From contig JAHFNC010000003.1 in assembly GCA_023267535.1 (NCBI GenBank), positions 380 through 64,379 of the forward strand: a stretch of 64,000 nt of DNA. The letters are read 5' to 3'. Below, in pieces: positions 1-64,000 of the stretch. Both the position numbers and the translations under genes were made by a program. This stretch comes from a bacterium (GTDB lineage Bacteria > Patescibacteriota > Minisyncoccia > Phycocordibacterales > UBA5272). A model generated the notes under the pieces. That model was not told where the DNA came from and ran no database searches. It saw nothing but the letters and a program-made list of their open reading frames with translations. Position 1 is the stretch's first letter. Every line of letters begins with the position of its first letter.

Positions 1-190
1 TCTATAATCAAAAGAAGAAAGAAAATAAATAACTAAAAATGATATGACTATCCAAATGCTTTGCTTAATAAAATGGCTATCCCCTGTCCCGAATGAATTT
101 ATAGTTATGAGACTAGATAAGAAAATAATTGATATAGAAACCAAAATAATCAAATCTAATCTGCTTCCGAAAAGTTTTTTTAAAAACATA

Positions 191-949
191 TTAATTACTG
201 AAGGGGTCCATTATTGGATACACTCTGATAAAAGTTGGAGGAGGGAAAGAATTATGCCATGTAAAAACAATTTGTTTTTGTTCTTCTTTGTCTAATCTAT
301 CAATAATAGTTTCGCCAACAGCTATGGTGTTTCTATTTTCATCAAATAAAACAGCTCGGAAAGGAACATTGTTAAGAACAACTAATTTTGTATTTTGTAT
401 ATTGGCATACAAACGAGAGATGTCCCCTTTTTCAAAATTAGTACCTAAAACTTTAATAGTTGGGTCACTCGGTAATTCGTTGGTCAAATAAAAATTCCCT
501 GAAGATGCGGTAGCTACGACTTGATAAGGAAAATCTTTTAGAGGAACATTTTGAATAATAACTGGGAAATCGGAATTAACAGGAACTACGGTGTTTCCCT
601 TTATTTGGTCTAACATGTTTCCTTTTTTGTTATAGATAGTAAATAAATAATCTGATTTATTAGGAGAGCTATTTAAGTTTTTGTTAGTAAACATTGCCAC
701 TAAATCATAAGTACTAGCTCCAGTTTTTATTGCTCTAGCCCAAGTTACAGAAATTTTATTTATTTGGTTGGTGCATCTTAAAGAACACACTCCTCCACAA
801 TCAATTCCAGTTTCAAATCCGTTTTGCTTTTGATCAAAACAGGTTGGGGACGGGAAAAGAATGTTCCTAGCTTCGTAAACAAATACTGCTGTTAAAAAAA
901 TAAAAAAGGAAACAGCGTAAATTATTTTTCTTTTTGTTGCCCAATTCAT
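191..949 (-). CDS. hypothetical membrane-anchored/secreted Cys-rich protein (252 aa)
   Basis: Intact ORF with an N-terminal hydrophobic segment followed by a CxxC-containing region. No recognisable family. Confidence 0.5.
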   Translation of the reverse strand: MNWATKRKIIYAVSFFIFLTAVFVYEARNILFPSPTCFDQKQNGFETGIDCGGVCSLRCTNQINKISVTWARAIKTGASTYDLVAMFTNKNLNSSPNKSDYLFTIYNKKGNMLDQIKGNTVVPVNSDFPVIIQNVPLKDFPYQVVATASSGNFYLTNELPSDPTIKVLGTNFEKGDISRLYANIQNTKLVVLNNVPFRAVLFDENRNTIAVGETIIDRLDKEEQKQIVFTWHNSFPPPTFIRVYPIMDPFSN

Positions 950-987
950 AAATATAATGATAACATATTTTGCTTTTTGATTTTAGC

Positions 988-1022
988 AAAAACACGCGTA
1001 AACCTTATGTTTACGCGTGTTT
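988..1022. terminator. 15-bp perfect inverted repeat with 5-nt loop (aaaacacgcgtaaac-cttat-gtttacgcgtgtttt), likely bidirectional terminator after the 5S rRNA
   Basis: Perfect palindrome flanked by A and T runs, directly downstream (minus sense) of the 5S rRNA. Confidence 0.55.
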
Positions 1023-1037
1023 TTCTTTAAGTTCTTT

Positions 1038-1150
<113 letters not shown>

Positions 1151-1232
1151 AAAAAACTCAAAATGATTTAGTTTTGCCAAATAGCAAAACAAAATCACTT
1201 CTTGTTTTGTAAACCATTCATTTGAAAATGAA

Positions 1233-1344
1233 TGGTCGGGGTGAAAGGACTCGAACCTCCGACCTCTTGCCCGAAAGCAAGTGCTCTACCCACCCAGCAG
1301 GCCCTCTTTCGATGGACATGACAGATTTTCTGAGCTACACCCCG
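1233..1344 (-). tRNA. tRNA-like gene between 23S and 5S with an apparent ~35-nt insertion (about 112 nt total); anticodon not determinable by eye
   Basis: Minus sense shows a perfect 7-bp acceptor stem (CGGGGTG/CACCCCG), A73-CCA, a canonical T-arm (GGAGG-TTCGAGT-CCTTT) and D-stem halves GCTC…GAGC. The D-stem halves are separated by about 45 nt, and a 6-bp stem with a UUCG loop sits where the anticodon arm should be. Confidence 0.45.
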
Positions 1345-1626
1345 TTTTTTACAAAATTAAATTGAAAACAACACATCTGCCTCGTCTGCCAAATGCAGAC
1401 GGTGATAGGCATGTTTCCTAATAGGAATTCGGGTACTTAGTATGTCTCGGCTTAACACATTGCTATGCTTACACCTAACACCTATCAACGTAATAATCTC
1501 TTACGACCCTTCAACGAATACTAATCTTGAAGTTGGCTTCATTCTTAGATGCTTTCAGAATTTATCCATTCCCGACATAGCTACTGGGCGGTCCAGCTGG
1601 CGCTAGAGCCCACACACCAGAGGTCA

Positions 1627-1657
<31 letters not shown>

Positions 1658-1710
1658 ATCTTCTCAATATTCGAACGCCCGCAGAAGATAGGAAACCAAC
1701 CTGTCTCACG

Positions 1711-2027
1711 CATTGCTGTTTTACATCACTCCTTGGTTTCCAACCTGAGTGAACCTCTATTGCTAGAGGGATCGGACTATAGCATTCACTTATTTTTTAC
1801 TTAAGTGTATCAACGTTTAGTCTCTACGGGCTCTTTTATTTTCATAAATGATTCCCTCGGAATTATCCAATATGGACTTTCCCGATATTAGTCGATTTGT
1901 CTTCACATATCACTATGTGAAGCCGCCGTGATTGATGTCTTTTTGTTAAGTTTAGTCTTAACTCCTCGGGCTCAAACTAAGAGAAGTCAAAGTTACAAAA
2001 TATTTTCATATTATTCTGTAACCTTCA
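1711..2027 (-). other. group I intron in 23S domain V/VI (near E. coli position ~2590), no ORF
   Basis: It interrupts the contiguous conserved sequence GGGTT(T/C)A(G/A)AACGT|CGTGAGACAG. The 5' exon ends in U and the intron ends in G. R-like (AGAGACTAAACG, plus 1813-1823) and S-like (GCTATAGTCCGA, plus 1772-1783) core elements are present in the correct 5'-to-3' order. Confidence 0.6.
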
Positions 2028-2683
2028 CTCCTCTACGGTTTGAACCCAGCTCACGTATCTTTTTAAATGGCGAACAGCCATACCCTTGGTAGCTTCTCCA
2101 CCACCAGGATAAGATGAGCCGACATCGAGGTGCCGAACTGTGCCGTCGATATGAACTCTTAGGCACAACTAGCCTGTTATCCCCAGGGTAGCTTCTATCC
2201 GTTAATCTGCTCCTGCATCTAATGCAAAGAGTAGGTTCACTAGGACCCACTTTCGTGTCTGCTTGACATGTCCGTCTCACAGTCAAGCCAGCTTGTGCCC
2301 TTACACTATCGGCACGGTTTCCATTCGCGCCTAGCTGACCTTAATGTACTCCTCCGTTACTTTTTGGGAGGAAACCGCCCCAGTTAAACTCCCCGTCAGA
2401 TACTGTCTACGAACGTTTTTTCCGTTCATGTTAGCAAATGCCCCATTACAGATGGCTATTTCATTGTCGAGTAGATTACAGCCGAAACCATAAACATCAA
2501 ACCTCTCGCCACTATACTACGCAGTAAAGAAACATTTGCAATACCAAACTAGAGTAAAGCTCCTGGGGTCTTTTCGTCTATCTGCGGGTAACCGGCATCT
2601 TCACCGGTACTGTATTTTCACCGAGCTACTCCCAGAGACAGTTCCCCAGTCGTTACACCTTTCGTGCACGTCTGAACTTACCA

Positions 2684-2731
<48 letters not shown>

Positions 2732-2881
2732 GACGGGGGCTTATATCATCCAGCGCCGAAGCACCGCCGATATTTAACCTTCCCGCATTGGTCAGGTGTC
2801 ACCTCCTATACATCCACTTACGTGTTCGCAGGAAGCTGTGTTTTTGGTAAACAGTCGCTAGGGAAACTTTCGCTGCGGCCT

Positions 2882-3178
2882 CCATCACTTTATTTTCAAA
2901 GCAATGAAATCCATAGAGAATCATTTCCACCACACTGTATTTAATTACTTAAATACATTTTTTGTCCATACATTAGCTCTAATATATGGACTATTTGTCT
3001 CATTTTATTTTCAAATTCTCTAGGACCCTCACTTCACTTTCATAAATGAAGAAAAATGCTTTAGTAACGAGGAGCATAGAATTTTTCTAGGGAAAATGTA
3101 GATGAACTACATTGACCGACGAAAAATTCGTAGCGACAAAGTTAATGAAGTAATTTTGTTTATTTTGAACGCAAAGTG
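2882..3178 (-). other. AT-rich ~300-nt insertion in a variable 23S helix (E. coli ~1715-1745 region) that carries a copy of the dispersed 3'-element
   Basis: Conserved 23S sequence resumes on both sides, with only about 35 nt at this position in E. coli. The internal segment 3093-3165 matches the dispersed-element consensus. Confidence 0.5.
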
Positions 3179-3787
3179 ATGGAGGCAGATCTTATTGCTA
3201 ACTTACGATCGCTTTTTTGCCTAGTTCCTTTGGGAGATATCACTCGTTCGCCTTAGTCTACTCGACTTGAATACCTGTGTCGGTTTGCGGTACGGATTAA
3301 TAGAAATTTAAAGCATCTTCATATACCTAGATGATCTTTGCTTGCGCAAAGTAAAAGGCATATGAAGACGTTCTGTATTCACAGAATGTAGAGACTTTTC
3401 TCGGAGGCGTGCTTTATAAAGTTGAATCAGGTTGCCCATCATCTTCATGCGACACTTGGAATATTCTCGTACGGATTTGCCTATACAAGTTCCTCATGTA
3501 ACAAACGACAATCCAATAAGTCGCTTTATATACTACACCCCGTCATCCCATCACATTTCTACCAAGTTAAGGAATATTAACCTTATGTCCATCGGGTCCG
3601 GCGTTTGCCATCCCCTTAGGCCCGACTAACCCTTCGCTGAAAACCATTGCAAAGGAAACCTTATTCTTTCGGCGTGGGGGTATCTCACCCCCATTGCGGT
3701 TACTTGTGCCAACATTCGTACTTCCACACGCTCCACGGTGGGTTACCCCTTCCGCTTCAACGCAGAGTGGAACACTCTCCTACCGCT

Positions 3788-4171
3788 TGTGAACTTCATA
3801 GAGGAGGTGTATGGTCCTCGTAGTATAGGAATCCGCTCGCTTGTGTACAAAAATAGCGGATATGTCTTCGTTTAGGTTTGTCAGATTTGGAATCCAACAA
3901 TCTCACGCGATGACAGTGACCGGCTCGTTGCTCTAAGCATCGTCCTATATCGCCACAATTAAGTGGCCTACTAACACACACCTGTTGAAACAAGTTAAGA
4001 CGACCAAGCGTCTAAGTTCGCGCATGATATAACTCCGATTAGCGTTATGCCCTCCCCAAGGGACGGCAATACGACACACAGAATCAGTGATCCGCACTTA
4101 TTTTAGCTTTATCGCTTTTACTTGATTCGAGGTCGCATCTTATATTGATGCAATCCTCTATGAAGTTCACA
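3788..4171 (-). other. helix-45-type intervening sequence (about 350 nt) closed by an 18-bp perfect inverted repeat
   Basis: tgtgaacttcatagagga (3788-3805) is the exact reverse complement of 4154-4171. The flanks align to E. coli ~1160 (CCGAAGCTGCGG) and ~1190 (GGTAGGGGAGCG). Confidence 0.6.
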
Positions 4172-4857
4172 AACCCTCAGTTTCGGTGGTAGATTTGAGT
4201 CCCGATTATTTGTGGCGCAGAGTCTCTCGATGGGTGAGCTGTTACGCTTTCTTTCAATGATGGCTGCTTCTAAGCCAACATCCTCATTGTCAATGAAACT
4301 CCACCTCCTCGCTTACACTTAATCTACACTTAGGGACCTTAACTTGAGATCTGGGCTTTTTCCCTTTTGACCGACGGAGCTTCGCCCCCGTAGTCTTACT
4401 GCCGCGTTTTTAACTCTTGGTATTCGGAGTTTGATAGGTCATGCCGTATTTCTACTAGTCAAGACCTTCCAGTGCTCTACCCCCAAGAGGAACACACGAC
4501 GCTAGTCCAAAAACTATTTCGGAGAGAACCAGCTATTACCAGATTCGATTAGCTTTTCACTCCTTACCACAAGTCATCCAAAGGAGTCGTACAACCTAAT
4601 GGTTCGGGCCTCCATTTACCTTTCGGTAAACTTCACCCTGCTCATGGTAAGCTCATCTGGCTTCGGGTCCATAAGTAACGACAATAATTTCGCGCTATTA
4701 ACACTCGCTTTCGCTTTGGCTCCGTGACTTTATACCACTTAGCCTGCCGTTACCTATGACTCGTTGGCTCATTCTTCAATAGGCACGCAGTCGAGGTGTA
4801 AACACCTCTTCTACTCCTTGTAAATATACGGTTTCAGTTCTATTTCACTCCCCTTCC

Positions 4858-4901
<44 letters not shown>

Positions 4902-5812
4902 ACTCTTTAGATATTTAGCCTTGCCGGTTAGTTCCGGCTAATTCATCCGAGCTATTCGTGTCTCGAACTACTCAGGATAAGACATAAAAGAGAGATAAAT
5001 ATTTCGATTACAAGACTATCACTTTCTTTGGTGTTGCTTTCCAACAACTTAATCTATATTTACCTTTTGTAACTCTTCTAGAAATCTACATGTCTTCCCT
5101 ATAACCCCTCACACCAACTTTGCTTTCCAGTATTTTTACTGAACTTCAAAGTTGGTGTGAGGTTTGGGCTGCTCCGCTTTCGCTCGCCGCTACTTACGGA
5201 ATAACTATTGTTTTATTTTCCTCCGGCTACTGAGATGTTTCACTTCGCCGGGTGCGCATCTTGGGATTGCTCCCTAAGATCATACAACATTACTTGTATG
5301 AGGTTTCCCCATTCAGAGATCTCCGGATCGAAGGTTGTTAGGCACCTCCCCGAAGCGTATCGTCGCCTGACCACGTCTTTCATCGCTCTAAAGAACCAAG
5401 GCATCCACCGTATACTCTTAATTTTCCTATTAGGAAACATAACTATCACTTGTTATTTCAAACCGCTTCGAAATAACAATGTATTGTTTTCAATTTAATT
5501 TTTAACATCCATATCAAACTGCACAGACCCCAGGTCGTTAAAACTTCCTGGATAACATTTGGCGCAATTCGTATGGGATTCTATTGTCAAACTACATTCA
5601 TTCTGATTTTTACAAAAACAAAATCCGCCTTTGGCGGACCGAGCAAAACTAAAGTTTCGCGCAGACGCCTAGAGTTTTAGTTTTGTAATAGTTTTTATCA
5701 TTCAGTGAGTTTATCTATCCTATCAAAACGGGTAAATAAAGTCAAGAGAAAAAGAGCTTTTAAATTAAGACTTTTCTGTCTCTTAAAAAGGCCAAAAGAA
5801 AGCATAAGAAAA

Positions 5813-5839
5813 GCGACGCCTACGGCGTCGCTTTTCTAT
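5813..5839. terminator. intrinsic terminator hairpin of the GCGACGCC-TAC-GGCGTCGC family (downstream of the 5869..6531 gene)
   Basis: agaaaagcgacgcc-tac-ggcgtcgcttttct is a perfect palindrome with flanking A and T runs. Confidence 0.7.
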
Positions 5840-5868
5840 AAAAACTAGGGTCAAAAACTAATGACTTT

Positions 5869-6531
5869 CTAGTTCTTCATCTTTTCAATAGCTTTTGCGG
5901 CTGCATCACGTCCACCTAGTCCAAATGAAAGACCTAGTGCTAAAGAGATAGCAAATACAAAGCCAGTAAATAATACTTCTACCAAACCTTGTGCAATCTT
6001 AAGTTGTGACAATGCTGGGAAAACACCGCCTACGATTATTATTGCCCATCTGGTAACTGTGGCTGCAAATGAAGCCTTGATTCCTGTTGCTTTAACAGAG
6101 TGTGCCACAATATTTGAAACAAAATCAGCAAGAAGAGCTGCCATAGCTAAAACGACTGCTGCCACTATAACTTGTGGAATATATTGGAATATATTTGTTA
6201 AAAGAGTTGTGATTTGGCTTAAGTTAAGTATTTCTGCTGATGCTATTGTAAAAGCAATTATAACTAACCACTTAATAAGCCCACCAACAAAACCTGACAA
6301 ACTTAATTTTGTGCCAGCTTTTTCACTTAGTGTTGATAGACCTGCTTTATTTAAAGCATGATCAACTTTTAACATAACAATAAGATGTGAAATAGCACGA
6401 CCCAAAACAGAACCGAAAACCCAGCCGAGAGCAAAGATAACCACTGCAATAATTACATTTGGCAAAAATGAGATTGCCGTCATTGAAGTGTCTACTAATG
6501 CTGTTCCTAAAATATCTATTGGATTGAACAT
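5869..6531 (-). CDS. polytopic membrane protein with repeated 'conserved TM helix'-like segments (220 aa)
   Basis: Several hydrophobic helices with a repeated helix-x-L…G…L pattern. No enzymatic motif. Confidence 0.45.
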   Translation of the reverse strand: MFNPIDILGTALVDTSMTAISFLPNVIIAVVIFALGWVFGSVLGRAISHLIVMLKVDHALNKAGLSTLSEKAGTKLSLSGFVGGLIKWLVIIAFTIASAEILNLSQITTLLTNIFQYIPQVIVAAVVLAMAALLADFVSNIVAHSVKATGIKASFAATVTRWAIIIVGGVFPALSQLKIAQGLVEVLFTGFVFAISLALGLSFGLGGRDAAAKAIEKMKN

Positions 6532-6643
6532 AAAAAAAATATTAATTATTAAATATAAAGTGTATATACACCTTTATATCTTAATATAAAGGTACTTATA
6601 TTATAACAGTAATTTTTCGCTTAATTTTTAAATATCCACTTTT

Positions 6644-7585
6644 ATGGTATATTTTACGAACTTATTGTCTATGACAAAATATAAAGGACACATCTTAATC
6701 GGGCTATTTTTTGGATTAGTAATAGTTATTTCTTCTGGCCTTTATTTCCTTTTCCCAAAGAAAGCCTACAACGCAACAAGAGTGCAAAATAACTTGGTCC
6801 AAAAAGATGAATATCCATATCTAGGAAAACACATATTAATTTCATTGGATAATATGACACTATTATTAAAGAACGGAACAACAACGGAAAAGATTGTAAA
6901 AATTGTTTCAATTGGAAAGCCAGGAAAATATTACGAGACTATTGGTGGAATTTATGAAAATGATTACAAAGAAGAAATGCACTTCAGTTCTATAGGACAT
7001 GTTTTTATGCCGTACAGTGTTCATGTATTTGGAAACTTTTTTATTCACGGAATCCCCTTTTATGAAAGTGGCGAAAAAGTTTCTAGTGAATATAGTGGTG
7101 GCTGTATCCGTATAAACGATGATGATTCAAAATATGTTTTTGATTTTATAGAAAAAGGAACACCGATAATTATTTCTAGCGACGGCTCTCCTTATGCTTT
7201 TACAACTAAAGAAATACTTTCTAGTGAAAATAAAATTAGTGATAATGATATGAGGAGATTTATGGTAGCAATTATTTCTCTTGAATTCTTAAAGCAAGAT
7301 AACACTGTTTTCTATAATAACGCATCAACCACCAACAGAACTTTACTTAATAATCTATTGATTGGAAAAGATGATGGTGTCGCCCAATTTTACGCAAAAA
7401 ATTATAACGAAGAGCTTTTTGTAAAATTTATGAATGAAAAGGCACAAAGCATTGGATTAAAAGACACTGAATTTTATACGCTCCTAGGAGATACAAAGAC
7501 AAATGATGAAGATAAGGCTTTATTTGTAAATTACTTGAAAGAATACAAGGACTACTTATTTGTATATTTAAGCAAACAAAATTAA
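6644..7585 (+). CDS. membrane-anchored L,D-transpeptidase (YkuD domain)
   Basis: N-terminal TM segment; the catalytic motif FFIHGIPFYESGEKVSSEYSGGCIRI matches the H…S.GC[IV]R signature. Confidence 0.6.
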   Translation: MVYFTNLLSMTKYKGHILIGLFFGLVIVISSGLYFLFPKKAYNATRVQNNLVQKDEYPYLGKHILISLDNMTLLLKNGTTTEKIVKIVSIGKPGKYYETIGGIYENDYKEEMHFSSIGHVFMPYSVHVFGNFFIHGIPFYESGEKVSSEYSGGCIRINDDDSKYVFDFIEKGTPIIISSDGSPYAFTTKEILSSENKISDNDMRRFMVAIISLEFLKQDNTVFYNNASTTNRTLLNNLLIGKDDGVAQFYAKNYNEELFVKFMNEKAQSIGLKDTEFYTLLGDTKTNDEDKALFVNYLKEYKDYLFVYLSKQN

Positions 7586-8232
7586 AGTTTAACGACCAAT
7601 CTATCAATAACCTTTTCGTGATACATATCTAAAATATCCCTGACGAACTTGTCATACATTTTGAAACGGTATTCGTATTCTTCTACGTCTAGAATTGAAT
7701 ATACCACCTCTCTTCCAAGTTCAGCTGATAATGTTTCGAATATCTTTTCAGCTTTTGGTTTTTTTATAGCTTCACCAACAATTAAGATATCAACACGGGA
7801 ATCATTGAGACCAACAAATACTCCAGCTACGACAAATAACTTTATGCGACCAATATTTTTAAATCTAGAAGCTAATTCTCTTTTATCAAGTAATTGGAAA
7901 TCAAATAATAAATCTTTCAGAGCTTGATTGTGTGGAAACTCAGCATTTAATTTATAACAAATAGTTTCTTTCACTTTTTGATTCTTTTTCGAAGAGCCGT
8001 TAGTTAGAGTCTTATATTTTTTTCTTTCTATGAAGCCAATTGATGTTAAAGCGCTTAACTCTTTTCTAGCTATAGCACCTTTTACTTTTGTTTTATCGCT
8101 AATCTCGTGAGGAGTCCAAATACCATCATCATGATGAAGAAAGAATCTCATTATCTTTACTCTCTCTTGTCCGCCAAGCAGTTTCGCCAGAAGTTCCATA
8201 TGTTTATATTTTAACAGAAAGATAATAACCAA
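7582..8232 (-). CDS. hypothetical protein, possibly an N-terminal winged-helix regulator (216 aa)
   Basis: The N-terminal ~70 aa are HTH-like; the remainder is uncharacterised. Confidence 0.35.
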   Translation of the reverse strand: MVIIFLLKYKHMELLAKLLGGQERVKIMRFFLHHDDGIWTPHEISDKTKVKGAIARKELSALTSIGFIERKKYKTLTNGSSKKNQKVKETICYKLNAEFPHNQALKDLLFDFQLLDKRELASRFKNIGRIKLFVVAGVFVGLNDSRVDILIVGEAIKKPKAEKIFETLSAELGREVVYSILDVEEYEYRFKMYDKFVRDILDMYHEKVIDRLVVKL

Positions 8233-8354
8233 ATCTAGACTTGACTAAAACCTAGAAAAGTTTCAAGTTCTTGGTTTAAAGACAAAGAAAAAACACCCTG
8301 TTTGGGTGCTTTTTCTTTGCATATAATTAACTTAATATTACTTAAGTTCAACTT

Positions 8355-8492
8355 TTGCACCAGCCGTCGAAGCATAGCTTCTCCATAGGAACCCACGGTT
8401 CCTATCTCTCGCAGGCTCGCTGTGCTCCTCCACGGGAAAATTCCGTTTCCCGACCCCTTCCCGAAGCCGGATCGAAGGTTGAACAATAAAAA
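8355..8492. ncRNA. candidate structured small RNA in a GC-rich island closed by a 7-bp terminal helix; strand undetermined
   Basis: gttcaac…gttgaac closes about 140 nt that contain a 9-bp perfect hairpin (ataggaacc-cac-ggttcctat) and further GC stems. A perfect TATAAT lies at about 8304-8309 on the plus strand, and a terminator follows at 8493-8519. Local GC is far above the surroundings. Confidence 0.3.
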
Positions 8493-8519
8493 ATCCCCTC
8501 TTGGGGATTTTTTATTTAA
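8493..8519. terminator. bidirectional intrinsic terminator (aaaaaatcccc-tctt-ggggatttttt)
   Basis: Perfect hairpin with an A-run and a T-run, lying between rplL and the GC-rich island. Confidence 0.6.
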
Positions 8520-8529
8520 CTCAAGTACT

Positions 8530-8889
8530 TTACTTGAGTTCAACCTTCGCTCCGGCTTCCTCCAACTTTTTCTTCCATTCCTCAGCTTCTGCCTTCTTAA
8601 CATTGGCCTTTAGATCAACAGGAGCTCCGTCTACCATATCCTTTGCTTCCTTAAGACCAAGAGCTAGAACTTCCTTAACTACCTTCATAACAGCAATCTT
8701 TCCTTCACCAGCTGATGCCAAGTGAACTGTGTATTCGCTTTTTCCTTCCTCAACAGCGGCTGCAGCTGGTGCTGCAGAAACTGCTTGAGCGGAAACTCCG
8801 AATCTCTCTTCGATTGCCTTTACCAGTTCGTTTAATTCAAGAACTGACATTCCTTCAATTTTGTTTAATAACTCTGAAAATTTTTCCAT
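8530..8889 (-). CDS. rplL: 50S ribosomal protein L7/L12
   Basis: Typical L12 sequence: [18 protein letters not shown], an Ala-rich hinge, and C-terminal …[11 protein letters not shown]…. Confidence 0.95.
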
Positions 8890-8947
8890 AATGTTGTTTT
8901 AATGTTTTTAATAAATACCTAGATAACTTTAAAAATAAGATATTGCC

Positions 8948-9043
8948 TTAGATGCGAGGCGCAACGAACTTTTGGAAGAAGTCGTACATATAGTACGGCG
9001 ACTGACAAAAGTGAAGTTGCAACAAAGCAGATGAGGCGATATA
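8948..9043 (-). ncRNA. dispersed 3'-UTR structured element, copy B (directly after the rplJ stop)
   Basis: Starts 2 nt after the rplJ TAA. In RNA sense it has the 5' motif CAUCUGCUUUGUUGCAAC, the hairpin GUCGCCGUAC-UAUAU-GUACGAC, and the 3' motif GCGCCUCGCAUCUAA. Confidence 0.6.
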
Positions 9044-9529
9044 TTATTTTTTCTTAGAGACCTCACTTATTGCTATTGCAAAGCGTTGCATTGGAGACTT
9101 AAGAAGATAAGCAATTTGTGAAAGAAGAACTTCACGAGGAGGAATAGTAGCAATTGCTAACATCCCTACCGCGTCTTTAAATTCTCCATCAAAAATTCCA
9201 CCGATAATACCAAAGGTATCCTTGTGGGTTTTTGAAAACTCGTAAGCCATTCTAGCAGGAGCAAGTAAATCGCTTCCATAAACAACGGCGAGTTCTTCAC
9301 CAATAACTGGTGCCTCTCCTTTTACTCCTACTGCATCTGTTGCGCGACTCCAAAGTGTTTTCTTAACAACAGAATATTTTATTCCTTCGTTAAAAAGAGC
9401 TTTACGTAATTCCATAGTATCCGATACCGGAAGTCCTTTGAATTTTACATAAACTGCACTCTTAGAATCTTTTAGCGCCTTTGTATAGTCTGATATAAGA
9501 TCAGCTTTCTTTGAGCGTAATAATGCCAT
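9044..9529 (-). CDS. rplJ: 50S ribosomal protein L10
   Basis: L10 family (161 aa), adjacent to rplL. Confidence 0.9.
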   Translation of the reverse strand: MALLRSKKADLISDYTKALKDSKSAVYVKFKGLPVSDTMELRKALFNEGIKYSVVKKTLWSRATDAVGVKGEAPVIGEELAVVYGSDLLAPARMAYEFSKTHKDTFGIIGGIFDGEFKDAVGMLAIATIPPREVLLSQIAYLLKSPMQRFAIAISEVSKKK

Positions 9530-9700
9530 AAGATTTTTTAAATGAACTAATAATTAACGGATTTTATTCCGACAAACCAGAGTTACCTTATTAGTCTGAA
9601 ATTATCAGACGAGTATGGCCTCCGCAGGAATTTATACGATACTCATATCGAACCTACTTCTTTGGTTTATGAAATAAATACTATCATAGAAATAAAGAAA
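9530..9700 (-). promoter_or_regulatory. candidate rplJ leader (L10-leader-like 5' UTR)
   Basis: A ~170-nt untranslated region upstream of rplJ with moderate GC and stem potential, preceded by two terminators. Confidence 0.25.
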
Positions 9701-9705
9701 CACAA

Positions 9706-9781
9706 AACCGCCCTCTTGCGAAGGCGGTTTTGTGTTTCTTGGCAACGAAAAAACGACACCAAAGGGTGTCGTTTTTTCTAG
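9706..9781. terminator. two tandem intrinsic terminators (aaaaccgccctcttgcgaaggcggtttt; aaaaaacgacaccaaagggtgtcgtttttt)
   Basis: Perfect GC-rich hairpins with T-runs, downstream of the 1040-aa gene. Confidence 0.65.
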
Positions 9782-9826
9782 AATCTAATTTAGACTAGAT
9801 ATTCTTTAAGAATAGTTAGACGCAGA

Positions 9827-12800
9827 TTAGTTCTTCAAGCTGTAACCTTGAACTGGGTAATTTTGTATACCTGTTCCTGTTAAACTTGTACCTGTTACAA
9901 CGTCCACCCACTTGAATGCGGATAGAGTTGGATCAAGCTGTGTAGTCAACTGTGTAGTTCCTACAGCACCGAATGATCCTCCAATTGTTGCCCAAATCTG
10001 GAAGGTCTTTGATGAACCAGCTGAGATTTGGTAAGGAGTTGTGAATCCAATTTGGAATGCTGTTCCAGATAGTGGAAGAGCAATTGTGTTTGAATTCGCA
10101 ATCGCTGTAGCCCCGTTGTCATCAGATAGCTTAACGTTTGTAACGTTAAGTGATCCACCTGTTGATGTTGAGAATACGATTGATGTTGTTGCTACTTGTA
10201 TAGCACCATTTGCATCAGCTGCGACTGTAAATGTTCCAATATTAACTGAACCAGCTGAAAGGGTACCATTTCCTGATGAGAAAGTGATAGTTGGCTTTGA
10301 AGCGTATAGGAACATTGCATTAGAACCAACGTTCGCTAGGTTAGTAATATTAGCACCATTTCCTGATTGTCCTTCAACATCAGCTAGAGCAATACCAGTT
10401 GTTGTACCAGTTGTCATTGAACCACCTGAAGTTGAATTCTTAAATCCTGAATATTGTACTGTTACAGGAACATCTGTACCAGTTGTTGAAACTGGAATTG
10501 ATAGACCTGTCATAGTAACTGAATTGTTAACAACTGCAAAAGTCTTACCTGTGACAGTCATAGAAACGATAGCATCAGTACCAGTAGCTGAAATAATCAG
10601 CTTGGTGATTGTTGCATCTCCTGATGATGTCTTGATCTTGAATGTTGCAATGTTTTGTGACGAACCACCAATTACGAATTGTGATACTGGTGAGTTTGAC
10701 ACAAGTGTTGATGATGCCAATACAGCTTGTATTGGTGACATAGCAACACCTGCAGATGATAATCCTGAAGAGATACGGCTAACTGCTCCACGAGCTGTTA
10801 TACCCATATCTGCTTGTACTGTTCCTGTAGCAGAACCTAGATCAGCAAAGACATCAAATATCTGTGTTGAGTTCATAGGGATTCTGATATCAGAGAATGA
10901 GAATGTTGATGATCCTGATGATGGAGCAATTCCAACTGGAGTTCCTAGTGCAACCCCACCTGTCTTTAGAATAATGTTACCTATATTGTTATAAGTCATT
11001 ATTGGGCTTCCACCGAAGACCAAGTTAACATTCGCACTGTTTACAAGAACATCTTCAGATGAACCTGCTTGTACTGTGAAAGATCCAATCTTTACGCCAG
11101 GTGTGTTTGGAGCAACATTTTGTGCTACGAAACCTGATGTACGAGAGAATGATCCAGCCCCAGTTCCAATTGTAAGAGCTGAGTCAGATACAGCCGATTG
11201 TGCGACTGATACAAGTTGATTTGAAGTTACACCTTGTGCATTACTTGCTACCCCTCCGATTGATGCAGTAACTGTTCCAGCTGTATAAGCGACAGTGTTT
11301 GTTGCATTCAATATGTCGGCCTTAACTGTAAGAGTTACAGTTTGACCTGCAGGGATAATCAATGATGAACCAAGTGTGAAGTTAAGCGCTGAACCTGTGA
11401 AGTTTACTGATGTTCCAATCTGTCCTCCATTTAAGAATAGAGAAACATTTGAAAGACCTCCAGAGTAAGGAGCAACTGAACCTCCGATTACAGGAGTAAC
11501 TTGAAGTGTATTAACTTTTACATCTTCACCATATCCCTTAAGTGTGAATTGAGCGATAGGCATGTTTGTAGCACCACCTGTAATTGTTGTTGGGTTAAAT
11601 GCAGGGTCTGTAACTACTGTTACTGAACCTGAGTTAACTCCGATTGTTCCAAACTTTGAATTACTTACTGTTAATGTTGCAGAGTTTACAGTAGGAGTAA
11701 GATTAACACCTGCTAGGTTTGAATCCTCGAGCATAAGATCTGCTGGATTTTCAATAGCAAAGTAGAAGTTATAACTTGAACCCTTAATAATATCTCCACG
11801 AACATCAATTGTGTGTGAACCACTTGTTAGAACAAATGGTGTTGCACCAAGATCAAAAGTAATCTTGTTGTTGTTTGCAGCATTAACTGTTGCAGGACCA
11901 GCAACCTTAGTACCATCTACATATAGAGAGATGTTTTGTACTGAATCTACAGGAGCTGAACCTACATACTTAAATGTAGCTGCTCTTAATAGAGTGTTGC
12001 GAGTACCAATTGAAATTGAATCTGTCCAAACGTTGTAGTTTGTAGTTCCAGCATCAACTGTCTTAGCTGTTTGATCTAGAGCACCTAGGTTAGCTGTAGC
12101 GATTGCTACACCAGAAACTGTTAAGTAGTTTCCAACTACATTTGTATATGTAGATTGTGTTCCACCAAGTGCAGTTACTGTATTTAGCTTAACGCCAATA
12201 GCTTGACCAGCTGTTCCAGCTGCGACATCAGCACGTACTGTAATTGTTCTTGATCCATTAACTACGAACAATCCCATAGGAGCTGTGAAATTTATGAATC
12301 CACCTGTTACAACAGAAGCAGAATCTGTGATTCTTGTGTTTCCGTCATATAGGTAAACATTTGTAAGTGATGAGTCTGACGACACACCAGTTCTTTGTAG
12401 TTGAACTTGTGTAACTGTTCCACTACCTGAGAAGACGATGTTAGCCATGATTGCACCTGACTGACCAGCAACAATCATACCTGATGGTTGTGATGATGCT
12501 AGAGCAGCAGTGACTGGACCTGTAACTACTGGAGTTCCAGGATTTCCAGGTGTACCTGTAGTAGTTGTATTACCACCTGTACAAATTTGATTAAGAAGGC
12601 CACGAGTTCCTGCGAACACGTTTCCTGTTGGAGCAGAAATTCCTAGCTCAGCTAATTGAAGAGCTTGGAACTTATTAACTGCTGCGCGTGTTGCTGGACC
12701 AAAAGTTGTGGTTTCCAATCCTGGAGAACCAGCTCCTGAGTTAGCTACACGAGTTTGTGAGTAGGCATTAAGAACCACTTGAAGGTTCTTAACATCTGCT

Positions 12801-12949
12801 CCACGAGAACCTTGCTTCATATTTGTGTTGAACACATATGAGCAGTTCTGTGTTGGAAGGTTGAGAGCAGCTGATGCAGTAAGTGCACCTGCTATCGCAC
12901 CTCCGACGACTGTAGCAATTGCTACGGTCTTCATTGAGAATTTAGACAT
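9827..12949 (-). CDS. giant secreted surface protein (1040 aa) with an N-terminal Cys-bounded PG_binding_1-like domain and Thr/Ser/Gly/Val-rich beta-repeat region
   Basis: Signal peptide, then C…DVKNLQVVLNAY…FQALQ…C (peptidoglycan-binding-like), followed by ~900 aa of low-complexity beta-strand-like repeats. Confidence 0.65.
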   Translation of the reverse strand: MSKFSMKTVAIATVVGGAIAGALTASAALNLPTQNCSYVFNTNMKQGSRGADVKNLQVVLNAYSQTRVANSGAGSPGLETTTFGPATRAAVNKFQALQLAELGISAPTGNVFAGTRGLLNQICTGGNTTTTGTPGNPGTPVVTGPVTAALASSQPSGMIVAGQSGAIMANIVFSGSGTVTQVQLQRTGVSSDSSLTNVYLYDGNTRITDSASVVTGGFINFTAPMGLFVVNGSRTITVRADVAAGTAGQAIGVKLNTVTALGGTQSTYTNVVGNYLTVSGVAIATANLGALDQTAKTVDAGTTNYNVWTDSISIGTRNTLLRAATFKYVGSAPVDSVQNISLYVDGTKVAGPATVNAANNNKITFDLGATPFVLTSGSHTIDVRGDIIKGSSYNFYFAIENPADLMLEDSNLAGVNLTPTVNSATLTVSNSKFGTIGVNSGSVTVVTDPAFNPTTITGGATNMPIAQFTLKGYGEDVKVNTLQVTPVIGGSVAPYSGGLSNVSLFLNGGQIGTSVNFTGSALNFTLGSSLIIPAGQTVTLTVKADILNATNTVAYTAGTVTASIGGVASNAQGVTSNQLVSVAQSAVSDSALTIGTGAGSFSRTSGFVAQNVAPNTPGVKIGSFTVQAGSSEDVLVNSANVNLVFGGSPIMTYNNIGNIILKTGGVALGTPVGIAPSSGSSTFSFSDIRIPMNSTQIFDVFADLGSATGTVQADMGITARGAVSRISSGLSSAGVAMSPIQAVLASSTLVSNSPVSQFVIGGSSQNIATFKIKTSSGDATITKLIISATGTDAIVSMTVTGKTFAVVNNSVTMTGLSIPVSTTGTDVPVTVQYSGFKNSTSGGSMTTGTTTGIALADVEGQSGNGANITNLANVGSNAMFLYASKPTITFSSGNGTLSAGSVNIGTFTVAADANGAIQVATTSIVFSTSTGGSLNVTNVKLSDDNGATAIANSNTIALPLSGTAFQIGFTTPYQISAGSSKTFQIWATIGGSFGAVGTTQLTTQLDPTLSAFKWVDVVTGTSLTGTGIQNYPVQGYSLKN

Positions 12950-13390
12950 AACTTAGTAATTTTATAAGATTTAATTAATGGTTATTTTTATTAATAAAAA
13001 ACCATCGCAATGTATTTATATTAGTTTCGACATAACTAAATACACTACTATCTGACAGACGATCAAAGTTGACCGAATGTGATTTCGATTAAAACAATCT
13101 GCGTCACTATTCTATTGTCAACGATCTAACTGTCCTTGAAGATACCTTCTTATAAATGTATCTCAAATACCAGAGGACGCTCTCAAACAGAGACGTCTAC
13201 AGATAGTATATTTATAGTTCCAAATAATTGCAACAAAAAAGTTGCAAAATATGTGGATAATACTATCTGAAGTACATTTCAGTACTTGCGAATATCCTAT
13301 CATAAAATGAAATAATCAGCAATATAACAAGGTGGCGACAACAGCCTTTAGTCGGTAGCTTTTAGCTTGTAGCAAAAACAGAAAAACCAG

Positions 13391-13420
13391 TAACTTTGTT
13401 ACTGGTTTTTCTGTGTGACT
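13391..13420. terminator. intrinsic terminator (aaaaaccagtaactttgttactggtttttc)
   Basis: Perfect hairpin with a T-run, downstream of the 13460..14344 gene. Confidence 0.6.
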
Positions 13421-13459
13421 ATAGTTATTAGCTACTGGCCACATACCGTTTACCAAAAG

Positions 13460-14344
13460 CTATTTTAGTACGTATCTGCTCCATCTCTTCTCCCCTATTC
13501 TTTCTATCTTTTTATCGTAAAGGAGGGCGTTTAGTTCTCTTTGTATTGTTTTTTCACTACAACCCTTAATTCTTGAGGAAATGTCTTTTATTCCAATATC
13601 AACTCCTTTCACAAAAAGACCAAGTATTTGTTCCCTTCTTCCAATTTTTCTCATTTGGAAAGAAGTTGAGAAAGGTAAACTTATTTTTGAGTTTATATTG
13701 TAGTTTTCAGTATTAATATTTGTTAAATTGTCCTTTTCTTTGGCAGACTCTTTCTCTTGTAAATTTTGTCCTTTATTTAAATCTTCTTTATTTTTTCTTT
13801 CTATTTGATTCTTAATTATACTGACACCATTTTCTCTATGTGGAAAACTTTTTTCATTTTCATAATCTGATCTTCTGGCAATAGACAGCGGTGTAATAAC
13901 ATCATATGAGGTAGAGACTACCGCTTGAGATAATTGTTGCCCGTTATATAAATCTTCTTCGGAATCAACTGTTAACATATCTTTTGTTAAAATCGGTTGT
14001 TTCTTTTCAAGGACAAGTTGTAGTGATCTGAAGCCATCAAGCAAAATATTCCCATTCATATCAGAGACAATTCCTGAAGTAACGGCGACATGTAGCAAAG
14101 ATAAAATTTCGGTAACTGATTTGAGTGACATCTTAAACTCAGCAACTCTGTCTTTTACTTCTGGTTGTGCCAATGAGTTCATCGAGGACAATAAAGTTAC
14201 GGCATTCTTTCTTAAAAACTGTTTTATGGGTTCAGAGTCAGTAATCAAATCGGTCACCAAATAAAGAGCTGTAACCAGTCTTTCTGATTTCTTAGCTATC
14301 AAAATTCCGTATTCTTTCTTTTTGTCTTCAATATTTTGTATCAT
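13460..14344 (-). CDS. hypothetical protein with a C-terminal winged-HTH-like segment (294 aa)
   Basis: The C-terminal ~55 aa (…SEKTIQRELNALLYDKKIERIGEKRWSRYVL) have a wHTH pattern. Confidence 0.35.
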   Translation of the reverse strand: MIQNIEDKKKEYGILIAKKSERLVTALYLVTDLITDSEPIKQFLRKNAVTLLSSMNSLAQPEVKDRVAEFKMSLKSVTEILSLLHVAVTSGIVSDMNGNILLDGFRSLQLVLEKKQPILTKDMLTVDSEEDLYNGQQLSQAVVSTSYDVITPLSIARRSDYENEKSFPHRENGVSIIKNQIERKNKEDLNKGQNLQEKESAKEKDNLTNINTENYNINSKISLPFSTSFQMRKIGRREQILGLFVKGVDIGIKDISSRIKGCSEKTIQRELNALLYDKKIERIGEKRWSRYVLK

Positions 14345-14536
14345 ATTGTCCTTTGTTTGTCTTTTATTATTAAAGACTTTTTATTAATTTTGTCGTTTAT
14401 TTAGATAACTTTTGTCTTTTAATCTGACGGGCTCTTACCGTCACTTCCATGCTGTCCATTTTATGCCTTTTAAATAAAATGTCAAAATTGATTTTTTGTC
14501 TTTTCGTTGCCTTTTATATATAGAATAGTTTTTTAA

Positions 14537-14573
14537 TTTCTTTTATATAAAAAATATAAAAGAAATTAAATAG
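14537..14573. promoter_or_regulatory. perfect 15-bp AT-only inverted repeat (aatttcttttatata-aaaaa-tatataaaagaaatt), candidate operator in the divergent promoter region
   Basis: Seen directly in the sequence. It lies between the 13460..14344 (-) gene and ftsK (+). Confidence 0.4.
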
Positions 14574-14664
14574 GAAAAAGATTTCTGTAAACTATAAAAT
14601 ACAATCAATCCTGTTATCCCCTTAAAATAAAAGGTTTTTTCTGTTAAAATGTAAGCATTAAATT

Positions 14665-16959
14665 ATGGCAAAAGAAGATTTCGATAATAAAGTTATTTCC
14701 ACTACAGGAAGAGGGCGAAAAAGAAAGGTGCGTGATCCTGTTATGACAGAAACGGTGCTTGGAGTGATTTCTGTTCTTATGGTGATGATTGGTGTACTTT
14801 TATTTTTCAGTATTATAGGCTCTGGCGGTATTGGTGGACAAAACTTATTTGATGGTATTAAAAACCTAATAGGTGTATTCGTATATCTAACCCCTATACT
14901 ATGTTTTTTTATTGCGTACTATTTATGGAAAGAAGAGCTACCTGAAGTTGGATTTTTATCTTCGCTTGGATTCGTTTTGATGTTCTTGGGAGTTGATGGG
15001 TTTGGATCTATAGTAAGCAATAATTTCGGTGGAATGCTCGGAAGTTTTATCACTAGAGGACTTATAAGTAACTTTGCAGAATATCCTAGTATCTTTTTAT
15101 TTGCTGGTATTGCTTTAATTGGAGTAATAATTGTCATAAACAGAAAGCCAGAAATAAAACCCCTGCTGTCCGTCATCGCTTACCCATTTCTTAAAATTAG
15201 AGATTTTATAAATAAAAGAAAAAATTATTCTCTTGATGATGTTATAGAAGAAGTTGAGGAAGTAGAAGAAAAAGTTGAAGAAGAAATAAAAGAAGACATT
15301 GGAGAAATTGTTGATGAAGAAGAAAATATTAGAAAAGGAATTCTCTCTTCTTTTGCTGACATAGAGCCAGTAAAAAAAGTTGAGGAAAAAGTAAGACCAA
15401 TAATTCTAACTCCCGAATTTGTTCCTCCACCTATGGACCTTCTAAATTACGATACCGGAAAGTCTGGTGCTGGGGACAGTAAAGCCAAGATGACAACTAT
15501 TCAAAAGACAATGGAACATTTCCGTATCAATGTTGAAATGGGAGAAGTTACTGTCGGACCAACTGTTACTCAATTCACATTGAAGCCAGCTCAGGGTGTA
15601 AACCTTTCAAAGATTGTAGCTCTTCACGATAACCTAGCTATGGAACTAGGAGCAGAATATTTGCGTATTGAAGCTCCAATCCCAGGAAAGACTTTGGTTG
15701 GTATCGAAATACCAAACGAAAGAAAAGCTACTCTTGGACTTCGTTCCATGCTTGAACTTGATGAATTTAAAAATAACGGAGCGCTATCTTTGGCTATCGG
15801 TAAAAGTATTGTTGGTAAACCAATATTTGCTGACTTGGAAAAAATGCCTCACCTTTTAATTGCTGGAGCAACTAGAACTGGTAAATCAGTCACTCTTCAA
15901 AACTTAATGATTTCTCTTCTTTATAAAAATTCTCCTTATGATTTGAAATTAATTATCCTAGACCCAAAGAGAGTGGAATTTACTGCCTACAACAATCTGC
16001 CACACCTGTATACACCTATCATCAAAGAGCCAAAAGGTGCCATTAAAGCGCTTAACTGGGCGATACAGGAAATGGAGCGAAGGTACGAAGTTTTGGCTGA
16101 ATACGGACAATTGAACGTCGGTGAATACAACAAGAAAATATTGGCTCCGGCACTTGAAAAGGCAAGAAGAAAAGGTCAGATTGGAGACTCTGTAACCGGA
16201 CTTCCACCAAAGATGCCGTACGTGGTTATTGTTTTTGATGAATACAATGACTTTATGCTTTCTTATCCAAAAGAAATCTCTCCTCTTATCACCGCTTTAT
16301 CACAAAAGGGTCGCGCTGCTGGCATGCACTTAATCTTGGCCACTCAACGTCCTGATGTGAAAGTTATTACTGGAACAATTAAAGCAAACATACCAGCCAG
16401 AATTGCTCTTAAAACAACTTCCCAAATTGACTCTCGCACAATTCTTGATTCATCTGGTGCTGAAGATCTTCTTGGAAATGGAGACATGCTTTACATGGCA
16501 TCGGATAACCCTCGCCTTGTCCGTCTTCAGGCACCGTTTGTAACCATGGAAGAAATAAGAGGTGTTATAAATTACATCAAGCAACAAAATCTTGATTTCA
16601 TTCCTGACTTGATAGATATAGCTAAAATAAAAGTAGGAACTTCATCTGGAAATATTACAGATGACAGTGGTAACGGTGGAAGAGAACCGGAAGACGACGA
16701 AGACTACATGAGTGCCAAGGATTATGTTATTTCAACTGGCAAAGCCTCAACTTCATCTTTACAGACTGCTTTCCGTTGGGGATATAATAAAGCTGCTAGA
16801 ATAATGAATGACCTAGAACAATTCCAAGTTATAGGACCATCAAGGCAAGGAGAAAGGTTTAGAGAAATATTGTCAGGCGGAAACGATACTTCAACCTCAG
16901 ATATTGGTATATTAGAAGTTGAAGGAAAAGATAAAAGTGTTGACGAATTATTCAGATAA
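14665..16959 (+). CDS. ftsK: DNA translocase FtsK/SpoIIIE
   Basis: N-terminal TM helices, an acidic linker, then the FtsK motor (GATRTGKSV Walker A, …QRPDV…, gamma domain). Confidence 0.9.
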   Translation: MAKEDFDNKVISTTGRGRKRKVRDPVMTETVLGVISVLMVMIGVLLFFSIIGSGGIGGQNLFDGIKNLIGVFVYLTPILCFFIAYYLWKEELPEVGFLSSLGFVLMFLGVDGFGSIVSNNFGGMLGSFITRGLISNFAEYPSIFLFAGIALIGVIIVINRKPEIKPLLSVIAYPFLKIRDFINKRKNYSLDDVIEEVEEVEEKVEEEIKEDIGEIVDEEENIRKGILSSFADIEPVKKVEEKVRPIILTPEFVPPPMDLLNYDTGKSGAGDSKAKMTTIQKTMEHFRINVEMGEVTVGPTVTQFTLKPAQGVNLSKIVALHDNLAMELGAEYLRIEAPIPGKTLVGIEIPNERKATLGLRSMLELDEFKNNGALSLAIGKSIVGKPIFADLEKMPHLLIAGATRTGKSVTLQNLMISLLYKNSPYDLKLIILDPKRVEFTAYNNLPHLYTPIIKEPKGAIKALNWAIQEMERRYEVLAEYGQLNVGEYNKKILAPALEKARRKGQIGDSVTGLPPKMPYVVIVFDEYNDFMLSYPKEISPLITALSQKGRAAGMHLILATQRPDVKVITGTIKANIPARIALKTTSQIDSRTILDSSGAEDLLGNGDMLYMASDNPRLVRLQAPFVTMEEIRGVINYIKQQNLDFIPDLIDIAKIKVGTSSGNITDDSGNGGREPEDDEDYMSAKDYVISTGKASTSSLQTAFRWGYNKAARIMNDLEQFQVIGPSRQGERFREILSGGNDTSTSDIGILEVEGKDKSVDELFR

Positions 16960-16980
16960 TAGCTACCATAAAATACCATA

Positions 16981-17337
16981 ATGATAAAAGCTCCAGACTT
17001 CAGAAGAACTCTCCAGATAACCCTATTTTCTATCCTAATAATTATGGCTTTAGCTTATGGAGCTTTTCGTATTTATCCCCTACTCTCTGGAGTTCAAGTT
17101 ATAATCTATACTCCAAAAGATTTTGAGGAAGTGTCTACCAGTACCTTTGTCATTTCAGGAAAAGCGTTAAGAGCAAACGAAATAGAAATTCAAGGACGAC
17201 CTATACTAATTGATAAAAACGGGAACTTCAGTGAAACTTTGGTTAGTCTCTATCCTTATACTATAATTACAGTAGAAGCCACTGACAAATATGGTGGCAA
17301 AGTTTCCAAAATATTAAAAGTTATACCTAAAAAATAA
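16981..17337 (+). CDS. small single-pass membrane protein (118 aa)
   Basis: N-terminal TM segment followed by a beta-rich domain. Confidence 0.45.
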   Translation: MIKAPDFRRTLQITLFSILIIMALAYGAFRIYPLLSGVQVIIYTPKDFEEVSTSTFVISGKALRANEIEIQGRPILIDKNGNFSETLVSLYPYTIITVEATDKYGGKVSKILKVIPKK

Positions 17338-17340
17338 TCT

Positions 17341-18429
17341 ATGATGAAAAAGAAAGTGGCCAAGCCACCAAAGATAGTTGGCGCAAAAAGCGAAATCAAA
17401 GACAATAAAGTAAATTCTGATGTCTTACTAAAAGAAATACAAAATAAATTCGGCGAAGGCGCAATGATGAAATTGGGCGATGCTGCCAAAGTAAATGTTG
17501 ACGTCATCCCTACTGGCTCAATTGGTCTTGATTACGCACTCGGTGTCGGAGGATTACCCCGTGGAAGAATTGTTGAAATATACGGACCAGAGTCATCAGG
17601 AAAAACAACTCTCACCTTGCACGTGATTGCTGAGGCCCAAAAAGCTGGCGGACTTTGTGCTTTCATTGACGCTGAACATGCCATGGATCCAGAATACGCC
17701 AAGAAGCTTGGTGTAAAGGTAAATGAACTTTTAATATCACAACCTGATAATGGTGAACAAGCTTTGGAAATTGCTGAGTCAATTGTTAGAAGCGGAAGAG
17801 TAGACGCGCTTGTTATTGATTCTGTGGCTGCCTTAACTCCACGTGATGAAATTGAAGGTGATATGGGGGCTCAACATGTTGGTAAGCAAGCAAGATTAAT
17901 GTCACAAGCCCTTCGTAAGTTAACTGCCATTGCTCACAAATCAAAAACTGTAATTATTTTTATTAATCAAATCAGAATGCAAATTGGTGTTATGTTTGGA
18001 AACCCAGAAACTACCCCAGGAGGAAAGGCACTTAAGTTTTACTCCTCTGTTCGTATCGATATCAGAAAAATTGCTCAAATCAAAAAAGGAGACGACGTAG
18101 TTGGAGCTAGAACCAAAGTAAAAATTGTAAAAAATAAAGTAGCCGCTCCATTTAAATCAACTGAGTTTGATATTATGTATAACGAAGGAATTTCCAGAGA
18201 AGGAGAACTGCTAGCTCTCGGTGAGAAATTTAAATTAGTCACAAAATCAGGGACATCATATTCATATGGTGAAGAAAAATTAGGTCGTGGTTATGATGCT
18301 TCACGAACATTCTTGCGAGAAAATTCAAAAATTGCTAATCGTTTAGAAAAAGAAATTCGTAAACAATTAGAGGCAGGAGGATTGTCGTACGCAGGAAAGG
18401 AAGAAGACGAAGAAGCTCCGACTGAGTAG
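17341..18429 (+). CDS. recA: recombinase RecA
   Basis: [17 protein letters not shown] Walker A, L1/L2 loops, and an acidic C-terminal tail. Confidence 0.97.
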
Positions 18430-18452
18430 GTGTTTAGTTTGTAGTTAATAAA

Positions 18453-18482
18453 AAAGCGACACCTTCGGTGTCGCTTTTATGT
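18453..18482. terminator. bidirectional terminator (aaaaagcgacaccttcggtgtcgctttt) between convergent recA and the 18483..19154 gene
   Basis: A variant of the GCGAC…GTCGC hairpin family. Confidence 0.7.
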
Positions 18483-19154
18483 TTATGTGTTAGCGTATCT
18501 TCTCATTATTTTATCTGCCACCCAAAGAGCAAGGTGCGTCGGACTCAACGCGTCACGCAAATTATTACTATTCCATTTTTCAGGCAAGAAATATTGAAGG
18601 TTCCTTTTTATAACATCGATTCCAGGGAACCTTTCGTCGTAACCAACAAGAATTGAACCCGTTGAGTGTTTGAAATTAGCAATTGATGTATAACGCGCAA
18701 TCTCACCATAAGTGTCACGCGCGTATGGATTACCGTCACTCCGAGGATTATCTTTACTCTCTGGGAATAATCCAAAAACAATAAATCCGTTCTCGTAACA
18801 AACAATTTCCTTGAGGTGACTTATTTCCCACACTGTCTGACTATCAGTGAATTTATCTCCAGTGCGACTGATTTCAAAAACCTCTGGAAAATTAGTTGCG
18901 AATTTATGATCTTTATCCCAACGACAAGGAATAATCACTTTTAATCTGGGCAACATCTTCTCGCGAAATGATGCTGTCCAAGCTGTTTGAGAACACAAGA
19001 TGTGAAAAAATTCTTCCTGCCAATCTCCGCCACCTAAAACTGGACCAGCAAGAAAAATTAATACATCGTCAGGCTTCCTTGGAAAATAGTAGTAGGCTGG
19101 CACAATTATTGGATATTTCATAATGACTTCCTTTTTTGTGATTGTAAATAACAT
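18483..19154 (-). CDS. hypothetical protein (223 aa), possibly a flavodoxin-fold / nucleoside 2-deoxyribosyltransferase-like enzyme
   Basis: Weak IFLAGP..GGDW motif; no firm assignment. Confidence 0.3.
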   Translation of the reverse strand: MLFTITKKEVIMKYPIIVPAYYYFPRKPDDVLIFLAGPVLGGGDWQEEFFHILCSQTAWTASFREKMLPRLKVIIPCRWDKDHKFATNFPEVFEISRTGDKFTDSQTVWEISHLKEIVCYENGFIVFGLFPESKDNPRSDGNPYARDTYGEIARYTSIANFKHSTGSILVGYDERFPGIDVIKRNLQYFLPEKWNSNNLRDALSPTHLALWVADKIMRRYANT

Positions 19155-19509
19155 CTAAAACAAACCTACCACAAAAAACAAAAATTGAAAAACAGCTACT
19201 TTTCGTAGCTGTTTTTGTTCCTCAGATAGAGGTCATAGAAAATATTGTAGGCCCACCACGCCGGTGACATGGCCAGAGAAAAAAGAACCAGTGATTTGTT
19301 TAATTCCGCAATCTGTTCGGAAAAATTGTCCATTTTGTTCCCTTCCTTTATGTGATTTGATTACTTATATAAGTGTCTAACTATTTAGAACCTTTGTCAA
19401 ACAACAGCCTTTGATTTTCCTCTTATTTTTTGGTATGATAATCCACATATTGTGGTTATTTCCACAAGCTATTAATCAATAATAATTCCCGCCAAAGGCG
19501 GGTCTGCCT

Positions 19510-20115
19510 ATGGCAGAAACATATAAATTTATGGCAACACTAGATTACGATGAAATAAAACCCCGCAAATATATTCTTGTAAACGGAGAACCGTTTGAAA
19601 TTTTAGAGTCTCATGTGGCTCGTACCCAAAAAAGAAAACCTCAAAATCAAGTAAGAATGAGAAGTGCGATTAGTGGCAAGGTTATTCCAAACACATTCCA
19701 CGCTTCCGACACCGCCGAAGAAGCTGATATTTCAAGAAGCGAAGCGAAATTCCTTTTTGCCAACAAAGGTGAGTTTTGGTTTTGTGACCCAAACGACCCA
19801 AGCAAGAGATTTGAAATCTTAGAAGATATTATTGGTGATCAATCAAGATTTTTAAAGCCAAACACATTGGTTGATACAAAAATATTTGAATATGAAGATG
19901 AGCAAAGAATAATTGGTGTTACTCTCCCAATAAAAATGACTTTCAAAGTTAAAGAAGCTCCTCCTGCCATAAAAGGAAATACGGCATCTGGTGGTGGAAA
20001 GTTGGTTACTCTTGAAACTGGAGCGCAAATCACAACTCCACTATTTATTGAGGAAGGAGAAGAAATTGTAGTTAATACCGACACCGGTGAGTACGTTGAG
20101 CGCCTAAAAAAGTAA
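19510..20115 (+). CDS. efp: elongation factor P
   Basis: The C-terminus aligns to EF-P (…KGNTASGGGKLVTLETGAQITTPLFIEEGEEIVVNTDTGEYVERL). The N-terminal KOW-like domain has an enlarged loop (VARTQKRKPQNQVR). Confidence 0.85.
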   Translation: MAETYKFMATLDYDEIKPRKYILVNGEPFEILESHVARTQKRKPQNQVRMRSAISGKVIPNTFHASDTAEEADISRSEAKFLFANKGEFWFCDPNDPSKRFEILEDIIGDQSRFLKPNTLVDTKIFEYEDEQRIIGVTLPIKMTFKVKEAPPAIKGNTASGGGKLVTLETGAQITTPLFIEEGEEIVVNTDTGEYVERLKK

Positions 20116-20135
20116 TTAATAATCAAAAAAAATTA

Positions 20136-20226
20136 TTTCATCTACTTCGTTACGGAGCCTCTCTCACTCGTCAATGTAGCATCTAACTACATTTCCTCAC
20201 TCGTTTCTCCGTGCCTCGTATCTAAA
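20136..20226 (+). ncRNA. dispersed 3'-UTR element, copy C' (plus sense, directly after efp)
   Basis: Matches the element consensus in plus sense: UUCAUCUACUUCGUUACGGAG…GUCAAUGUAG-CAUCUAA-CUACAUU…CUCCGUGCCUCGUAUCUAA. It begins about 20 nt after the efp stop. Confidence 0.55.
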
Positions 20227-20293
20227 ACAATTTTTTGATTATTTTGTTTTGATTATTTTGTTTCGAGAATGTAAATTTAGTTTAAAATTATTT

Positions 20294-20403
20294 CAGATAC
20301 GCGAAGCAACGAATTTTTGGAAGAAGGCGTAGAAAACTACGACGACTGACGAAAATGAAGTTGCGACCTGTCTGCCGTCAGGCAGGCAAAGTAGATGAGA
20401 TGA
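20294..20403 (-). ncRNA. dispersed 3'-UTR element, copy C (directly after the stop of the 904-aa ATPase gene)
   Basis: Consensus match with an extra GC hairpin insertion. It is tail-to-tail with copy C'. Confidence 0.55.
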
Positions 20404-20410
20404 TTTTAAA

Positions 20411-23125
20411 CTAAATTTGATATTTCTTGAGTATCTCTTGCTCTACCTCTTCTTTCGGTCTGCCAAATTTCAAATAGCTTAATTCTTTTAATTTTTCAAT
20501 ATTTGCAATGTCCCCTTTTGGAGAATTGGAAACGGAAATATCAAACGGCTTTTTCGGTTCGCCATTTACCAACATCTTCACATAAGCGTGGTAGTTTTCT
20601 ATTTTAATAATATCGTTAGCGGTAAATGTTGGGGTAAATTGTGTTTCTAAATATTTAGCATCGTCTGGACCAACACGATAAACAATCATTGAGCCCACGT
20701 TTCCAAACACCGCACCTTTTATATCATCTTGTAATTGTCCGATGTATTGATGAGCGATATTTAACGACATTCTGTATTTTCTGGCTTCGGATAAAATTGT
20801 AGAAATGGCTGAAGTGGTAATATTTTGAAATTCATCAATGTAAAAATAAAAATCAGGTCTGACTGCAGTATCAACTCTAGAAAGGGCTGCTTGTAAAAAT
20901 TTTCCAACAATAATTAGACCAAGTAAATTTGAGTTTACATCTCCTAATCTTCCTTTAGAAAGATTTACTAAGAAGATTTTTTTATTATCCATAATGTCAC
21001 GGAAATTAAAAGATGATTTTTCTTGAGCAATTATTGGACGCATAATGTCGTTTGATATAAAGATATCAAACTTATTGGTGACATATTGTGTCCAGTTTGC
21101 TAGACCCTGCTCACCTGTTGTCTTCTCGGCATTTTGCCAAAATTGTATGAGGATTGGATTTTTTGATTTTGATAATTTGTAATCTCTAAAATCTTTATCA
21201 GAAAATACGCGAGCGATTTCAAGCAAGGTGTTGCCACCTGACTCAGGAGACTCCATTACAAGCAATGTAGCGTTTCTAAAATACTGTTCAAAGCCAGGAC
21301 CACCAGATGTCTTCATATCAAAGAGCTTATTAAATATTCCAAGCAATTCGTTTACAATAAAAGTTTTTTGTTCCGGAAAATTTTTGTCATACTCAAGCAT
21401 ATTTAGTCCCATCGGTCTTTCTATATGACTTGGGTCAAAATAAATAACATCGTCTAATCTCTCTTTTGGTATGTTGGCTAAAATATCTAAAATATCATTA
21501 CCGTGTGGATCAATAAAACAGCAACCATCGCCATTTTTTATATCTTGAATAACTAAATTTTTCAGAATTGTCGTTTTACCGGTTCCAGTCTGACCAATAA
21601 CATAAAGATGTCTCATTCTATCTTCACGAGCAAAGTGAATAACTTGCTCTCCGACGTTTGATTTGTTAATACCTAAAATAACTCCCTCTTGTGGCATATC
21701 TGGCGAAGCACTTCCCGTCGCACTCTTTGACTGCATGATATTATCTAGCCCTCTTTTTTGTGTTGGTATATGATAAATACTAGCTAACTCTTCCAAATTA
21801 AGTGGGCAAGATTCGTCATCACTCCAAAGTCTATAAGAAAATCTGTGTAGCATTGCTTTTTGTTTTCTGCCTTCAACTTCTTTAAATAAAAAGCTATTGC
21901 CGTTTACATTATTAAACTGCATAAACGAGGCTTCCAAGTCTCTTCTAATGTTTTCCGCTCTTTGTAATGAATCAGATGATGCAATAATACGAACATTGGT
22001 CTCCATTATAGTTCTCTCTAATTTTTGTTGGATTAGTTTAGTGGCGATTTCGTCAGTGTGAGTTAATTTATCTTTTTTCTCTTCTTCTTGTTCTTCTTTT
22101 GATTTTGGAGAAGATAACATTGTACCCATAATTCTAAATGACTCTTTCAAAAAGTCCTGCTTATCTAGTGCTCTTTTTAAAGTCTCGCCTTTTCTTAAAT
22201 CATCTAATATTTGTCCATACTTTTTTGAAAAAATATCTCCAGCTGGTCTGACTAAGATTTGAATAGCTAACCCTTCCATATCTTTTCTGATTTTTGTAAA
22301 AGAAGAAATAATTATAGAGAGTGGGTCACCTTCTAATTCTTTATAAGTTTTAATTGGTAGAGCTCCTGTCTTGGAAAGAGTAGCATAAGAACAAGAAGTC
22401 ATCGAATTTTTATGGAAAATATTATAATCTTCTTTGCATTCTGTAATTTGGGCATTCGGGAACACTCCTTGCACCACCTTTTCAAAAATATTTTTATAAT
22501 CAACATGCACAGCGCAATAAAAAGACATCACGGTAGTGCCGTTGGAAACTGATAATTCCAACGAATAATAATTTTTGTCTTTATTAGCTGGGTCAGAAGA
22601 TAGTCCTTGCATAGAGGCATACCACTGTTCCATAAGAGCAATCATTTCTTTAGCTTGCTTTGTTTCCTCTCCGTCTTTTTCTGGAAGAACTATTTGAAAC
22701 AACACAAAGTGAAGCGCTTTCCACTCATCTTTTGACAAATCATTTTTTGGATTAGCGCCAGACAATAAATATTGCACTAAGTATCTTTCAAAATCATCAT
22801 CGATTTGTGGATCATTTAATTTTTCAACTACACTTAGTGCATTTTTAATCCCCTTGTCGGCCATCACCTGAATAATCATTTTTACTTTCTCGTCAGTATC
22901 GCGTGGTGTAAGCCAAGTAAGTAACCTGTGTTCTTCACTGCTGGTAATTCTTTTATCATCTGGAACGAGAACTTCAATTGGAGTTTCTCTAAATTCTCGC
23001 AAGGCTTCGTGGGCATGATTCTTCTCGGTAAATCTATCTTCAAAACCTTTTGCTTTTTCCATTTTTTCGGAAATAGAAGAACGTAAATTGGCAACTTCGC
23101 CCTCTAAAAGATTATCAGTATTCAT
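20411..23125 (-). CDS. TraG/TraD/VirD4-like (FtsK-HerA superfamily) P-loop ATPase, 904 aa, no N-terminal TM
   Basis: C-terminal half has YVIGQTGTGKT Walker A, FYIDEFQN Walker-B-like and an RVGPDD motif typical of T4SS coupling-protein-like ATPases. The N-terminal ~480 aa have no clear match to a known family. Confidence 0.5.
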   Translation of the reverse strand: MNTDNLLEGEVANLRSSISEKMEKAKGFEDRFTEKNHAHEALREFRETPIEVLVPDDKRITSSEEHRLLTWLTPRDTDEKVKMIIQVMADKGIKNALSVVEKLNDPQIDDDFERYLVQYLLSGANPKNDLSKDEWKALHFVLFQIVLPEKDGEETKQAKEMIALMEQWYASMQGLSSDPANKDKNYYSLELSVSNGTTVMSFYCAVHVDYKNIFEKVVQGVFPNAQITECKEDYNIFHKNSMTSCSYATLSKTGALPIKTYKELEGDPLSIIISSFTKIRKDMEGLAIQILVRPAGDIFSKKYGQILDDLRKGETLKRALDKQDFLKESFRIMGTMLSSPKSKEEQEEEKKDKLTHTDEIATKLIQQKLERTIMETNVRIIASSDSLQRAENIRRDLEASFMQFNNVNGNSFLFKEVEGRKQKAMLHRFSYRLWSDDESCPLNLEELASIYHIPTQKRGLDNIMQSKSATGSASPDMPQEGVILGINKSNVGEQVIHFAREDRMRHLYVIGQTGTGKTTILKNLVIQDIKNGDGCCFIDPHGNDILDILANIPKERLDDVIYFDPSHIERPMGLNMLEYDKNFPEQKTFIVNELLGIFNKLFDMKTSGGPGFEQYFRNATLLVMESPESGGNTLLEIARVFSDKDFRDYKLSKSKNPILIQFWQNAEKTTGEQGLANWTQYVTNKFDIFISNDIMRPIIAQEKSSFNFRDIMDNKKIFLVNLSKGRLGDVNSNLLGLIIVGKFLQAALSRVDTAVRPDFYFYIDEFQNITTSAISTILSEARKYRMSLNIAHQYIGQLQDDIKGAVFGNVGSMIVYRVGPDDAKYLETQFTPTFTANDIIKIENYHAYVKMLVNGEPKKPFDISVSNSPKGDIANIEKLKELSYLKFGRPKEEVEQEILKKYQI

Positions 23126-23156
23126 TAGAACATTATAACAAGAGAAACTAGAAAAA

Positions 23157-23930
23157 TTAATTGAGTTTAGTTAATATCTCAGGCTTGCCATCAGTTATTA
23201 AAATACTATGTTCAAAATGGGCAGAATTTTTATGGTCAGCGGTTACAAAGGTGTAACCATCATCGTCCAAATAAACATCGTCGGTGCCCAGATTTATCAT
23301 TGGCTCAAGAGCTAAAACCATTCCTGAAACAAGTTTCGGTCCTTTTATTCCATCATCAAAATTTGGAACATTTGGCTCTTCGTGAGCTTGAAAACCAACA
23401 CCATGGCCACAAAGGATTTTTACTACTCCATATTTCTTTGGAACTGAATTTCCGATGGCTTTGGATACATCGTTTACATAATTCCCAGCACGACACGCTT
23501 TTATTCCAGAAAATAGCGCTTGTTTGGTCACCTCTAGTAACTTTTTATTTTCATCACTTATTTCTCCAACTGCAACGGTAACTGCCATATCGGAATACAT
23601 TCCATTGTGAACAAGTCCTCCGTCTAATCCGACAATATCCCCTTCCTTCAAAACTCTATCACCGGGAATTCCATGAACAACCTCGTCGTTTACAGAAACA
23701 CAAATACTTCCAGGATATGGATAGTCCGCACCGAACGGTTGGTAATTTAAAAACGATGGTTTGTCACCCCCTTCAATTGTTCTTTGATAAACAAAGTTAT
23801 CAATTTCTTTGGTGGTTATTCCGGGCTTAATTATTTTTTTTAAGTCATCAATAATAAGCGCCAATCTTTTACAAGATTCACGAAGATTTTCTAAATCTTT
23901 TCCAGTTTTTAATCTTATTTCTTTTTTCAT
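23157..23930 (-). CDS. map: methionine aminopeptidase type I
   Basis: Pita-bread fold motifs (…VHGIPGDRVLKEGDIVGLDGG…HGVGFQAHEEP…) and metal ligands. Confidence 0.9.
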   Translation of the reverse strand: MKKEIRLKTGKDLENLRESCKRLALIIDDLKKIIKPGITTKEIDNFVYQRTIEGGDKPSFLNYQPFGADYPYPGSICVSVNDEVVHGIPGDRVLKEGDIVGLDGGLVHNGMYSDMAVTVAVGEISDENKKLLEVTKQALFSGIKACRAGNYVNDVSKAIGNSVPKKYGVVKILCGHGVGFQAHEEPNVPNFDDGIKGPKLVSGMVLALEPMINLGTDDVYLDDDGYTFVTADHKNSAHFEHSILITDGKPEILTKLN

Positions 23931-23934
23931 TTAA

Positions 23935-24531
23935 CTAATTAAATATATCTAATTTGGAAACAATTTCTTTGTGAACATCTTCTATAGTCTGCTCGCCATT
24001 TATTTGTAAAAATTTATATCTGCTATCATTTTTGTAAGACTCAACAACAGGAATTACATCAGTTTCAAACCATTCCATTCTTTTAGCAACACTTTCCGCT
24101 CCGATATCATCTTTTCTTCCTCTGCCTGCCAATCTTTCCTTTGACCAATTTTCGGAAACATCAACATAAATAACATACAACTCTTCGTAGCCGATAAAAC
24201 TAAGAGCGTTATGTAGGACATTGACTTCAAATAACTTTCTTGGAGCACCGTCTAAAATAACAGAATCTTCTTCTTGAACAGTGTTGATGAAAATGTCTGA
24301 CCAATTCCAAATCGCTAAAAATTCTGGTTGAAGTCTGCCGGTTTCATCGGCGTGTCTAGATAAAGTTGAAATAAAAGAATCACCTTTCATAAACTCACGA
24401 AAACCATCTCCAGTTGAGATATGTTTTATATTCACGCCAAAATCAGTCTCAACTTTTTTCTGAAGCAATTCCGCCTGTGTCCCCTTTCCAGAACCAGACC
24501 TGCCAATCATAATAAATAACTTTTTATTCAT
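23935..24531 (-). CDS. adk: adenylate kinase
   Basis: GRSGSGKGTQ P-loop, ISTGD, ILDGAPR and RxDD motifs. Canonical position after secY/map. Confidence 0.8.
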   Translation of the reverse strand: MNKKLFIMIGRSGSGKGTQAELLQKKVETDFGVNIKHISTGDGFREFMKGDSFISTLSRHADETGRLQPEFLAIWNWSDIFINTVQEEDSVILDGAPRKLFEVNVLHNALSFIGYEELYVIYVDVSENWSKERLAGRGRKDDIGAESVAKRMEWFETDVIPVVESYKNDSRYKFLQINGEQTIEDVHKEIVSKLDIFN

Positions 24532-24617
24532 TGCTTTATACTAACAAAAAAACTGATAAATTAAAACCAAGAAAAAACTCCCGCCGAGCGAGAGTTTTTT
24601 ATGTCATTTATATTATT

Positions 24618-27600
24618 TTAATTCCCACAACTAAGTGTTCTGATACTATCTCTAGTTACTTGTCCTACTTGACCTGTAACTATTAAGTTTTTATCTGTTT
24701 GGAATGATTTTACTGATTGTTCTGTTACTTTTCCGAATATTCCTGTTAAATCTTCTTTGAAGTACCCTCTTTCCTTCAAAAATAGCTGAAGTCTGGTTAC
24801 TTCACCACTTGTTTCTTTGTCTGTTATACCTAACGACATATGATTGTTTAGATTGATGCAGATGTTTTTAGTTGAGGCGCCGAGGACCTGACTTTGAGTA
24901 CTTAGTAGTCCTAGGGAAGCATTGTAGGTCCCTGAACAAATAGTAGGACTACTTCCACAAGTCCATTTATAGAGGCCATTAGCTGGTGCCACCGGACTAT
25001 CAGAAGTAAATGTTGGTTGACCACCATTAGCACAATATGTTTTAGAAGCTAATAAGGTTGTACCTACTGTTTGACCATTAAGAGTTCCACAGGGTGAAGC
25101 GACCTCGGGAGAAACAGTTATATTTATGTATTTGTATGAATACAATCCATTTGAATTATTAACACACCTTATTCCAAATTGAGTATTGGTATATAAATTT
25201 ACAGTCGTTGCTGTACCATTTGTTTGTAAAGGCCCACCAGCACCCAAATTACCACCAGCCGCATAACAAGTAACATAAATGATATCAGTTGAAGGTATTG
25301 TTGTAACCGCCCACGTAATCGTGGCTGTACCGCCAAAAGGAATAGTTGTATCAGGAGATAAAGTAATGGTTGGAGCACCTGACTGACTACTTGTTTGATT
25401 TTGTACGTTAACTGTAAAATACTTTGTTATTGGTTGACTGTTTCCATTTACACATCTAATTCCATATTGAGTTGTAGTATATAGATTTGGCGTTGTCCAC
25501 GTACCACTATTAGCAGGAACATCACCAGATGTTAAATTGCCCCCGGCTACTACACAAGTAGATGTTGTTGGTGAGACAATCCACGTTATTGTTGAAGTGT
25601 TACCAAATGAAATTGTATCTGAGTCTTTGGAGAGGGTTATGGTTGGAGAAGTGGCGGTTACACTATTGGCGACAGGCGCAACTGTATTACCTGAAGCTGA
25701 AGGACTAGCTACAACAGTGAAAGTAAATGGGGTCATGCCGGTACACGAAATTACGTTAATACCTACTGATGCGTTACCAGAACCAGGATTAAAGAAACTT
25801 GAAGCAGGGCCGTTGTTCCATGACCATGTACAATTTACTACAGCACCAGAATTACTAAAAAACCATGTCCATGGTAAAAGAGAGCCGTCTGCGGGTGCAA
25901 CTACAGTGTCACCACTAGATATAACATGACCGCCTAAAGTAACTGAAGCAACAGCCCCTGATGAATTACTTGTAGCTTGAGCCCCAACCACAACATTGAA
26001 AGCAAACTGTGTTCCACCAGGACATGTGTATGTATAGCTACCTGCGTTACTACTATTTACTGTACTTGAATAACCGATTTGGTTGTTGAAGTTCGAATTT
26101 GAAACAAGACTACCATTACCGCCAAGAGTACAAGCCATATTACTACCTGAACTAAAGCCGAGTAATACGGAACCGTTGTAAGGAATAGTGACAGTTCCCC
26201 CGTTAGAGACAGAATTGCCGTTTGCGGTGAGTGAAGGTGCGTGGGTTGAGGAAGTTGTAGTGGTGGTGTTAGGACTACTAACAACATATGTAACTCCGTT
26301 TGAGTTTATGGTACTTCCATCTGATTTATGACAAGTAGCTACTTGAGTAAAGGTACCAGACTGTCCTGCTGTGTTTATAGAAATAACACTGTCTGTGATG
26401 GGTGTGACCACACCACTTATAGGCATAGTACAACTACTTGCTCCATTAGAATGGAAAGTTAAATTAACAGTTTGTCCTGCTGTGGGAGTGGTGGTGTTGA
26501 TGCTTAATGTAGGGGCGGTAGTTTGAGAGCCAGTTACAATGGTAAAAGTAAACGGGGTCATGCCGGCACACGAAATTACATTAACTCCTACTGATGCGAT
26601 ACCATAACTAGGACTAGCTAATCTGGTAGGAGAGCCGTTATTCAATGACCAAGTACAATATGTTCCAGCTCCAAAATCCCATGTCCATGCCATAGGAGAA
26701 CCGTCTGCGGGGCCGGCTATGGTATCGCCATTAGAGATAGGATTAGCGTTCAAAGTAACTACTCTTGAGTTACTCGTAGTCTGAGTCCCCGCCACAACAT
26801 TGAAAGCAAACTGTGTTCCACCAGGACATGTGTATGTATAGCTACCTGCGTTACTACTATTTACTGTACTTGAATAACCGATTTGGTTGTTGAAGTTCGA
26901 ATTTGAAACAAGACTACCATTACCGCCAAGAGTACAAGCCATATTACTACCTGAACTAAAGCCGAGTAATACGGAACCGTTGTAAGGAATAGTGACAGTT
27001 CCCCCGTTAGAGACAGAATTGCCGTTTGCGGTGAGTGAAGGTGCGTGGGTTGAGGAAGTTGTAGTGGTGGTGTTAGGACTACTAACAACATATGTAACTC
27101 CGTTTGAGTTTATGGTACTTCCATCTGATTTATGACAAGTAGCTACTTGAGTAAAGGTACCAGACTGTCCTGCTGTGTTTATAGAAATAACACTGTCTGT
27201 GATGGGTGTGACCACACCACTTATAGGCATAGTACAACTACTTGCTCCATTAGAATGGAAAGTTAAATTAACAGTTTGTCCTGCTGTGGGAGTGGTATTG
27301 TCTAGAGTTAAGGTTGGAGTGGTGATTGTGGTTGAGTTAGTGCTAGTTGAGTTAGTGCTGCCTGTACTTACCGCAACTGGAGTTGCACCATGACAAGAAA
27401 GGTACTTAATCTTTGCTCTGGTATATTGAAAAACATTACCACTTTGAGTTAATGGAAATCCTGTACTAGCTAATTGTTGTCTGTCACTAGCGCTTAAAAT
27501 ATTATCTATATCGCTTGCCAAAACATTTGAATACATTTGAGCCTGAAATGCCATTACAGCTTTTTGGGTTATTTTTCCGAAGACTGCCGGTTGGGTATCT

Positions 27601-27839
27601 GATAGTTGAGCATCTGGGAAAAAACCAGTGTCGTTTAAAAATGACTGTAATTTGTATATATCCCCATTAAGAGTTGTGTCTGACTGACCCTTAGAAAGAT
27701 TAGTTGTCAAAGAAAGACAAGTTGGCGTGTTATTTGTATTCGTTGATGTATCCCCTAACAATTGAGCAGAGGAGATGCTCGGGATAACAAAACTAACAAA
27801 AACAACTGAAACCAATATAGATTTAATATTTTTAAACAT
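24618..27839 (-). CDS. giant secreted surface protein (1073 aa) with N- and C-terminal Cys-bounded PG_binding_1-like domains and internal Ig-like repeats
   Basis: Signal peptide MFKNIKSILVSVVF… The C-terminal CINL…TRLQLFLKERGYF…FQTDKNL…SCGN and N-terminal …IYKLQSFLND…FQAQ… are PG-binding-like. The middle contains a perfect tandem duplication. Confidence 0.65.
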   Translation of the reverse strand: MFKNIKSILVSVVFVSFVIPSISSAQLLGDTSTNTNNTPTCLSLTTNLSKGQSDTTLNGDIYKLQSFLNDTGFFPDAQLSDTQPAVFGKITQKAVMAFQAQMYSNVLASDIDNILSASDRQQLASTGFPLTQSGNVFQYTRAKIKYLSCHGATPVAVSTGSTNSTSTNSTTITTPTLTLDNTTPTAGQTVNLTFHSNGASSCTMPISGVVTPITDSVISINTAGQSGTFTQVATCHKSDGSTINSNGVTYVVSSPNTTTTTSSTHAPSLTANGNSVSNGGTVTIPYNGSVLLGFSSGSNMACTLGGNGSLVSNSNFNNQIGYSSTVNSSNAGSYTYTCPGGTQFAFNVVAGTQTTSNSRVVTLNANPISNGDTIAGPADGSPMAWTWDFGAGTYCTWSLNNGSPTRLASPSYGIASVGVNVISCAGMTPFTFTIVTGSQTTAPTLSINTTTPTAGQTVNLTFHSNGASSCTMPISGVVTPITDSVISINTAGQSGTFTQVATCHKSDGSTINSNGVTYVVSSPNTTTTTSSTHAPSLTANGNSVSNGGTVTIPYNGSVLLGFSSGSNMACTLGGNGSLVSNSNFNNQIGYSSTVNSSNAGSYTYTCPGGTQFAFNVVVGAQATSNSSGAVASVTLGGHVISSGDTVVAPADGSLLPWTWFFSNSGAVVNCTWSWNNGPASSFFNPGSGNASVGINVISCTGMTPFTFTVVASPSASGNTVAPVANSVTATSPTITLSKDSDTISFGNTSTITWIVSPTTSTCVVAGGNLTSGDVPANSGTWTTPNLYTTTQYGIRCVNGNSQPITKYFTVNVQNQTSSQSGAPTITLSPDTTIPFGGTATITWAVTTIPSTDIIYVTCYAAGGNLGAGGPLQTNGTATTVNLYTNTQFGIRCVNNSNGLYSYKYINITVSPEVASPCGTLNGQTVGTTLLASKTYCANGGQPTFTSDSPVAPANGLYKWTCGSSPTICSGTYNASLGLLSTQSQVLGASTKNICINLNNHMSLGITDKETSGEVTRLQLFLKERGYFKEDLTGIFGKVTEQSVKSFQTDKNLIVTGQVGQVTRDSIRTLSCGN
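25990..27295 (-). repeat. intragenic tandem duplication, period ~804 nt, with two 100 %-identical ~500-nt copies (about 25990-26492 and 26793-27295)
   Basis: Identical nucleotide runs offset by ~803 nt. The shadow ORFs 26057..26287 and 26861..27091 are identical. The protein repeats …TPTAGQTVNLTFHSNGASSC…FAFNVV twice. Confidence 0.85.
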
Positions 27840-27950
27840 AATGCGATAAATTATTTATAATATATACATTATATCCTTTTATTTAAGGAAAAATTTAAAG
27901 CTATCAACATAGCAAAAACACCCTTTTAGGGTGTTTTTGTTTATATTATT

Positions 27951-30900
27951 TTAATTTCCACAACTTAACGATTTAATTGTATCTCTTGTTACTTGCCCTA
28001 CTTGGCCAGTAACTATTAAGTTTTTATCTGTTTGGAAGGATTTTACCGCACTTTCTGTTACTTTTCCAAATATTCCTGTTATATCTTCTTTAAAGTATCC
28101 TCTTTCTTTTAGGAAGAGCTGAAGTCTTGTTACTTCGCCACTTGTTTCTTTATCGGTTATACCGAGAGACATATGTTGTCCTAGATTAATACAGATGTTG
28201 GATATGGAAGCGCCGTGAACTGCTCCACAAGAGAAAGTTGGCCAGTTAGAAGCATTGGAACAACCATTGCTGTTACAAGCGTGAACCCATGTGGCATAAC
28301 TATGACCAGCCACACCTGCCCAACTGTGTGAGGTAGAAGTTTCATTATTATTACAATAATTTCCTCCATTTTCAGCGGTAGAACAAGTTCCAGTCCAAAT
28401 ACCTGCGGTTGTGTCATTTATTCTTGTTTGATAGAAAGTAGCACCAGATACTGCCCCCCAACTGATAGAAGCGGATGTTCCGGAACAGGACGGTACATTA
28501 CTACCACTGCTAGCTGGTACAGCTGGAATTGAGTTTGTGGCTGGGGCAGGAGCAGATGCCTGAGCTACTGGGCAAGCTCCGTTTACTGGTGTTTGTCCTT
28601 GTGGACATATTGTTGTCGTACATCCTCCGTTATATATTGCTTGACCTTGACCACACACAGCAAGGGTTGCTGTTACAGCAGTAGATATTCCGGTTGAGCC
28701 GTAACAAGTAACAGTTGTAGTTAATCCATTTGGATAACTAGCACCAGAAAGTGTCATTGAATATGTAGCTGGAGCGTTATTCCAAGGACTTGATCCGTCT
28801 GGATGACTCACGTTACAGTAAGATGCGTTTGCAGTCCAGCCGAAAGTGGCACTTTGTGTAGACAAAATTGGTGAAGCGCTAAAGTTTGGTGGAGTAGTAA
28901 AGCTTGGTTGAGTTGGAGCTGTAGTTGTGGTTGTGGTTGTATTAGCTGGTGCGGAAGCTTGAGCTTGAGGACAAGAGAACGCTGGCCAACTAGAACCATT
29001 GGAGCAACCATTGTTGTTACAAGCTTGAACCCATGTAGTATAACTGTGACCAGCTACGCCTGTCCAAGTATGTGGGTTTATTGTGTCATTATTATTACAA
29101 TAATTACCTCCATTTTCGGAAGTAGAACAACTTCCAGTCCAAGTACCGGCTGTTGTGTCATTTATTCTTGTCATGTAGTAAGTGGCGCCAGTCGCTCCTT
29201 GCCAACCAATAGAAGCTGATGTTCCAGAACAGGATCCACTGCTAGTTGGTACAGCTGGAATAGTATTTGTGACTGTGGCAGTTTGTGCTGTAGCGAAATT
29301 AAGACCAAAACTAAATGTTGCTGAGCCAGTAGTGTTGCTACAAGTATAAGTATAAGTACCTATATTAGTTGAAGCTGTAACTGAAGTTGGTGGTGTTCCT
29401 CCATTTACAGAACATGTTCCTTGCCCTCCTGTATTTCCATATGTTATAGAAGCAGTACTACCAGAAGCGATTTGAGCAGTTCCAGAATTAGAAAGAGGTG
29501 TTCCATTTACAGATACTGTTGGAACAGGAAGTGGTGTTGCTTGGGTATTGGCTACCGTAGCAGGAACATTAATTGTCACAGAACTCCAAGAGCTACATAC
29601 GTTGGTTCCAGCATTACATGCTTTTACATAAGCGGTGTGAGATGTTGCAGATGTCGAAGGAGTAAAACTAGAAAGAGGTATTGACCAGCTTGAAGAAGTA
29701 TTTACAGAACCACCAGCACTAGTACCTGCATCAATAGCATTGTAGTAATCAATTCCAGAAACACGTGACCAAGATACCGTGTAATAAGTACTAGTTACTG
29801 ATGTTGTGAGAGCTGGAGCTGTTGGAGCTGTTGTTGTAACAGGATTTGCTTGAGCTGTTCCTAAATTAACAGTGAGCGCTCCACTTGTAAGTAATGTCCC
29901 TATCGAGTTATATACACTTACTGTATATGCCCCTGAAGGAAGGTCGGTCATTGGTGTCCCCGACCAAGAACCATTAGTAACGGTAAGTGGTCCTGATCCT
30001 GCAATCATACTTCCATTATTAGTATTTATGAAGCTGACGTATACAGTTGATACATTGGCTGTTCCAGAAATTAAAGGACGAGCGGTTGAGGCTGTTTGAG
30101 ATTGTTGACTAAGGGTTGTTGAGTTTGTGTTTGTATTTGCAGTTGTTGATGGTTTTGAAACAGTAATATTTGCTATGCCAAGTATTTGTCCGGTACTACT
30201 AACTAAGCGAGCTTGATAAGTATCTGGACTCCTATTGTCACCCATAGAGTTTTGCCATATATATGAATATGTTGCTTGAGATCCCGCTCCAAGAGTTGTG
30301 CATGCTCCGATTGGACTTGTCGGATATGAAGGGTCTGCTACAGAAGAGCATCGATTAGCATTACCACCTGCATACATAAGTGTATAAGGAGAATTTGGTG
30401 CATTTGCTGGCACTGAACTAGAAAATGTAACTGCGAGTGGAGATACTCCCGATACATTTGATGCTGAAAGATATATTTGTGGAACATCTGTCACAGTAAT
30501 TGGACCACTAACTGCTAGCGGTGTTGAATTAGTTACAAGAGACTGAAGACTACAAGTACCACTGGTATTTGAGCTACAACCAGCTGATGTGTATTTGTGA
30601 AGTGTTGCCGTGTAGATTATTGAAGTTTGTAAATTAGCAGTCCTAACAGCTTGAGCCGCTTGATACACATGTGATGCCCCTGCAGTTGTACAAGAAGTTG
30701 CTGAAGTACAACCCGAAGCAATAACTGATGGCGATGAACCATCTCCCCAATCAATAGCGTAAGCTTCGGAGGCAGTGGTTATTTGTAAATTATTTGCAGT
30801 TAGACTAATAGAAAGCGGAGCAGAGCCAGATGGGGCTGACCCAAACGATGTAACTGTAAGCGTTGGAGTGTTACCTGTATTCTGATTCTGGACTTGAGCT

Positions 30901-32438
30901 GATGTAACCGTCATGATAATTGAATTACTTACACCGTTGCCATTTTTAACATTAAGAACATGACTTCCTGGAGCTATAAGTGAAGGAGCAGGACATCCTA
31001 CACCGACAGATGTTCCCTGTAAACCACAACGTGGTGAAGAATACGTTGGCAAAGTAAATGTAATTGCTGTGCCATTTGAAGAAACAGCAATAGGTTGAAT
31101 AGCATAAAGAGTATTTGCTGTAGAAGAATAACCATCTATATAAACAGTGCTGTCTACTGACGTAAACCCTGAACCATTAATTGTGACATTTGTCCCTATA
31201 CTAGCTGATGTTGGAGAAACAGAACTTATTACGGGTGCATTGGTTTGTAAATTACACCCAACTCCAGTAGTGTTAGTTGTCCCACAACTAGCAACGTTTA
31301 CCGTAACTGACGCTTGATTACTTATTCCATTACTATTTGAAACTTGAATATGATATGTTCCATTATAATTTCTTGGAACAACAATTGTGGTTCCACCATT
31401 TGTGGATGGATAATTTACAGTTCCCATACCTGCTCCGTAATTTACTACATTTGAGGCTGGGTCAAACCTAACACCGGTAATTGTAATATTCCCCTGAGAA
31501 TCACTAGTAACGCTAGTGATTTGTGGTGAGGTTGTTGATGTTGTATTACAACCTATTCTGTTATTAAGAGCTCCACAAGCAGTTACATTTACCAGTATTT
31601 GATTACTTAACCCATTACTATTTACAACTTGAACATAATAATTTCCAGCAGTAGTCACTCCTAAATCTGCGGGATCAAAAATAATTATGGTTCCATTAAG
31701 AAGAGATGAGAAATGGAAATTAGTAGTTGCTTTTCCATAAACATTTACTGAGTTTGATATTGGGTCAAAGTGATTACCGATAATAATATATTTACCCGTA
31801 GCTGTTGGTATGCTTGTGGTATTTAATGACATTAAACTTTCTTGAGTATCAGGATAAATTCCAGAAATAACAGGTGCGCTGTTATTCGTTGGGTTTGTTG
31901 GTGGTGTAGGATTGTCTGGTGTTGTAGGATTTACTGGGTTTGCGATACCGCTTGTACCAGTCGGAGTAGCGTTGTGACAAGAAACATAAGCAATCTTTGC
32001 TCTAGTGTAAACTCCAACATAACCAGTATTGCTCAAAACAAATCCAGTAATAGCTAATTGTTGTCTATCACTAGCGCTAGGAATAAGTGTAGTATCTATG
32101 TCATTTACCGAAACATTTGAGTAAACTTGCACCTGAAAAGACTTTACTGCATTTTGAGTTACTCTACCAAAAGCAGAATATTGTTGTGGTTCTAACGAAA
32201 AGAATGGGTTACCACTAGCATCACTACTATTATTTAAAAATGATTGTAATAAAAATATATTACCGTTAGTTGTTGTATCTGATTGGCCTCTAGCAAGGTT
32301 ACTAGTTAATGAGGTACATTGTGAGACAGATGTGCCACCGGTAGCTGTATCACCTAATGTCTGAGCAAAAGACATAACTGGAATTAAAGAGCCGATAAAA
32401 ACAACTGAAACCAATATAGATTTAATATTTTTAAACAT
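27951..32438 (-). CDS. giant secreted surface protein (1495 aa), paralogous at both ends to the 1073-aa protein
   Basis: The first ~45 nt of coding sequence are identical to the 24618 gene (same signal peptide), the upstream ~100 nt are highly similar, and the C-terminal PG-binding domain is ~90 % identical. The interior has IPT/TIG-like units (P.ISS.SP…G..VTI.G.GF) and Fn3-like units (Y.TRINDTTAG.WTG.CS…NYCNNN…ACN.NGCSN). Confidence 0.65.
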   Translation of the reverse strand: MFKNIKSILVSVVFIGSLIPVMSFAQTLGDTATGGTSVSQCTSLTSNLARGQSDTTTNGNIFLLQSFLNNSSDASGNPFFSLEPQQYSAFGRVTQNAVKSFQVQVYSNVSVNDIDTTLIPSASDRQQLAITGFVLSNTGYVGVYTRAKIAYVSCHNATPTGTSGIANPVNPTTPDNPTPPTNPTNNSAPVISGIYPDTQESLMSLNTTSIPTATGKYIIIGNHFDPISNSVNVYGKATTNFHFSSLLNGTIIIFDPADLGVTTAGNYYVQVVNSNGLSNQILVNVTACGALNNRIGCNTTSTTSPQITSVTSDSQGNITITGVRFDPASNVVNYGAGMGTVNYPSTNGGTTIVVPRNYNGTYHIQVSNSNGISNQASVTVNVASCGTTNTTGVGCNLQTNAPVISSVSPTSASIGTNVTINGSGFTSVDSTVYIDGYSSTANTLYAIQPIAVSSNGTAITFTLPTYSSPRCGLQGTSVGVGCPAPSLIAPGSHVLNVKNGNGVSNSIIMTVTSAQVQNQNTGNTPTLTVTSFGSAPSGSAPLSISLTANNLQITTASEAYAIDWGDGSSPSVIASGCTSATSCTTAGASHVYQAAQAVRTANLQTSIIYTATLHKYTSAGCSSNTSGTCSLQSLVTNSTPLAVSGPITVTDVPQIYLSASNVSGVSPLAVTFSSSVPANAPNSPYTLMYAGGNANRCSSVADPSYPTSPIGACTTLGAGSQATYSYIWQNSMGDNRSPDTYQARLVSSTGQILGIANITVSKPSTTANTNTNSTTLSQQSQTASTARPLISGTANVSTVYVSFINTNNGSMIAGSGPLTVTNGSWSGTPMTDLPSGAYTVSVYNSIGTLLTSGALTVNLGTAQANPVTTTAPTAPALTTSVTSTYYTVSWSRVSGIDYYNAIDAGTSAGGSVNTSSSWSIPLSSFTPSTSATSHTAYVKACNAGTNVCSSWSSVTINVPATVANTQATPLPVPTVSVNGTPLSNSGTAQIASGSTASITYGNTGGQGTCSVNGGTPPTSVTASTNIGTYTYTCSNTTGSATFSFGLNFATAQTATVTNTIPAVPTSSGSCSGTSASIGWQGATGATYYMTRINDTTAGTWTGSCSTSENGGNYCNNNDTINPHTWTGVAGHSYTTWVQACNNNGCSNGSSWPAFSCPQAQASAPANTTTTTTTAPTQPSFTTPPNFSASPILSTQSATFGWTANASYCNVSHPDGSSPWNNAPATYSMTLSGASYPNGLTTTVTCYGSTGISTAVTATLAVCGQGQAIYNGGCTTTICPQGQTPVNGACPVAQASAPAPATNSIPAVPASSGSNVPSCSGTSASISWGAVSGATFYQTRINDTTAGIWTGTCSTAENGGNYCNNNETSTSHSWAGVAGHSYATWVHACNSNGCSNASNWPTFSCGAVHGASISNICINLGQHMSLGITDKETSGEVTRLQLFLKERGYFKEDITGIFGKVTESAVKSFQTDKNLIVTGQVGQVTRDTIKSLSCGN

Positions 32439-32716
32439 AGTGCAATTATTATTTATAATATCTACATTATATCCTTTTATTTATCTAAAATTTAAAGCTA
32501 TCAACATAGCAAAAACACCACGAAAGTGGTGTTTTTACAAATCTATACTTGGCTGTCCATTAAACAAAGATATTTAGCGAAATACGAGACACAGTATTAA
32601 GCCAAAAAATGTTTTAGATTTTAATTTTTGGAGAAACACGAGAAGAAGATGTATACAAAATACATTGACTGAGCGTGAGAGGCTCCAAAAAATTAAAAGA
32701 TGAGATATTTTTTGGC

Positions 32717-33979
32717 TTAATACTCGCGCATTGAGAGCTGAGCATCAACCTTTTTAATCAAGTCCAAAATAACTGAAATAGCAATCAAAATAGATGTTCC
32801 GCCAATAGCTACCGCTTTTATTCCTGTCACACCTTGAACAATTAAAGGTAAAACTGCAACGAGTCCCAAGAAAATCGCTCCAAACAGAGTAATTCTTCCC
32901 AAAACTCCACCAATATACTCAGCGGTCATTGCTCCTGGACGGTAACCTGAAATAAAAGCTCCATTTTTCTGTAGATTCTCAGCAGTCTTTTCTGGATCAA
33001 ACATAATAGCCGTGTAGAAATAAGTAAACAAAACCACCAAAATAAAATATGTTGCTCCATAAATCCATTGATTAGCAATCAAATCGTTTATAGTTCTAGC
33101 TAAACTTTGGAGAATACCGTATTTAGATGTTGAGAAAAGTTGCCCAATAAATTGTGGGAAAAGTAAGATTGAGATAGCAAAAATTATCGGCACAACTCCA
33201 GCCTGGTTCAAACGAAGTGGAAGATAGGTAGAAGTATTAAACGTACTTCCCTGGCCTGCTCTTGATTGTCTAGCATAAGTAACCGTAAGAGGTCTTTCGG
33301 CTTCTGTAATAAAGACAATACCAGCAACCACAAGGATAGTAAGAATTAAAATACCTAAAAGCATTGGGATTTGAGAAGCGTCAAAGGTAATAAAGAATTG
33401 CCCAAGTTTATTTGGAAGTGCCGCCACGATACCAGCGAAAATAATAAGAGATACTCCGTTTCCTATACCTCTCTCATTTATTTGCTCACCCAGCCACATC
33501 ATAAGCATTGTTCCTGCAGTGACGATAATGATGTTTGTTATTAAAACCGGCACAGCCATATGTGTAATAACATTTTGCTTCTCAAGTAAAGTAATAAGAG
33601 CGAAACCTTGTAGAATTGCAAAAGGTAAAGTAATTAGTCTGCCGTATTGAACGAATTTCTTTCTTCCAACCTCCCCTTCTTCTTGATACATCTCCTTTAG
33701 TCTTGGAGAAATAACTGTCATAAGTTGCATGATAATTGAAGAAGTAATGTATGGACCAACTCCAAGCATGACAAAAGAAAGCGCTGATAACCCACCGCCC
33801 GCAAAAATATTCAAAAATCCAAAGAAACTGTTCTTTTCTAGAAATTGAGCTAGGTTACTTGCATCTATTCCTGGGATTGGAATAACCGCTAAAAGTCTTG
33901 TAATAAGCAAAATAACGACCACAAATAAAATCCTTGATCTTAAAACAGAATCCGAGAAAATCGCTTTTAAAGTATTCAT
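32717..33979 (-). CDS. secY: preprotein translocase subunit SecY
   Basis: 10-TM SecY family (420 aa), including …LGVGPYITSSIIMQL…. Confidence 0.9.
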   Translation of the reverse strand: MNTLKAIFSDSVLRSRILFVVVILLITRLLAVIPIPGIDASNLAQFLEKNSFFGFLNIFAGGGLSALSFVMLGVGPYITSSIIMQLMTVISPRLKEMYQEEGEVGRKKFVQYGRLITLPFAILQGFALITLLEKQNVITHMAVPVLITNIIIVTAGTMLMMWLGEQINERGIGNGVSLIIFAGIVAALPNKLGQFFITFDASQIPMLLGILILTILVVAGIVFITEAERPLTVTYARQSRAGQGSTFNTSTYLPLRLNQAGVVPIIFAISILLFPQFIGQLFSTSKYGILQSLARTINDLIANQWIYGATYFILVVLFTYFYTAIMFDPEKTAENLQKNGAFISGYRPGAMTAEYIGGVLGRITLFGAIFLGLVAVLPLIVQGVTGIKAVAIGGTSILIAISVILDLIKKVDAQLSMREY

Positions 33980-34036
33980 AATTCAGGTATTATATCACTT
34001 TTTAAAGAAAAAGCACACCTGAGAAACAGTGTTTTA

Positions 34037-34513
34037 TTACTTTGTAGACACCCATCTTGCACTCCTTGTGCCAGCATCTTTTAATATCCAATTAGCAGGT
34101 GTACCTTGTTTCTTTTGGTCTTTATCTCCGTAATACCAACCTTTCGCTTGATCTTCCGCTGTAAATTGATTCATAGCAGTATTTGAACCTGTATTTTGAT
34201 CTGGCATAACTGTAGCTACCCATCTTGCACTTTTTGTTCCAGCATCTTTTAACACCCAACCAACCGGAGTTCCTTGTTTCTTTTGGTCTTTATCTCCGTA
34301 ATACCAACCTCTGGCTTTATCCTCTGCTGTAAATTGACCTGCTGTGTTTGTAACCTCTGTATTTTGCCCAGTTGTGGTTGCAACAATTGCGGTTGATGTT
34401 GGCGCAGGCGGAGTATTTGAAACTATTGGAGTGTTACCTAATAAACCAGAAAATAAAGCCACGATGCTAGCAAAAAAAGATAATATTGTGTTCATATAGT
34501 TAAATTCTATCAT
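34037..34513 (-). CDS. small secreted protein with two tandem ~50-aa repeats (158 aa)
   Basis: Signal/TM segment, then QFTAEDKARGWYYGDKDQKKQGTPVGWVLKDAGTKSARWV duplicated. The DNA shows ~150-nt direct repeats. Confidence 0.5.
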   Translation of the reverse strand: MIEFNYMNTILSFFASIVALFSGLLGNTPIVSNTPPAPTSTAIVATTTGQNTEVTNTAGQFTAEDKARGWYYGDKDQKKQGTPVGWVLKDAGTKSARWVATVMPDQNTGSNTAMNQFTAEDQAKGWYYGDKDQKKQGTPANWILKDAGTRSARWVSTK

Positions 34514-34541
34514 ATTGAAATAAAATTAAAAGAAAAGAAAA

Positions 34542-34564
34542 GAGCGACGCCGTAGGCGTCGCTC
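34542..34564. terminator. GCGACGCC-GTA-GGCGTCGC family terminator (downstream of the 1511-aa gene)
   Basis: aaaagagcgacgcc-gta-ggcgtcgctctttt, a perfect hairpin. Confidence 0.7.
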
Positions 34565-34583
34565 TTTTTATAATTATTTTTTA

Positions 34584-37500
34584 TTAATTACACGAATCAT
34601 GTTTAATCGCCTGTCTAGTAAAGTCATAGACCATACCTGTCTCTGGGAGATTAATACTTTTTTGATATTCTTTTACGGCTTCAACTGTAGAGTCCCCATA
34701 GAATCCAGTTGGAGTATCGTACAAAAATCCTTTTTGTACCAAAAACTTTTGAAGTAAAAGAACTTTTGGTGACTCTGCTCCTCGGTGAATATTGGTGGTT
34801 AAATCTACACAAGATGCCTCTACACCAAGAACCTGTGGAGGATAATCTCCAATAACTAAAGGTTTAGTGTCTGGGATTGAACTCTGAGAATTGGATTTAC
34901 ATTTATCAGACAATGTATCAAAATGGCTTCCTGTTACACACTGAGCTGTTACAGTTTGAGTCCCAGCTAATTCAGATGACCCATTCATTAGATGAAAAGT
35001 ATATACTCCTGGCCTAATACCAATTAATGTATTTTTGTCTGGGTAAAAAGAGGTTACAATGCCATATGTGTTATCAGAACCAGATGTGTAATAGTTTACT
35101 TGTGCAGTATTTACTGTAGTATTCCATGCAACAGTCACATTACAGGTATTATATCCAACTGAAACTGTACAAGAGGTTGGTGTTACAGACAAGCTTCCTG
35201 TTGGAGTAGATACAGCAGATGATCCAGTTGCTGGACCATTTATAAATACCATAGTAGATGTTACTGGGGCAGACTTAACACCATAAGTATTTTTTACAAC
35301 CACAGTAGAAGTAACTGTACAACCGTAAAATGAGGCGTCGTTTACAGCACCCGAATCTGTTCCACTAGGTGAATTACCAAACGGTATCCAGTTATTAACA
35401 GTTCCAGCATGAGAACAATTCTGTCCTGCATTTGACGAGAAAACAACATTTGAAGAATCATCAATCGCGCTAGCGTTCTGACTTGTTATTTGTAATGAGT
35501 GAGGCTTTAATGGATCCTGTCCTGTAGCATAAGATGTTCCATTCCAAAGAACTGCTGTTACTACTGGAGTAGGAGCTGCAGTTACTTGAGATGTGTCTAA
35601 TACTGTTCCAGCAAGATAACAGCCAAACACTTTCCATGTTGTTGAAGTTAAATCAAGAGCACATGTTACACCTGACATAGATACAGGACAGCTGTCTCCT
35701 TCATTTGGTGTGGTTGTAACAACTGAAGCACAAGACTTAGTGGCAAAAGGTCCTGTCTTATCTCTTCCGTAAGGACTACTATTTTGTGTTGATTGCCAAT
35801 TATAGACACCGTTTACTAAATTAAGTATAGCTGTTGCTACATTTGTTGGATCTGACTTTCTACGAAGAGAATAAACTACACTTGTAACATTGGTTGCATA
35901 ACTATTGTAAGCTACAGTAGCTGTGTGGCCCCATTGATTAAATACAAATGGATATGGATTTCCTGCTTGGGTGTACGTAGTATAGTCATAGAAATTTGTA
36001 CATGTAGTGGCATTTGACGCCATACATATTTGTAAATCATTATTTGTTATGTCATTTTCCCAGTCGTTATTCACAGTAAAGATGACTGTTCTACCGCCTT
36101 CTTTTGGTAAATTTTGAGAAGATGGAGTGATTGTAAGTGGTTGTAATTTTTTCATTGTCCAAGTTGCCTGAGTGCCACTTGCCGTTAATCCCATACGAAG
36201 TCCTGTCTCGTAACCTGCCTTTTTATGAAACCAAGCAAAGTCACGACTAAAGCCTCCATCTGTAAAACTCCAATTACCAGATGAGTCCGTTGAAGTATCT
36301 AAAGCGAAAGTTGTAGGACCAGCCTTGTAAACAGTAACGGTAACTCCACCAAGACCATTTCCATTTTCATCAATAACTTTACCAGAATACGGCACAGGAA
36401 TATTTGGATGAGTAGTAGCCCATGTAGTCCAATCAATAATCCCAGTTGTAGGAGGAGGTGTTGATGTATTAAGACCAGCCGTAGCTTGAATTGAAGATGG
36501 ATAACTTATTAGATTAGCGGCATTTGTGGCTGTTAGTGTACAACTGTAGTGATATCCAGATATAAGATTATTTACTACAATTGGCGAAGACTGGCTGGTA
36601 GCAGATTGAGTATCAGCAATATTGGCCGCCGTGCTTATGTTACGACAACTAGCATTATAAGAAGTGATAGGAGAACCACCGTTATTTAGAGGTACAGCAA
36701 ATGTAATTGTGGCACTATCTCTAAGGGATGTAGCTGTATCATTTCTAGTAACTCTAGTAATTGTTGGAGCACCTGGAGCAGTTGCTGATTGAGAACTTGA
36801 ACAGACTCCATTGTTTATGGTTTGTCCTGGATTACAAACAATAAGAGTATAACTAGGCGCAGAAGCTAAATCTGAAGAAGGAGTTCCATTAGCGCTGTAA
36901 CAAATAAGTTTTCTACTATAACCTGATGCCATTTGACCACCCATAGCCCCTGTTGCCCAAGAGTATGATGTGTTTGAACTATTTGTCCAGTAAGAAAGAG
37001 GAGTAGCTGGATTATTTCCAGCATTAAAGAGAGTACAAGTAACAGCACCATTAGAACTGTAATTTACAGCAGCGCTCGGTGAATTGTATGCAATTGTTGC
37101 TTGAGGAATTGACCATGAAGCAGATGGAGCTGTTCCCTGTGGTGCGGCTTTAAATGTAACTGCTAGTGTCTTTGAGGTGGTCTGTCCTCCCGGGCTGGTT
37201 ACTACGTAAGTAAGAGTGTTGGTGCATCCATACTTAGCAGTTCCTGGAATCGCTGTGTCGGAGCCAGATGCTCCACTCATAGCGGTATTACCTGTTGTTA
37301 TCCAAGGAGTCCAATTAGTTGTTATATCACTACTACCGCACACCAATCTAGATGATAATACCCCTGTTGATCCAGTTGGTGTTGCACTCCATGACCATAC
37401 ACGAGATACTAATGGGTCTACATTTGTTTGATTAGTTGAAAAACTATTGAAAGTTAAAGTTGCGCTTGGCGCTACAGGAGTAACAGCATTTTGACAACTT

Positions 37501-39119
37501 TGTTGTGTGGTAAATGTTTGTAATCCTTGATACATATAGGAACCACAAAATTGCCTTGCTGATTGGCACGATGTATTTGAACTATCAATCCAATATAAAT
37601 TACTACAACCTGTATTATTTTGTGGTGGCACACAAGAATTACCACTAACTGTGTAATTTGGTTGGCAAACAGTAAGAGTTTTAGTATCTGAAACTGGTGT
37701 TCCGCCGTTGTTATCACAGGTAACAGTGGTTGTTAATCCATCTGGAAAAGAAGCTGCCGAATATGTGTATGACGGGAAATTTAAACTGGCTGGATCCCAA
37801 ACTCCAGCTGAATTACTCACCTTGCAATGAGTAGCATTCGTAGAAGAATAAGCATACGAAGTATTTCCATCATGAGTAATTGTTGAAGGAGTGAAAGAAG
37901 ATGTGACGGTTGGTGTTTGTGTTGATGATGGACTTACACAACTTCCATTACTTATTGTTTGACCAGAAGCACAAACAGTTAATGTGTAAATTGGAGCGGA
38001 ATTCAAATCCGAAGAAGCTACACCAGCTGAATTGTAACAGATTAATTTCCTACTAAATCCTTGTGTGAGTGTTCCTAAAATACCATAAGGGAATGTATAA
38101 GCTGTATAAGTATTGTGAGTCCAATTTGAAAGTGGTTGATTTGTTGCAGTGTCAAACATAGTACAATTCTCCGCATTTATCGAAAAATAAGAAAACACTG
38201 GGCTTGACGCTCCATATGTAATTATTCCTGAATTTAATGTCCACGAAGCAGTTGGAGCTGACACTTGCGGTGCATGTTTAAATGTAACAGCCAGTGTCTT
38301 TGATGTGGTCTGCCCTGTTGGGCTAGTAACTGTATAAGTTACTGTGTTTGTACATCCATACTTAGCTGTTCCTGGAGTTGCTGTATCTGAGCCAGATGCT
38401 CCGCTACCATTACCTGTTACTGTCCAAGGTGCCCAGTTTGCTGTGGTGCCATTATTACCAGAAACATCACAATTTGTGAGAGTTGCTGAAATAACCCCTG
38501 TTGATCCGAGTGGTGTTGCGCTCCATGACCACACGCGAGAAGCTAGTGGGTCTACATTTGTTTGGTCAGTTGAAAAACCATTGAAAGTTAAAGTTGCGGT
38601 TGGAGGAGTAGCGACAGAACTTAAACAACTTTGTTGTGTAGTGAATGTTTGTAGCCCCTGATACATATATGAGCCACAAAATTGCCTTGCTGACTGACAC
38701 GATGTATTGGTATTGTCTGTCCAATATAAATTACTACAATTTGTGTTATTTTGTGGAGCGATACAAGAATTACCACTAACTGTGTAACTCGGTGGGCAAA
38801 CGGTTAAAGTTTTAGTGTCCGAAACAGGAGTTCCGTTGTTGTTGTCACAAGTGACAGTGGTTGTCAGTCCATTTGGAAATTGAGATGCTTGATATGTATA
38901 TGCTGGGAAATTTAAACTGGCTGGATCCCAAACTCCACCCGAATTAGATACCTTACAATGAGTTGCGTTTGTGGAAGAATATGTGTATGAGGTTGCTCCA
39001 TCAGATGTAATTGTTGATGGAGTGAAAGAAGATGTGACGGTTGGAGACACTTGAGCAAAAGAAATAAGTGGCGCAACAAAAAAAGTAGCAACTAAAATTG
39101 TAAGTTTTGATTTGGACAT
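34584..39119 (-). CDS. giant secreted surface protein (1511 aa): two ~375-aa duplicated modules, Fn3-like and carboxypeptidase-regulatory-like domains, C-terminal Cys-bounded PG_binding_1 domain
   Basis: Signal peptide; module TVTSSFTPSTIT…CKVSNSGGVWDPASLNFP…QFCGSYMYQGLQTFTTQQSC repeated at aa ~25 and ~400 with ~70 % identity. GKVIDENGNGLGGVTVTVYKAG…SGNWSF is CarbopepD_reg-like. C-terminal C…VLLLQKFLVQKGF…EAVKEYQ…C is PG-binding. Confidence 0.65.
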   Translation of the reverse strand: MSKSKLTILVATFFVAPLISFAQVSPTVTSSFTPSTITSDGATSYTYSSTNATHCKVSNSGGVWDPASLNFPAYTYQASQFPNGLTTTVTCDNNNGTPVSDTKTLTVCPPSYTVSGNSCIAPQNNTNCSNLYWTDNTNTSCQSARQFCGSYMYQGLQTFTTQQSCLSSVATPPTATLTFNGFSTDQTNVDPLASRVWSWSATPLGSTGVISATLTNCDVSGNNGTTANWAPWTVTGNGSGASGSDTATPGTAKYGCTNTVTYTVTSPTGQTTSKTLAVTFKHAPQVSAPTASWTLNSGIITYGASSPVFSYFSINAENCTMFDTATNQPLSNWTHNTYTAYTFPYGILGTLTQGFSRKLICYNSAGVASSDLNSAPIYTLTVCASGQTISNGSCVSPSSTQTPTVTSSFTPSTITHDGNTSYAYSSTNATHCKVSNSAGVWDPASLNFPSYTYSAASFPDGLTTTVTCDNNGGTPVSDTKTLTVCQPNYTVSGNSCVPPQNNTGCSNLYWIDSSNTSCQSARQFCGSYMYQGLQTFTTQQSCQNAVTPVAPSATLTFNSFSTNQTNVDPLVSRVWSWSATPTGSTGVLSSRLVCGSSDITTNWTPWITTGNTAMSGASGSDTAIPGTAKYGCTNTLTYVVTSPGGQTTSKTLAVTFKAAPQGTAPSASWSIPQATIAYNSPSAAVNYSSNGAVTCTLFNAGNNPATPLSYWTNSSNTSYSWATGAMGGQMASGYSRKLICYSANGTPSSDLASAPSYTLIVCNPGQTINNGVCSSSQSATAPGAPTITRVTRNDTATSLRDSATITFAVPLNNGGSPITSYNASCRNISTAANIADTQSATSQSSPIVVNNLISGYHYSCTLTATNAANLISYPSSIQATAGLNTSTPPPTTGIIDWTTWATTHPNIPVPYSGKVIDENGNGLGGVTVTVYKAGPTTFALDTSTDSSGNWSFTDGGFSRDFAWFHKKAGYETGLRMGLTASGTQATWTMKKLQPLTITPSSQNLPKEGGRTVIFTVNNDWENDITNNDLQICMASNATTCTNFYDYTTYTQAGNPYPFVFNQWGHTATVAYNSYATNVTSVVYSLRRKSDPTNVATAILNLVNGVYNWQSTQNSSPYGRDKTGPFATKSCASVVTTTPNEGDSCPVSMSGVTCALDLTSTTWKVFGCYLAGTVLDTSQVTAAPTPVVTAVLWNGTSYATGQDPLKPHSLQITSQNASAIDDSSNVVFSSNAGQNCSHAGTVNNWIPFGNSPSGTDSGAVNDASFYGCTVTSTVVVKNTYGVKSAPVTSTMVFINGPATGSSAVSTPTGSLSVTPTSCTVSVGYNTCNVTVAWNTTVNTAQVNYYTSGSDNTYGIVTSFYPDKNTLIGIRPGVYTFHLMNGSSELAGTQTVTAQCVTGSHFDTLSDKCKSNSQSSIPDTKPLVIGDYPPQVLGVEASCVDLTTNIHRGAESPKVLLLQKFLVQKGFLYDTPTGFYGDSTVEAVKEYQKSINLPETGMVYDFTRQAIKHDSCN

Positions 39120-39188
39120 AATAATATTGATTAGCTAATATAAGGCACAATTACCTTAATAGTATATAACAATTACAGTGATTTTATG

Positions 39189-39237
39189 GGGGGATAACAG
39201 AAAAAGCGACGCCTACGGCGTCGCTTTTTCTGTTATC
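39189..39237. terminator. 23-bp perfect inverted repeat containing the GCGACGCC-TAC-GGCGTCGC terminator core (downstream of rplO)
   Basis: gggataacagaaaaagcgacgcc-tac-ggcgtcgctttttctgttatccc. Confidence 0.7.
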
Positions 39238-39244
39238 CCAAAAA

Positions 39245-39811
39245 TTATTTTTTTGCTTTTGGTTTTGCACCACCTTTAGCTGATTTTTTTCCAGCTCTAG
39301 CGGTCTTTTTATCAGATGACTCTTTCGCTTGCTTATCAGCGTGTATTTCTGTCACTGTTTTATCGGCAATTACAATATTTCCTCCTGCCTTTTCAATTTT
39401 TTCTTTGGCAATTGAGGAAACAATACATCCTTCAATTGTTACGTTGACTGTAATTTCTCCAGTTCCTAGTATTTTTATCTTTGGAGTCTTACCGGCAACC
39501 AATTGAACCAATCCTTTTTGTATAAGAGTTGTCTTATTTACTATCTCCCCTGCGGAAAAGATATTTAGAGAAGAAACATTTACCACAGCTTCTGGCCCTC
39601 TATCAAATGCTGACTTGGCACGATTCTTTCCGTGACCTCGCAACTTTGGAAGCTTCTTAATAATGTCACGCATTGCTGGGCGTCTCTTATTTCCAGCTCT
39701 AGCTGTTTGTCCCTTTCCTCCACGACCAGCTGTTTTACCTCGCTTTCCTCCACGAGCAACTAGTTTCTTTTTTCTTTGTGGGTGAGCACGTCTTATTTCA
39801 TGAACTTGCAT
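39245..39811 (-). CDS. rplO: 50S ribosomal protein L15 (with a C-terminal extension)
   Basis: L15 N-terminal Gly/Arg-rich region; 188 aa against a typical ~145. Confidence 0.85.
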   Translation of the reverse strand: MQVHEIRRAHPQRKKKLVARGGKRGKTAGRGGKGQTARAGNKRRPAMRDIIKKLPKLRGHGKNRAKSAFDRGPEAVVNVSSLNIFSAGEIVNKTTLIQKGLVQLVAGKTPKIKILGTGEITVNVTIEGCIVSSIAKEKIEKAGGNIVIADKTVTEIHADKQAKESSDKKTARAGKKSAKGGAKPKAKK

Positions 39812-39816
39812 AAATT

Positions 39817-40503
39817 TTATTTATCTTCTTTATTAATTTCATCTTTTCCGACCTTTGTGGCTTGAACTGGAGCCTCACCATGAGTGTAAGCAATTTGTTC
39901 TAGCGCTTTCATTGTGGCACGAGCATTGTTTAGTTTATTCTTTGTTCCAGAAAAAAACTTTGCAGTAACATCGTGTAATCCAGCCAAGTTAAGAATGATA
40001 CGAGCTGATGATCCAGCAATAAGTCCTCTACCCTTATTTGGCATAATAAACACCTTTGATGATTTGAATTTCGCTTCAATATCATGAGGTAGAGAATTAT
40101 TTTTTGCCAATCTAAGATGAATCATATTCTTCTTAGCGGCCTTCATTGCTTTTTCAATAGCCACTTGAGTATCAAGTGCCTTACCAGTTCCAAGTCCGAT
40201 GCGACCATTTCTATCTCCGGCAACCAAGGCTACAGAAAGAGAAAATCTTCTACCTCCTGAGACCACACGAGTCACACGACGAATAGAAATAGTTTTGCTA
40301 TCAAACTCTGGCTTCTCACGAGCGAACTTTTTAAATCCACCCTTGCGACCACCAGCTCCACCTTTCCCTCCTCTATTTCCTCCGCTACCACGACCGAATC
40401 TAGGAGCTTTTTGTGCTGCTTCTTCAGCTACAGCAACATTTCCTACTACGATTTTTTCTTCTTTTACTTCTGCTTCCGCAGGTATTATTGTTTCTTCTGT
40501 CAT
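39817..40503 (-). CDS. rpsE: 30S ribosomal protein S5 (with an N-terminal Gly/Arg-rich extension)
   Basis: S5 dsRBD plus C-terminal domain. No rpmD between it and rplO. Confidence 0.9.
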   Translation of the reverse strand: MTEETIIPAEAEVKEEKIVVGNVAVAEEAAQKAPRFGRGSGGNRGGKGGAGGRKGGFKKFAREKPEFDSKTISIRRVTRVVSGGRRFSLSVALVAGDRNGRIGLGTGKALDTQVAIEKAMKAAKKNMIHLRLAKNNSLPHDIEAKFKSSKVFIMPNKGRGLIAGSSARIILNLAGLHDVTAKFFSGTKNKLNNARATMKALEQIAYTHGEAPVQATKVGKDEINKEDK

Positions 40504-40512
40504 ATATTTATA

Positions 40513-40863
40513 TTAGAAGTTAAGACCAGCTACGCGTGCTGCGTCTGCTAGTGCTTGAACTCGACCACGGTACGAGAACCCGCCACGATCAAAGACAATC
40601 GTAGTAATATTTTTTGCTTTTGCTTCCTTAGCAACAGCTGTTCCGACAATTTTAGCTCTCTCAAGCTTTGAAACTTTATCAGCTAAACTGATGTCAGACG
40701 CTGACGCTAAAGTGATTCCTTTTACATCGTCAATTATTTGCGCGTAGATATATCTGTTTGATCGGAAGACTGCTAATCTAGGGCGAGCCTCGGAGCCAGA
40801 AATTCTAGCTCTGATTTTTCTGTGAAGTCTCGCGCGCTTTTGTGTTTTAATATCTGTTTTCAT
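40513..40863 (-). CDS. rplR: 50S ribosomal protein L18
   Basis: L18 family (116 aa) in the canonical position. Confidence 0.9.
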   Translation of the reverse strand: MKTDIKTQKRARLHRKIRARISGSEARPRLAVFRSNRYIYAQIIDDVKGITLASASDISLADKVSKLERAKIVGTAVAKEAKAKNITTIVFDRGGFSYRGRVQALADAARVAGLNF

Positions 40864-40886
40864 ATATTTTCAATTAATTTATAAAG

Positions 40887-41420
40887 CTATGCTGACTTCT
40901 TACCCTGCTTACGACGAATAACTTCATTGCTGTAACGAATACCTTTACCCTTATATGGTTCTGGCTTCTTCAAAGCACGAACTTTATTTGCAAATAATCC
41001 GACCATTTCTTTATCAATACCAGATATTGTTAGACTTCCTTTCTCAGCAGTAACTGTTAGTCCTTGTGGAATAGCAATTATTACTGGATGAGAAAATCCA
41101 AGCGCCAACTGAAGATCACTTCCCTTAACTTCCCACTTGAAACCAACTCCTTCAACGAGAAGTTTCTTTTCAAAAGGGGTTACGACACCACTAACCATGT
41201 TATTTATGTGAGACATATATGTCCCCCACAAAGAACGAGAGAACTTATCATTTCTTCTTGGTTCAGAAGTTATGACACCATCTTCTTGCTTAAATACGAT
41301 TTCTTCGCGAATAGGTCTTATCAATTCCCCTTTCGGTCCCTTTACGCGTATAGCATGGGCATCGAAGACTACTTCAACACCTGACGGAATATTTATTTGT
41401 TGTTTTCCAATTCTGCTCAT
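40887..41420 (-). CDS. rplF: 50S ribosomal protein L6
   Basis: L6 two-domain protein (177 aa). Confidence 0.9.
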   Translation of the reverse strand: MSRIGKQQINIPSGVEVVFDAHAIRVKGPKGELIRPIREEIVFKQEDGVITSEPRRNDKFSRSLWGTYMSHINNMVSGVVTPFEKKLLVEGVGFKWEVKGSDLQLALGFSHPVIIAIPQGLTVTAEKGSLTISGIDKEMVGLFANKVRALKKPEPYKGKGIRYSNEVIRRKQGKKSA

Positions 41421-41435
41421 ACGATTTTTTATTAA

Positions 41436-41822
41436 TTACCAAATTTCGAATAATACTTCACCTCCGACCATCTCCTTACGAGCTTGTTTTTCATTTAGAA
41501 TTCCTTTTGGTGTTGATAGAACACAAATACCATGACCATACTTAACAGGATAAATATCTTTTACTCCAAGATAAATTCTCTTTGATGGTTTAGAAACTCT
41601 CTTCACTCCAGAGATACGAGGTGTTGTTTTGTTTTTATAAAGAAGGATTGCTTCGGCTTTCGCTTTCACACCCTCGGTTACATTAAAAGTCTTAATGTAA
41701 CCCTCATTTTTTAATAGCTCAAGAATTGCTATCTTCATTTTTGATGAAGGAAAAGAAACGCTCTCTTTGTTTACAAAGTTAGCATTCTTAATAGCAATAA
41801 GCATATTTGCAATAGGATCCAT
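41436..41822 (-). CDS. rpsH: 30S ribosomal protein S8
   Basis: S8 family (128 aa). Confidence 0.9.
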   Translation of the reverse strand: MDPIANMLIAIKNANFVNKESVSFPSSKMKIAILELLKNEGYIKTFNVTEGVKAKAEAILLYKNKTTPRISGVKRVSKPSKRIYLGVKDIYPVKYGHGICVLSTPKGILNEKQARKEMVGGEVLFEIW

Positions 41823-41841
41823 AATTATTTAATGTTTATTA

Positions 41842-42027
41842 TTACCACGAAGCCTTTTTAATACCAGGAATCATACCTTCGTTAGCGAGCTCACGAAAGC
41901 ATGTTCTGCAAAGACCAAAATCGCGCATGAACCCGCGCTTTCGACCACATTTAAAGCAACGGTTAACTGTTCTTGTGCTAAACTTTGGCGTTTTTTTACT
42001 ACGGGCGATTACTGATGTTTTTGCCAT
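41842..42027 (-). CDS. rpsN: 30S ribosomal protein S14 type Z (zinc-binding, 61 aa)
   Basis: CxxC…CxxC zinc-ribbon S14 (CFKCGRK…CRTCFRE). Confidence 0.9.
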
Positions 42028-42227
42028 TGTCTAATTTATTTAATTGATAAATCTACCTTCAATATCTCGTTTATTTTCTTAAAAATGTTGAATTCTTAAG
42101 GAGACAAGCGGATTAAAAGATAGTTTTTAAATACTAACACGAAATGGAGATAGTTTCAAGTAAGAGCAAGTAAGTAAAAGGGCGGATAAGCTTCGCTTAT
42201 CCGCCCTTTCTATTTATATCCAACCCC

Positions 42228-45200
42228 CTACCCTTCAAACAAATTAGAAATATTTATCTTTATTGTCTTTGTTCTAAAGTCAGGGGCTCCCGTACAATAG
42301 AGTTTAAATATCGCTCCATGATTTAATATGAATGATTTTTTACCCAAAGCGTGAGTCTGACCATTTGGCGGAGTAACTAGTGCGGTTGTAATCTTTCTTG
42401 AACCGTATTGATCATTGGTGTCAGTGTTCATGTTAGCTATTCCAAAATTAATTGCATTTATTTCAGCAATTTGATCAGCGGTTGGAGATGAAGACGGAGA
42501 AGAGGCTATCATAGTACAACCAGCTATTGGATCTTGTATATCCCAAGAAACAGTTACGCTGTCTCCAGACTGAATACTTGTTGGTGAAGCAATTAAATTT
42601 ATGAGAGATGCACAATTATTTTCAACCCAAACTTGAGTGTTATCCCAACAAGTTTTTCTTGGATGAATATATGTTGCTTGACAACTGGTACTATTTCCAC
42701 CATTTAGTCCACCGCAAGACCATGTCCATCCATTTGATGCTCCATCTGTTGGATTGTTCAATGTTACATAGGACGGTGTGGTTCCTTTATCACACTGTGA
42801 GGTTATGTCGGTTGCGTACGTATAAGAACCTCCGGAGGAACTACCACAAGCCCCGTCTTGTTCTGAAATTACAGTTATAAGAGTGCTGTCTGTCCAACGA
42901 CAAGTACCGTTTTGATTGTGATCATTATCGCAAGCAGAGAATTTAACTCTATATGTTCCTAATTGTGTCGGAATAAAACTTGCGTTCATATTTTTATTTC
43001 CTGTAAAAGTAAAGTTTGCATTATTTGTATAATTATATGTCCACGAACCATCTGGATTTTGAACATCAAAATGAAGTTCAGTCATATCGGCGTTACTGTC
43101 TGATGCCGTAGATGAGAAGCTTATTGATTGACCGATTTGATGTGATACTTGGTTTGTATTTGGCACAATACTAACAGTTGGCACTAAATCAAAATATGTC
43201 GCCGAACAAGATACAGGCGCTCCTTGTCCAAGGCATTGCCATGACCATGGACCAAATGTTGGACCACCAGGTGGATTTGAACTTGGTGTCGTGTATTGAG
43301 AGCAGAGATTTACTTGAGGAGCAGATGGGAATGAACCTCCGCCAGATAATCCACAAGCAATATTTTGAGTAGCATTACACATACTTGAATTTACAGCTCC
43401 AATAGAACAATACCAACTCCACGCTCCAGTCGCAGATGGTGTTGAATATGCATTACAAAGATTTGTGGTTGGTGGTTGATCATAACTTGTTCCATTTGCT
43501 GACCCACAACCTGGAGCTCTACACGCTACCCCATCCCACACTGAGCCAGCTGTACACGACGCAGAAACAGATGTCGACATATGAACGAAAGATCCGTTTT
43601 TAATTGTGAAGGAATCCCCTCCGTACTTAACCGTGACGGGTTGGTTGGTTCCGTTGGCGGAAGTATAGAGACTAGCGCCTGCACCATTTACAATGTTTGG
43701 TGACGAGAAATGAACTGAAGACCAGTCAAGATAAACAGTACAAGAACTAGCATTAACAGATATCAAGCAAGAACCCTGTCTTGCAGAAATATTTCCTGAA
43801 GCCACGTAAACTGGCGTACTAGCAGATGTTCCTGAGCAAGTAATAGTGTATGTTGTATCTGATAACGGTGTCACGGATACTGAGCTAGCTATGTTTGCAG
43901 TGACAGCACCGACTCCGTTTATGCTACAAGATGAAGTTTGTGATGATGAATATGAAAGTAGAGATGATTGACTGTAGTTTATGGTAGAAGGATTGGCCGA
44001 TATTGAAGACGCAGAATTAGCTGCAAAAGATGCGGTGATTGTATGTCCCCACATTACGTTACCACTATCACTAAATGTTGGAAATGTGTAGTTTGATATA
44101 GCTCCTTGCTCTACATAATCAACCTGCACAGATGTAGTGTGGTATCCGCCACTTGGTGAAATACTAAATGCTTGAGTTGCCGAACTATCAACAAGTCTGT
44201 TTCCTAATGGAGAAATTGAACCACCTCCGCCTGCTGAAGAAGTTAAATGATAAGAACCATAAAACTTATTACCGTTCCATTTACAGAAAATCCAAGAATT
44301 CGGATTACTATTTTGATTAAGCGTACAACTCGCTGTTGCGTCAGCTAAAGATACGGTTGAAGTCATTGACCCCCCTCCTTCAATATACATAGTATATGTC
44401 CCAAGTGCTGGCGCTTGGAAAATAGTATTTCCGTTCCATGTACACATAATTGAATGGGTTGGATTATTGTTGTAATTTAATTGGCAGTTTGCTAATGCTT
44501 CTGGCAGAGTATAATGATTACCGGCAAGGTCAATATTAGAAGAAATAAAAGGTGATCCGCTTCCATCAAAATATCCTCTGTAATCTCCGAGCGCTGGAGC
44601 TGAATAAATCTGAGTTCCGTTCCATGTACACATAATAGCGTGAGTTGGATTATTGTTGCGGTTAAGTTGGCAGTTTGATAATGCGGCCGCTTGAGTAATA
44701 TTAGGTGTCTGTATAAACCATGAACCATCAAAATACCCTATATATGTCCCCAGTGGGTCAGAACAAACTCCACCACTCACTACTTGTCCAGAAGGACAGA
44801 CGGTTACTGTTACATATTGCCAACCACTACTAAGATTTGCTGTTGAATTACTACATCCGAAGGCATATTGTGTACTAGAGATTAGGCTTGGTGTAGTGTA
44901 AGTGAACGTAGTATTTATTGGTTCGTTTGCATTTATTCCAGACAAGTTACAGCTGGTGGCACCTGATGAGGTCATAGTGAGTACAGCTGTTGAATTATAT
45001 GTAATGGGGTTCGGCGAAGCAGATATGGTTGCTTTAATACAGGTTGGGAAATTCCCCGCCCCACTTGCCCCATTTGAACAAGTAGCATTAGTTGAGCAAC
45101 TAGCTGTTGACCCTCCATTTGTTCCAGGACAACTCCAAGTGTAACCATATGTTGGACCATTACCTGTGGGACCAGCAAGATTGGTGAAAGTAGACACACT

Positions 45201-47387
45201 CTGTGTGTCAGCCACACAGAGACCTTGAAGTTTTGGACTTGACCAACTTGCATAATTATTTTGATCTCTAGTGACATTGTCCCAAGTTGAATTGGCACAT
45301 AGTCCGTTCACGGGAGGACTGGTAACCGTAATAGTTTGTGTATTGGATTGAGTTCCAAACCATTTGACACCTTCTTGAACCATTTTCCAGTTAAATGAAT
45401 ATGTCCCAGGAGAATTAGGAGCCCTCATTTGTGTTTGTGCTCCTGAAAGAGTGAGAGATTGGCCTGGGCCGACACTACTTGGTAAATAAACTCTATTTAT
45501 TCCAAAATAAGTAAGATCATCTTGAGGAGTCCAGATACCGACTTTATATCCAGCCCCTGGGGACCAAGTTGTCACACCTGTATTATTTATGGTAATTGTC
45601 GGGGAAAATACCTGACCAACAGTAAGCGATGAAGGGAATGAAATAGTTACATTTCCATCGTCTGACACAACAGTATAAGGAATATAGAGCCATTGAGTAG
45701 CGACATTAGATCCAAGACCAATATGAGCTTGAAAAGCTATGGAATATGACCCAGGAGAATTTGGCGCTGTAAAATTAACGTTCGGTCCAGTCCACAATCG
45801 ACTTGGGTCTGGGTCGTAAAATCCACACGGAGTCCAACCGGCCCACTCTGGAGACAAAAGACAGGTATCTCCGCTACCATTAACATTACCTGTAACAACT
45901 AAGTTACCACCAGTACCAGTATAATTTTGAATATTGCCAGCTACTGTTACTGTCTCCCCTGGAGCATAAACAAATGGCGACGCTTTATTTACCACCCAAA
46001 CATTAGCATAAACGGGACCAGGTAAATAAAAGGTGTCGGCTTTAACTTTATTTGTACTTAAACTAAATAAAACAAAGAGAATAATTATTGATATAAAAGG
46101 AAATTTCTTTTTATATTTCAAATGAAGGAGGACTATTGATCCTACAAAAATAAAAGTGATGATGGCATACCAGTACCAAAAAATACCCGTAGTCTTTTTC
46201 GGGGAAAGATTAGAAGAGGATGTTATTGTAAAATCTCTAGAGTCCAAAACACCGTATTTAGAATCTAAAAATTTAACATTTATTTGCGGGTTAACACAAT
46301 CATTAGTGACAGTAAAAGGTATTTGTTCAAAATAGTTAACGGAGTCTAACGTTTTCGTAAATTGAGAAACACAACTATTTCCATTCTTATCCTTAATTGT
46401 TATTGAGACAGAAGCGTTGTTAAGTTTTGTTCCACTTGCCTTTCGTAGATTAGAAAATAAATCAATTGATGGTAGCCATAAAATAGAAAGTTTTGCTTTG
46501 TCTCCTGCACCATATACATCTTTATCTAAAGTAACATTCTGTATGGTTGCACTGGCCCCACGCAATACATAATTAAAATTAACAGTGTTCGTATTTTTCA
46601 AATCTCCAGTATTTTTAAAAATTAAAGACACCGTATAAGCTTGTGGGTTGGTTGCTTTTGGTAAATCTATATCTACTACCCTCTTTTCTTTGGAGGACAA
46701 AACTATTTGCGATTCACTGCTTTGATTTGTATTAATTGTATTACCGTAAACTCCATGCGCTTTTGTAATAAACTCTGGGATTAAAGTTATGTTATTTGAT
46801 GTTTTATTTTCAATCGTACAGTGAGCAACCAAACTTTCGGTGGACGCAATGTCTACACCTCGACTGGTGACATAGTGTGGTTGGTCTTTTTCATCTTTAA
46901 CAGTTAAATAACAACTAGTCGGATCAACATATGCAAAATATTCTACTTTTGATTTTAAATTTAATTTACCTATAACCCCTCTACCAAAAGAAAACCCATT
47001 ACTATTTCCAGCCGAAAGCCACAAGTTATATGTGCCAGATAATTCGGAAGGGGCTGTATAAGTTATTGTTTTATGAAGAGACGCATTTTCTCCTAAGTTT
47101 ATAGATTCTCCATAAACCTGTTCATCAACTATTGTGGATGTACCTTTTTTATCCTGAGTTAAGATCACTCCGTATTTTACATCTGGTTGAATACCGACTC
47201 GATTAGAAATATCAAAAGATATTTTTACAATGTTATCCTGCTGTGTAAAAGTGGCGTTGGCTACATTAACTGTAGCTACAACTATTGCATTACTAGCTGG
47301 AGTACTTGTTCCTTGAGCGAAAGCAAAAGAAGGGAAAAGTAAAAACCACACAGAAGAGATCAGAAGCCTTTTGAAAAATAAAAACAT
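42228..47387 (-). CDS. giant surface protein (1719 aa) with an internal membrane hairpin, tandem 55-aa repeats and a C-terminal module shared with the adjacent 948-aa protein
   Basis: Signal peptide and a ~390-aa domain, then …SPKKTTG-IFWYWYAIITFIFVGSIVLL-HLKYKKK-FPFISIIILFVLFSLS-TNKVKA…, followed by ~1270 aa with the W..PG.Y.F.W.M.QE.V.WFG domain, three GYFDGS…NCQLN.NNNPTH.IMCTWNG repeats, and C-terminal …KKSFILNHGAIFKLYC…IKINISNLFEG. Confidence 0.6.
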   Translation of the reverse strand: MFLFFKRLLISSVWFLLFPSFAFAQGTSTPASNAIVVATVNVANATFTQQDNIVKISFDISNRVGIQPDVKYGVILTQDKKGTSTIVDEQVYGESINLGENASLHKTITYTAPSELSGTYNLWLSAGNSNGFSFGRGVIGKLNLKSKVEYFAYVDPTSCYLTVKDEKDQPHYVTSRGVDIASTESLVAHCTIENKTSNNITLIPEFITKAHGVYGNTINTNQSSESQIVLSSKEKRVVDIDLPKATNPQAYTVSLIFKNTGDLKNTNTVNFNYVLRGASATIQNVTLDKDVYGAGDKAKLSILWLPSIDLFSNLRKASGTKLNNASVSITIKDKNGNSCVSQFTKTLDSVNYFEQIPFTVTNDCVNPQINVKFLDSKYGVLDSRDFTITSSSNLSPKKTTGIFWYWYAIITFIFVGSIVLLHLKYKKKFPFISIIILFVLFSLSTNKVKADTFYLPGPVYANVWVVNKASPFVYAPGETVTVAGNIQNYTGTGGNLVVTGNVNGSGDTCLLSPEWAGWTPCGFYDPDPSRLWTGPNVNFTAPNSPGSYSIAFQAHIGLGSNVATQWLYIPYTVVSDDGNVTISFPSSLTVGQVFSPTITINNTGVTTWSPGAGYKVGIWTPQDDLTYFGINRVYLPSSVGPGQSLTLSGAQTQMRAPNSPGTYSFNWKMVQEGVKWFGTQSNTQTITVTSPPVNGLCANSTWDNVTRDQNNYASWSSPKLQGLCVADTQSVSTFTNLAGPTGNGPTYGYTWSCPGTNGGSTASCSTNATCSNGASGAGNFPTCIKATISASPNPITYNSTAVLTMTSSGATSCNLSGINANEPINTTFTYTTPSLISSTQYAFGCSNSTANLSSGWQYVTVTVCPSGQVVSGGVCSDPLGTYIGYFDGSWFIQTPNITQAAALSNCQLNRNNNPTHAIMCTWNGTQIYSAPALGDYRGYFDGSGSPFISSNIDLAGNHYTLPEALANCQLNYNNNPTHSIMCTWNGNTIFQAPALGTYTMYIEGGGSMTSTVSLADATASCTLNQNSNPNSWIFCKWNGNKFYGSYHLTSSAGGGGSISPLGNRLVDSSATQAFSISPSGGYHTTSVQVDYVEQGAISNYTFPTFSDSGNVMWGHTITASFAANSASSISANPSTINYSQSSLLSYSSSQTSSCSINGVGAVTANIASSVSVTPLSDTTYTITCSGTSASTPVYVASGNISARQGSCLISVNASSCTVYLDWSSVHFSSPNIVNGAGASLYTSANGTNQPVTVKYGGDSFTIKNGSFVHMSTSVSASCTAGSVWDGVACRAPGCGSANGTSYDQPPTTNLCNAYSTPSATGAWSWYCSIGAVNSSMCNATQNIACGLSGGGSFPSAPQVNLCSQYTTPSSNPPGGPTFGPWSWQCLGQGAPVSCSATYFDLVPTVSIVPNTNQVSHQIGQSISFSSTASDSNADMTELHFDVQNPDGSWTYNYTNNANFTFTGNKNMNASFIPTQLGTYRVKFSACDNDHNQNGTCRWTDSTLITVISEQDGACGSSSGGSYTYATDITSQCDKGTTPSYVTLNNPTDGASNGWTWSCGGLNGGNSTSCQATYIHPRKTCWDNTQVWVENNCASLINLIASPTSIQSGDSVTVSWDIQDPIAGCTMIASSPSSSPTADQIAEINAINFGIANMNTDTNDQYGSRKITTALVTPPNGQTHALGKKSFILNHGAIFKLYCTGAPDFRTKTIKINISNLFEG

Positions 47388-47460
47388 ATTACTTAAGTAA
47401 CAGTATATCTTACAACACCACTATTGCGGAATATTTATACACAAAACTAAACCCCCGCAC

Positions 47461-50307
47461 CTACCCCTCAAACACATTAGCAATATTTATTCTAATCTTT
47501 CTTCCTTGAGAAGAGTTACTACAATGTAAGTCAAATACAGTTGAGTGATTTAAATTAAATGATTTCTTACCTGTTGCTGTCCCACCTGATGGTGTAGTGA
47601 TTGCTTTATTTATCCCAACAGTGGTGCTGTTGTCTATGGTTTCTGTATTAATTTTTTGATTTATTTGAGCTATCTCAGCTATTTGAGCAGATGTTGGATT
47701 AGGGAAAGGAGACGATGCCGATAGTCCACAAGTATTATTTGTTCCTTCTATTATCCAAGAAAGTGTTGTGCTTTGGCCTTGGTCTATGGTTTGCGGTGTA
47801 GCGGTTAGACTAGTTATATGAGGGGGACAAGATTGTGTAACCCTAACACTTGATTGGTCCCAACAAGTTTTAAACTCTGGAGGGCAGCTACTAGTTACAG
47901 GTATTTCGTCACCATTCCAACAGGTTTGAGTATCAATAGTACAACTGCCACCATTTGGATGATTGAAACTTGGACAAGAACAAGACGGATAAAAAGCTAT
48001 ATCTAATCCATTTGGACAAGATGGTATAACATGTGGAATTACTACAGGAGTATTATCTACAGGAACTGGACAAGATTGAGATAAAGGAATAACGCTTCCA
48101 TCAGAGCAGGTCTGAGTTGTTAGAGGAATTATACAAATTGGCTGTGATCCAGAATATCCAGAAGGACAAGGACATCCAGAGGTAGATGGAGCAATTGTAC
48201 ATATAGCAAGGTTGATAATACTGACGCATTTACCCGAGATTGCATTCCAGATAGAGCCAAAGGTACATGTTGGAGTAATTGTTACTTGGTCTAATAGAAC
48301 TGCATTGTTATATAAATAGTAAGTAGTGTTTGAATAAGTTCCAGATACTGAAGCGCTTTGTGGTCCACTATTATTTCCAGTAAATACAGTTCCAGATGGA
48401 TTATTTCTTGTTATGGCAGACGTTCCTACTGGATTAGTTGTACTCCAACTTAAATTAACATTACAAGATGATTGGTCGGTATCTATAGTACAAGACTGTG
48501 AAGAAGAAGTGATTGTGCCAGAGAGAGGGTTAGTTGCTGGTGTCACTGGATTAACATTCGGGTTTGTACATACCCCATTAACCACCGTTTGATCTTGAGC
48601 ACAAACATTTACTGTTAGATATTGCCAACCAGTACTGGTACTATTATTTGTATTACTACACCCAAAAGCATATTGCTGACTTGAAGTTAGGTTACCGGTG
48701 GATTTAGTTACTTTCTGATTCGGAGTTATGTTTGGGTCTATGCCAGAAAGATTACAGCTTGTTGCTCCTAATGAGTCTAGCGTGAGGGTGGCGGACGAAC
48801 CATTTTCAATTGGAGTTTTGTCCACTGTAATCGTAGCAGAAATAGAAGTCGGAACGCAACTAGACCCACTTGGGACTTTGCCAAGTGAACAAGTACAAGA
48901 TGGATAAGTAGCTATATCTAATCCGTTAGCACAACCACAACTCATATTACTAGGTCCGACCCAACTGTTGCCAATCTGGCATTTGAAAGATACTGAGCCA
49001 GTATAGTTCGGAGCAAGAGTTTGGTCGTTTGTAGTAGTTTGTGTTTGACCAACTGGTATGTTAGATAAATTAACTGAAGCTTTGCAAGGACCTGCTGAAG
49101 AATTTCCTGTAAAGGTTGAACTTGTCCACGAATTAGTCCCATTAGCCGAGCAGGTGCCAGGGTTCCCCTGCACACTAACACTATCCAAAACATTTCCACC
49201 ACTATCTTTGAGAGTAAAGATAGTTGGTGTTTGAGAAATCCAAGGAGCAGTTTGAGGACCTTTTACAGCGTTAGCAAATAGAGCATTGTTAGGTGATATG
49301 GTTACCGTAGCACTTGGCGTATCAGAAGTATCCCAACTTATTACTGAAGAACAGTTAACTTGAGAACCTGTCATATTACAAGGATTTGGGGATGCTGAAA
49401 TGTGTCCAGTTGGCTTAGCGACAACTACTGGAGTTACAGTAATACTTTGCGCACATGTATCACCAAACCACTCAACATTCTCTTGTAGCATTCTCCAAGA
49501 GAATGAATAAGTTCCTGGTGTAGACGGAGCCGTGAGAGAAGGAGCAAATATAGCCGAGGAGCCTGGTGAAACTGAATTAGTTAACGACCAAGGAACCCTA
49601 CCTAATCCCCAAGTATTATTATTTTCTGGATTCTGACTACCAAGTGAATACGCACCCTGTGTCCAATCTGTAGTTCCATCATTAGTCATAACAATTGAAG
49701 GCTGAAAAGTCTGTCCAGCTACAATAGAAAATGGTGCTGAGATACTATGACAAGAAGCAATATTTACTTTAGCCATTTCTACACAAGTGATAGTTCCCCA
49801 AACTACAGAAGCGTTATCTTGCCCAGCCCTTGGGTAATACATCTCTTGCATAAAAGTTCCGGCAGGGCAGGTTATAAGAACATCATTCCAAGTGTAATAA
49901 TTCTGAACAGCGGTTGCAGAAACAGGGTTGGCAGTTTTAGCACCGTAACAAGTAGCGCTGTTATTCTGAGCTCCTTGATTATCCCACCAAGCTCTTGGGA
50001 AATATACCCCCGACATAATTCCCGAAGGACAATTATATCCGTACGAAGCTCCTTCCGAATTACCAGCACTTACCCCAGTAACAGTAGCCGGAGCACAAGT
50101 CCCTGACACATCCATTGTGTCTTGGTTATCTAACCCTCCACGAGGAAAATATATGCTTGTCATAAAAGTTCCAGCCGGACAATCAAAACTAGGACCCGAG
50201 GCCTTCACTTTTACTCCCCCACTAAAAAAACTAATCAAAACAAAGAATATTAACAGAAGTGATTTTGATATATTTAGCAGAGAAAAAATTTTATTTTTAG
50301 AAATCAT
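47461..50307 (-). CDS. giant secreted protein (948 aa) with three N-terminal Cys-bounded ~40-aa repeats and a paralogous C-terminal module (…IRINIANVFEG)
   Basis: CPAGTFM…YFPRGGLDNQ…C repeated three times. The middle and C-terminal domains align to the 1719-aa protein (ATSCNLSGI…QYAFGCSN…GWQY.TV.VC; NSPGTYSFSWRMLQENVEWFG). Confidence 0.6.
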   Translation of the reverse strand: MISKNKIFSLLNISKSLLLIFFVLISFFSGGVKVKASGPSFDCPAGTFMTSIYFPRGGLDNQDTMDVSGTCAPATVTGVSAGNSEGASYGYNCPSGIMSGVYFPRAWWDNQGAQNNSATCYGAKTANPVSATAVQNYYTWNDVLITCPAGTFMQEMYYPRAGQDNASVVWGTITCVEMAKVNIASCHSISAPFSIVAGQTFQPSIVMTNDGTTDWTQGAYSLGSQNPENNNTWGLGRVPWSLTNSVSPGSSAIFAPSLTAPSTPGTYSFSWRMLQENVEWFGDTCAQSITVTPVVVAKPTGHISASPNPCNMTGSQVNCSSVISWDTSDTPSATVTISPNNALFANAVKGPQTAPWISQTPTIFTLKDSGGNVLDSVSVQGNPGTCSANGTNSWTSSTFTGNSSAGPCKASVNLSNIPVGQTQTTTNDQTLAPNYTGSVSFKCQIGNSWVGPSNMSCGCANGLDIATYPSCTCSLGKVPSGSSCVPTSISATITVDKTPIENGSSATLTLDSLGATSCNLSGIDPNITPNQKVTKSTGNLTSSQQYAFGCSNTNNSTSTGWQYLTVNVCAQDQTVVNGVCTNPNVNPVTPATNPLSGTITSSSQSCTIDTDQSSCNVNLSWSTTNPVGTSAITRNNPSGTVFTGNNSGPQSASVSGTYSNTTYYLYNNAVLLDQVTITPTCTFGSIWNAISGKCVSIINLAICTIAPSTSGCPCPSGYSGSQPICIIPLTTQTCSDGSVIPLSQSCPVPVDNTPVVIPHVIPSCPNGLDIAFYPSCSCPSFNHPNGGSCTIDTQTCWNGDEIPVTSSCPPEFKTCWDQSSVRVTQSCPPHITSLTATPQTIDQGQSTTLSWIIEGTNNTCGLSASSPFPNPTSAQIAEIAQINQKINTETIDNSTTVGINKAITTPSGGTATGKKSFNLNHSTVFDLHCSNSSQGRKIRINIANVFEG

Positions 50308-50319
50308 AACAAATTAATA

Positions 50320-50901
50320 TTATTTAGCAGGATTTCCTGATTGAATTTGAATTTCTTGTGCGGTAAATTCCTTAGCGGTTTTTATGTTGTTTGAAGATGT
50401 TACAGTAAAAGAATCGCCTGTATGTATATCACTAACATTAATAACACTTTCTGTTACCATATTTGGAGCTGGTGCCGACTTATTATTTTTATCTTTTGCA
50501 AATTTTAGCATTTCATCTTGATAAGCTTTTAAATCCATAAGTGTAGTCTTTATTATTTTAGTATTAGGAGTAACAGTTACAATGCGATTATTGTTTATAG
50601 GATTATCAAAAGGATCTACCGATCTGGTCTTTACAGATAAACTATTACCGTTAACAGCTACAACAGTACCTGACAAAGAGCGGATATCGTCCGGAACACG
50701 AAACATAGAACCGAAGCTACTTTGTTGCGCTAGATTTCTAGCACTATTGAAGCCGGTCTTAAAATTGCTTAGAGGCGAAGGTAAATATGGGTCAACAAAA
50801 ATACCTGAGACTATACCCAATACGAATATAATAATCATCAACGATACATGTTTGACTGGGTGAAAACGAGGACCGATATCTTTTATATTTTTTATTTCCA
50901 T
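50320..50901 (-). CDS. membrane-anchored hypothetical protein (193 aa)
   Basis: N-terminal TM segment followed by an extracytoplasmic beta-rich domain. Confidence 0.45.
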   Translation of the reverse strand: MEIKNIKDIGPRFHPVKHVSLMIIIFVLGIVSGIFVDPYLPSPLSNFKTGFNSARNLAQQSSFGSMFRVPDDIRSLSGTVVAVNGNSLSVKTRSVDPFDNPINNNRIVTVTPNTKIIKTTLMDLKAYQDEMLKFAKDKNNKSAPAPNMVTESVINVSDIHTGDSFTVTSSNNIKTAKEFTAQEIQIQSGNPAK

Positions 50902-50984
50902 ATTTTTATGTTATTCACTAATAATTGTAGCTGTGTACAGTGTAACAAATATAGAAAATCTTTTATCCACTTGTGTGGACAACA

Positions 50985-51018
50985 AAAACGCGACGCCGTA
51001 GGCGTCGCGTTTTTGTTT
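50985..51018. terminator. GCGACGCC-GTA-GGCGTCGC family terminator (downstream of the 493-aa gene)
   Basis: acaaaaacgcgacgcc-gta-ggcgtcgcgtttttgt. Confidence 0.7.
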
Positions 51019-51033
51019 TATTCTAAAAAATAT

Positions 51034-52515
51034 TTAGAAAGGTCTAGCGATTGGATTTACGTTAACGGTTGTAGTTGATACTCCAACTAAGTTTCCATTT
51101 GAATCAACAGCTGTTAAATCAAACTCAACACTTCTTGGAAGCCAGTCATTATTAGTAATAGAAATTGGAATTGATTGCTGTAAATAGTTTGTAACTTGTG
51201 ACATTGTAAAGTCTTGATTACAATAGTTAGTTGTTCCACCAACATTTACAATAACGCCAATAGTTGGGCAAATTGCTCTAATTTTGATTGAGTAAATTCC
51301 CGAAGCGCTTGTATTTCCGTAAATGTATGGAGCTGGAACATCAACGAAAAGTCTGAATCCCTCCCCTGAATCAACTGGGTTCTTACTAACGGTTAATGTT
51401 GCTCCGCTATTATAAGTAAATGGTCTGACAATTGTAATCTGTGAAGCTGAAGCCTTAAACGGTACAACGTTTCCAGCAATATCCTTGATATAAGTATTAA
51501 CAGAGATTGCATAATTGTTCTTAATTTGATTTGTACAAACCCCAAGACAAACTGAATCTAGTAAATCTTTTGTAAGAGTAAATGTTGCGGTATTATTTAC
51601 ATTAGCAACCACATTTACAACATTTCCAGTTGAAGTATTTTCAAGTCTGATTGTGTAATTGTTAGCATTTACATTTGATGATGTCCAAGAAACAGTAACT
51701 TGATCACCTTCGTGAAAAACAGAATTCTGACCAGGTGAAGTGATAGTTAATGTTCCTGGTTGTGTAGCAATACCGTAGGTGTAACCAATAAAAGGATTAT
51801 AGACAACGCTTGTGCCATTAACTAAAGATGAAACATTGTTTGGATAATTATTTGTCGAATAATTAATTGGTGATTGTATTACAGGTGAATTGATTACAGG
51901 ACTGTTTGAATAAACAGAATTTGTGTTTGTATTGTAATTGTTTGAATAAGAACTATTTGAGTAAACAGGATTTGTGTTTGATAGATTATTTATGACAGAG
52001 GAAACTGAAACAGAATTTGAAAGATTATTTTGTGGAGTTTGGTAAATTACTGGTGATTGATTAACGATTGGAGAAATAACTCTGGCGTATGGATCATATG
52101 GGTCAACATAAGTAACGTCAGACGAATTTCCGTATGAATTACCATAACCATTGTTATATCCACTGTTTGTATCCATTGATACATTTGAATCGCAAAGTCT
52201 TTCGTTTAAAGCATCAATTGTTGCAGAACCCACAACTCCAGTTTGAGATATTTGATTATCAGCTTGGAATTCCCCTACAGCTTGTTGTGTGGCATATCCA
52301 AAATATCCGTTTGGGTTTGCATGTAAATATCCAGCTCTTTGTAAAAATTCTTGTAACATAAGAACTTGGTCATTTTCAGAACCAAATGCTAAATTACTTG
52401 AAATCTGTGAATTACATTGATAAACAGGACTATTATTGAAATATCCAGCAAAAGATACCTCTGCGCCAGTCGCAAAAGCGCCTAAAATTGTCATAATTGT
52501 AATAATCTTTTTCAT
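51034..52515 (-). CDS. secreted protein (493 aa) with an N-terminal Cys-bounded PG_binding_1 domain, Ser/Asn/Tyr-rich linker and C-terminal Ig-like domains
   Basis: Signal peptide; C…DQVLMLQEFLQRAGYL…AVGEFQADNQ…C. Confidence 0.6.
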   Translation of the reverse strand: MKKIITIMTILGAFATGAEVSFAGYFNNSPVYQCNSQISSNLAFGSENDQVLMLQEFLQRAGYLHANPNGYFGYATQQAVGEFQADNQISQTGVVGSATIDALNERLCDSNVSMDTNSGYNNGYGNSYGNSSDVTYVDPYDPYARVISPIVNQSPVIYQTPQNNLSNSVSVSSVINNLSNTNPVYSNSSYSNNYNTNTNSVYSNSPVINSPVIQSPINYSTNNYPNNVSSLVNGTSVVYNPFIGYTYGIATQPGTLTITSPGQNSVFHEGDQVTVSWTSSNVNANNYTIRLENTSTGNVVNVVANVNNTATFTLTKDLLDSVCLGVCTNQIKNNYAISVNTYIKDIAGNVVPFKASASQITIVRPFTYNSGATLTVSKNPVDSGEGFRLFVDVPAPYIYGNTSASGIYSIKIRAICPTIGVIVNVGGTTNYCNQDFTMSQVTNYLQQSIPISITNNDWLPRSVEFDLTAVDSNGNLVGVSTTTVNVNPIARPF

Positions 52516-52587
52516 ATAGCCACCCTACATTATATTGAAGAGATTGTCAAGAGCTGATTTTTAAGACCAAAATCTTACAAAACCCAT

Positions 52588-52618
52588 AAGAAAACTCGCC
52601 TTTTAGGCGAGTTTTCTT
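52588..52618. terminator. intrinsic terminator (gaaaactcgcc-tttta-ggcgagttttc)
   Basis: Perfect hairpin between element copy D and the 493-aa gene. Confidence 0.6.
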
Positions 52619-52627
52619 TCATTAAAA

Positions 52628-52736
52628 AGCTAGAATTTGCTTTAGATGCGAGGCACAGAAAATTTTTGCGACCAAGGCGTACATATAGTACGACGCGTGG
52701 AGGAAAAATTTTCTGTAACAAAGTAGATGAAGTAAA
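52628..52736 (-). ncRNA. dispersed 3'-UTR element, copy D (starts right after the rplE stop)
   Basis: RNA sense: UAA-UUUACUUCAUCUACUUUGUUA-CAGAAAAUUUUU-CCUCCACGCGUCGUAC-UAUAU-GUACGCC…AAAAAUUUUCUG-UGCCUCGCAUCUAA. The outer helix CAGAAAAUUUUU/AAAAAUUUUCUG is perfect. Confidence 0.6.
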
Positions 52737-53282
52737 TTATAGTTTTTTAAACGGGACACCGATTATAGAGAGGAATTTAGTTGCCTCTTCTTTCGATTTA
52801 GCTGTAGTTCCAATTGTTATCGCCATTCCGAAAATATCTTTCAAATCTTCATCGTGAATTTCTGGGAAAATAGTTTGCTCTTTGATTCCAAAAGTTATGT
52901 TACCGATGTTATCAACTGAAGTTCTATTTATTCCTCGGAAGTCTTTGGTTCTAGGAAGTGACACATTGAAAAGTTTATCTAAGAAACCAAACATTCTTTT
53001 TCCGCGAAGAGTAACCGCAACTCCAATCTGGTCTCCTTGTCTTGTTTTAAATGAAGCCACTGATTTCTTAGCTTTTCTAAGTGTTGGCTTTTGACCTGTT
53101 ATTTTAGCAAGTCTATCTACCACAAGTTCATTTCTCTTTCTGTCTTTTTTAATTGCTGAACCTGTAGCAACAGATACTGTTACTTTCACTAGCTTTGGCG
53201 CTGCCATCACATTTTTATAACCAAATTCTTTTGACAATGTTTCAAAAGAAAGTTTTTCTAATTCTTGTACTGTTTTTTTCAT
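52737..53282 (-). CDS. rplE: 50S ribosomal protein L5
   Basis: L5 family (181 aa). Confidence 0.9.
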   Translation of the reverse strand: MKKTVQELEKLSFETLSKEFGYKNVMAAPKLVKVTVSVATGSAIKKDRKRNELVVDRLAKITGQKPTLRKAKKSVASFKTRQGDQIGVAVTLRGKRMFGFLDKLFNVSLPRTKDFRGINRTSVDNIGNITFGIKEQTIFPEIHDEDLKDIFGMAITIGTTAKSKEEATKFLSIIGVPFKKL

Positions 53283-53435
53283 ATTCTTTGATTAAGCACG
53301 ATTAGTTTTGTTACTAGAAACCCTCACAAAACGTATACGTCGCTTATGTTCTACTAATTGATAATTCATCTACTCTATCACAAAATGTGTAATCAGACAA
53401 ACAAAAGAAAACGGCACTCACGGTGCCGTTTTTAT

Positions 53436-54035
53436 TCAATTTTTTTCTAATTCCACTATTGTTTCCTGTAGAAAATATTTGAAAAAGATTATTGCTAGTC
53501 TCCCAGTTTTTTTTGGTTTGAAATCAACATCTACATCAGCTGGGGTTCTGATTTTGTGGTCTAGACCAGAGAAAGAGATTGTCAGACCAAGTTTCTCAAT
53601 TTCTTCTTTTGCTTTCTCTGACCAAGCCTGAAGTTTTGTATGTTTATCGTAAAGCCTTATTTGTTCCTTCAAAAAGGCGGCACAGGTTTTACTATCTACG
53701 AAAGAAGGATTTTCTTGAAAATCATTGAAACCATTTATGCGATTGGTCACTTCAAGAAAAATCTTCCAAACAGGGGCACGATAACGAAACTCTTCCCCTT
53801 TTCTAAGAAATTGCCTAGGCTCTCTTGAGTCCCACGCCGGAGTAAACGGGAAATTATTTTCCATTTCATCAAATACTCGCCAAAGATAATTAGCGCTATT
53901 TATTCCAACTGAATCTTCGATGCCGTTTAAGATGTCCAGTAAACACTTACAAGAAAACAAAACGTCTACCTTGTAACCAAGGTCTGTCTGTATATGTCTA
54001 GGGAAAATACTCATAACCTTCTCCTCAAAAAACAA
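53436..54035 (-). CDS. hypothetical cytoplasmic protein (199 aa) inserted between rplX and rplE
   Basis: Intact ORF without TM segments or recognisable motifs. It has its own upstream terminator and 3'-element. Confidence 0.4.
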   Translation of the reverse strand: MFFEEKVMSIFPRHIQTDLGYKVDVLFSCKCLLDILNGIEDSVGINSANYLWRVFDEMENNFPFTPAWDSREPRQFLRKGEEFRYRAPVWKIFLEVTNRINGFNDFQENPSFVDSKTCAAFLKEQIRLYDKHTKLQAWSEKAKEEIEKLGLTISFSGLDHKIRTPADVDVDFKPKKTGRLAIIFFKYFLQETIVELEKN

Positions 54036-54063
54036 CTAAACAAAATCTAGCACAAAACAAATT

Positions 54064-54098
54064 AAAAAGCGACGACCGGAGGTCGTCGCTTTTTAATT
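54064..54098. terminator. terminator hairpin (aaaaagcgacgacc-ggag-gtcgtcgcttttt)
   Basis: A variant of the GCGAC…GTCGC family, lying between element copy E and the 199-aa gene. Confidence 0.65.
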
Positions 54099-54119
54099 AT
54101 TACTTTTCCTAATTTTCAA

Positions 54120-54229
54120 AAAGTCAGAAAAGGTTTTAGATGCGCGAAGCATAAAAATTTTATGAGAGAGATGTAGTAGACCTACATTGACCGAATAAAA
54201 TTTTGTAGCGACAAAGCAGATGAAACTTT
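54120..54229 (-). ncRNA. dispersed 3'-UTR element, copy E (starts right after the rplX stop)
   Basis: RNA sense: …UUCAUCUGCUUUGUCGCUA-CAAAAUUUUAU-UCGGUCAAUGUAG-GUCU-ACUACAU…AUAAAAUUUUUAUG-CUUCGCGCAUCUAA. Confidence 0.6.
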
Positions 54230-54457
54230 TTATGACTTTTTGTCGGCAAGCTTTACGTTAGAAACATCAATAGGCATAGCCTTATCAATAATTCCACCCT
54301 TATCTCCCTGCTTCTTTGGTTTGATGTGGCGCTTCATTGTATTTAATCCTTCCAAAATAACTTTGTTTCTTGTTGGAATAGCGCGCGCAACAACAGAAGT
54401 CTTTCCCTTCTCCTTTCCAGCAATCACTATTACTTTGTCTCCTTTTTTTATTTTCAT
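54230..54457 (-). CDS. rplX: 50S ribosomal protein L24
   Basis: KOW-motif protein (75 aa) in the canonical position. Confidence 0.85.
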   Translation of the reverse strand: MKIKKGDKVIVIAGKEKGKTSVVARAIPTRNKVILEGLNTMKRHIKPKKQGDKGGIIDKAMPIDVSNVKLADKKS

Positions 54458-54475
54458 AATTTTTTATCTAAATAT

Positions 54476-54856
54476 TTATATTACTTCCGGTGCAAGTGAT
54501 GCGATTTTCTTGAAACCATCAATACCCTTTTCAGTAAGCTCACGAGGAATAGGACCAAAGACGCGTCCAGCTTTCGGTTCCTTTTTTACTTTATCAACCA
54601 AAACCACAGCATTATCATCAAAAGAAATATATGATCCATCTTTACGACGAACTTGCTTTGTAGTTCTAACAACTACACCATAAACAATATCCTTCTTCTT
54701 TGTTGTCTTTCTTGGCTCTGCAATTTTAACTGACAAAACAACCAAATCTCCAAGTGAAGCATAACGACGTTTTGATCCGCCTAACACCTTGAAAACTCTT
54801 CCGAATTTTCCTCCAGAGTTATCTGTTATTTTTACATTTGTTCCTGCTTGTATCAT
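54476..54856 (-). CDS. rplN: 50S ribosomal protein L14
   Basis: L14 family (126 aa). Confidence 0.9.
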   Translation of the reverse strand: MIQAGTNVKITDNSGGKFGRVFKVLGGSKRRYASLGDLVVLSVKIAEPRKTTKKKDIVYGVVVRTTKQVRRKDGSYISFDDNAVVLVDKVKKEPKAGRVFGPIPRELTEKGIDGFKKIASLAPEVI

Positions 54857-54878
54857 GGTTGTATGTTTAGGTTAATAA

Positions 54879-55127
54879 TTATTTGTGACCAATTACGATA
54901 AAGTTCTTATCCTTTGAAATTGGACGAGACTCTTCGATGATTACTGTCTCTCCTACTTTATATTCATTGTTTTCGTCGTGGGCCTTGTATCTCTTGTCTA
55001 TCTTATAGTACTTTCCATACTTCTTGTGCGCGACATATCTAGAAACATTAACAACAACAGTCTTATCTGATTTATCAGATACTACTTTTCCTGTTAATTT
55101 TCTTTTGTTTACTTTTTGTTCTTTCAT
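54879..55127 (-). CDS. rpsQ: 30S ribosomal protein S17
   Basis: S17 OB-fold (82 aa). Only 14 nt separate it from rplP, so rpmC is absent. Confidence 0.9.
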
Positions 55128-55141
55128 ATTTTTTATTTAAA

Positions 55142-55561
55142 TTAACGCGCTACTACACGAGTCTTAACCGGAAGCTTTGTCCCTGCTTTGCGAAGAGCTT
55201 CACGTGCCACCTCTTCTGTTACTCCGTCAATCTCAAAGAGGACTCTTCCTGGACGAACTTCAAAACAATATCCCTTCGGATCTCCCTTTCCTTTTCCCAT
55301 CGGAACTTCTGCAGCCTTTTGAGTAACTGGTCTGTCTGGGAAAATACGAATCCAAATTTTAGCAGTCTTTCCAGCGTAACGAGTCATAGCACGACGAGCA
55401 GATTCAATTTGATTAGACATCACACGTGCTGGAGTCTCGGCTTTCAATCCAAAAGCACCGAAAGAAACTTTTATTCCTCTTGTCTCTGGACGATTAAGCT
55501 TTGCAACTGATAGTCTCGCCGATTGCCATTTTCTGTGTTTTACTTTTTTTGGAAATAACAT
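55142..55561 (-). CDS. rplP: 50S ribosomal protein L16
   Basis: L16 family (139 aa). Confidence 0.9.
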   Translation of the reverse strand: MLFPKKVKHRKWQSARLSVAKLNRPETRGIKVSFGAFGLKAETPARVMSNQIESARRAMTRYAGKTAKIWIRIFPDRPVTQKAAEVPMGKGKGDPKGYCFEVRPGRVLFEIDGVTEEVAREALRKAGTKLPVKTRVVAR

Positions 55562-55571
55562 ACTCGTTTAA

Positions 55572-56246
55572 TTATTTATTCTTGTTGTCCTTATCGTTAA
55601 ACTTCATTCCACGATAAATCCAAACCTTTATACCAATCACTCCGTAAGTCATATAAGCTTTCTCACGAGCAAAATCAATGTCGGCACGAAGTGTTTGAAG
55701 TGGAATTCCACCTCTTTTAATTTGTTCACGACGAGCCATTTCAGCACCTCCTAGTCTTCCTGATACAGCGATACGAGCACCTTTAACATCACGGTTTGCC
55801 ATAACTTTTTCCATAGTCATTTTAAGAACTCTACGGAAAGGAAGACGCTTTTCAATTCCCTCTGCTACCATTGAAGCCACAATTGCTGCATTGGCTTCTG
55901 GATTTGCGACTTCAACAATATCAAGCTTTACATCTTGAGTGATGACAATCTTTGAGCGACGCATTTCTTTCTTTAGCGCCTCCTTCAATTTTTCAATACC
56001 GTCTCCACCACGACCAATAATCATTCCCGGACGAGATGTGTGAATAGAAATACAATACTCTTTCGCACTTCTCTCAATTTCAATTAAAGAAACATACATT
56101 CCACGAAGTTTCTTAGTTAACCATGCACGAAGTAGAACATCTGAACGAAGATGGTCAACATAATTTTCTTTCTTGCCGAACCAGCGTGACTTCCAGTCGC
56201 GTATGATTCCTAGTCTATGTGCATATGGGTGAACTACGTGTGTCAT
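55572..56246 (-). CDS. rpsC: 30S ribosomal protein S3
   Basis: KH domain plus S3 C-terminal domain (224 aa). Confidence 0.9.
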   Translation of the reverse strand: MTHVVHPYAHRLGIIRDWKSRWFGKKENYVDHLRSDVLLRAWLTKKLRGMYVSLIEIERSAKEYCISIHTSRPGMIIGRGGDGIEKLKEALKKEMRRSKIVITQDVKLDIVEVANPEANAAIVASMVAEGIEKRLPFRRVLKMTMEKVMANRDVKGARIAVSGRLGGAEMARREQIKRGGIPLQTLRADIDFAREKAYMTYGVIGIKVWIYRGMKFNDKDNKNK

Positions 56247-56254
56247 ATATTTTA

Positions 56255-56581
56255 TTAATCTTTTTTAACTTTATGAGCAAGCTCTATTTTAACTTGGCTT
56301 GTATGCTTATGAATTGGAAACGCACGGCCCATGGCGCGGGGCATCCATCTCTTAAGAACAACTCCCTTGTCTACTGTTGCATTTTTTACAATTAAATCTT
56401 TTACATCCCCTTGGGCATTAGCTACAGCTGAATTAAGAAGCTTCTTGATTGGAAGCGCTCCTCTCTTTATAAGGTGAGTTAAAATAGCTTGTGCCTCAAC
56501 CACATTCTTACCCTTAATAAGCTCCGTTATCAAACGAACTTTTCTTGGTGACTGTCTGTAATTTTTTAGGGAAGCTTTCAT
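56255..56581 (-). CDS. rplV: 50S ribosomal protein L22
   Basis: L22 family (108 aa). Confidence 0.9.
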   Translation of the reverse strand: MKASLKNYRQSPRKVRLITELIKGKNVVEAQAILTHLIKRGALPIKKLLNSAVANAQGDVKDLIVKNATVDKGVVLKRWMPRAMGRAFPIHKHTSQVKIELAHKVKKD

Positions 56582-56590
56582 ATATTAAAA

Positions 56591-56935
56591 TTATTTCTTC
56601 TTAGTATCAGCGGTAGCCTTAACAACCTTAGCAGCATCAATTTCAGATTGCTTTTTCTTCTGGTCAATTTCCTTTTGCATTTTTCCTCCGTGGCGAACGA
56701 ACTTACGAGTTGGAGAAAATTCACCAAGCTTGTGACCAACCATATCTTCAGTTAAAAGAACTTCGATATGAGTCTTACCGTTGTAAACTCCAAAAGTGAA
56801 ACCAACCATCTCAGGTGCGATATCACATCTACGAATCCATGTCTTAATTACCCCTGTTTCCTCAGGTTTCTTTCCGAGCACTTTTTTGAGTACTCTCTCG
56901 TCTACGAATGGTCCTTTGCTTAGTGATCTTGTCAT
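56591..56935 (-). CDS. rpsS: 30S ribosomal protein S19
   Basis: [11 protein letters not shown] motif. 114 aa, with a Lys-rich C-terminal tail. Confidence 0.9.
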
Positions 56936-56990
56936 AAAATTGTGGTCAATAGGGCTTAATTATATCAGAATTTCCTTTAAAGTAAAGCTT

Positions 56991-57830
56991 TTATTTCTTC
57001 TTCTTATTTACTCTTCTGGAAACAATGTGAACGTTTGAGTACTTGTTTGGCTTTCTGGTCTTTCTGCCTCCAGTAACACGACCTTGCTTGGTCTTTGGAC
57101 GCTTGGTTCCACGTGGCGCCTTTCCTTCACCTCCTCCGTATGGGTGGTCTACTGGGTTTCTAGCGGTAGCTCTAGTCTTTGGACGCCATCCTAAATGTCT
57201 TGCGCGTCCAGCCTTTCCTAAATTACGAAGTCTGTATTCTTCGTTTGAAACTTCACCAATACAAGCGAATGATTCATCTTTTATTTTTCTAATTTCTGAT
57301 GAAGGAAGCTTAATTGATGTAAATCCAGCGTCGTGAGCAACAACTTGAGCATATACTCCAGCTGAACGAACGAGCTTTGATCCCCCTCTTGGTTGTAGCT
57401 CGATATTATAAACAAAAGTTCCAACTGGAATATTTTTTAATACTGTTCTGTTTCCAACTTCAAGTGGAGCAGTAGCGGAGACAATAAATGAATCACCCAC
57501 CTTCATTTTACCTGGAAGAAGAATGTATCTCTTAGCTCCGTCATTGTAAGCAACAAGCCCGATGAAGCCTGATCTGTTTGGATCGTACTCCACACTTTGA
57601 ATCTTGGCAGGAATATCTAATTTGTCATATCTAAAATCAATATCACGGAAAGATCTTTTATTTCCTCCTCCACGAGCTTGAGATGTTATACGACCATAAG
57701 CGTTTCTTCCGGATCCTCTGCGGAACCCTTTGGTTAATGGCTTGTGAGGCTTACTCTCTGTTAAAACACCGCTGTAAGTAACAGTGGACATTTTTCTTCT
57801 TGATGGGGTTGTCGGTTTGTATGTCTTCAT
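56991..57830 (-). CDS. rplB: 50S ribosomal protein L2
   Basis: L2 family (279 aa), including …GGGEGKAPRGT…. Confidence 0.95.
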   Translation of the reverse strand: MKTYKPTTPSRRKMSTVTYSGVLTESKPHKPLTKGFRRGSGRNAYGRITSQARGGGNKRSFRDIDFRYDKLDIPAKIQSVEYDPNRSGFIGLVAYNDGAKRYILLPGKMKVGDSFIVSATAPLEVGNRTVLKNIPVGTFVYNIELQPRGGSKLVRSAGVYAQVVAHDAGFTSIKLPSSEIRKIKDESFACIGEVSNEEYRLRNLGKAGRARHLGWRPKTRATARNPVDHPYGGGEGKAPRGTKRPKTKQGRVTGGRKTRKPNKYSNVHIVSRRVNKKKK

Positions 57831-57841
57831 ATCTTTATAAA

Positions 57842-58153
57842 TTAATTAGCAAGATTAATGGTGTCCCCTTTCTTTAAGAAAACAATTGCCTTCTTAATAG
57901 CATTTGTTCTTCCGTGCTTTCCACGAACAAACACTGCTGTTCCTTTTAGGTTTATGATATTTATGGAAAGTGGCTTCACTTTATATGTCTTTTCAATTTC
58001 TTTAGCAAGTGAAAGTTTAGTTGCTTCTTTCTTCACAACGAAAGTATAAGCATTAGCATTTGATTGCAATGAGGCCTTTTCAGTAATGCGAGGAGAAATA
58101 ATTAAATTATCATTCTCTACTTCAGTATTCTTTTGTTTTATTTCTTTACTCAT
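57842..58153 (-). CDS. rplW: 50S ribosomal protein L23
   Basis: L23 family (103 aa). Confidence 0.85.
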   Translation of the reverse strand: MSKEIKQKNTEVENDNLIISPRITEKASLQSNANAYTFVVKKEATKLSLAKEIEKTYKVKPLSINIINLKGTAVFVRGKHGRTNAIKKAIVFLKKGDTINLAN

Positions 58154-58158
58154 ATTTT

Positions 58159-58821
58159 TTACTTTATCTTTGATGACAAATACTCAAAGGTAGTCTCTGG
58201 ATCAGAGATAATTAAGTATCTAGTGTTAGCAATATCAAGAGGATTTAAATCATCCGCATTATGAAATGTCATAAATGGAAGATTTCTAAATGATCTCTTC
58301 ATCATAGCGTCCGCCTTTCCTACAGAAAGATAAACATTGTTTGGCTTCTTGTAAGTAAGAGTCTTGAATCCTTCAACTTGTGATAGGTTCTTCATTATCA
58401 TTTCCGCATTCTTAGTTTTTCCAGTTGTTTCTTTTAGAGAATCAACAAAAAGAATTTTTCCTGATTTAAATTTTGCAGACAGAAGTGCAAACAAAGCTTT
58501 ATTCTTCATTCCACGAGGAATGTCTTTCTTGAAATTGGTATCATTTCTTGGACCGTGAGTAACTCCACCGTGTCTCCAGATTGGTGAACGAGATGATCCG
58601 TGACGAGCACGACCTGTTCCCTTTTGTTGCCATGGCTTCTTACCTCCACCACGCACTTCACTTCTATCTTTAGTGTGAGCAGTTCCGGCACGACGATTAG
58701 ACATTTGTGATTGAATAACTTGTGATACCAAGTCAGCATTCCACTTCACATCAAAAATACTCTCAGGTAATGTGATTTCTCTTGTGCTCTTTCCTTCGGT
58801 TGTATAAACTTTTACTTCCAT
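58159..58821 (-). CDS. rplD: 50S ribosomal protein L4
   Basis: L4 family (220 aa). Confidence 0.9.
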   Translation of the reverse strand: MEVKVYTTEGKSTREITLPESIFDVKWNADLVSQVIQSQMSNRRAGTAHTKDRSEVRGGGKKPWQQKGTGRARHGSSRSPIWRHGGVTHGPRNDTNFKKDIPRGMKNKALFALLSAKFKSGKILFVDSLKETTGKTKNAEMIMKNLSQVEGFKTLTYKKPNNVYLSVGKADAMMKRSFRNLPFMTFHNADDLNPLDIANTRYLIISDPETTFEYLSSKIK

Positions 58822-58823
58822 AA

Positions 58824-59426
58824 TTATCCTTTTATTTCTACAAGCGTTCCTCTTTTACCAGGAACTGCTCCTTTGACTAAAATTAATCCACTTGCCAAAT
58901 CAACATCAAGAATTTTTACACTCTTTTGTGTGACACGATCACTTCCCATACGACCCGCCATTCTCTTTCCTTTGAAAACTCTCTGTGGACCAGTGGCTCC
59001 GATAGATCCAATCTCACGAGCAGAGTGTTTCTGTCCGTGTTGTCCCCATCCACCACTCATTCCGTGACGCTTCATTGGACCTTGGAATCCTTTTCCTTTT
59101 GAAATACTAGAAATGGTTACAATGTCTCCTTTAGAAAAAATATCACAAGCGATTCTAGCACCAAGTGCTAAGTCTCCGCCTGGAGTTCTAAATTCTTTTA
59201 CTTCTTTGAAACTTCCACCTTTTAAGTGACCAAGTAATGCTTTAGACAGTCTCTCTTTCTTTTGCTCAAAAGCACCAACTTGAATAGCTTCGTAACCATC
59301 TCTTTCTTTTGTCTTGATTGCAGTAACAGTAAGAGTAGACGCAGCCAAAACAGTAGCCGGATGTACTGTTCCGTCTTCTGCGAAGAACTGTGTCATATGT
59401 TGTTTTTTAGCTAGAGTGAATTTCAT
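58824..59426 (-). CDS. rplC: 50S ribosomal protein L3
   Basis: L3 family (200 aa). Confidence 0.9.
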   Translation of the reverse strand: MKFTLAKKQHMTQFFAEDGTVHPATVLAASTLTVTAIKTKERDGYEAIQVGAFEQKKERLSKALLGHLKGGSFKEVKEFRTPGGDLALGARIACDIFSKGDIVTISSISKGKGFQGPMKRHGMSGGWGQHGQKHSAREIGSIGATGPQRVFKGKRMAGRMGSDRVTQKSVKILDVDLASGLILVKGAVPGKRGTLVEIKG

Positions 59427-59438
59427 ACATTTACGATA

Positions 59439-59798
59439 CTATGCCATCTTTACATCAATGTCGACTCCCGATGGAAGTGATAGGTTAGTTAGCGCTTCGA
59501 TTAGCTTGGCATTTGGATTAACTATATCAATCAATCTTTTATGCACACGCATCTCAAACTGCTCACGAGCATCTTTATAAATAAATGATGCACGGTTTAC
59601 AGTGTAACGCTTAATCTCTGTCGGCAATGGAATTGGACCTAATATTACAGCTTCAAATCTGCGAGCTGTATCAATAATCTGCTTCACAGAATTATCTAAC
59701 ACCTTGCTCTCGTAAGCACGAACACGAATACGAAGTTTTTGGACTTCTGCAGTCTTGCTTTGAGTTGCTTTTTTAGCTGTAGCTTTAGTTGCTGTCAT
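59439..59798 (-). CDS. rpsJ: 30S ribosomal protein S10
   Basis: S10/NusE family; the C-terminal 100 aa are canonical. Confidence 0.9.
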   Translation of the reverse strand: MTATKATAKKATQSKTAEVQKLRIRVRAYESKVLDNSVKQIIDTARRFEAVILGPIPLPTEIKRYTVNRASFIYKDAREQFEMRVHKRLIDIVNPNAKLIEALTNLSLPSGVDIDVKMA

Positions 59799-59828
59799 GA
59801 GCTTTTAGTTATTTTTAATTTAATAGAA

Positions 59829-61022
59829 CTAGGCGTTAATTTTTGTAACAACACCAGCACCTACAGTCTTACCTCCTTCACGGATAGCGAAACGGCCTTG
59901 CTCTTCAAGAGCGATAGGTGCGAGTAATTTAACAGTAAGCTTTACTGTATCTCCTGGCATAACCATTTCTGTTCCTGCTGGAAGTGTACATTCACCTGTT
60001 ACGTCAGTTGTTCTTACGTAAAATTGTGGCTTGTATCCATTGAAGAATGGTGTGTGACGACCTCCTTCTTCCTTCTTTAGAATGTAAACTTCACATTCAA
60101 AGTCAGTATGTGGCTTAACAGATCCAGCCTTAGCTAGAACTTGTCCACGAAGAATATCTTCCTTCTTGATACCACGAACTAGAAGTCCAGCGTTATCTCC
60201 AGCTTGTCCCTCTGGAAGAGATTTATTAAACATTTCAATTCCAGTAACAACTGTCTTAACAGTATCCTTTAGACCAACGATTTCAATTTCCTCGTTTAGT
60301 TTTACAACACCTCTTTCGATACGTCCTGTAACCACAGTTCCTCTTCCTTCAATTGAGAAAATATCTTCAACTGGCATAAGGAAAGGCTTTGTAACATCAC
60401 GCTCTGGCAATGGAATCCAAGTATCAAGAGCGTTTAGAAGCTCAACAATCTTTTGTGCCCATGGATCATCAAGTGACTTAGCTTCTGAAGCCTTAAGACC
60501 AGAACCTCTGATGATTGGAGTATTAACACCGTCGAATCCATACTTTGTAAGGATTTCGCGGATTTCTTCCTCAACCAACATAATCATTTCTTCATCTTCA
60601 ACCATATCGCACTTATTTAGAAATACCACCATTCTTGGAACACCAACTTGCTTTGCAAGTAGAACGTGCTCACGAGTTTGAGGCATTGGACCGTCAGTTG
60701 CAGCAACCACCAAGATTGCACCGTCCATTTGAGCGGCACCAGTAATCATGTTCTTGATATAGTCAGCGTGACCTGGAGCATCAATGTGTGCGTAGTGACG
60801 AGTATCTGTCCAGTACTCTGAGTGAGATAGAGAAATAGTAATACCACGAGCTTTTTCCTCAGGTGCCTTATCGATATCATCTACCCCTTTTGTTTTGATA
60901 GTTGCATCTTTTAAGTGAAGCACGTTAAGAATACCGGATGTAAGAGTAGTCTTTCCGTGGTCTACGTGACCGATTGTTCCCACATTTACGTGTGGCTTGT
61001 CGCGATTAAATGTTTCTGCCAT
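59829..61022 (-). CDS. tuf: elongation factor Tu
   Basis: [18 protein letters not shown] and NKCD GTPase motifs (397 aa). Confidence 0.97.
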
Positions 61023-61295
61023 ATGTTTTTTTAGAGATCTTATGTCGTATTGCTACGCATAGCGGACCTGTATTTTATATTAAAAATTAATAATTTATAA
61101 ATGATTCTGACCGCAAAATAATAAGCGAACAGAAAGATTCTTCTGCTTAACTCTTTATCATAGAGAGACTGCTAAGCGAATAGGTAAAATACTATCATAT
61201 CTGTTAATTAAACGCAAATATTGGGTGTTAATAGGTAAAAAGAAATCGCCAACCCAAGAAGGATTAGCGATTATTATTAAAGTTTGGCTTATAGT

Positions 61296-61883
61296 TTAGC
61301 CTTTGACGGGGAAGATATCCGTAAGTGGTTGGCCGAGGCCGACCAAAGTCAGGTCGTTGTGCGACGACGAGTAGTCATCGCTTACGACATGCACCGTTTG
61401 ACCGGGAATCACCTTGCCCGGGTTGTAAAACCCAGTAAACGATGTGTCTCCACCGAAACTGATGGCGCCAGTCGTGTCTTGCAGGGTGTGGAAGTTTGAA
61501 GTCTCCACCATCTGGGCGAACGGGTCCATCTGTTGATAAGTGAAAACTGTTCCATCGGGGTTGGTTTGCGTGACGTTGTGCATGTAGCCAAACGAAATGG
61601 TTTGGCCACTGCTTGCATTGCCATTCAAATTGACCGCATCTTTGCCATTCATTGACGCCGTCACAGCCGACATAAACGCCTGGAACACGGCGTCGGACTT
61701 GGCCGCCTGCACCGGGTCGGTGCCATTGTGAGACACCATGTTGTTGTCCGATGTGGACGTTGGCATCGTGGATGACGGCAGCGCAGGAGGTGAGGCAAAG
61801 AAGGGCGCCGGATGCGCTCCATTGTCTTGTCCGCCGAAAATGGAATGAACCAGATTCGAAAACATTTTCCCTAGAAAGCTCAT
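61296..61883 (-). CDS. hypothetical protein (195 aa) encoded in a GC-rich island
   Basis: Intact ORF; local GC is visibly far above the surrounding window (~55-60 % against ~35 %). The product is Ser/Thr/Gly/Asn-rich with no TM segment and no family assignment. Confidence 0.45.
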   Translation of the reverse strand: MSFLGKMFSNLVHSIFGGQDNGAHPAPFFASPPALPSSTMPTSTSDNNMVSHNGTDPVQAAKSDAVFQAFMSAVTASMNGKDAVNLNGNASSGQTISFGYMHNVTQTNPDGTVFTYQQMDPFAQMVETSNFHTLQDTTGAISFGGDTSFTGFYNPGKVIPGQTVHVVSDDYSSSHNDLTLVGLGQPLTDIFPVKG

Positions 61884-62023
61884 TTATTTCCCCTTTTTGT
61901 CAAAAAAAAATTCATTTCATGCGGAAATGCATGATTTATGAAAACTCGTGCTACCGATGTAAATTATACACTAAAAGTATACTTTGTCAAGGCCTAATTT
62001 TGAATATAACTCAGAAAAAACCC

Positions 62024-63226
62024 TTATTTTTTCTCGCCGCAAATTGGACAAAATGCCAATCCAACAATTCTTTGACCATTACATTTGCTACAAGTCTCTT
62101 TTATTTGGAAATGACAAACTGGGCAAAATCTATCTTCATTTCTAAGTAACATCGAACAATCAGGGCATTTATGATTTTTTAAAGCTCTAATCATGACTGC
62201 TTTTTTGTTGTATACCCTTTTCTGAATAACATAAACAATCCAACCGAATAAAATAGGAACAAGTAAAAGTAGAGCGTAATAAGAAAGCGGTAATAAAAAT
62301 CTAAAGCTATGTATTATATTTATAATAAATGTAATAAATTCTCTAGGAATAAGCTGATAGACGAATTGGAAGGATACTTGTGCAAACAAAATAGCAAAAA
62401 TAAGAGAGACAGCTGTCCAGATAATTGTGTATTGTGAATTTTCTTTTTTAAGAGCTAAATATTTTCTTAAACAGAAATATAAAGCTGGGGTAATAAGCAA
62501 GAACAATAGAAGAGCTCTTTCGAAATCAACAACTCTCGTCTCTCTATCAAATTCTGCAAAGGTTGCTTTTATTTCCCCACTATTATCCTTTGCAATCTTT
62601 ACTATTTTGTCATCAATTTCTTTTATAGAAGAAATAACTTGATCTCTTTCTTTTTTAAGACTATCTAATTGATTACTAGTTAAAATAAAATTATTTTTAG
62701 TAGCATTACCATCTATAGATGGAGGCACGTTGGCAATCTTTTCTGTAAGAGTAACAGAATAATTGCCTTGGGCGTTTTGCAAGTCTACTCCGGCGGAAGA
62801 AAGAGAATTATTTAAATTATTTAATTTTTGCTGTAAATCATCTTCTTCTTTTTGAAGTGGAATAATTTGTTCCATAACAAGCGGAATATTATTTAATTTT
62901 TCAATTGATGAGTAGACACAGGAATCTAAATTATTATTGTAATAAGAATAATAATATGGATACGAATATACTGGAGTAACCGTATCGCTGACATCTGCTA
63001 TTTTGGAATTTAAATACTGTCCGCAAATAGAAATTGGCTCTGGGCTTTTAATGAAATCTGAAACAGATGTAATAAAACCCTGCCCTCTCCAAACACCAAG
63101 AATAACCATAATAAAAAGTAGGAAATAGCCGAGCGTAGTTGTTTTCTTTTCGCTTATTTCTTCATATGGAGCGTAATTAGTATTTTCAGCAACGCTCCCC
63201 TGTTTTTTCCAAAAGAATATAGACAT
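62024..63226 (-). CDS. membrane protein (400 aa) with N-terminal TM, coiled-coil region, C-terminal TM cluster and a cytoplasmic double zinc ribbon
   Basis: C-terminal CPDC…CPVC…CSKC…CPIC; multiple hydrophobic helices; the middle is rich in Asn/Leu/Ser/Lys heptad-like repeats. Confidence 0.5.
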   Translation of the reverse strand: MSIFFWKKQGSVAENTNYAPYEEISEKKTTTLGYFLLFIMVILGVWRGQGFITSVSDFIKSPEPISICGQYLNSKIADVSDTVTPVYSYPYYYSYYNNNLDSCVYSSIEKLNNIPLVMEQIIPLQKEEDDLQQKLNNLNNSLSSAGVDLQNAQGNYSVTLTEKIANVPPSIDGNATKNNFILTSNQLDSLKKERDQVISSIKEIDDKIVKIAKDNSGEIKATFAEFDRETRVVDFERALLLFLLITPALYFCLRKYLALKKENSQYTIIWTAVSLIFAILFAQVSFQFVYQLIPREFITFIINIIHSFRFLLPLSYYALLLLVPILFGWIVYVIQKRVYNKKAVMIRALKNHKCPDCSMLLRNEDRFCPVCHFQIKETCSKCNGQRIVGLAFCPICGEKK

Positions 63227-63282
63227 AGTTTTGTATTTATTAGCTTATATCCTAAGTCTAGCACTAATTAGAGATAACAAAA

Positions 63283-63310
63283 GCGACGCCGTAGGCGTCG
63301 CTTTTGTGTT
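63283..63310. terminator. GCGACGCC-GTA-GGCGTCGC family terminator (after fusA and its 3'-element)
   Basis: acaaaagcgacgcc-gta-ggcgtcgcttttgt. Confidence 0.7.
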
Positions 63311-63361
63311 AAAAAAATATTTTCAGGATTCAGAATAGGAAAGAAATTATTTCTTGTTTAT

Positions 63362-63475
63362 AAAAAATAAAATTTTCGATGAAATACGAGGAGCCTAGAA
63401 TTTTTTGGAGAGAAATGTAGAAGACCTACATTGACCGACAAAAAATTCGTAGCGACAAAGTAGTTCGCGAAAATT
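63362..63475 (-). ncRNA. dispersed 3'-UTR element, copy F (starts right after the fusA stop)
   Basis: RNA sense: UAA-AAAUAAAAUUUUCGCGAACUACUUUGUCGCUA-CGAAUUUUUUG-UCGGUCAAUGUAG-GUCUU-CUACAUU…CAAAAAAUUCU-AGGCUCCUCGUAUUUCAUCG. Confidence 0.6.
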
Positions 63476-64000
63476 TTATTTTTTATTCTCGGCGATATCC
63501 TTGGCAATGTTCTGTGGAACCACATCATACTTTCCAAATTCCATTGTAAATGATGCACGTCCCTCTGTCATTGAACGCAAATTATTTACATAACCAAACA
63601 TTTCTGACAATGGAACCATTGCTCTCACAACTTTATCCATTCCTCTTTCGTCCATGCCTTCTATTTGTCCACGCTTTGATGATAGGTTTCCAGTAATATC
63701 TCCGTAGAACTTATCCGGTGTAACAACTTCCACTTTCATTATTGGTTCTAGAATAACCGGCTTCGCTTTTCCAACGGCATCAGAGAGTGCCATACCCGCA
63801 GCAATCTTGAAAGCGATTTCAGATGAGTCCACTTCGTGGAAAGATCCGTCATAAACTTCACAAGAAACATCAACCATCTTAAATCCAGCAAGAGTTCCGC
63901 GATCCATTGCTTCTCGCAATCCTTTTTCTACAGCAGGAACATATTCTTGTGGAATAACTCCACCTTTTATTGAGTTTACGAATTCAAAACCATTGTAACG
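63476..64000 (-). CDS. fusA: elongation factor G (C-terminal part; the gene continues beyond the window end)
   Basis: EF-G domains IV/V (…[32 protein letters not shown]…). The reading frame stays open to position 64000. Confidence 0.9.

Follow-up and report, generated by a model that had tools for sequence, protein, structure and literature searches.

A tRNA-Pro-derived, non-decoding element between 23S and 5S rRNA in a Paceibacteria operon as a candidate rRNA processing signal

The maturation of bacterial rRNA is poorly known outside model organisms, and the CPR bacteria are characterized by reduced genomes, intron-bearing rRNA genes and unusual ribosomes. What, then, is a sequence with the shape of a tRNA, and an anticodon arm that does not fit one, in the 23S-5S spacer of such a genome? 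In the window (the whole 64-kb stretch of DNA that was analyzed), a 112-nt element of this kind lies on the minus strand, reading 5′ to 3′ from 1344 to 1233, between the 23S and 5S rRNA genes. The 23S rRNA, identified with Rfam (1418..5431, minus strand), spans 4014 nt against a model of 2925 positions and carries insertions, among them a group-I-intron-like segment at 1944..1753. The 5S rRNA occupies 1039..1148 on the same strand (Rfam RF00001, 57.8 bits). The assignment of the locus to an unlinked 23S-5S operon of a Patescibacteria (Paceibacteria/‘Nomurabacteria’-like) bacterium is well supported. Homologs of the adjacent 252-residue protein bear the names Nomurabacteria or Paceibacterota; the nearest reach no more than about 52% identity.

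The whole element, including its encoded CCA (1233..1344), is defined by its sequence, a local Rfam tRNA match, identical copies, orthologs and a comparison with tRNAs. The 5′ strand of the acceptor stem, CGGGGUG (1338..1344), forms seven of seven pairs with CACCCCG (1243..1237), with C1 pairing to G72, and is completed by the discriminator A73 (1236) and the CCA (1235..1233). Following UA, the D arm (1283..1335) is built from GCUC (1335..1332) and GAGC (1286..1283), which pair at all four positions and enclose a 45-nt D loop (1331..1287). After a single A, the equivalent of the anticodon arm (1266..1281) is followed by a variable loop, AGGUC, and by the T arm, GGAGG-UUCGAGU-CCUUU (1244..1260), which was located by the local Rfam alignment and by pairing. 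The T stem has five of five pairs, one of them G-U, and its loop conforms to UUCRANY. The acceptor stem, T arm and D stem are thus those of a canonical tRNA, and the retention of the top half and elbow (acceptor stem, T arm, D stem, D-loop GG and AGGUC variable loop) is well supported. This anatomy had been described correctly in every detail by the initial annotation, as the parse and folds confirm; it left the strand unstated, which is the minus strand. The local Rfam alignment proposed an alternative D stem, GCUG/GAGC, which contains a G-G mismatch and leaves the fully paired acceptor partner 46 nt away. We prefer the GCUC/GAGC parse because the orthologs show the same one.

The lower half of the molecule is different. 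The anticodon-arm equivalent, CUUGCU-UUCG-GGCAAG, consists of five Watson-Crick pairs and a U-G pair closing a UUCG loop, or equivalently of a stem with the 6-nt loop UUUCGG. It measures 16 nt, one short of the canonical 17, and lacks the combination of a 5-bp stem and a 7-nt loop (Y32, U33, anticodon, R37, N38). The 45-nt D loop likewise lies outside the canonical range of about 7–11 nt. The loss of a functional anticodon loop is well supported. ARAGORN detected no tRNA gene across the whole 64-kb window, and Rfam made no tRNA call in the window at the gathering threshold. RF00005 matched the element only locally, over model positions 10–63, with 26.6 bits against a cutoff of 29 (E = 0.0012 in a search of 291 nt). 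These negative results are explained by the D-loop insert and the short loop, not by the lack of a tRNA-like fold. The predicted minimum-free-energy fold is not a cloverleaf, at −44.3 kcal/mol versus −38.2 kcal/mol for the cloverleaf. Given the 16-nt anticodon arm, the lack of an ARAGORN call and the score below the Rfam cutoff, the element cannot decode.

A loose, purpose-built cloverleaf scan returned one match in the window, the element itself, as compared to 0.27 per whole-window dinucleotide shuffle, so that the cloverleaf geometry alone is weak evidence; in an AT-rich window it is not rare by chance, which suits the view, weighed below, that the element is a decaying tRNA gene. Chance is excluded by the position of the element inside a 270-nt rRNA spacer, by its two identical copies and by orthologs at the same position. 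The two copies are found in independent assemblies (L001, L002), and the element is a real sequence, with an assembly artefact ruled out. The initial annotation had allowed that tRNA finders might report nothing and the acceptor match be coincidental; ARAGORN does make no call, but the comparative data argue against coincidence.

The same-position orthologs were found in the spacers of two Paceibacteria relatives, L126#1 and L167. L126#1 has the same anticodon stem, CUUGC/GCAAG, with no D-loop insert and a 5-nt loop, AUCAA, while L167 has a loop of 8 or 6 nt containing UGG. In the acceptor stem, the U6-A67 pair becomes C-G in L126#1 and A-U in L167, and G3-C70 becomes A-U in L167; these changes are compensatory. 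When compared to 294 tRNAs called by ARAGORN, the element matched tRNA-Pro(UGG) best, and all four tRNA-Pro sequences ranked among the top six. The tRNA-Pro signature comprises C1-G72, A73 and, for the T arm and variable loop, AGGUCGGAGGUUCGA. A C1-G72 pair with A73 is typical of bacterial tRNA-Pro and fits ProRS identity. Proline anticodon remnants also persist, as CGG within the 16-nt arm of the element and as UGG in L167. From the sequence, the element belongs to the tRNA-Pro lineage by descent, not by function.

Could the D-loop insert then be an intron whose removal yields a working tRNA-Pro? The perfect top half and the CGG in the loop are in keeping with this idea, which the initial annotation had raised, as is the fact that archaeal tRNAs with D-loop introns (L014, L018, L023, L052, L119) were recovered by a contig pattern scan, ‘TAGCTCAG-N25-55-GGTAGAGC-N20-40-GGTTCRANTCC’. 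However, deletion of the insert leaves the anticodon arm at 16 nt with a loop of 4 or 6 nt, and L126#1, which has no insert, departs from the canonical form just as much. When the cloverleaf was enforced (−38.2 kcal/mol), the insert folded into an irregular hairpin (1292..1326) with a GAAA tetraloop (1310..1307) and 1-nt interruptions, without the 3-nt bulges flanking a 4-bp helix that define a BHB motif. A BHB intron requires a host with a splicing endonuclease, and this host is bacterial, as indicated by the bacterial LSU model and by RecA, FtsK and EF-P. As for a group I intron, the catalytic core occupies about 200 nt or more (P3–P9); the insert, at about 36 nt, is too short, and no RF00028 match was found within 1140–1430. 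That search is effective in this window, since it found the group-I-like segment inside the 23S gene. The intron-bearing tRNA-Pro gene is therefore largely refuted, and we consider it highly improbable. The further suggestion of a split or permuted tRNA is not supported either: the element forms one uninterrupted stretch with its parts in the order of a normal cloverleaf.

We consider instead that the D-loop hairpin is a lineage-specific expansion. The D loop measures 45 nt here versus 9 nt in L126#1 and L167, and a MAFFT alignment opens a single gap of 36 columns. The element keeps the GG doublets on the 3′ side of the loop, and the sequence comparison indicates that the variable portion of the loop, on the 5′ side of these doublets, has gained a hairpin of about 36 nt. 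Judging from tRNA geometry, the insertion site would point away from the face formed by the acceptor and T arm. An insert at the same structural site occurs in L075; no sequence similarity was found between the two inserts, and the alignments (window versus L126#1, and L075 versus L133#1) show that such an insert arose twice independently. As to a repeat or mobile origin, a search of the window that allowed up to three mismatches turned up no other copy of the insert. The hairpin would be a neutral or structural expansion, tolerated, as we propose, because decoding is no longer required.

A 23S-tRNA-5S arrangement is uncommon in general, as had been remarked at the outset; within this Paceibacteria lineage, it recurs in 12 of 53 distinct 23S-5S spacers. 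The set counts at least 15 elements, and all of them keep the top half. Across the 15 elements, the acceptor, D and T stems are 95.8% paired and show double-sided changes at 14 of 16 pairs, in stem segments whose limits were set by eye, with the cloverleaf as a guide. None of 500 shuffles reached the observed values, and slid registers were only 42–49% paired. The elements derive from different tRNA species, so part of this covariation is inherited from tRNA ancestors. The G53-C61 pair is invariant in 15/15 elements, and the D-loop GG is present in 14. On the other hand, the anticodon arms have loops of 3–6, 8 or 10 nt, a G33, or insertions of 30–95 nt. Only L133#2 has a canonical-looking anticodon loop, but it is mismatched to its tRNA identity, and no element (0/15) combines a canonical loop with a matching identity. 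Ordinary Patescibacteria tRNAs, in a 290-kb control set, were canonical in 82 of 82 cases. On 573 kb of rRNA loci from the lineage, ARAGORN called only spacer elements, all with odd anticodons, and labelled those of the relatives tRNA-SeC, tRNA-??? or tRNA-Asn(AUU). Among the listed matches of the contig pattern scan, most were truncated 5′ tRNA fragments upstream of complete tRNA genes or archaeal D-loop-intron tRNAs, and L075 was the only true analogue in an rRNA operon. We found no description of CPR/Patescibacteria spacer tRNA-like elements in the searchable literature, and within that literature the set is previously undescribed.

These features bear on the possibility that the element is a decaying tRNA-Pro pseudogene, a former spacer tRNA in which the D-loop insert and the short anticodon loop are damage without function. 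The distribution of the elements is patchy, as such drift would predict: none is present in L129, L200 and L207, whose neighbouring proteins are about 50% identical, and among the loci of homologs of the adjacent protein, none was found in L200, L201 and L207 (L203–L206 and L208 break off before the spacer). Plain hairpins stand in for an element in L199 and at the window's own 5S-proximal site. The indels in the D and anticodon arms are of many sizes, and some acceptor stems are degraded, with 5/7 pairs in L136 and 6/7 in L159, L131#1 and L133#2. Yet the damage is one-sided, as the acceptor, D and T stems remain paired while every anticodon arm is remodelled or mismatched in identity. Moreover, the anticodon arms are not eroded but re-closed, mostly as stable stems with UUCG and CUCA tetraloops or with 7–8 bp, and the helices flanking the elements are conserved with compensatory changes. 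A functionless pseudogene thus seems unlikely to us. That the element is tRNA-derived and non-decoding, with its top half under selection, we regard as very probable.

The flanking sequences place the element within an ordered set of helices. On its 3′ side, a perfect hairpin, ACCAUUCAUUU-UC-AAAUGAAUGGU (1213..1236), appears in both constrained and unconstrained folds and sequesters A73 and the CCA; a similar hairpin follows directly on the CCG of L126#1. On the 5′ side, the strand UUUUGUAAA (1348..1356) can pair with UUUACAAAA at 1213..1205 (9 bp, −6.4 kcal/mol with duplexfold), and in the fold this pairing would enclose the element together with its 3′ hairpin. Of 12 related elements, 10 have a significant direct leader-trailer helix; for most relatives, this pairing between leader and trailer extends into the ‘CA’ of CCA. 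The compensatory changes in these helices include UAUAUG/CAUAUA, UAUGUG/CACAUA and UAUUUUG/CAAAAUA. When the spacer was paired in duplexfold with the 5′ flank of 23S, the trailer strand of a long 23S processing stem was further identified (1353..1375). Its partner is the leader near 5503..5480, and the strand stops some 10 nt before the element. Next to the 5S gene, a hairpin (1161..1199) with the helix base AAGUGAUUUU/AAAUCAUUU, delineated by folding and comparison, is homologous to the L126 helix that bears a second tRNA-like element.

The element is embedded in a polycistronic precursor, between 23S and 5S in a terminator-free interval: no terminator-like site was found between the two genes, and a search for such sites placed a palindromic terminator-like hairpin just 3′ of 5S (988..1024), at the end of the transcription unit. 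Upstream of the 23S gene, a promoter-like TTGACT-17-TAGGAT with TG (5717..5745) was identified as a consensus match. An embedded position of this sort and a tRNA-like top half without a functional anticodon are both marks of a t-element. Among the options offered by the initial annotation, the best match is therefore the tRNA-like element that serves processing of the rRNA transcript, with its cleavage being predicted.

We therefore lean, if only slightly, toward reading the element as a tRNA-Pro-derived, non-decoding t-element that is co-transcribed with the rRNA and acts as a cutting signal for tRNA enzymes. Its role as a target of RNase P and 3′-end enzymes, taken on its own, is drawn by analogy and is close to evenly balanced, if not slightly short of it. 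The precursor would begin at the promoter-like sequence (about 5745), end at the terminator hairpin (about 1000) and contain 23S, the element and 5S. A cut in the long 23S leader-trailer stem would release pre-23S, after which the L-shaped element would be recognized in the manner of a pre-tRNA, with RNase P cleaving at the A1345/C1344 junction and either RNase Z or exonucleases trimming the 3′ side in the region of 1236–1233. Together, these cuts would part the trailer of 23S from the precursor of 5S, whose helix I is itself extended. No RNase gene was found in the 64-kb window. Folding indicates that both 23S and 5S have leader-trailer stems of their own, so that a tRNA-like signal is not obviously needed, and the patchy occurrence among relatives means that the elements are not essential for 23S and 5S release in the lineage. 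In addition, the sequestration of A73 and CCA in the window, and the leader-trailer pairing in most relatives, are not ideal geometries for RNase P or RNase Z.

Like the rRNAs, each element is carried on a leader-trailer helix of its own, which suggests an excised product rather than a mere cut site. The product could be a stable tRNA-like small RNA, released from the precursor in amounts matching rRNA and having a non-decoding function of its own. It might, for instance, associate with the ribosome, take part in assembly or serve as the acceptor in a non-ribosomal aminoacyl transfer. Selection keeps the elbow and acceptor, the CCA is encoded in 9 of 12 Nomurabacteria-type elements, and the recurrent expansions could be functional. 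However, the acceptor identity varies widely between relatives (C1-G72/A73, A1-U72/A73 or G73, and G1-C72/U73), which implies that there is no common aminoacylation identity. The element is missing from many close relatives, the insert sequences differ between lineages, and the CCA, which L159, L075 and L133 do not have, overlaps with the flank helix. We judge such a stable RNA quite unlikely.

A bolder version, to which we give very little weight, holds that a class of non-decoding tRNA-like RNAs is encoded in the rRNA operons of Paceibacteria and that its members act on the ribosome or together with it, as an additional ribosomal RNA or in assembly. If so, the elements would be excised on their own leader-trailer helices and accumulate as discrete RNAs in rRNA-matching amounts, and the D-loop and anticodon-arm expansions would be functional expansion segments. 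Mitochondrial tRNA-Val/Phe is a structural RNA of the central protuberance of the mammalian mitoribosome, and this conversion of a tRNA would be the parallel. Like the present element, tRNA-Val/Phe is encoded within an rRNA transcription unit, and it is made in rRNA-matching amounts. It replaces 5S and also decodes, whereas 5S is present in the window, where a ribosome association of the element would be conjectural.

The processing t-element, the reading we favour, has closer precedents. In Haloferax volcanii, tRNase Z cleaves a tRNA-like t-element that immediately precedes 5S, and both RNase P and tRNase Z act on t-elements (PMC3296008, PMC4326828, citing Holzle et al. 2008, 2012). The Haloferax element is, like ours, tRNA-like, non-decoding and located in the 23S-5S spacer of an rRNA transcript, and by analogy the two may share a logic in which tRNA end-processing enzymes are borrowed for rRNA precursors. 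The Haloferax element is archaeal and abuts the mature 5S 5′ end, whereas the present one is bacterial (CPR) and lies 88 nt upstream of 5S; for most of the 5S-proximal relatives, the distance is 25–27 nt. It further differs from the Haloferax element in its clear tRNA-Pro derivation, encoded CCA, 36-nt D-loop hairpin and location within flank helices, and in that its cleavage is predicted.

Bacterial rrn operons also contain tRNAs, in the order 16S-tRNAIle/Ala-23S and at distal positions (PMC5179076). Such spacer tRNAs are likewise co-transcribed with rRNA, and their excision helps to separate the rRNA precursors; they decode, however, and are found for the most part in the 16S-23S spacer or downstream of 5S. 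In the nucleus, mascRNA and similar tRNA-like 3′ modules have a degenerate anticodon region and provide RNase P and RNase Z cut sites that define the ends of neighbouring RNAs. Plant mitochondrial t-elements similarly combine tRNA-like folds and a degenerate anticodon region with RNase P and RNase Z cut sites (PMC1920247). Both are organellar or eukaryotic, flank mRNAs or lncRNAs and are not known to have the D-loop hairpin expansion. The archaeal tRNA genes with BHB introns in the D loop share a 25–55-nt insertion between conserved UAGCUCAG and GGUAGAGC blocks, and among the matches listed, the DNA pattern retrieved them from DPANN and Thermoproteota MAGs. These tRNAs have normal 7-nt anticodon loops and need a splicing endonuclease and a BHB motif, in contrast to the present element, with no BHB, a bacterial host and a non-functional anticodon loop.

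For genome annotation, tRNA finders miss or mis-call such elements, and the resulting calls could corrupt the tRNA inventories of CPR genomes. The set also offers a natural experiment on the tRNA features needed for recognition, in which D-loop hairpins of about 35 nt are tolerated, as are anticodon-arm insertions as long as about 95 nt. The modules keep only the tRNA parts seen by RNase P, RNase Z and other elbow-binding factors, and they provide a directly testable model of 23S/5S separation in CPR bacteria. As recurrent, tRNA-derived, non-decoding modules of the 23S-5S spacer, they would be the first case in bacteria that corresponds to the ‘t-elements’ of archaea and organelles.

The tRNA-like element (1344..1233, minus strand) lies between the bacterial 23S rRNA gene (5431..1418, minus strand) and the 5S rRNA gene (1148..1039, minus strand), both located by Rfam, as the initial annotation had placed it. 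Read from the sequence in the 5′ to 3′ direction, it is composed of CGGGGUG UA GCUC AGAAAAUCUGUCAUGUCCAUCGAAAGAGGGCCUGCUGGGUGGGUA GAGC A CUUGCUUUCGGGCAAG AGGUC GGAGG UUCGAGU CCUUU CACCCCG A CCA, in which AGAAAAUCUGUCAUGUCCAUCGAAAGAGGGCCUGCUGGGUGGGUA is the D loop and CUUGCUUUCGGGCAAG is the equivalent of the anticodon arm. The acceptor (7/7), D (4/4) and T (5/5) stems are completely paired, and are accompanied by the variable loop AGGUC, the T loop UUCGAGU and encoded A73 and CCA. When the cloverleaf is enforced (−38.2 kcal/mol), the insert in the 45-nt D loop folds into an irregular 13-bp hairpin at element positions 19–53, capped by GAAA, in accordance with the ~35 extra nucleotides and GAAA-capped stem originally described between the D-stem halves; the unconstrained minimum is another, rod-like fold (−44.3 kcal/mol). 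The 16-nt anticodon-arm equivalent forms five Watson-Crick pairs and a U-G pair closing UUCG, which is the 6-bp stem with a UUCG loop of that description, every part of which was borne out by the sequence parse, the fold and the Rfam placement. In none of its registers can this arm form a 7-nt loop on a 5-bp stem. The Rfam tRNA model aligned with the element only locally (positions 10–63, 26.6 bits; cutoff 29), and neither ARAGORN nor Rfam called a tRNA across the whole 64 kb. The window (1–64000) contains no canonical tRNA gene.

The genome is that of a member of the Patescibacteria (CPR) with an unlinked 23S-5S operon; Rfam found no 16S rRNA gene within the 64-kb window. A neighboring 252-aa protein has homologs labelled Candidatus Nomurabacteria or Paceibacterota, and RecA, FtsK, EF-P, SecY and ribosomal proteins are also encoded. 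A promoter-like site (TTGACT-17-TAGGAT, 5745..5717) was matched by sequence, a palindromic terminator hairpin (988..1024) directly follows the 5S gene, and no terminator-like sites were found between 23S and 5S. The 23S leader (~5503..5480) pairs with the trailer (1375..1353) over at least 21 bp, additional to the terminal 23S helix, and this processing stem stops ~10 nt before C1344. On the downstream side of the element, a perfect hairpin (1236..1213) takes in A73-CCA. Pairing is possible between UUUUGUAAA (1356..1348) and UUUACAAAA (1213..1205), and between the element and the extended helix I of 5S there is a second hairpin (1199..1161). The 23S gene itself (1418–5431, minus strand) is 4014 nt long, whereas the model has 2925 positions, indicating ~1.1 kb of insertions, and its segment 1753–1944 scored just under the cutoff of the group I intron model (48.8 versus 50 bits), with sub-threshold matches likewise in the 23S genes of five relatives (L133, L136, L148, L162 and L199). 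Elsewhere in the window, very long ORFs (1073, 1495, 1511, 1719, 948 and 493 aa), most with a terminal PG_binding_1 domain or an Ig-like domain, split the spc-type ribosomal-protein cluster (S3, L5, L6, S5, L15, SecY, Adk, Map; 24618–52515, minus strand), and the S5 and L15 genes abut (39817/39811), leaving no space for an L30 gene.

A permissive cloverleaf scan found one site in the window, the element, versus 0.27 sites per dinucleotide shuffle; cloverleaf geometry by itself is therefore weak evidence. However, the element is beyond chance, because two independent assemblies (L001 and L002) match it over all 112 nt, it lies inside a 270-nt rRNA spacer, and orthologs occupy the same place in relatives. 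Thus, of the two outcomes that the initial annotation had foreseen for ARAGORN, a standard tRNA is absent, and a coincidental match is excluded by these orthologs.

The relatives were fetched by synteny, using the 252-aa gene and FtsW adjoining 5S. The order is 23S, tRNA-like #1, tRNA-like #2 and 5S in one relative (L126), and 23S, hairpin, 124-nt tRNA-like, 72-nt tRNA-like and 5S in another (L131), while the spacer of a third (L129) holds only a hairpin. The first element of L126 (L126#1), CGGGGCG UG GCGC AGACUGGUA GCGC G CUUGC AUCAA GCAAG AGGUC GAUGG UUCGAAU CCAUU CGCCCCG A CCG, is clearly an ortholog of the window element. It shares the anticodon stem, differs in its acceptor and T stems by compensatory changes, lacks a D-loop insert and has a 5-nt anticodon loop. 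A third member with C1-G72/A73, in locus L167, has an 18-nt arm containing UGG. Since proline anticodons are present (CGG in the window element, UGG in L167), and the insert-free core ranks tRNA-Pro(UGG) closest among 294 tRNAs called in unrelated loci, with all four tRNA-Pro in the top six, the window element descends from tRNA-Pro.

In a metagenome scan anchored on the 23S 3′ end alone, and hence unbiased, together with the other loci, we collected 53 distinct 23S-5S spacers (52–637 nt), 12 of which contain tRNA-like elements, 15 in all. The acceptor stem is fully paired (7/7) in 11 of these and the T stem (5/5) in 14; the T loop UUCRANN and a D-loop GG are each present in 14. Over the concatenated stem segments, set by eye in elements stemming from several different tRNA species, 95.8% of positions pair, with double-sided changes at 14/16 pairs; none of 500 shuffles reached these values, and slid registers were 42–49% paired. 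None of the 15 elements has a decoding-type anticodon loop fitting its own tRNA identity. The loops measure 3–6, 8 or 10 nt, carry G at position 33, or contain 30–95-nt insertions, and the arms mostly remain closed, stable stems. In the second element of L133 (L133#2), the loop UUCGCAG looks canonical, but the variable arm is ~48 nt long and the identity is mismatched. Across 573 kb of these rRNA loci, the spacer elements were the only ARAGORN calls (as ‘SeC’, ‘???’, ‘Asn(att)’ and similar), while 290 kb of other Patescibacteria loci yielded 82 tRNAs, none odd. The 441-nt spacer of L148 bears a ~250-nt G+C-rich, apparently structured insert (GGTGAAAGATGGCCGCAAGGCCATGACCGCCGGCGGG...) ~190–400 after the 23S end, with no Rfam match at E<=0.1.

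A significant leader-trailer helix underlies 10 of 12 Nomurabacteria-type elements (z = −2.2 to −6.8), with the compensatory variants UAUAUG/CAUAUA, UAUGUG/CACAUA, UAUUUUG/CAAAAUA and GAUUUUAGG/CCUAAAAU, and the ‘CA’ of the encoded CCA belongs to this helix. Seven elements finish 25–27 nt ahead of 5S. The 5S-proximal site of the window is a plain hairpin, with a helix base homologous to that carrying L126#2.

Among the spacer elements, only those of the window and of a Parcubacteria MAG (L075), likewise ordered 23S, element, 5S, have the D-loop hairpin. Both inserts occupy one structural site, in the D loop on the 5′ side of the GG doublets. Because the ortholog of the L075 element, L133#1, lacks the insert, and the two inserts have no sequence in common, the expansion must have had at least two separate origins. 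Beyond the spacers, tRNA-like sequences with 30–45-nt D-loop inserts and non-canonical anticodon loops were seen in MAGs of an Actinomycetes (L030) and an Oscillospiraceae (L062) and in an unclassified bacterium (L066), not beside rRNA genes, and within a tRNA array in L062; tRNA-like genes that do not decode may thus carry expanded D loops more widely. A Xenococcaceae cyanobacterium MAG (L087, JASJDB010000241.1, 450–1000, minus strand) carries a tandem array of 120–127-nt tRNA-like genes, all missed by ARAGORN (Rfam 44–57 bits), each with the same conserved ~50-nt insert (TATCCTKGTTCRYAACTTATCCTT..GGGTCG.AGAATTAGGGTTATCG) in the anticodon region (three genes) or D loop (one); this insert resembles a small mobile or intron-like sequence. 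An ‘uncultured Pirellulales’ contig (L027), which may be mis-binned, has a tRNA with a D-loop insert, and its sequence is very similar to those of Micrarchaeota-labelled L018, L023 and L096. Among the matches listed, many Patescibacteria loci (L012, L026, L037, L068, L070, L076, L078, L106, L116 and others) carry a truncated tRNA 5′ fragment that is immediately followed by a complete tRNA gene. These fragments end in a common motif (..GTAGCTCAGTTGGTAGACCTGCCCGCC..), whose recurrence suggests a conserved leader element or integration scar.

Taken together, the data give good support for a tRNA-like element that derives from tRNA-Pro, does not decode and is part of the rRNA transcript, and in which selection keeps the top half and not the anticodon region. 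This one-sided conservation argues against a drifting pseudogene. A tRNA with a D-loop intron was rejected: the anticodon arm stays non-canonical after removal of the insert, BHB and group I features are absent, and the host is bacterial. Among the initial readings, the intron, split and permuted ones fall, and that of a tRNA-like processing element is favored. The kept parts of the tRNA are those recognized by RNase P and 3′-end enzymes. The nearest experimentally characterized analogue, also upstream of 5S, is the Haloferax t-element, which is cut by tRNase Z, t-elements also being RNase P substrates (PMC3296008, PMC4326828). Given these recognition parts and this analogue, a processing or punctuation role is favored: cleavage by RNase P at 1345|1344, together with an activity trimming the 3′ end near 1236–1233, would separate the 5S precursor from the 23S trailer. 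Counting against such a role, many relatives lack the elements, 23S and 5S have processing stems of their own, and the CCA and leader are both paired; the element could instead be a stable tRNA-like RNA with a function of its own.

Bacterial rrn operons often contain genuine tRNAs, and tRNA-like processing elements are known from archaea, organelles and eukaryotic nuclei. Full-text literature searches turned up no account of tRNA-like elements from the rRNA spacers of CPR bacteria or Patescibacteria. What is new is that these elements lie in a bacterial 23S-5S spacer and recur as a diverse set across a CPR class, together with their flank helices and D-loop and anticodon-arm expansions.

Follow-up and report, generated by a model that had tools for sequence, protein, structure and literature searches.

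Tandem genes for predicted surface proteins with shared ends, unrelated cores and a perfect internal repeat in a Paceibacteria ribosomal-protein operon

Introduction

Why would two neighbouring genes for very large exported proteins be alike at both ends and unrelated in between? The pair considered here, A and B, lies in the secY-adk interval of a ribosomal-protein operon of an uncultured, ultra-small bacterium of the CPR/Paceibacteria. Conserved segments round a variable middle are known from cassette loci such as Neisseria pilE/pilS, Borrelia vlsE and Anaplasma msp2, and the initial annotation of this locus took it for a case of cassette-based surface variation. It also described a perfect repeat of about 500 nt inside A, for which a very recent duplication or ongoing recombination was proposed. 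Nucleotide-identical tandem repeats occur in several Gram-positive surface proteins, including alpha C/Rib of group B streptococci, Aap/SasG, Esp and Bap, and in proteins of the alpha C/Rib type intragenic recombination keeps the repeats identical at the DNA level, while in-frame loss or gain of repeats produces size variants. We compared A and B with each other, with related genes elsewhere and with independent assemblies. Here the window means the whole 64-kb stretch of DNA that was analysed.

Results

The gene pair

Both genes proved to be open reading frames on the minus strand exactly as first annotated (Table 1), and both are complete, each with a start codon, a signal peptide (judged by inspection of the translations), a promoter-like module and a terminator-like hairpin. 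In B, the signal peptide is followed by an extended PG_binding_1-like module at the N terminus; a core of ~1250 aa, predicted to be built of Ig-like modules, then leads to a PG_binding_1 domain at the C terminus. A has the same end modules but a different core, made up of two 268-aa three-domain units, two repeated segments of about 95 aa and a small Cys-rich segment. The A protein (P0001) comes from the 142.5-kb NCBI contig, which is the only source of the exact protein.

Table 1. Positions of genes, modules, repeats and hairpins in the window, with the basis of each assignment
Feature	Position	Strand	Basis or remarks
recA	17341-18429		
map, next after adk	23157-23930		Pfam Peptidase_M24
adk, downstream neighbour	23935..24531	minus	Pfam ADK
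Hairpin after A	24572..24600	minus	Intrinsic-terminator-like; sequence unrelated to the putative B terminator
Gene A	24618..27839	minus	ORF of 1073 aa; PG_binding_1 63.4 bits, two stretches
C-terminal PG_binding_1 of A, Cys994 to Cys1071	24627..24860	minus	Pfam
Unit 2 of the A repeat, residues 443 to ~722	25674..26513	minus	Repeat alignment, divergence
Perfect repeat, downstream copy	25988..26492	minus	505 nt
Spacer between perfect copies	26493..26791	minus	Unique; diverged third predicted Ig-like domain of unit 1 and linker
Unit 1 of the A repeat, residues 175-442	26514..27317	minus	Three predicted Ig-like beta-sandwich domains
Perfect repeat, upstream copy (gene orientation)	26792..27296	minus	Spans the first two predicted Ig-like domains of unit 1
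N-terminal module of A, Cys41 to Cys149	27393..27719	minus	Family alignment, AlphaFold2, Foldseek
5' module of A	27798..27922	minus	92.8% identical to B module over 125 nt
Hairpin between B and A	27911..27941	minus	Terminator-like; its 3' half opens the shared 5' module
Gene B	27951..32438	minus	ORF of 1495 aa; PG_binding_1 55.4 bits (Pfam)
C-terminal PG_binding_1 of B, Cys1416 to Cys1493	27960..28193	minus	Pfam
N-terminal module of B, Cys41 to Cys154	31977..32318	minus	Homology to A module; family comparison
5' module of B, paralogous to A module	32397..32519	minus	Sequence alignment
Hairpin upstream of B	32511..32536	minus	From alignment; stem kept, stem-top and loop bases differ
secY, upstream neighbour	32717..33979	minus	Pfam SecY, E = 5e-99

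Shared upstream modules

The near-identity first noted upstream of the two genes, and in the coding start with its signal peptide, is borne out by the 5' modules, which share one perfect block of 33 nt and are identical over the opening 42 nt of the CDS. The module of A comprises the 3' half of a hairpin, an AT-rich promoter-like block with GATATAAT, the 5' UTR and these 42 nt. A 35-nt promoter-like motif occurs at two sites in the window, in the A and B modules only, where none would be expected by chance; in a promoter scan the score was no higher than the shuffled expectation. The hairpin between the genes, a putative terminator of B, was called on the plus strand, and its palindromic stem should form in the minus-strand transcript too. 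Promoter and terminator functions of these elements are putative. The identity of the 5' modules lies far above the conservation of synonymous sites and could be due to short-tract gene conversion instead of constraint, in which case some exchange between A and B may be continuing.

Coding ends and their family

The 3' ends are 85% identical over ~260 nt (88% at the amino acid level over 89 aa), as had been described, and the homology runs to about 14 nt past the stop codon. Both C termini score above the PG_binding_1 (PF01471) gathering cutoff of 23 bits. There is homology between A and B in the N-terminal ~160 aa as well (58% amino acid identity); this part makes up a further, extended PG_binding_1-like domain, which in A is the second stretch matched by the Pfam model. 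Two invariant cysteines bracket this N module, a helical PG_binding_1-like domain that carries an insert of ~40 aa. The AlphaFold2 model of the A module (pLDDT 82) has four helices, and its top Foldseek matches in the PDB are the PG-binding domains of SleC and the AP3 endolysin (probability 0.97-0.99), EpsAB (0.30) and YcbB (0.23); the E-values are weak, 0.085 at best, and the TM-scores lie between 0.39 and 0.45. Binding of the cell wall by the end modules is a prediction. LPXTG motif and hydrophobic tail are absent from A and B, whose C termini end in LSCGN right behind PG_binding_1, and SLH domains gave no Pfam match in either protein.

Between A and B the N-terminal domain has a dS of 1.40 and a dN of 0.35, the C-terminal domain a dS of 0.94 and a dN of 0.10. 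The coding ends have diverged anciently and are under purifying selection; with a dS this high, recent exchange through them is absent. They are shared functional modules, rather than recently exchanged recombination handles.

The N module matches 172 representative proteins (22 at E <= 1e-10, 349-1495 aa long), many of which have the C-terminal PG_binding_1 end too, with shuffled core modules in between. The rplO-secY interval of L001, L002, L005, L007, L012, L029, L031 and L056 encodes proteins of 850-1590 aa that have PG-binding domains at both ends, and further members adjoin rpsL, fusA/secY or rpsN-rpsH. PG-binding domains at both ends of a variable, predicted Ig-like core are the layout of a whole Paceibacteria family.

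Cores

That the central cores of A and B are unrelated was confirmed by BLASTP with composition correction, which gave no significant alignment between them. The uncorrected identity is only ~27%, because a T/S/N/G-rich composition is common to both. A Pfam scan of the two cores returned no significant match. A homologue search with the A core found none, and its fold is accordingly read from an AlphaFold2 model of the repeat unit (pLDDT 66) for which two sequences were the only input. The model is all-beta with three blocks and matches tandem Ig-domain arrays in Foldseek, such as those of GhpA and of an S-layer protein, which suggests that the unit consists of three Ig-like beta-sandwich domains.

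The B core is nearer to a gene in another genome (L007) than to A. Segments of the two cores have 71-75% amino acid identity and a dS of 0.85-0.89, against ~2.2 for secY of the same two genomes, a difference for which saturation or codon-usage effects could partly account. The C-terminal domains of B and L007 are only 42% identical, and the N-terminal domain of L007 is of the short standard type, unlike that of B. From these comparisons the history of B appears to be mosaic, parts of its core being orthologous to a gene found elsewhere at the rplO-secY junction.

The perfect repeat in A

The two perfect copies comprise 505 nt at 100% identity, with an offset of 804 nt or 268 codons, and identity falls abruptly on both sides, much as first described. 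On the 3' side (gene orientation) weaker homology of ~60-75%, with two indels, continues for ~280 nt, giving a full repeated unit of ~804-825 nt. The perfect tract corresponds to two of the three predicted Ig-like domains of the 268-aa unit, and its edges match the predicted domain boundaries. The perfect copies show no differences in the dS/dN analysis, while the third domain of unit 1 and its counterpart at ~25700-25987 have a dS of 0.48 and a dN of 0.29. The best reading is that the perfect tract is a recent gene-conversion tract within an older 268-aa tandem duplication. Of the earlier proposal of a very recent event, the part invoking homologous recombination is thus retained, as gene conversion; the duplication of the unit itself is older (dS 0.48).

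Independent assemblies bear on the boundaries of the repeat. The ENA contigs L081 and L082 (megahit, k=141) end at 27156, exactly 141 nt into the upstream copy, and L084 starts at 26128, 141 nt inside the downstream copy; the Logan contig L085 (k=31) starts at 26017, 30 nt inside the downstream copy. Coming from either flank, contigs of two ENA assemblies and of two Logan runs break off exactly k (141) or k-1 (30) nt into the repeat, so that in the reads each repeat end borders on two different sequences, which is what an R-U-R arrangement should give. The boundaries are real, being true branch points in independent assemblies. Junction k-mers are common to alleles of one, two and three units, and the contig breaks fix the boundaries, not the copy number. 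Only the 142.5-kb NCBI contig spans the repeat, all short-read assemblies breaking there, and the identity of its middle 223 nt comes from this one assembly.

L081 and L082 reproduce B and its flanks at 100% identity, as does L083 apart from a graph-path artefact. L083, the sole apparent chimera of A and B, closes on itself in the k=31 graph, its ends overlapping by 30 nt. It is built of true adjacencies that meet in the shared 42-nt block and is most likely an artefact of the assembly path.

Discussion

Origin of the locus

We conclude that A and B are probably tandem paralogues from a Paceibacteria (CPR) family of Sec-exported surface proteins that evolves by duplication, core mosaicism and gene conversion, with a likely role as adhesin or surface-coat fibre. 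A unit of hairpin, promoter, gene and ~14 nt would have been duplicated in tandem, inserted at the secY-adk junction. Each protein would have a wall-binding PG_binding_1-type domain at both ends, with a conserved pair of cysteines round each, and a T/S/N/G-rich string of Ig-like beta-sandwich domains spanning between them. The ends would carry export, anchoring and regulatory functions and be kept alike by purifying selection, while the cores would change through domain duplication and mosaic replacement. In A, a three-domain unit of 268 aa may have been duplicated long ago, after which a 505-nt gene conversion of exactly two domains would have homogenised part of the duplicate units.

Two other accounts of the repeat can be set against gene conversion. 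An assembly artefact, either an expansion or the collapse of two diverged copies to one consensus, would agree with the single assembly that spans the repeat, with the breaks in every short-read assembly and with the single source of the exact A protein. We consider it decidedly improbable, as contigs from both flanks break off k or k-1 nt into the repeat, the offset comes to a whole number of codons, the tract edges fall on predicted domain boundaries and the third domains beside the tract are paralogues that have genuinely diverged. A very recent segmental duplication, in which the 505 nt were copied and inserted between pre-existing paralogous third domains, is unlikely. Such an event would leave the sharp edges and the extent of exactly two domains that are seen, but the inserted piece would have had to land on a domain boundary exactly in register, and the short linkers before the copies are homologous too (PTLTLDNTTPT and PTLSINTTTPT). 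The identity of the third domains is patchy, 60-93%, which fits repeated conversion between the units of an older whole-unit duplication.

For the pair as a whole, programmed cassette-type antigenic or surface variation, with the ends as handles and the cores swapped at high frequency, would explain conserved ends on unrelated cores, the near-identical 5' modules with perfect blocks of 33 and 42 nt and the mosaic history of B, and recA lies close by. We nevertheless hold it to be very unlikely. The dS of 0.94-1.40 argues against recent exchange through the coding ends, A and B are complete and predicted to be independently expressible, and the layout belongs to a whole family. The initial annotation had called for a search of the genome for silent cassettes; self-BLASTN and TBLASTN of cores and ends found no further copies in the 64-kb window, and the ORFs scanned revealed no dedicated recombinase. 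B does not vary among three assemblies once the artefact in L083, the only apparent chimera, is set aside. In these respects the locus differs from pilE/pilS, vlsE and msp2: both copies are full genes, the window holds no silent cassettes, the coding ends are anciently diverged with only the 125-nt 5' module at 92.8%, and L081, L082 and L083 yield no B variants. A diversity-generating retroelement or other targeted hypermutation of the cores, already thought unlikely in the initial annotation, has a practically negligible probability. Nothing beyond the presence of variable surface proteins speaks for it; none of the scanned ORFs has a reverse transcriptase (RVT) domain, no TR/VR pair with adenine-specific mismatches was found in the window, and the differences between the cores concern domain content rather than scattered positions. 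The locus reflects ordinary surface-protein evolution by duplication, module shuffling and gene conversion, not programmed switching.

Comparison with known systems

Like the alpha C/Rib and Aap/SasG proteins, A has a signal peptide followed by predicted beta-sandwich units with a DNA-identical tract. Unlike the alpha C/Rib type it has two units only, in which 505 of 804 nt are identical, and A and B have no LPXTG sortase signal, the predicted anchoring being non-covalent, through PG_binding_1 at both termini. Size variants are established for alpha C/Rib, whereas the repeat of A is known from assembled sequence. The direct repeat in A, being perfect, offers RecA a substrate on which 804 nt can be lost or gained in frame, and A may vary in length at present. 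Leptospira LigA and LigB are paralogous adhesins of Ig-like domains with a conserved terminal region followed by divergence; they are lipoproteins and have a long, nearly identical N-terminal half in common, whereas A and B share only short end modules at much lower identity.

Among small genomes, Apilactobacillus kunkeei encodes very large extracellular proteins, Giant1-5, in consecutive genes that diversify through short intragenic recombination tracts and exchange between lineages (PMC12863079). Unlike A and B, these proteins have 3000-8000 aa and N-terminal beta-solenoids, lack PG-binding domains at both ends and are encoded outside the ribosomal-protein operon (PMC12863079). Closer in descent are the large (>1500 aa), adhesin-like beta-sheet repeat proteins of Parcubacteria/OD1, for which attachment to partner cells was proposed; the passages of that paper found by term search describe no PG-binding at both ends, tandem pair or operon location (PMC4508563). 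On the basis of the same passages, A and B resemble them in belonging to the same phylum-level group and in being large and beta-rich with internal repeats. With SleC, the phage AP3 endolysin and YcbB, A and B share ends that match the PG_binding_1 model and, in the N module, the fold. Unlike in these lytic enzymes, the domains flank a predicted non-enzymatic Ig-like rod without a catalytic domain, the N module has a family-specific insert of ~40 aa, and both modules are bracketed by invariant cysteines.

Shared ends and unrelated cores of genes A and B

Genes A and B are both genuine open reading frames, and the initial annotation's description of them as having near-identical upstream regions and coding starts, the same signal peptide, similar 3′ ends encoding a C-terminal PG-binding domain and unrelated cores holds throughout (coordinates are collected in the table). 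The upstream-plus-start module includes a perfect 33-nt block and the first 42 nt of the coding sequence, which are the same in both genes, and its 35-nt core motif occurs within the window at these two sites only, with none expected. A typical Sec signal peptide, MFKNIKSILVSVVF...(A/F)AQ, can be recognised by inspection at the start of both proteins. The N-terminal ~160 aa of A and B are 58% identical. Over the final 89 aa, identity reaches 88% (85% for the nucleotides), and the cores give no significant alignment under composition correction.

The C termini of A and B are PG_binding_1 domains, with Pfam scores of 63.4 and 55.4 bits respectively (cutoff 23). The N-terminal domain is PG_binding_1-like with a family-specific insert of ~40 aa, and invariant cysteines bracket both end modules. 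An AlphaFold2 model of the N domain from a 17-sequence alignment has four helices and a pLDDT of 82; among PDB structures it comes closest to the PG-binding domains of SleC, the endolysin of phage AP3, EpsAB and YcbB, with high probability for SleC and AP3, low probability for EpsAB and YcbB, and weak E-values for all. Neither an LPXTG motif nor a C-terminal membrane anchor is present in A or B.

The cores are rich in T, S, N and G and contain cysteines. They have no significant Pfam match, and core pieces searched at E ≤ 1 gave only sub-threshold hints, PKD and Big_13 among them. The 268-aa unit that occurs twice in the core of A was modelled as three all-beta blocks with a modest pLDDT of 66, and every structural match to it is a tandem Ig-domain array, the GhpA grappling-hook protein and an S-layer protein among them. 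With full-length A as the query, the only homologues retrieved were itself, B and two weak matches. The 268-aa unit by itself retrieved nothing; since even A was missed, this search is insensitive for such biased composition and carries little weight. Protein A had no exact match in the contig index, by window coordinates or as P0001, so its context was taken from B and adk, and a metagenome scan with the first 28 nt of the coding sequence gave 0 matches.

Features of the window discussed in the text
Feature	Position	Strand	Description
Gene A	24618-27839	minus	1073 aa
Gene B	27951-32438	minus	1495 aa
Upstream-plus-start module	27798-27922 (A) vs 32397-32519 (B)	minus	125 nt, 92.8% identical
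Perfect direct repeat in A	25988-26492 = 26792-27296	minus	505 nt, 100% identical, offset 804 nt = 268 codons
N domain, A vs B			dS 1.40, dN 0.35 (Nei-Gojobori)
C domain, A vs B			dS 0.94, dN 0.10 (Nei-Gojobori)
Older duplication in gene C	37110-37913 vs 38238-39044		80% identity
Older duplication in B	28227-28490 vs 28971-29234		82%, FN3-like Cys-rich modules
Older duplication in 158-aa ORF upstream of secY	34043-34198 vs 34211-34366		83%
Inverted repeat	32593-32629 / 32688-32724		37-nt arms, 86% complementary, 58-nt spacer
Interrupted superoperon	20411-63919	minus	str-S10-spc, at least 5 junctions interrupted
fusA-tuf junction		minus	400-aa zinc-ribbon ORF, 195-aa ORF
rplX-rplE junction		minus	199-aa ORF
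rplE-rpsN junction		minus	ORFs of 493, 193, 948 and 1719 aa
rplO-secY junction		minus	gene C, 1511 aa, C-terminal PG_binding_1; 158-aa ORF
secY-adk junction		minus	B and A
VirD4/TraG-like coupling ATPase	20411-23125	minus	904 aa
Further secreted protein	9827-12949	minus	1040 aa, weak N-terminal PG_binding_1 match
YkuD L,D-transpeptidase-like protein	6644-7585	plus	
23S rRNA gene	1418-5431	minus	4014 nt (model 2925 nt)
5S rRNA gene	1039-1148		
76-nt dispersed element	3067-3142, 54148-54216, 63386-63461		copies 80-90% identical
Palindromic terminator-like repeat	5809-5835, 34538-34568, 39201-39231, 50977-51021, 63279-63305		GCGACGCC-TAC/GTA-GGCGTCGC, A/T runs either side

History of the pair

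The dS and dN values of the two end domains indicate that the ends of A and B are old, are under purifying selection and have not undergone recent exchange; on the dS values we reject recent gene conversion as the cause of the conserved coding ends. Conservation well above that of synonymous sites is confined to the non-coding 5′ module and the first 14 codons. Here perfect blocks are interspersed with variable positions, and the upstream hairpin has kept its stem while its loop and stem top have changed. We read this block as a shared module, putatively regulatory and for translation initiation; short-tract conversion is another possible source of its identity. The outer bounds of the A-B homology, at the upstream hairpin and ~14 nt past the stop codon, fit tandem duplication of a unit made up of hairpin, promoter and gene.

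Two stretches of the B core resemble the gene that another genome (contig L007) carries at its rplO-secY junction: aa 520-770 with 75% and aa 1060-1260 with 71% identity, and with dS of 0.85-0.89 between B and that gene (window 27951-32438 vs L007:3679-7719). The C-terminal domains of the two proteins are just 42% identical, and the N-terminal PG-binding domain of the L007 protein is of the short standard type, unlike the extended module of B. The secY genes of the two genomes are saturated, with a dS of ~2.2. By this comparison B is a mosaic, and the lower dS of its core relative to secY is a hint that lineages may exchange modules of surface proteins laterally. Ends that are alike with cores that differ within a genome, together with core modules that are sometimes closer than the ends between genomes, are the signature of module shuffling, perhaps with lateral exchange.

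The perfect repeat in gene A

The intragenic tandem repeat reported in A is confirmed by base-by-base alignment, which places abrupt edges on both sides of the perfect tract. Beyond its 3′ edge, in gene orientation, there is a further ~280 nt of homology in patches of 60-93% with two indels, so the true repeat unit is ~804-825 nt, of which just 505 nt are perfect. Of the three domains in the unit, the perfect tract covers the first two and ends, on its 3′ side, in the linker between domains 2 and 3. The third domains of the two units have a dS of 0.48 and a dN of 0.29, while the 505-nt tract has zero differences. The repeat would be best accounted for by duplication of the whole unit long ago and gene conversion of a tract within it recently, a precise two-domain insertion in place of conversion being the weaker alternative.

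It is unlikely that the repeat is an artefact of assembly, as its boundaries are supported by independent ENA and Logan contigs. Two ENA megahit contigs (k=141) stop at 27156, exactly 141 nt inside the upstream copy, another ENA contig begins at 26128, which is 141 nt from the downstream copy's edge, and a Logan contig (k=31) begins 30 nt inside the downstream copy. Breaks at k or k-1 nt inside the repeat mean that both repeat ends have two neighbours in the reads, as the order copy, unique spacer, copy predicts; this support is for the repeat boundaries, the copy number and the middle 223 nt being taken from the one assembly that spans the repeat. The genome contains recA, and recombination at a perfect 505-nt direct repeat could plausibly remove or add 268 aa in frame. 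The older intragenic duplications in gene C, B and the 158-aa ORF have not been homogenised, unlike the repeat in A.

Cassette variation and other mechanisms

The conserved ends and variable middles had been taken as the layout of cassette-based surface-protein variation. The layout is real, but the cassette mechanism is not supported: the A and B ends are anciently diverged, both are complete genes, B is invariant in three assemblies, and a search of the 64-kb window found no promoterless silent copies of either. A diversity-generating retroelement, already considered improbable in the initial annotation, is excluded because the scanned ORFs include no reverse transcriptase and there is no TR/VR pair. 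The features flagged in A and B are ordinary signatures of surface-protein evolution and not evidence for a new mechanism of variation.

One Logan contig (L083, SRR14366791; 4629 nt, equivalent to window 27893-32396 plus 27798-27922) joins an A-type 5′ module to the body of B and could be mistaken for a recombinant. Its termini overlap by 30 nt (k-1), which makes it a closed 4599-nt cycle of one tandem-duplication period in the k=31 graph. The contig is most likely a graph-path artefact, in which true adjacencies are joined at the 42-nt shared block, rather than a recombinant, and we rejected it as evidence of recombination. An invertible promoter formed by the inverted repeat next to secY was also set aside, as the spacer is just 58 nt, no recombinase was found nearby and one arm overlaps the secY stop codon; the inverted repeat is probably a large 3′ hairpin.

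Operon setting

The window is a chromosome segment of a member of the Paceibacteria (CPR); for its SecY, the best match among GTDB species representatives comes from MAGs labelled Nomurabacteria and Paceibacterota, with 76% identity. Its minus strand carries the str-S10-spc ribosomal-protein superoperon, interrupted by non-ribosomal genes that are flanked by terminator-like hairpins. When scanned for sigma-70 promoters and terminators, the sequence had promoter matches that did not exceed those of shuffled controls, leaving only the terminator hairpins usable. The products of four inserted genes are secreted proteins 948-1719 aa long. The coupling ATPase, directly downstream of map, has TrwB_AAD_bind and TraG-D_C domains and is annotated as DUF8128 on the contig.

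In 69 related loci having both secY and adk, the gap between these genes ranges from 28 to 8132 bp (median 573 bp) and is at least 1 kb in 21. The cargo differs and is unrelated between loci which, with the wide range of gap lengths, identifies secY-adk as a recurrent insertion site. In related Paceibacteria the same junctions hold PG-binding giants, toxin-like genes, kinases and R-M systems. We found no description of ribosomal-protein operon insertions in CPR/Patescibacteria in the literature searched, and the locus is a clear example of operon junctions serving as insertion sites.

A family with PG-binding domains at both ends

Searched exhaustively with HMMER, the N-terminal module matched 172 representative proteins, 22 of them at E ≤ 1e-10 with lengths of 349-1495 aa. 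Many members also have a C-terminal PG_binding_1 domain and core modules shuffled among members. HMMs built from the N and C modules identified, between rplO and secY in eight loci (L001, L002, L005, L007, L012, L029, L031 and L056), proteins 850-1590 aa long that have PG-binding domains at both termini. Upstream of rplO in these loci is a recurrent ~450-aa protein with an N-terminal PG_binding domain, which matches the 493-aa gene between rplE and rpsN in the window. Three more members were found regardless of context: next to rpsL, between fusA and secY, and upstream of rpsN-rpsH. In these sequences the end-core-end layout is a family trait. The window also encodes the 1040-aa secreted protein and, near it, the YkuD-like protein, both of which fit a peptidoglycan-centred envelope.

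A and B behave like surface proteins with identical tandem repeats and like paralogous adhesin clusters, and tandem giant genes evolving via short recombination tracts have been described (PMC12863079). Large beta-rich repeat proteins are noted in Parcubacteria in another report (PMC4508563). Unlike those systems, the proteins described here have Cys-bracketed PG_binding_1 domains at both termini, the core of A is an orphan, and the genes are located clade-wide at ribosomal-operon junctions; no description of these features was found in the literature searched.

The locus provides an easily recognised architecture, in which a signal peptide is followed by two Cys-bracketed PG-binding domains with a variable Ig-like rod between them. 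Within one Paceibacteria clade this architecture is seen again and again, often at junctions of the otherwise conserved ribosomal-protein operon, and it changes through module shuffling. These proteins are candidates for the surface coat of ultra-small CPR bacteria or for their attachment to partner cells. A bolder reading, which we consider improbable, is that they are cell-to-cell tethers with one end in the CPR cell's own wall and the other on the peptidoglycan of a host bacterium, where the interchangeable Ig-like rod would set reach and specificity, the repeat would vary rod length in frame, and the clade-wide embedding in the operon would be functional rather than accidental. Expression would then be coupled to growth or to SecY supply.

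Other repeats and the 23S rRNA gene

No tRNA genes were found in the window. The 23S rRNA gene has insertions relative to E. coli rrlH of ~370 nt (Ec 1163-1245), ~265 nt (Ec 1702-1770) and ~325 nt (Ec 2593/2594), none of which holds an ORF of at least 120 aa. The 76-nt dispersed element matches no Rfam family and forms a single long hairpin, in which comparison of the three copies shows 6 compensatory pairs. One copy lies in a 23S rRNA insertion, and the other two are in the ribosomal-protein operon, following rplX and fusA, where each marks the upstream edge of a gene insertion. The palindromic terminator-like repeat recurs at the borders of inserted genes.

Follow-up and report, generated by a model that had tools for sequence, protein, structure and literature searches.

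Results

Gene Order in a Split Ribosomal Protein Gene Cluster

We analyzed a 64-kb window (the whole stretch of DNA considered here) in which Pfam matches on the minus strand placed, in canonical order, the C terminus of fusA, tuf, S10, L3, L4, L23, L2, S19, L22, S3, L16, S17, L14, and L24 and, onward in the same run, L5, S14, S8, L6, L18, S5, L15, SecY, Adk, and Map. This bore out the tuf-to-Map order of the initial annotation, which had called it canonical; the relative order of the ribosomal protein (r-protein) genes, secY, adk, and map is that of the S10-spc-alpha supercluster, but L29 and L30 are absent: L16 and S17 are 14 nt apart, and only 5 nt separate S5 from L15. The loss of uL29 and uL30 is already known in CPR bacteria (PMC9297842). 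Further, the genes are not contiguous as in the supercluster, because four junctions hold extra genes, and the gene set is not the full one, because map is followed by a gene for a VirD4-like ATPase and not by alpha-operon genes. All of the inserted genes that had been claimed were found with the sizes given, and every one is co-directional with the r-protein genes. The extent originally assigned to the feature (39245-61022), in contrast, covers tuf to L15 only; the insertions on the SecY side lie at 24618-39119, and the feature reaches ~23157. Because the order was reproduced in independent assemblies (ENA ERZ27279977 and Logan SRR14366796), we conclude that it is not a chimera.

Following the minus strand, the 3' end of fusA (63476-63919; Pfam EFG_IV and EFG_C, i.e. 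EF-G domains IV and C) has directly 3' of its stop codon a hairpin motif, which we refer to as R1 (63376-63469; covariance-model match of 91.6 bits). As had been noted, the fusA-tuf slot contains a gene for a membrane protein of 400 aa that ends in a double zinc ribbon (62024-63226; Pfam DZR; hydrophobic segments at 266-336) and a 195-aa GC-rich orphan ORF (61296-61883), which may instead be an RNA and has a promoter-like site and a terminator of its own. The genes from tuf to L24 form an unbroken block (54230-61022) with spacers of 2-55 nt and no strong hairpin, after which come R1 (54132-54225) and an 18-bp terminator hairpin (54060-54098). The L24-L5 slot (0.9 kb) holds a 199-aa orphan ORF (53408-54035; it starts with TTG, and public gene calls give 192 aa) ending in a terminator at 53408-53432, and it is followed by a stand-alone rplE unit (52588-53400), which consists of a leader (~53283-53400), L5 (52737-53282), R1 (52638-52732), and a terminator (52588-52618). 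In the L5-S14 slot (10.7 kb) are a gene for a 493-aa protein (50981-52515; terminator at 50981-51017) and a probable operon (42177-50901; spacers of 12 and 73 nt; terminator at 42177-42209) encoding a 193-aa membrane protein and secreted proteins of 948 and 1719 aa.

The S14-S8-L6-L18-S5-L15 unit (39190-42159) has a promoter-like site at its start (42131-42159) and ends with a 23-bp terminator after L15. The L15-SecY slot (5.3 kb) holds genes for a secreted 1511-aa protein (34538-39119; terminator at 34538-34568) and a small secreted or membrane protein of 158 aa, which shares the 32610-34513 interval with SecY (32717-33979) and R1 (32610-32705). The SecY-adk slot (8.2 kb) contains tandem paralogous genes for proteins of 1495 and 1073 aa (24572-32438), each with a duplicated upstream region and a terminator; adk, map, and a gene for a 904-aa VirD4/TraG-like ATPase follow (20289-24531), ending in R1 (20289-20380). 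From tuf to map the cluster spans 37.9 kb, ~25.1 kb of which is inserted spacers. Also as annotated, a gene for a secreted 1040-aa protein lies upstream of rplJ, in a segment (8530-12949) that continues with L10, R1 (8944-9036), and L7/L12.

Domains of the Inserted Proteins

A signal peptide was predicted at the N terminus of all large inserted proteins, which are Cys-rich and rich in Thr, Ser, Gly, and Asn. The initial annotation held that nearly all of the giants carry a Cys-bounded PG_binding_1 domain (PF01471). Five of the seven large proteins do so above the Pfam gathering score, with scores of 58.3 (493 aa), 63.4 (1073 aa), 55.4 (1495 aa), and 41.5 bits (1511 aa, at the C terminus) and, for the N-terminal match of the 1040-aa protein, a bare 23.4 bits against a cut-off of 23; the domains are flanked by a conserved pair of Cys residues. 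The other two, of 1719 and 948 aa, do not: in these only N_BRCA1_IG (Nbr1_FW) passed the Pfam threshold, and neither contained an LPxTG motif. They are paralogues of each other, with a common C-terminal domain ending in NxFEG. PG_binding_1 commonly accompanies hydrolases or transpeptidases; no catalytic domain was found alongside it in the inserted proteins.

In the model of the 493-aa protein (AlphaFold2 and Foldseek), a disordered linker joins a PG-binding domain to two Ig/FN3-like sandwiches. The 1495- and 1073-aa paralogues consist of a signal peptide, repeats, and a C-terminal PG_binding_1 domain, and their genes share both ends as well as the upstream region. Internal repeats are 98% identical in the 1073-aa gene and ~1131 nt long in the 1511-aa gene. 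Taken together, the signal peptides, the Cys-bracketed PG_binding_1 domains, and the 493-aa model make a cell wall-bound surface or adhesin-like role for the large inserted proteins reasonable. To this extent the role proposed at first for these proteins was supported; surface display is predicted, and host attachment is a role that they may have. The two orphan ORFs gave no match to Pfam or PHROGs, nor did the 195-aa ORF match Rfam; the latter has a GC content of 0.54 and a fold z-score of -3.6 on the sense strand compared with -2.1 on the antisense strand.

Terminators and Transcription Units

The inserted genes had been described as embedded within operons, each with its own terminator and 3'-element. 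We found a strong hairpin terminator after every inserted unit, but the ~94-nt element (R1) follows housekeeping genes instead. Moreover, every junction carries a strong hairpin and a -10-like box, and hairpins of 12-23 bp with T-runs stand between each r-protein unit and the next insert. The same terminators are present at empty junctions in relatives, indicating that the cluster was already cut into separate units. A promoter scan returned no more sites than in shuffled sequence. Judged by consensus-type hairpins and -10 boxes, the inserted genes appear to lie between transcription units and not inside operons.

Occupied Junctions in Related Genomes

We compared the locus with ~25 relatives, mostly fragmentary metagenome-assembled contigs, and counted a junction as occupied when its gap exceeded 400 nt. 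By this measure L24-L5 was occupied in 9 of 15 relatives compared with 0 of 55 non-relative bacteria, L5-S14 in 9 of 12 compared with 0 of 130, and SecY-adk in 4 of 6 compared with 0 of 34; at L15-SecY none of nine control loci had such a gap, and relatives carry giant PG_binding_1 genes there. Such occupancy is far from a chance outcome. An ortholog of the 493-aa protein was found in every close relative whose contig reaches the L5-S14 slot. This protein has at least 56 full-length homologues, and in all three contexts inspected the homologue adjoins S14-S8 on the upstream side; it thus appears to be a conserved resident of the slot.

For the giants, no full-length homologues were found, the 948-aa protein included. 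The 1511-aa protein shares 59-65% identity in its anchor with its counterparts at L15-SecY but ~35% with other anchors in its own genome, and the remaining 95% of it has no homologue. In an exhaustive HMMER scan that was blind to context, the 1073-aa protein had five relatives, four of them encoded at L15-SecY or L24-L5, for which positional orthology, and not independent recruitment, may be the cause; one relative of this family sits in an mraY-ftsW-murG cluster. Because the same junctions are occupied in relatives, the arrangement is a trait of the lineage and not a one-off oddity, and it is only the size and number of the giants that are extreme in this genome. By the synteny comparison that the initial annotation itself had set, the interleaving is thus largely refuted as a novelty.

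The R1 Motif and the rplE Leader

R1 is an imperfect hairpin of ~94 nt, of which the covariance model found eight copies in 64 kb. They follow fusA, rplX, rplE, secY, rplJ, efp, and a T4CP-like gene, and one lies within an insertion of the 23S rRNA gene. The motif is always placed 4-12 nt after the stop codon and oriented as the upstream gene, and its stems covary between copies, with compensatory changes in 15 of 19 pairs. The copy after secY also occurs in the relatives L165, L009, and L089, so that its position is conserved across species. The rplE leader is conserved in 12 species. Neither element had a match at the gathering level of Rfam 15 in the window, where 52500-54300 gave chance-level hits alone. 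We regard R1 and the rplE leader as candidates for new structured RNAs with a link to translation genes.

Discussion

We consider it probable that the supercluster has old, clade-wide slots between separately terminated units, which hold Sec-exported, wall-bound proteins with exposed parts that turn over fast. In this Paceibacteria-type (CPR) lineage, the cluster would be cut into [tuf/S10 to L24], [L5], [S14 to L15], [SecY], and [adk-map and onward], the gaps L24-L5, L5-S14, L15-SecY, SecY-adk, and also fusA-tuf being the slots. The cargo would be bound to the cell wall non-covalently and built from a signal peptide, Ig/FN3-like β-sandwich or Cys-rich repeat modules, and a Cys-bracketed PG_binding_1 anchor. 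Slot and anchor would be inherited, and the exposed part would be remade quickly by tandem gene duplication, internal module expansion, and module replacement, with this genome, and its five proteins of 948-1719 aa, as the extreme case. Transcription of the inserted genes probably starts at -10-type promoters of their own, and the hairpin terminators probably insulate these genes.

Alternatively, co-expression may have been selected, in that transcription from the strong r-protein promoters, which are coupled to growth rate, reads through the terminators and keeps the supply of envelope proteins in step with ribosome synthesis. The shared direction of inserts and r-protein genes, synonymous-site usage in the inserts like that of highly expressed genes, and the recurrence of the association across species are consistent with this, but the T-run hairpins before the inserts, the -10-like box that each insert has, and the terminators present where a slot is empty lead us to think it unlikely. 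More doubtful is that proximity to secY is maintained for genes of very large Sec substrates because it favors local co-translational export. Giant PG_binding_1 genes do flank secY, both in the window and in L004, L166, L167, L168, and JGI 3300050046; however, equally large genes occupy L24-L5 and L5-S14, 10-20 kb from secY, and the family member in the mraY-ftsW-murG cluster also argues against such a link. To our knowledge, no local secY-linked export mechanism has been established in bacteria.

That the inserts were recently acquired, as mobile DNA or as a genomic island, or reflect a chimeric assembly, is very improbable and largely refuted. The giants do lack full-length homologues, and a GCGACGCC…GGCGTCGC hairpin, which occurs five times in the window, stands on both sides of the 1511-aa gene. 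Against this, codon usage is native, with four-fold-site GC of 0.07-0.23 in the giants compared with 0.06-0.28 in the r-protein genes (the sole outlier in composition is the 195-aa ORF at 0.71); Pfam and PHROGs revealed no integrase, recombinase, transposase, or phage family either in the window or among the relatives' inserts; the window has no tRNA gene; slots and anchors are conserved across species; and independent assemblies have an identical order. Apart from terminator hairpins and the region duplicated upstream of the 1495/1073-aa pair, no repeats were found at the borders. Two known types of element were considered and rejected: a genomic island or integrative element, given the native composition and the lack of an integrase and of a tRNA-adjacent insertion with flanking direct repeats, and an integron cassette array (attC), given that the structured R1 follows housekeeping and not inserted genes and that no integrase was found.

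The preferred reading, old slots with wall-bound cargo, resembles the model of Brandis (2019, PMC6735719), in which a few genes are inserted between concatenated translation operons before these become fully disconnected, and in which the rate of alteration rises in particular lineages. Insertion is seen in the window, and the cluster is split or rearranged at the same points in L164, L010, and L006. Unlike in that model, the breaks fall inside the Escherichia coli spc operon (L24-L5, L5-S14, L15-SecY, and SecY-adk) and not at the classical borders, four or five slots are filled at once, and the cargo is repeatedly of one class, secreted PG_binding_1 proteins, with no transposon remnants found. 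In this case the model holds inside the spc operon of a reduced genome, with insertion coming before disconnection. Anantharaman et al. (2016, PMC4736985) described large, Cys-rich, strain-variable extracellular proteins of CPR Peregrinibacteria, for which attachment was likewise proposed as a role. By that description they are similar in their signal peptides, size, high Cys content, and rapid variation between relatives; in the passages searched, the paper speaks neither of PG_binding_1 anchors nor of the r-protein cluster as their location. The inserted proteins also resemble non-covalently wall-bound proteins of monoderms (LysM-, SH3b-, CWB-, or PG_binding_1-anchored) in having a signal peptide, a repetitive β-sandwich ectodomain, and a small terminal wall-binding module; they differ in that the anchor is bracketed by a Cys pair and is a predicted binder with no catalytic domain.

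The slots between L24, L5, S14, L15, SecY, and adk offer a simple handle on the fastest-evolving surface proteins of an uncultured episymbiont clade, and the proteins that they encode suggest themselves as mediators of cell-cell contact. CPR binning and phylogeny use 16 syntenic ribosomal proteins from this cluster as the standard marker set. A cluster that is regularly split by 1-10 kb of repetitive giant genes will tend to break at assembly, which would scatter the markers across contigs.

A broader joint reading, which we offer as speculation and regard as unlikely to hold in full, is that the supercluster is an organized diversification locus. The slots, fixed among essential, highly expressed, leading-strand genes, would each hold a surface protein that combines a conserved wall anchor with a hypervariable ectodomain for host or partner specificity, and the essential neighbors would shield them against the deletion bias of a reduced genome. 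R1 would be a new RNA processing or stability signal, common to the 3' ends of translation-gene mRNAs and the 23S rRNA insertion, that helps to partition the cluster.

Among known elements, R1 is closest to the extragenic hairpin repeats transcribed together with genes, such as REP/BIME, ERIC, Correia/NEMIS, and RUP. It is like them in being an imperfect hairpin of ~94 nt with many intergenic copies and in having one copy in an rRNA insertion. It is unlike them in its fixed position and orientation after stop codons, its covarying stems, and its conserved place after secY, and neither a transposase nor clear terminal repeats or target duplications were found with it.

Gene order in the ribosomal-protein supercluster

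All genes of interest lie on the minus strand, and Pfam searches found the core families in canonical succession from the end of fusA to map. The EF-G C terminus (63476-63919) is followed by a 400-aa membrane protein with a double zinc ribbon (62024-63226), a 195-aa ORF matching no Pfam family (61296-61883), tuf (59829-61022), and a block encoding S10, L3, L4, L23, L2, S19, L22, S3, L16, S17, L14, and L24 (54230-59798). Between L24 and L5 (52737-53282) lies a 199-aa gene (53436-54035), and between L5 and the S14, S8, L6, L18, S5, L15 block (39245-42027) lie genes for proteins of 493 aa (51034-52515), 193 aa (50320-50901), 948 aa (47461-50307), and 1719 aa (42228-47387). A 1511-aa gene (34584-39119) and a 158-aa gene (34037-34513) separate L15 from SecY (32717-33979), and a 1495-aa gene (27951-32438) and a 1073-aa gene (24618-27839) separate SecY from adenylate kinase (23935-24531), which precedes methionine aminopeptidase (23157-23930). 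A 1040-aa gene lies upstream of rplJ (9827-12949). The inserted genes and the core order listed in the initial annotation are all present in the window, the core genes by Pfam. The four inner spacers sum to ∼25.1 kb of the 37.9 kb from tuf to map. Because two other, independently assembled data sets (ENA ERZ27279977 and Logan SRR14366796) share this gene order, we consider a chimera excluded.

The window also contains 23S and 5S rRNA genes, and the nearest public genomes carry the labels Candidatus Nomurabacteria or Paceibacterota. We note that rpmC (L29) is absent between L16 and S17 (spacer of 14 nt, 55128-55141) and rpmD (L30) between S5 and L15 (spacer of 5 nt, 39812-39816); losses of L29 and L30 are known in CPR bacteria (PMC9297842). 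The L16-S17 spacer is tight in close relatives too and measures ∼200 nt in more distant ones. Further, a VirD4/TraG-like ATPase of ∼900 aa (DUF8128 and TrwB_AAD_bind; 20411-23125, minus strand) comes after map, in the usual place of the alpha operon. It also occurs in three loci of relatives (L005, L165, and L045, in the last after secY) and in the metagenome contig JGI 3300050046, its position being conserved across Patescibacteria relatives.

Inserted genes appear to lie between separately terminated units

Spacers inside the S10 to L24 and S14 to L15 blocks are 2-55 nt long and lack a strong hairpin, and a G+C-rich hairpin of 12-23 bp followed by a T-run is found at every border of the junctions that hold extra genes (hereafter slots). 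Such terminator hairpins stand 3' of L24, the 199-aa ORF, L5, the 493- and 1719-aa genes, L15, and the 1511-, 1495-, and 1073-aa genes, and the spacer after SecY has one as well, 3' of SecY's copy of R1 (a hairpin motif of ∼94 nt). A -10-like box, often TGn-extended, lies 10-35 nt 5' of the start codon of the first gene of each unit; a generic promoter scan found no more sites than in shuffled sequence, and we regard these boxes as readings of the sequence and not as functional proof. The same type of terminator is already present at empty slots in relatives (L24-L5, L15-SecY, and SecY-adk spacers of ∼120-190 nt), and the cluster was therefore split into units before, or independently of, its cargo. 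The initial annotation had placed the inserted genes within operons; with terminators bounding each unit, also at the relatives' empty junctions, they would instead appear to lie between transcription units. Each insertion had also been credited with its own terminator and 3'-element, of which the hairpin is borne out at every slot border and the 3'-element is not, as R1 trails housekeeping genes.

One terminator stem, GCGACGCC-NNN-GGCGTCGC, occurs in five copies in the window (5813-5831, 34544-34562, 39206-39224, 50990-51008, and 63283-63301), where none is expected; two of them flank the 1511-aa gene with oppositely oriented loops.

GC content at four-fold sites is 0.07-0.23 in the giant genes, compared with 0.06-0.28 in ribosomal-protein genes and 0.26-0.28 in adk, map, and the ATPase gene. 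The likeness to ribosomal-protein genes indicates that the giants are native; their bias is, if anything, stronger than that of adk, map, and the ATPase gene, and judged by codon usage they may possibly be well expressed.

The same slots are occupied in relatives but not in other bacteria

Each junction was measured by tblastn in L5-anchored loci (±10 kb; one genome per species, plus metagenomes), with relatives (their loci designated L004 and so on) defined by an L5 at least 52% identical and a junction scored as occupied when the gap exceeded 400 nt. The L24-L5 junction was occupied in 9 of 15 relatives and in none of 55 other bacteria; the corresponding counts were 9/12 and 0/130 for L5-S14, 4/6 and 0/34 for SecY-adk, and 1/8 and 0/9 for L15-SecY, and the remaining junctions were tight in relatives and other bacteria alike. 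An L5-anchored scan of metagenomes contributed only some five additional relatives. The interleaving, initially described as unusual, is so in comparison with other bacteria but not within the lineage, where slots are commonly filled. Its novelty relative to related genomes largely falls away, since the synteny comparison found the same interleaving, with orthologous genes, to be common. We conclude that the interleaving is typical of the lineage and that the present genome is the most heavily loaded example seen.

A conserved resident is the 493-aa protein, with full-length orthologues (35-53% identity) between L5 and S14 in L004, L005, L006, L008, and L009; the protein collection contains at least 56 homologues of full length, and all three of those whose context was fetched lie immediately upstream of S14-S8. 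Other cargo in relatives includes PG_binding_1 (Pfam peptidoglycan-binding domain) proteins of 463-850 aa (L004, L008, and L012), a DUF2177 protein, an amino-acid-kinase-family protein, and, at L24-L5 on the opposite strand, a pilus-type T2SSE ATPase of type II/IV secretion (L008, 1629-2831, minus strand; L009, 2921-4303, minus strand); in L008 this ATPase lies next to a PG_binding_1 protein and to one that matches T4SS pilins weakly and below threshold. A search of the slot inserts in relatives detected neither an integrase nor a transposase.

A word-indexed search, in which the best 8000 candidates were scored, returned for the 948- and 1511-aa proteins no full-length homologue, only self or single-domain matches. 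The 1073-aa protein was additionally used in an exhaustive HMMER scan, which found mosaic relatives, and four of the five looked up, picked by protein similarity alone, lie in the same slots: proteins of 1153 aa (L167) and 1100 aa (L168) immediately 5' of secY, one of 1340 aa between L15 and secY in JGI 3300050046, and one of 1694 aa between L24 and L5 in L169. The fifth lies within an mraY-ftsW-murG cluster. The JGI 3300050046 contig further carries two genes ahead of S14 (one 493-like, the other of 987 aa) and a 225-aa gene that separates secY from adk, and L166 has a 1730-aa PG_binding_1 gene after L15. At its C terminus the 1511-aa protein carries an anchor that is 59-65% identical to those of its L15-SecY counterparts and ∼35% identical to other anchors in its own genome, and the other 95% of the protein has no match. 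This indicates that slot and anchor were inherited and the exposed part was replaced.

Inserted proteins resemble wall-bound surface proteins

All seven large proteins have an N-terminal signal peptide and are rich in T, S, G, and N. PG_binding_1 exceeds the Pfam threshold in the 493-, 1073-, 1495-, and 1511-aa proteins and barely clears it in the 1040-aa protein (23.4 bits; cut-off, 23); Pfam finds none in the 1719- and 948-aa proteins, which carry Nbr1_FW (N_BRCA1_IG) instead. The domains are flanked by one Cys on either side, as initially proposed, although "nearly all" giants becomes five of seven. Most of the large proteins contain 24-46 Cys residues, the exceptions being the 493-aa (6) and 1040-aa (2) proteins. 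The 1495- and 1073-aa genes are tandem paralogues that share both ends (5' and 3'), the upstream regions, and the terminators, and the 1719- and 948-aa proteins have several modules in common. Internal direct repeats are abundant in the giant genes (in the 1073-aa gene, 98% identical over as much as 300 nt), which argues for growth in place by module duplication. Overall, the large inserted proteins look like wall-bound surface proteins.

In a structure model of the 493-aa protein, built from 37 homologues (mean pLDDT 70.7), a disordered linker of ∼115 residues joins a helical PG-binding domain to two beta-sandwich domains; a structure search matched the latter to tandem FN3/Ig domains from adhesins, S-layer proteins, and biofilm-matrix proteins. 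The model fits a wall-bound surface protein and points to no specific ligand. A PHROGs search of the orphans and giants gave no match.

A C-terminal domain that ends in NxFEG is common to the 1719- and 948-aa proteins, as are repeated Cys modules of the GxWxWxC type. Near residues 400-440 the former also has paired hydrophobic segments, of which the first is apparently a membrane anchor and the next a second signal-like stretch. The 158-aa protein (34037-34513, minus strand) contains a tandem repeat of ∼55 residues (…GWYYGDKDQKKQGTP…), and a module 58% identical to it occurs within the 1730-aa protein of L166 (21095-21214).

Origin of the arrangement

We think it probable that old, clade-wide slots between separately terminated units hold Sec-exported, wall-anchored proteins with fast-evolving ectodomains. 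The supercluster would have become fragmented into separately terminated units, the slots between them would be old and filled with exported, anchored cargo, and the ectodomains would change quickly by duplication and module turnover. Growth-coupled co-expression of the surface-protein genes by read-through is an unlikely alternative in view of the terminators, and a link of the giants to secY for local export is somewhat less likely still, as equally large genes occupy L24-L5 and L5-S14. Recent mobile DNA or a chimera is highly improbable, being contradicted by native codon usage, the lack of mobility genes, conserved slots, and the independent assemblies.

In Gammaproteobacteria and Bacilli, the same cluster undergoes insertion between operons first and full disconnection next (Brandis, PMC8046335), and both stages are visible in the window and its relatives. 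The 493-S14 block of L164 stands apart from L5 (a 493-like gene without L5 before it); L31, prfA, S2, and tsf lie between L5 and the 493-like gene in L166; fusA follows L5 in L010; and L5 is relocated after L15 in L006. These rearrangements fall at the same junctions as the window's slots. Unlike in the published pattern, however, the break points here lie inside the Escherichia coli spc operon, several slots are filled simultaneously, and a single functional class recurs among the cargo. The arrangement is a lineage trait, far from chance, and not a singular event.

One report (PMC4736985) describes large Cys-rich extracellular proteins in CPR bacteria, by analogy with which host attachment by the giants is plausible. 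We found no paper in the literature on interruption of the ribosomal-protein cluster in CPR bacteria, and what is new is the combination of two known things, namely insertions in a conserved translation cluster and variable giant CPR surface proteins. The slots offer a practical way to locate fast-evolving surface proteins and have consequences for marker-gene assembly, and the analysis also yielded two candidate new RNA motifs, the rplE leader and R1.

Candidate RNA elements

Throughout the close clade, rplE is a stand-alone unit. Its leader (∼53283-53400, minus strand) comprises a TGTGnTAGAGT box followed by AAGCGACGTATAACG, a variable hairpin, and AATCGTGCTT; the stem AAGCGACG(UAUAACG)…(AAU)CGUGCUU, also written AAGCGACGUAUAACG…AAUCGUGCUU, encloses the variable hairpin. 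The leader was seen in 12 species, occupies the same place 5' of rplE in L004-L010, L012, L085, L165, and L166, and is missing in more distant relatives, in which L5 directly adjoins L24. Possibly it is an autoregulatory ribosomal-protein leader.

The 195-aa ORF has a GC content of 0.54 (0.71 at four-fold sites) in a genome of ∼38% GC, a TTGACA-16-TATAAT promoter-like site upstream, a terminator downstream, and no homologue in relatives. Its fold z-score of -3.6 on the sense strand is suggestive but, given -2.1 on the antisense strand, not decisive; the alternatives for the ORF are a foreign gene and a structured RNA. In Rfam, the rplE leader, the 195-aa ORF, and R1 gave nothing at gathering level and only chance-level matches, and R1 matches no family there.

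R1 lies 4-12 nt past the stop codons of fusA, rplX, rplE, secY, rplJ, efp, and the VirD4-like gene, and every such copy is co-oriented with the gene before it. Copies in the window lie at 63376-63469, 54132-54225, 52638-52732, 32610-32705, 20289-20380, 8944-9036, and 3057-3150 (minus strand) and at 20136-20229 (plus strand); those in relatives lie in L165 (16238-16331), L007 (10552-10646), L009 (14280-14372), and L089 (15498-15590 and 15753-15845). With the caveat that the alignment was fitted to the model, 87% of cells pair across these 13 copies, whereas shuffles reach 62% and slid controls 33-51%. Covariation is strong, with compensatory changes in 15 of 19 pairs. R1 stands immediately 3' of secY in the window, L165, L009, and L089; the L5 of L089 is only 53% identical, and L165 retains R1 with no insert after secY. 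None was found in nine non-CPR loci. We read R1 as a candidate new RNA signal in the 3' UTRs of translation-related genes, one that would act in stability, processing, or termination, and not as an insertion scar. An attC/integron reading was rejected, as R1 trails housekeeping genes, persists after secY where L165 has no insert, and is accompanied by no integrase, and a MITE reading is not favored given the fixed orientation, the position after stop codons, and the covariation.

The 23S rRNA gene (1418-5431) is 4014 nt long, compared with a 2925-nt model, and has a 283-nt insertion (2890-3172, minus strand) within the loop of a terminal helix, close to model position 1765. This insertion contains a copy of R1, so that some mobility of the motif is possible. 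A segment resembling a group I intron (1753-1944) scores 48.8 bits, slightly below the gathering score of 50.

Follow-up and report, generated by a model that had tools for sequence, protein, structure and literature searches.

The minus strand of the window, by which we mean the whole 64-kb stretch of DNA analysed here, carries an open reading frame from 47387 to 42228 that begins with ATG and encodes 1719 amino acids. This frame had been listed in a first-pass annotation made from the letters, and its existence is confirmed. An identical 1719-aa protein is called on contigs of at least two other assemblies (ENA ERZ27279977 and Logan SRR14366796), which makes a read or assembly error unlikely. 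By a Kyte-Doolittle scan the protein has three hydrophobic segments and no more, at aa 1-24, 402-421 and approximately 429-444. The first is the N-terminal signal peptide, which terminates in SFAFA followed by QGT; the A-x-A/Q pattern is kept in the family alignment, and the AlphaFold model places a helix at aa 2-16. The second and third segments (TM1 and TM2) form an internal membrane hairpin around the sequence HLKYKKK and lead into TNKVKA/DTF. The first-pass annotation had described this hairpin correctly, including the 16 aa of its second segment, while the first segment is 20 aa and not 21 as it had written. The hairpin is absent from the window's other large secreted proteins and has been conserved in over 130 members of the family, indicating that it is not a chance hydrophobic stretch. 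The 1719-residue frame joins a membrane-anchored protein, here module A, and a secreted protein, here module B, in a single frame (Table 1).

Table 1. Features of the 1719-aa reading frame and of its upstream neighbour, in window positions
Feature	Residues	Position (nt)	Strand	Basis
Sec-type signal peptide, MFLFFKRLLISSVWFLLFPSFAFA/QGT	1-24	47316..47387	(-)	hydropathy peak
Module A ectodomain	25-401	46185..47315	(-)	AlphaFold, invariant columns, homologues
TM1, predicted stop-transfer anchor of module A	402-421	46125..46184	(-)	hydropathy, model, alignment
Basic loop HLKYKKK, predicted cytoplasmic	422-428	46104..46124	(-)	family alignment
TM2, retained module B signal peptide	429-450	46038..46103	(-)	aligns with free-standing B
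Predicted signal peptidase I site	Ala450/Asp451	between 46038 and 46037	(-)	V-K-A/D
Peptides at the predicted site: spanning tryptic ADTFYLPGPVYANVWVVNK; semi-tryptic DTFYLPGPVYANVWVVNK	Ala450/Asp451			
Module B conserved core	451-575	45663..46037	(-)	consensus, family profile, AlphaFold
NBR1-type Ig-like domain	582-680	45348..45644	(-)	Pfam PF16158 (N_BRCA1_IG)
Cys-rich variable distal module B	681-1719 + stop	42228..45347	(-)	BLASTP, repeat motifs
948-aa secreted protein, upstream		47461..50307	(-)	paralogue of distal module B

The prediction for module A is three beta-sandwich (MG/Ig-like) domains in tandem, with a polar linker after the third. In the AlphaFold model built from an 80-sequence alignment, pLDDT is mostly at or above 90 over aa 33-390, and homologues of the module share 24-49% identity. 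Four cysteines (C159, C190, C339 and C364) are invariant in the family alignment, and the domains are probably disulfide-bonded. Foldseek matches module A best to the MG-domain arrays of complement C3 and alpha-2-macroglobulin, with E ~1e-9 but a TM-score of ~0.2, and Pfam MG2 matches weakly at aa 285-353 (18.5 bits, under the cut-off of 32.8). Members of the alpha-2-macroglobulin/complement C3 superfamily combine an MG-domain array with a bait region and a thioester (CGEQ). Module A resembles them in the tandem beta-sandwiches of its model, but it has just three domains, the TM-scores are low, and a motif scan of the 1719-aa protein finds no CxEQ thioester motif; as modelled, the likeness is one of fold class only. 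Pfam holds no model for module A or for the module B core, and NCBIfam holds no matching family.

The joint between the modules is built from TM1, a basic loop and TM2. TM1 (IFWYWYAIITFIFVGSIVLL) is the strongest hydropathy peak of the whole protein, lies within a modelled helix at aa 403-425 and aligns with the C-terminal transmembrane segment of stand-alone A proteins; its predicted orientation is N-out, C-in. In the loop, columns 424, 426 and 427 of the family alignment are near-invariantly K/R, and the family medians are 6 aa for loop length and +4 for net charge. TM2 has an h-region of 16 aa (FPFISIIILFVLFSLS, aa ~429-444) and a c-region of 6 aa, TNKVKA. In a single BLASTP comparison, a free-standing B protein matches aa 427-553 of the window protein with its residues 4-127 (E = 1e-6), and by alignment TM2 is homologous to the N-terminal signal peptide of such proteins. 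It has a positive n-region (KYKKK), an h-region, a short polar c-region and small residues at -1 and -3. It departs from a signal peptide in being internal, starting from residue 424, and is N-terminal in the split relatives only. The DNA of the joint is A-rich (AAATATAAAAAGAAA), with out-of-frame stops directly beside it.

Module B begins at DTF with a beta-sandwich core that carries the family motif (V)NLxKxxYxPGE, and the family profile covers the window protein until aa ~609 (P0023). Strands of the core were modelled at aa 450-573 with pLDDT of 60-87, except for a low-confidence loop at aa 512-533; a model from 22 sequences had given a poor B core, and the 80-sequence alignment gave the better one used here. 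The PF16158 match that follows scores 31.3 bits, above the gathering cut-off of 28, and the matched stretch shares 40% identity with aa 188-302 of the adjacent 948-aa protein. The distal part holds three CG..G..C..WxWxC repeats, and colinear BLASTP matches show that its last ~170 aa are common to the same neighbour, which has its own N-terminal signal peptide (GGVKVKA/SGP) and is without module A.

Fused and split members of the family

Module A defines a large uncharacterised Patescibacteria family, with 2310 cluster representatives at E <= 1e-3, 1165 at the stricter E <= 1e-30, and total lengths of 553 to 1887 aa. The reading frame belongs to this unnamed family of cell-surface proteins built of units A and B, of which our literature searches found no description. 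GTDB Patescibacteria genomes contain 57 family loci, ~45 of them fused, and about one quarter of the sampled family members consist of two abutting or overlapping genes. Complete genomes are among the carriers of fused members, for example RAAC4_OD1_1 (AWSN01000001). Conservation of the hairpin was counted on representatives of 50%-identity clusters, more than 130 of which have it; in the new representatives it was found in 133 of 139 by a set threshold and in two further by eye. For the locus search, an alignment of 19 sequences was too diverse as a seed and a closer one of 10 sequences worked. A word-indexed homology search with aa 422-692 (the hairpin and B core) returned no matches because the B core is too divergent for the tool, and the family profile and pairwise BLASTP succeeded.

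At split loci, gene A encodes a signal peptide, three beta-sandwich domains, a transmembrane segment and a basic tail (365-486 aa), and gene B encodes a signal peptide ending in (A/V)xA/(D/A)T(F/Y), followed by the same conserved core that lies after the window hairpin. Gene B starts between -20 and +35 nt from the stop of gene A at all 11 split loci. Stand-alone A proteins of 412-452 aa likewise terminate in a transmembrane segment and basic tail. The first-pass annotation had read the joint as one surface protein's C-terminal anchor with a second protein's signal peptide directly after it, a reading borne out by the split loci, by the alignment and by the upstream 948-aa paralogue with its own N-terminal signal peptide. 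It had also suggested comparing orthologues for two separate genes, which the 11 split loci provide, and had named a conserved, continuous hairpin architecture with no internal start as the outcome that would point to one protein instead. That architecture proves to be the conserved majority state of the family, and the fusion is therefore old and maintained, not a pair of mis-joined genes.

On a neighbour-joining tree the family shows 10 transitions between the fused and split states (bootstrap range 7-13; random-label median 16), and at least seven such changes have occurred. Switching is plausibly helped by the Lys-rich, A-run-rich joint, at which an indel of 1 or 2 nt changes the state.

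Among 150 large reading frames with an N-terminal hydrophobic segment, drawn from the fetched loci and the window in a sample centred on family loci, all 41 frames with a single internal hairpin lie at family loci, and the idea that hairpin joints are common in secreted proteins of Patescibacteria found no support there. One of the 41, in locus L033, resembles a putative tandem second copy. One family member (P0050) shows an A-hairpin-A fusion.

Probable fate of TM2

The residues around Ala450 were counted in 132 fused members, as columns of an ordinary MAFFT alignment that was not anchored on the site; an automatic best-site picker was dropped as circular. Position -1 is Ala in 129 members and Gly in 3, position -3 is Ala in 84 and Val in 35 (together 119 of 132), and position -2 varies among K, R, S and H. 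Downstream, +1 is Asp in 91 members and +2 is Thr in 105. Small residues at -3 and -1 with a free -2 form the classic signal peptidase I pattern. From the frequencies of Ala at -1 and of Ala or Val at -3, we infer that signal peptidase I would cut after Ala450. The 64-kb window itself contains no signal peptidase I gene. In the AlphaFold model, Ala450-Asp-Thr-Phe forms the first beta-strand of the B core, so conservation at -1 and at +1 to +3 could be partly structural.

Our preferred reading, held with moderate confidence, is that the fused frame yields A and B, which signal peptidase I separates again at TM2 in a five-step pathway. The N-terminal signal peptide would export module A across the membrane, TM1 would stop the transfer, and the Lys/Arg loop would remain cytoplasmic. 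TM2, the original signal peptide of B, would then resume translocation for the ~1270 residues of module B, and signal peptidase I would most likely cut after V448-K-A450. Fused and split genes would end in the same pair of mature proteins. Mature A would be membrane-held through the hairpin instead of a single helix, and mature B would start at Asp451 (DTF) and be retained at the surface, presumably by binding A. Strict co-encoding and fusion are the grounds on which we suppose that A and B associate.

A serious, if rather unlikely, alternative is that TM2 stays uncleaved, leaving one polypeptide in which two extracytoplasmic modules are joined by the hairpin and TM2 serves as the membrane tether of B. 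The continuity of the frame and the conservation of the hairpin are consistent with this reading. In addition, the B core starts right after the c-region, which could hinder the peptidase and could alone explain the conservation of A-D-T-F, and no wall-binding or membrane anchor of its own can be recognised in mature module B, whereas several giant proteins neighbouring the frame carry PG_binding_1 domains. However, position -3 lies outside the modelled strand and is nevertheless so often Ala or Val, while -2 varies freely. The split relatives make B with a normal cleavable signal peptide, hence untethered, and frequent switching between the arrangements would be easier to tolerate if the mature products were identical.

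Initiation within the joint is far less probable. The first-pass annotation had pointed to the TTG codon of Leu423 (46119-46121), inside the basic loop, as a possible internal start, from which B would be made with an ordinary signal peptide and independently of A. This TTG aligns with the initial Met of stand-alone B proteins (LKYKKKFPF against MKNIQKIKF or MNLKNFKIL), and no ATG occurs in any frame of the loop stretch. A Shine-Dalgarno site is missing at 44 of 45 family gene starts and at the window's own genes, and we do not hold its lack against an internal start because this lineage does not use such sites. The codon itself is not conserved, however: 117 of 132 members have a gap at alignment column 423. 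Furthermore, the loop lacks an in-frame ATG, GTG or TTG altogether in 14 of 45 fused genes, indicating that internal initiation cannot be general. The window's genes start with ATG in 37 of 38 cases, behind AT-rich leaders, whereas the TTG follows transmembrane-coding sequence (GGATCAATAGTCCTCCTTCAT) without such a leader. Ribosomes starting at the first ATG would in any case read through and produce the fusion.

Two further explanations we consider extremely improbable. In the first, raised by the first-pass annotation, TM1 would belong to a sortase- or exosortase-type C-terminal sorting signal at which module A is cut off and linked to the wall; the succession of polar linker, transmembrane segment and basic cluster has the expected tripartite look, but the idea is unsupported because the window protein contains no LPXTG (scanned as LP.T[GAS] over its 1719 aa) and no PEP, PGF or other such motif, just one of 199 family members has LPXTG, and the 16-residue stretch preceding TM1 shows no conserved position in the family. 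A transmembrane segment with a basic tail at the extreme C-terminus is found only in the split A proteins, and 1290 residues follow it in the window protein. In the second, an indel or recent mutation would have deleted the stop between two genes and left a biologically meaningless fusion, as the A-rich joint with its adjacent out-of-frame stops, where a single indel would interconvert the states, might suggest; against this, independent assemblies carry the identical protein, the nearest relatives of the window protein on the tree are likewise fused, and fusion is the majority state, with a conserved joint, across the 57 loci and more than 130 diverse representatives.

Implications and closest known systems

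Our analysis describes a two-part surface protein that is widespread in Patescibacteria and has no name. A conserved membrane-proximal module A with a highly variable, Cys-rich distal part of module B is the layout expected of an attachment or host-contact structure in these episymbionts. If cleavage at TM2 were confirmed, no other natural collection of bacterial precursors cut at an internal signal peptide would come near this family in size; its hundreds of diverse sequences, with built-in split controls, could then serve to work out what governs internal signal peptidase I sites and the insertion of helical hairpins. Annotators should bear in mind that a transmembrane hairpin midway in a giant secreted protein can be the trace of a gene fusion, and that two mature proteins may come from one reading frame.

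It is tempting, though doubtful, to see the hairpin joint as a natural 'protein-level operon'. These bacteria lack Shine-Dalgarno sites and would otherwise depend on termination-reinitiation to express the downstream gene. An anchored protein fused to its secreted partner by a retained, still-cleaved signal peptide would ensure that the two parts of a surface complex are made 1:1 and translocated side by side, with signal peptidase I acting as a polyprotein protease. Fused/split switching and the A-hairpin-A protein P0050 would on this view illustrate a general, topologically neutral concatenation of envelope proteins.

[quoted passage not shown] The window protein shares with them the signal peptide, the two transmembrane segments and the second predicted site. 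However, the Zmp proteins have a short N-terminal segment where the window protein has a folded module of 370 residues before its hairpin. The window protein has no LPXTG and, by a motif scan of its 1719 aa, no HEXXH; its halves occur as separate genes in relatives, and there is no sequence relationship between the two.

Cleavage at such an internal position has reportedly been engineered by Nilsson and von Heijne in the early 1990s, in leader-peptidase (Lep) constructs in E. coli. Signal peptidase I is said to be able to cut these constructs after an internal N-in/C-out segment that follows a helical hairpin, provided that they respect the (-3, -1) rule and have a suitable c-region geometry. 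These constructs are artificial, and they indicate that cleavage is possible, not that the window protein is cut.

A natural counterpart is fbcH of Bradyrhizobium japonicum, reportedly described by Thony-Meyer, James and Hennecke in PNAS in 1991 as a single reading frame for a cytochrome b/c1 precursor. Its two proteins are said to come from separate genes in other bacteria, and an internal signal peptide after a transmembrane segment is reportedly cut by signal peptidase, giving rise to two mature proteins that act together. The window protein resembles fbcH in having one frame whose halves are adjacent genes in relatives (the split loci described above), and in the transmembrane segment and basic loop ahead of the internal signal peptide, with the window topology being predicted. 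The two share no sequence relationship, and the upstream partner in fbcH is a polytopic respiratory protein, whereas the one here is a secreted ectodomain anchored by a single helix. Moreover, fbcH is reportedly a single lineage-specific case, whereas the window family switches repeatedly between the fused and split states.

Anatomy of the protein and its relatives

Our hydropathy scan of the 1719-aa protein found three hydrophobic segments and no more: an N-terminal signal peptide and two internal segments, TM1 and TM2, which form a hairpin around the loop HLKYKKK, with TNKVKA↓DTF directly after TM2. The first-pass annotation described this ORF accurately apart from its strand and the length of TM1, which was one residue off. 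An identical protein occurs among the gene calls of at least two other assemblies. In the window's other large secreted proteins (1040, 1073, 1495, 1511, 948 and 493 aa), the only hydrophobic segment is N-terminal.

Coordinates of the 1719-aa ORF, its joint (counts from 132 fused members) and surrounding features
Feature	Position	Strand	Detail
1719-aa ORF	42228-47387	minus	ATG start
N-terminal signal peptide	aa 1-24		ends FAFA↓QGT (hydropathy)
TM1	aa 402-421		IFWYWYAIITFIFVGSIVLL (hydropathy)
TM2 h-part	aa 429-444		FPFISIIILFVLFSLS (hydropathy)
Leu423 codon	46119-46121		TTG
Joint -3	Val448		Ala 84, Val 35
Joint -2	Lys449		free (K, R, S, H)
Joint -1	Ala450		Ala 129, Gly 3
Joint +1	Asp451		Asp 91
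Joint +2	Thr452		Thr 105
Joint +3	Phe453		aromatic or aliphatic
Cys-rich repeat, three copies	aa 1294-1327, 1345-1385, 1514-1558; window 43100-43500 and about 42830	minus	CG..G...C....WxWxC
Homologous C-terminal ~170 residues, 1719 and 948 aa	42228-42750, 47461-47980	minus
S14	41842-42027
Ribosomal supercluster	23157-63226	minus	S10-spc-alpha type
1073-aa and 1495-aa proteins	24618-27839, 27951-32438	minus	adjacent
904-aa protein	20411-23125	minus	directly after Map
199-aa ORF	53436-54035	minus	between L24 and L5

With residues 1-480 as query, 22 proteins were retrieved from Parcubacteria-type metagenome bins; they are 24-49% identical to the window protein and fall into two architectures. Nine are short (412-452 aa), with a TM segment and short basic tail at the C-terminus, for example ...ILAAYFRHKKNQNES, and nine are long (582-834 aa), running through a basic loop into a second hydrophobic segment that ends (A/V)xA and is followed by D-T-F and a conserved domain (..VNLNKxxYxPGE..), the B core. 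At all 11 split loci examined (three from contig look-ups, eight from a genome scan), the gene for module A (the counterpart of the part before the hairpin) is directly followed by a gene that begins -20 to +35 nt relative to the A stop codon and whose product opens with a signal peptide ending (A/V)xA↓(D/A)T(F/Y/V) and continues into the same core. A direct comparison pairs residues 427-553 of the window protein with residues 4-127 of the stand-alone B protein at locus L007 (29% identity, E = 1e-6 for that one comparison), which makes window TM2 the homologue of a genuine N-terminal signal peptide. The fusion proposed in the first-pass annotation is thereby confirmed, and the separate A and B genes that it envisaged elsewhere exist at the 11 split loci.

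Across GTDB species genomes our scan located 57 loci, every one in Patescibacteria bins; some of these bins bear other names, which we read as mislabels. Fusion through the same hairpin is seen at about 45 loci and the split form at about 10, and the fused form is the norm of the family. Searching 1.84 billion cluster representatives with a profile yielded 2310 members at E <= 1e-3 and 1165 at E <= 1e-30; the TM pair was found by threshold in 133 of 139 new top representatives and by inspection in two more. Total lengths range from 553 to 1887 aa, the variable region being distal to the B core, and neither module A nor the B core is covered by a Pfam or NCBIfam model. At locus L033, a second ORF of 1341 aa (from 10626, plus strand) lies directly downstream of the family member, shows the same hairpin again (TM1, basic loop, TM2, AxA), and is probably a tandem paralogue. 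In P0050 (1887 aa), a TM1-KNKK-TM2 joint ending TFA↓QNN connects one A module to another, so the hairpin joint is not limited to A-B pairs.

Conservation and probable processing of the joint

In a plain MAFFT alignment of the 132 fused members, three loop columns are nearly always K or R. From its sequence, the joint is a classic n-h-c signal peptide obeying the (-3, -1) rule and retained in long-fused lineages, and it looks to be under selection resembling signal peptidase recognition. The translation product is one chain with a predicted out-in-out topology. In the best-supported reading, TM2 probably still acts as a signal peptide on this product and would be cut after Ala450, giving the two mature proteins of the split form; A would stay membrane-anchored and B would be free, probably held by A.

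A possible but less likely reading is that TM2 remains uncleaved in a two-ectodomain hairpin protein. Residues 450-456 form the first strand of the B core in the AlphaFold model, so conservation at the joint may be partly structural; yet the -3 position lies outside the modelled strand and is still mostly Ala or Val. Each of the remaining alternatives is very improbable. Initiation at the in-frame TTG, suggested in the first-pass annotation, is unlikely: its column is a gap in 117/132 fused members, 14 of 45 fused genes lack any in-frame ATG, GTG or TTG in the loop, the window gene's loop has no ATG in any frame, and 37 of the 38 window genes with large ORFs start with ATG behind an AT-rich leader that the TTG lacks. 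The family therefore does not work by internal initiation. No Shine-Dalgarno sequences were seen at window gene starts (e.g. 41822, 47387, 50307), nor in 44/45 family genes at other Patescibacteria loci. The sortase-type anchor also proposed there is not supported, as the protein has no LPXTG-like motif, such a motif lies near TM1 in just 1 of 199 family members, and the 16 positions preceding TM1 show no conservation; TM1 is a plain stop-transfer anchor. Overall, that annotation was largely right, and the feature is real and conserved.

A neighbour-joining tree built from module A of 54 fused and 17 split members places the window protein with other fused members, and parsimony on it requires 10 state changes (bootstrap range 7-13; shuffled-label median 16), indicating that the two forms interconverted repeatedly. 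Lys-rich coding at the joint produces A-runs in these AT-rich genomes, with out-of-frame stops adjacent, and small indels would therefore plausibly flip the state.

Genomic setting

The gene is located within a ribosomal-protein supercluster, in the order L5, 493 aa (PG_binding_1), 193 aa, 948 aa, 1719 aa, S14, S8, L6, L18, S5, L15. Residues ~580-1719 have a colinear paralogue in the 948-aa neighbour, which shares the NBR1-type Ig domain, middle domain (53% identity) and C-terminal ~170 aa and begins with its own signal peptide (...VKVKA↓SGP); the post-hairpin part therefore resembles an ordinary secreted protein. Both proteins end N(I/V)(S/A)N(L/V)FEG with no TM segment beyond, and some family members end similarly (IPIFEEQ, GSFIEF). 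The common C-terminus may be a shared module or signal. The Cys-rich repeat matches no Pfam model and occurs in other family members, e.g. P0011.

Genes for large, Cys-rich secreted proteins interrupt the supercluster three times: L5-S14 (493, 193, 948 and 1719 aa), L15-SecY (1511 and 158 aa) and SecY-Adk (1495 and 1073 aa). PG_binding_1 forms the C-terminal end of several inserted proteins. The 1073-aa and 1495-aa proteins have nearly identical N-termini (MFKNIKSILVSVVF...) and PG_binding_1 ends (...DKNLIVTGQVGQVTRD.I..LSCGN) around divergent middles, which suggests that they arose by a recent tandem duplication. At the end of the ribosomal cluster, the 904-aa protein has weak TraG/VirD4-type coupling-protein signatures (TrwB_AAD_bind, TraG-D_C). 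The 199-aa ORF inside the ribosomal operon, called as 192 aa in other assemblies, has no Pfam match.

Predicted fold and known parallels

AlphaFold modelling of residues 1-700 (80-sequence alignment, pTM 0.74) predicts three beta-sandwich domains in module A (aa 33-390, pLDDT mostly >=90), helices at aa 403-425 and 432-441, and a B core beta-sandwich (aa 450-573, pLDDT 60-87 outside the loop at aa 512-533, where confidence is low). In a Foldseek search with an earlier 585-residue model, the closest structures to module A were MG-domain arrays, those of complement C3 and alpha-2-macroglobulin (E about 1e-9, TM about 0.2), a predicted likeness of fold class only; the thioester motif of that comparison is absent from the 1719-aa protein. 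Four invariant cysteines are consistent with an extracytoplasmic, disulfide-bonded module A. Function may be assigned as far as 'two-part cell-surface protein'.

The fbcH cytochrome b/c1 precursor and engineered Lep constructs are known parallels to the joint. A further parallel is the streptococcal Zmp/IgA1 proteases, for which a second signal peptidase site has been proposed after a two-TM hairpin (PMC3518915). The 1719-aa protein is unrelated in sequence to all of these, and it lacks the LPXTG and HEXXH of the Zmp proteins. In principle the joint is ordinary, two genes having fused and a signal peptide having been retained; what is unusual is its scale and its repeated fusion and fission.
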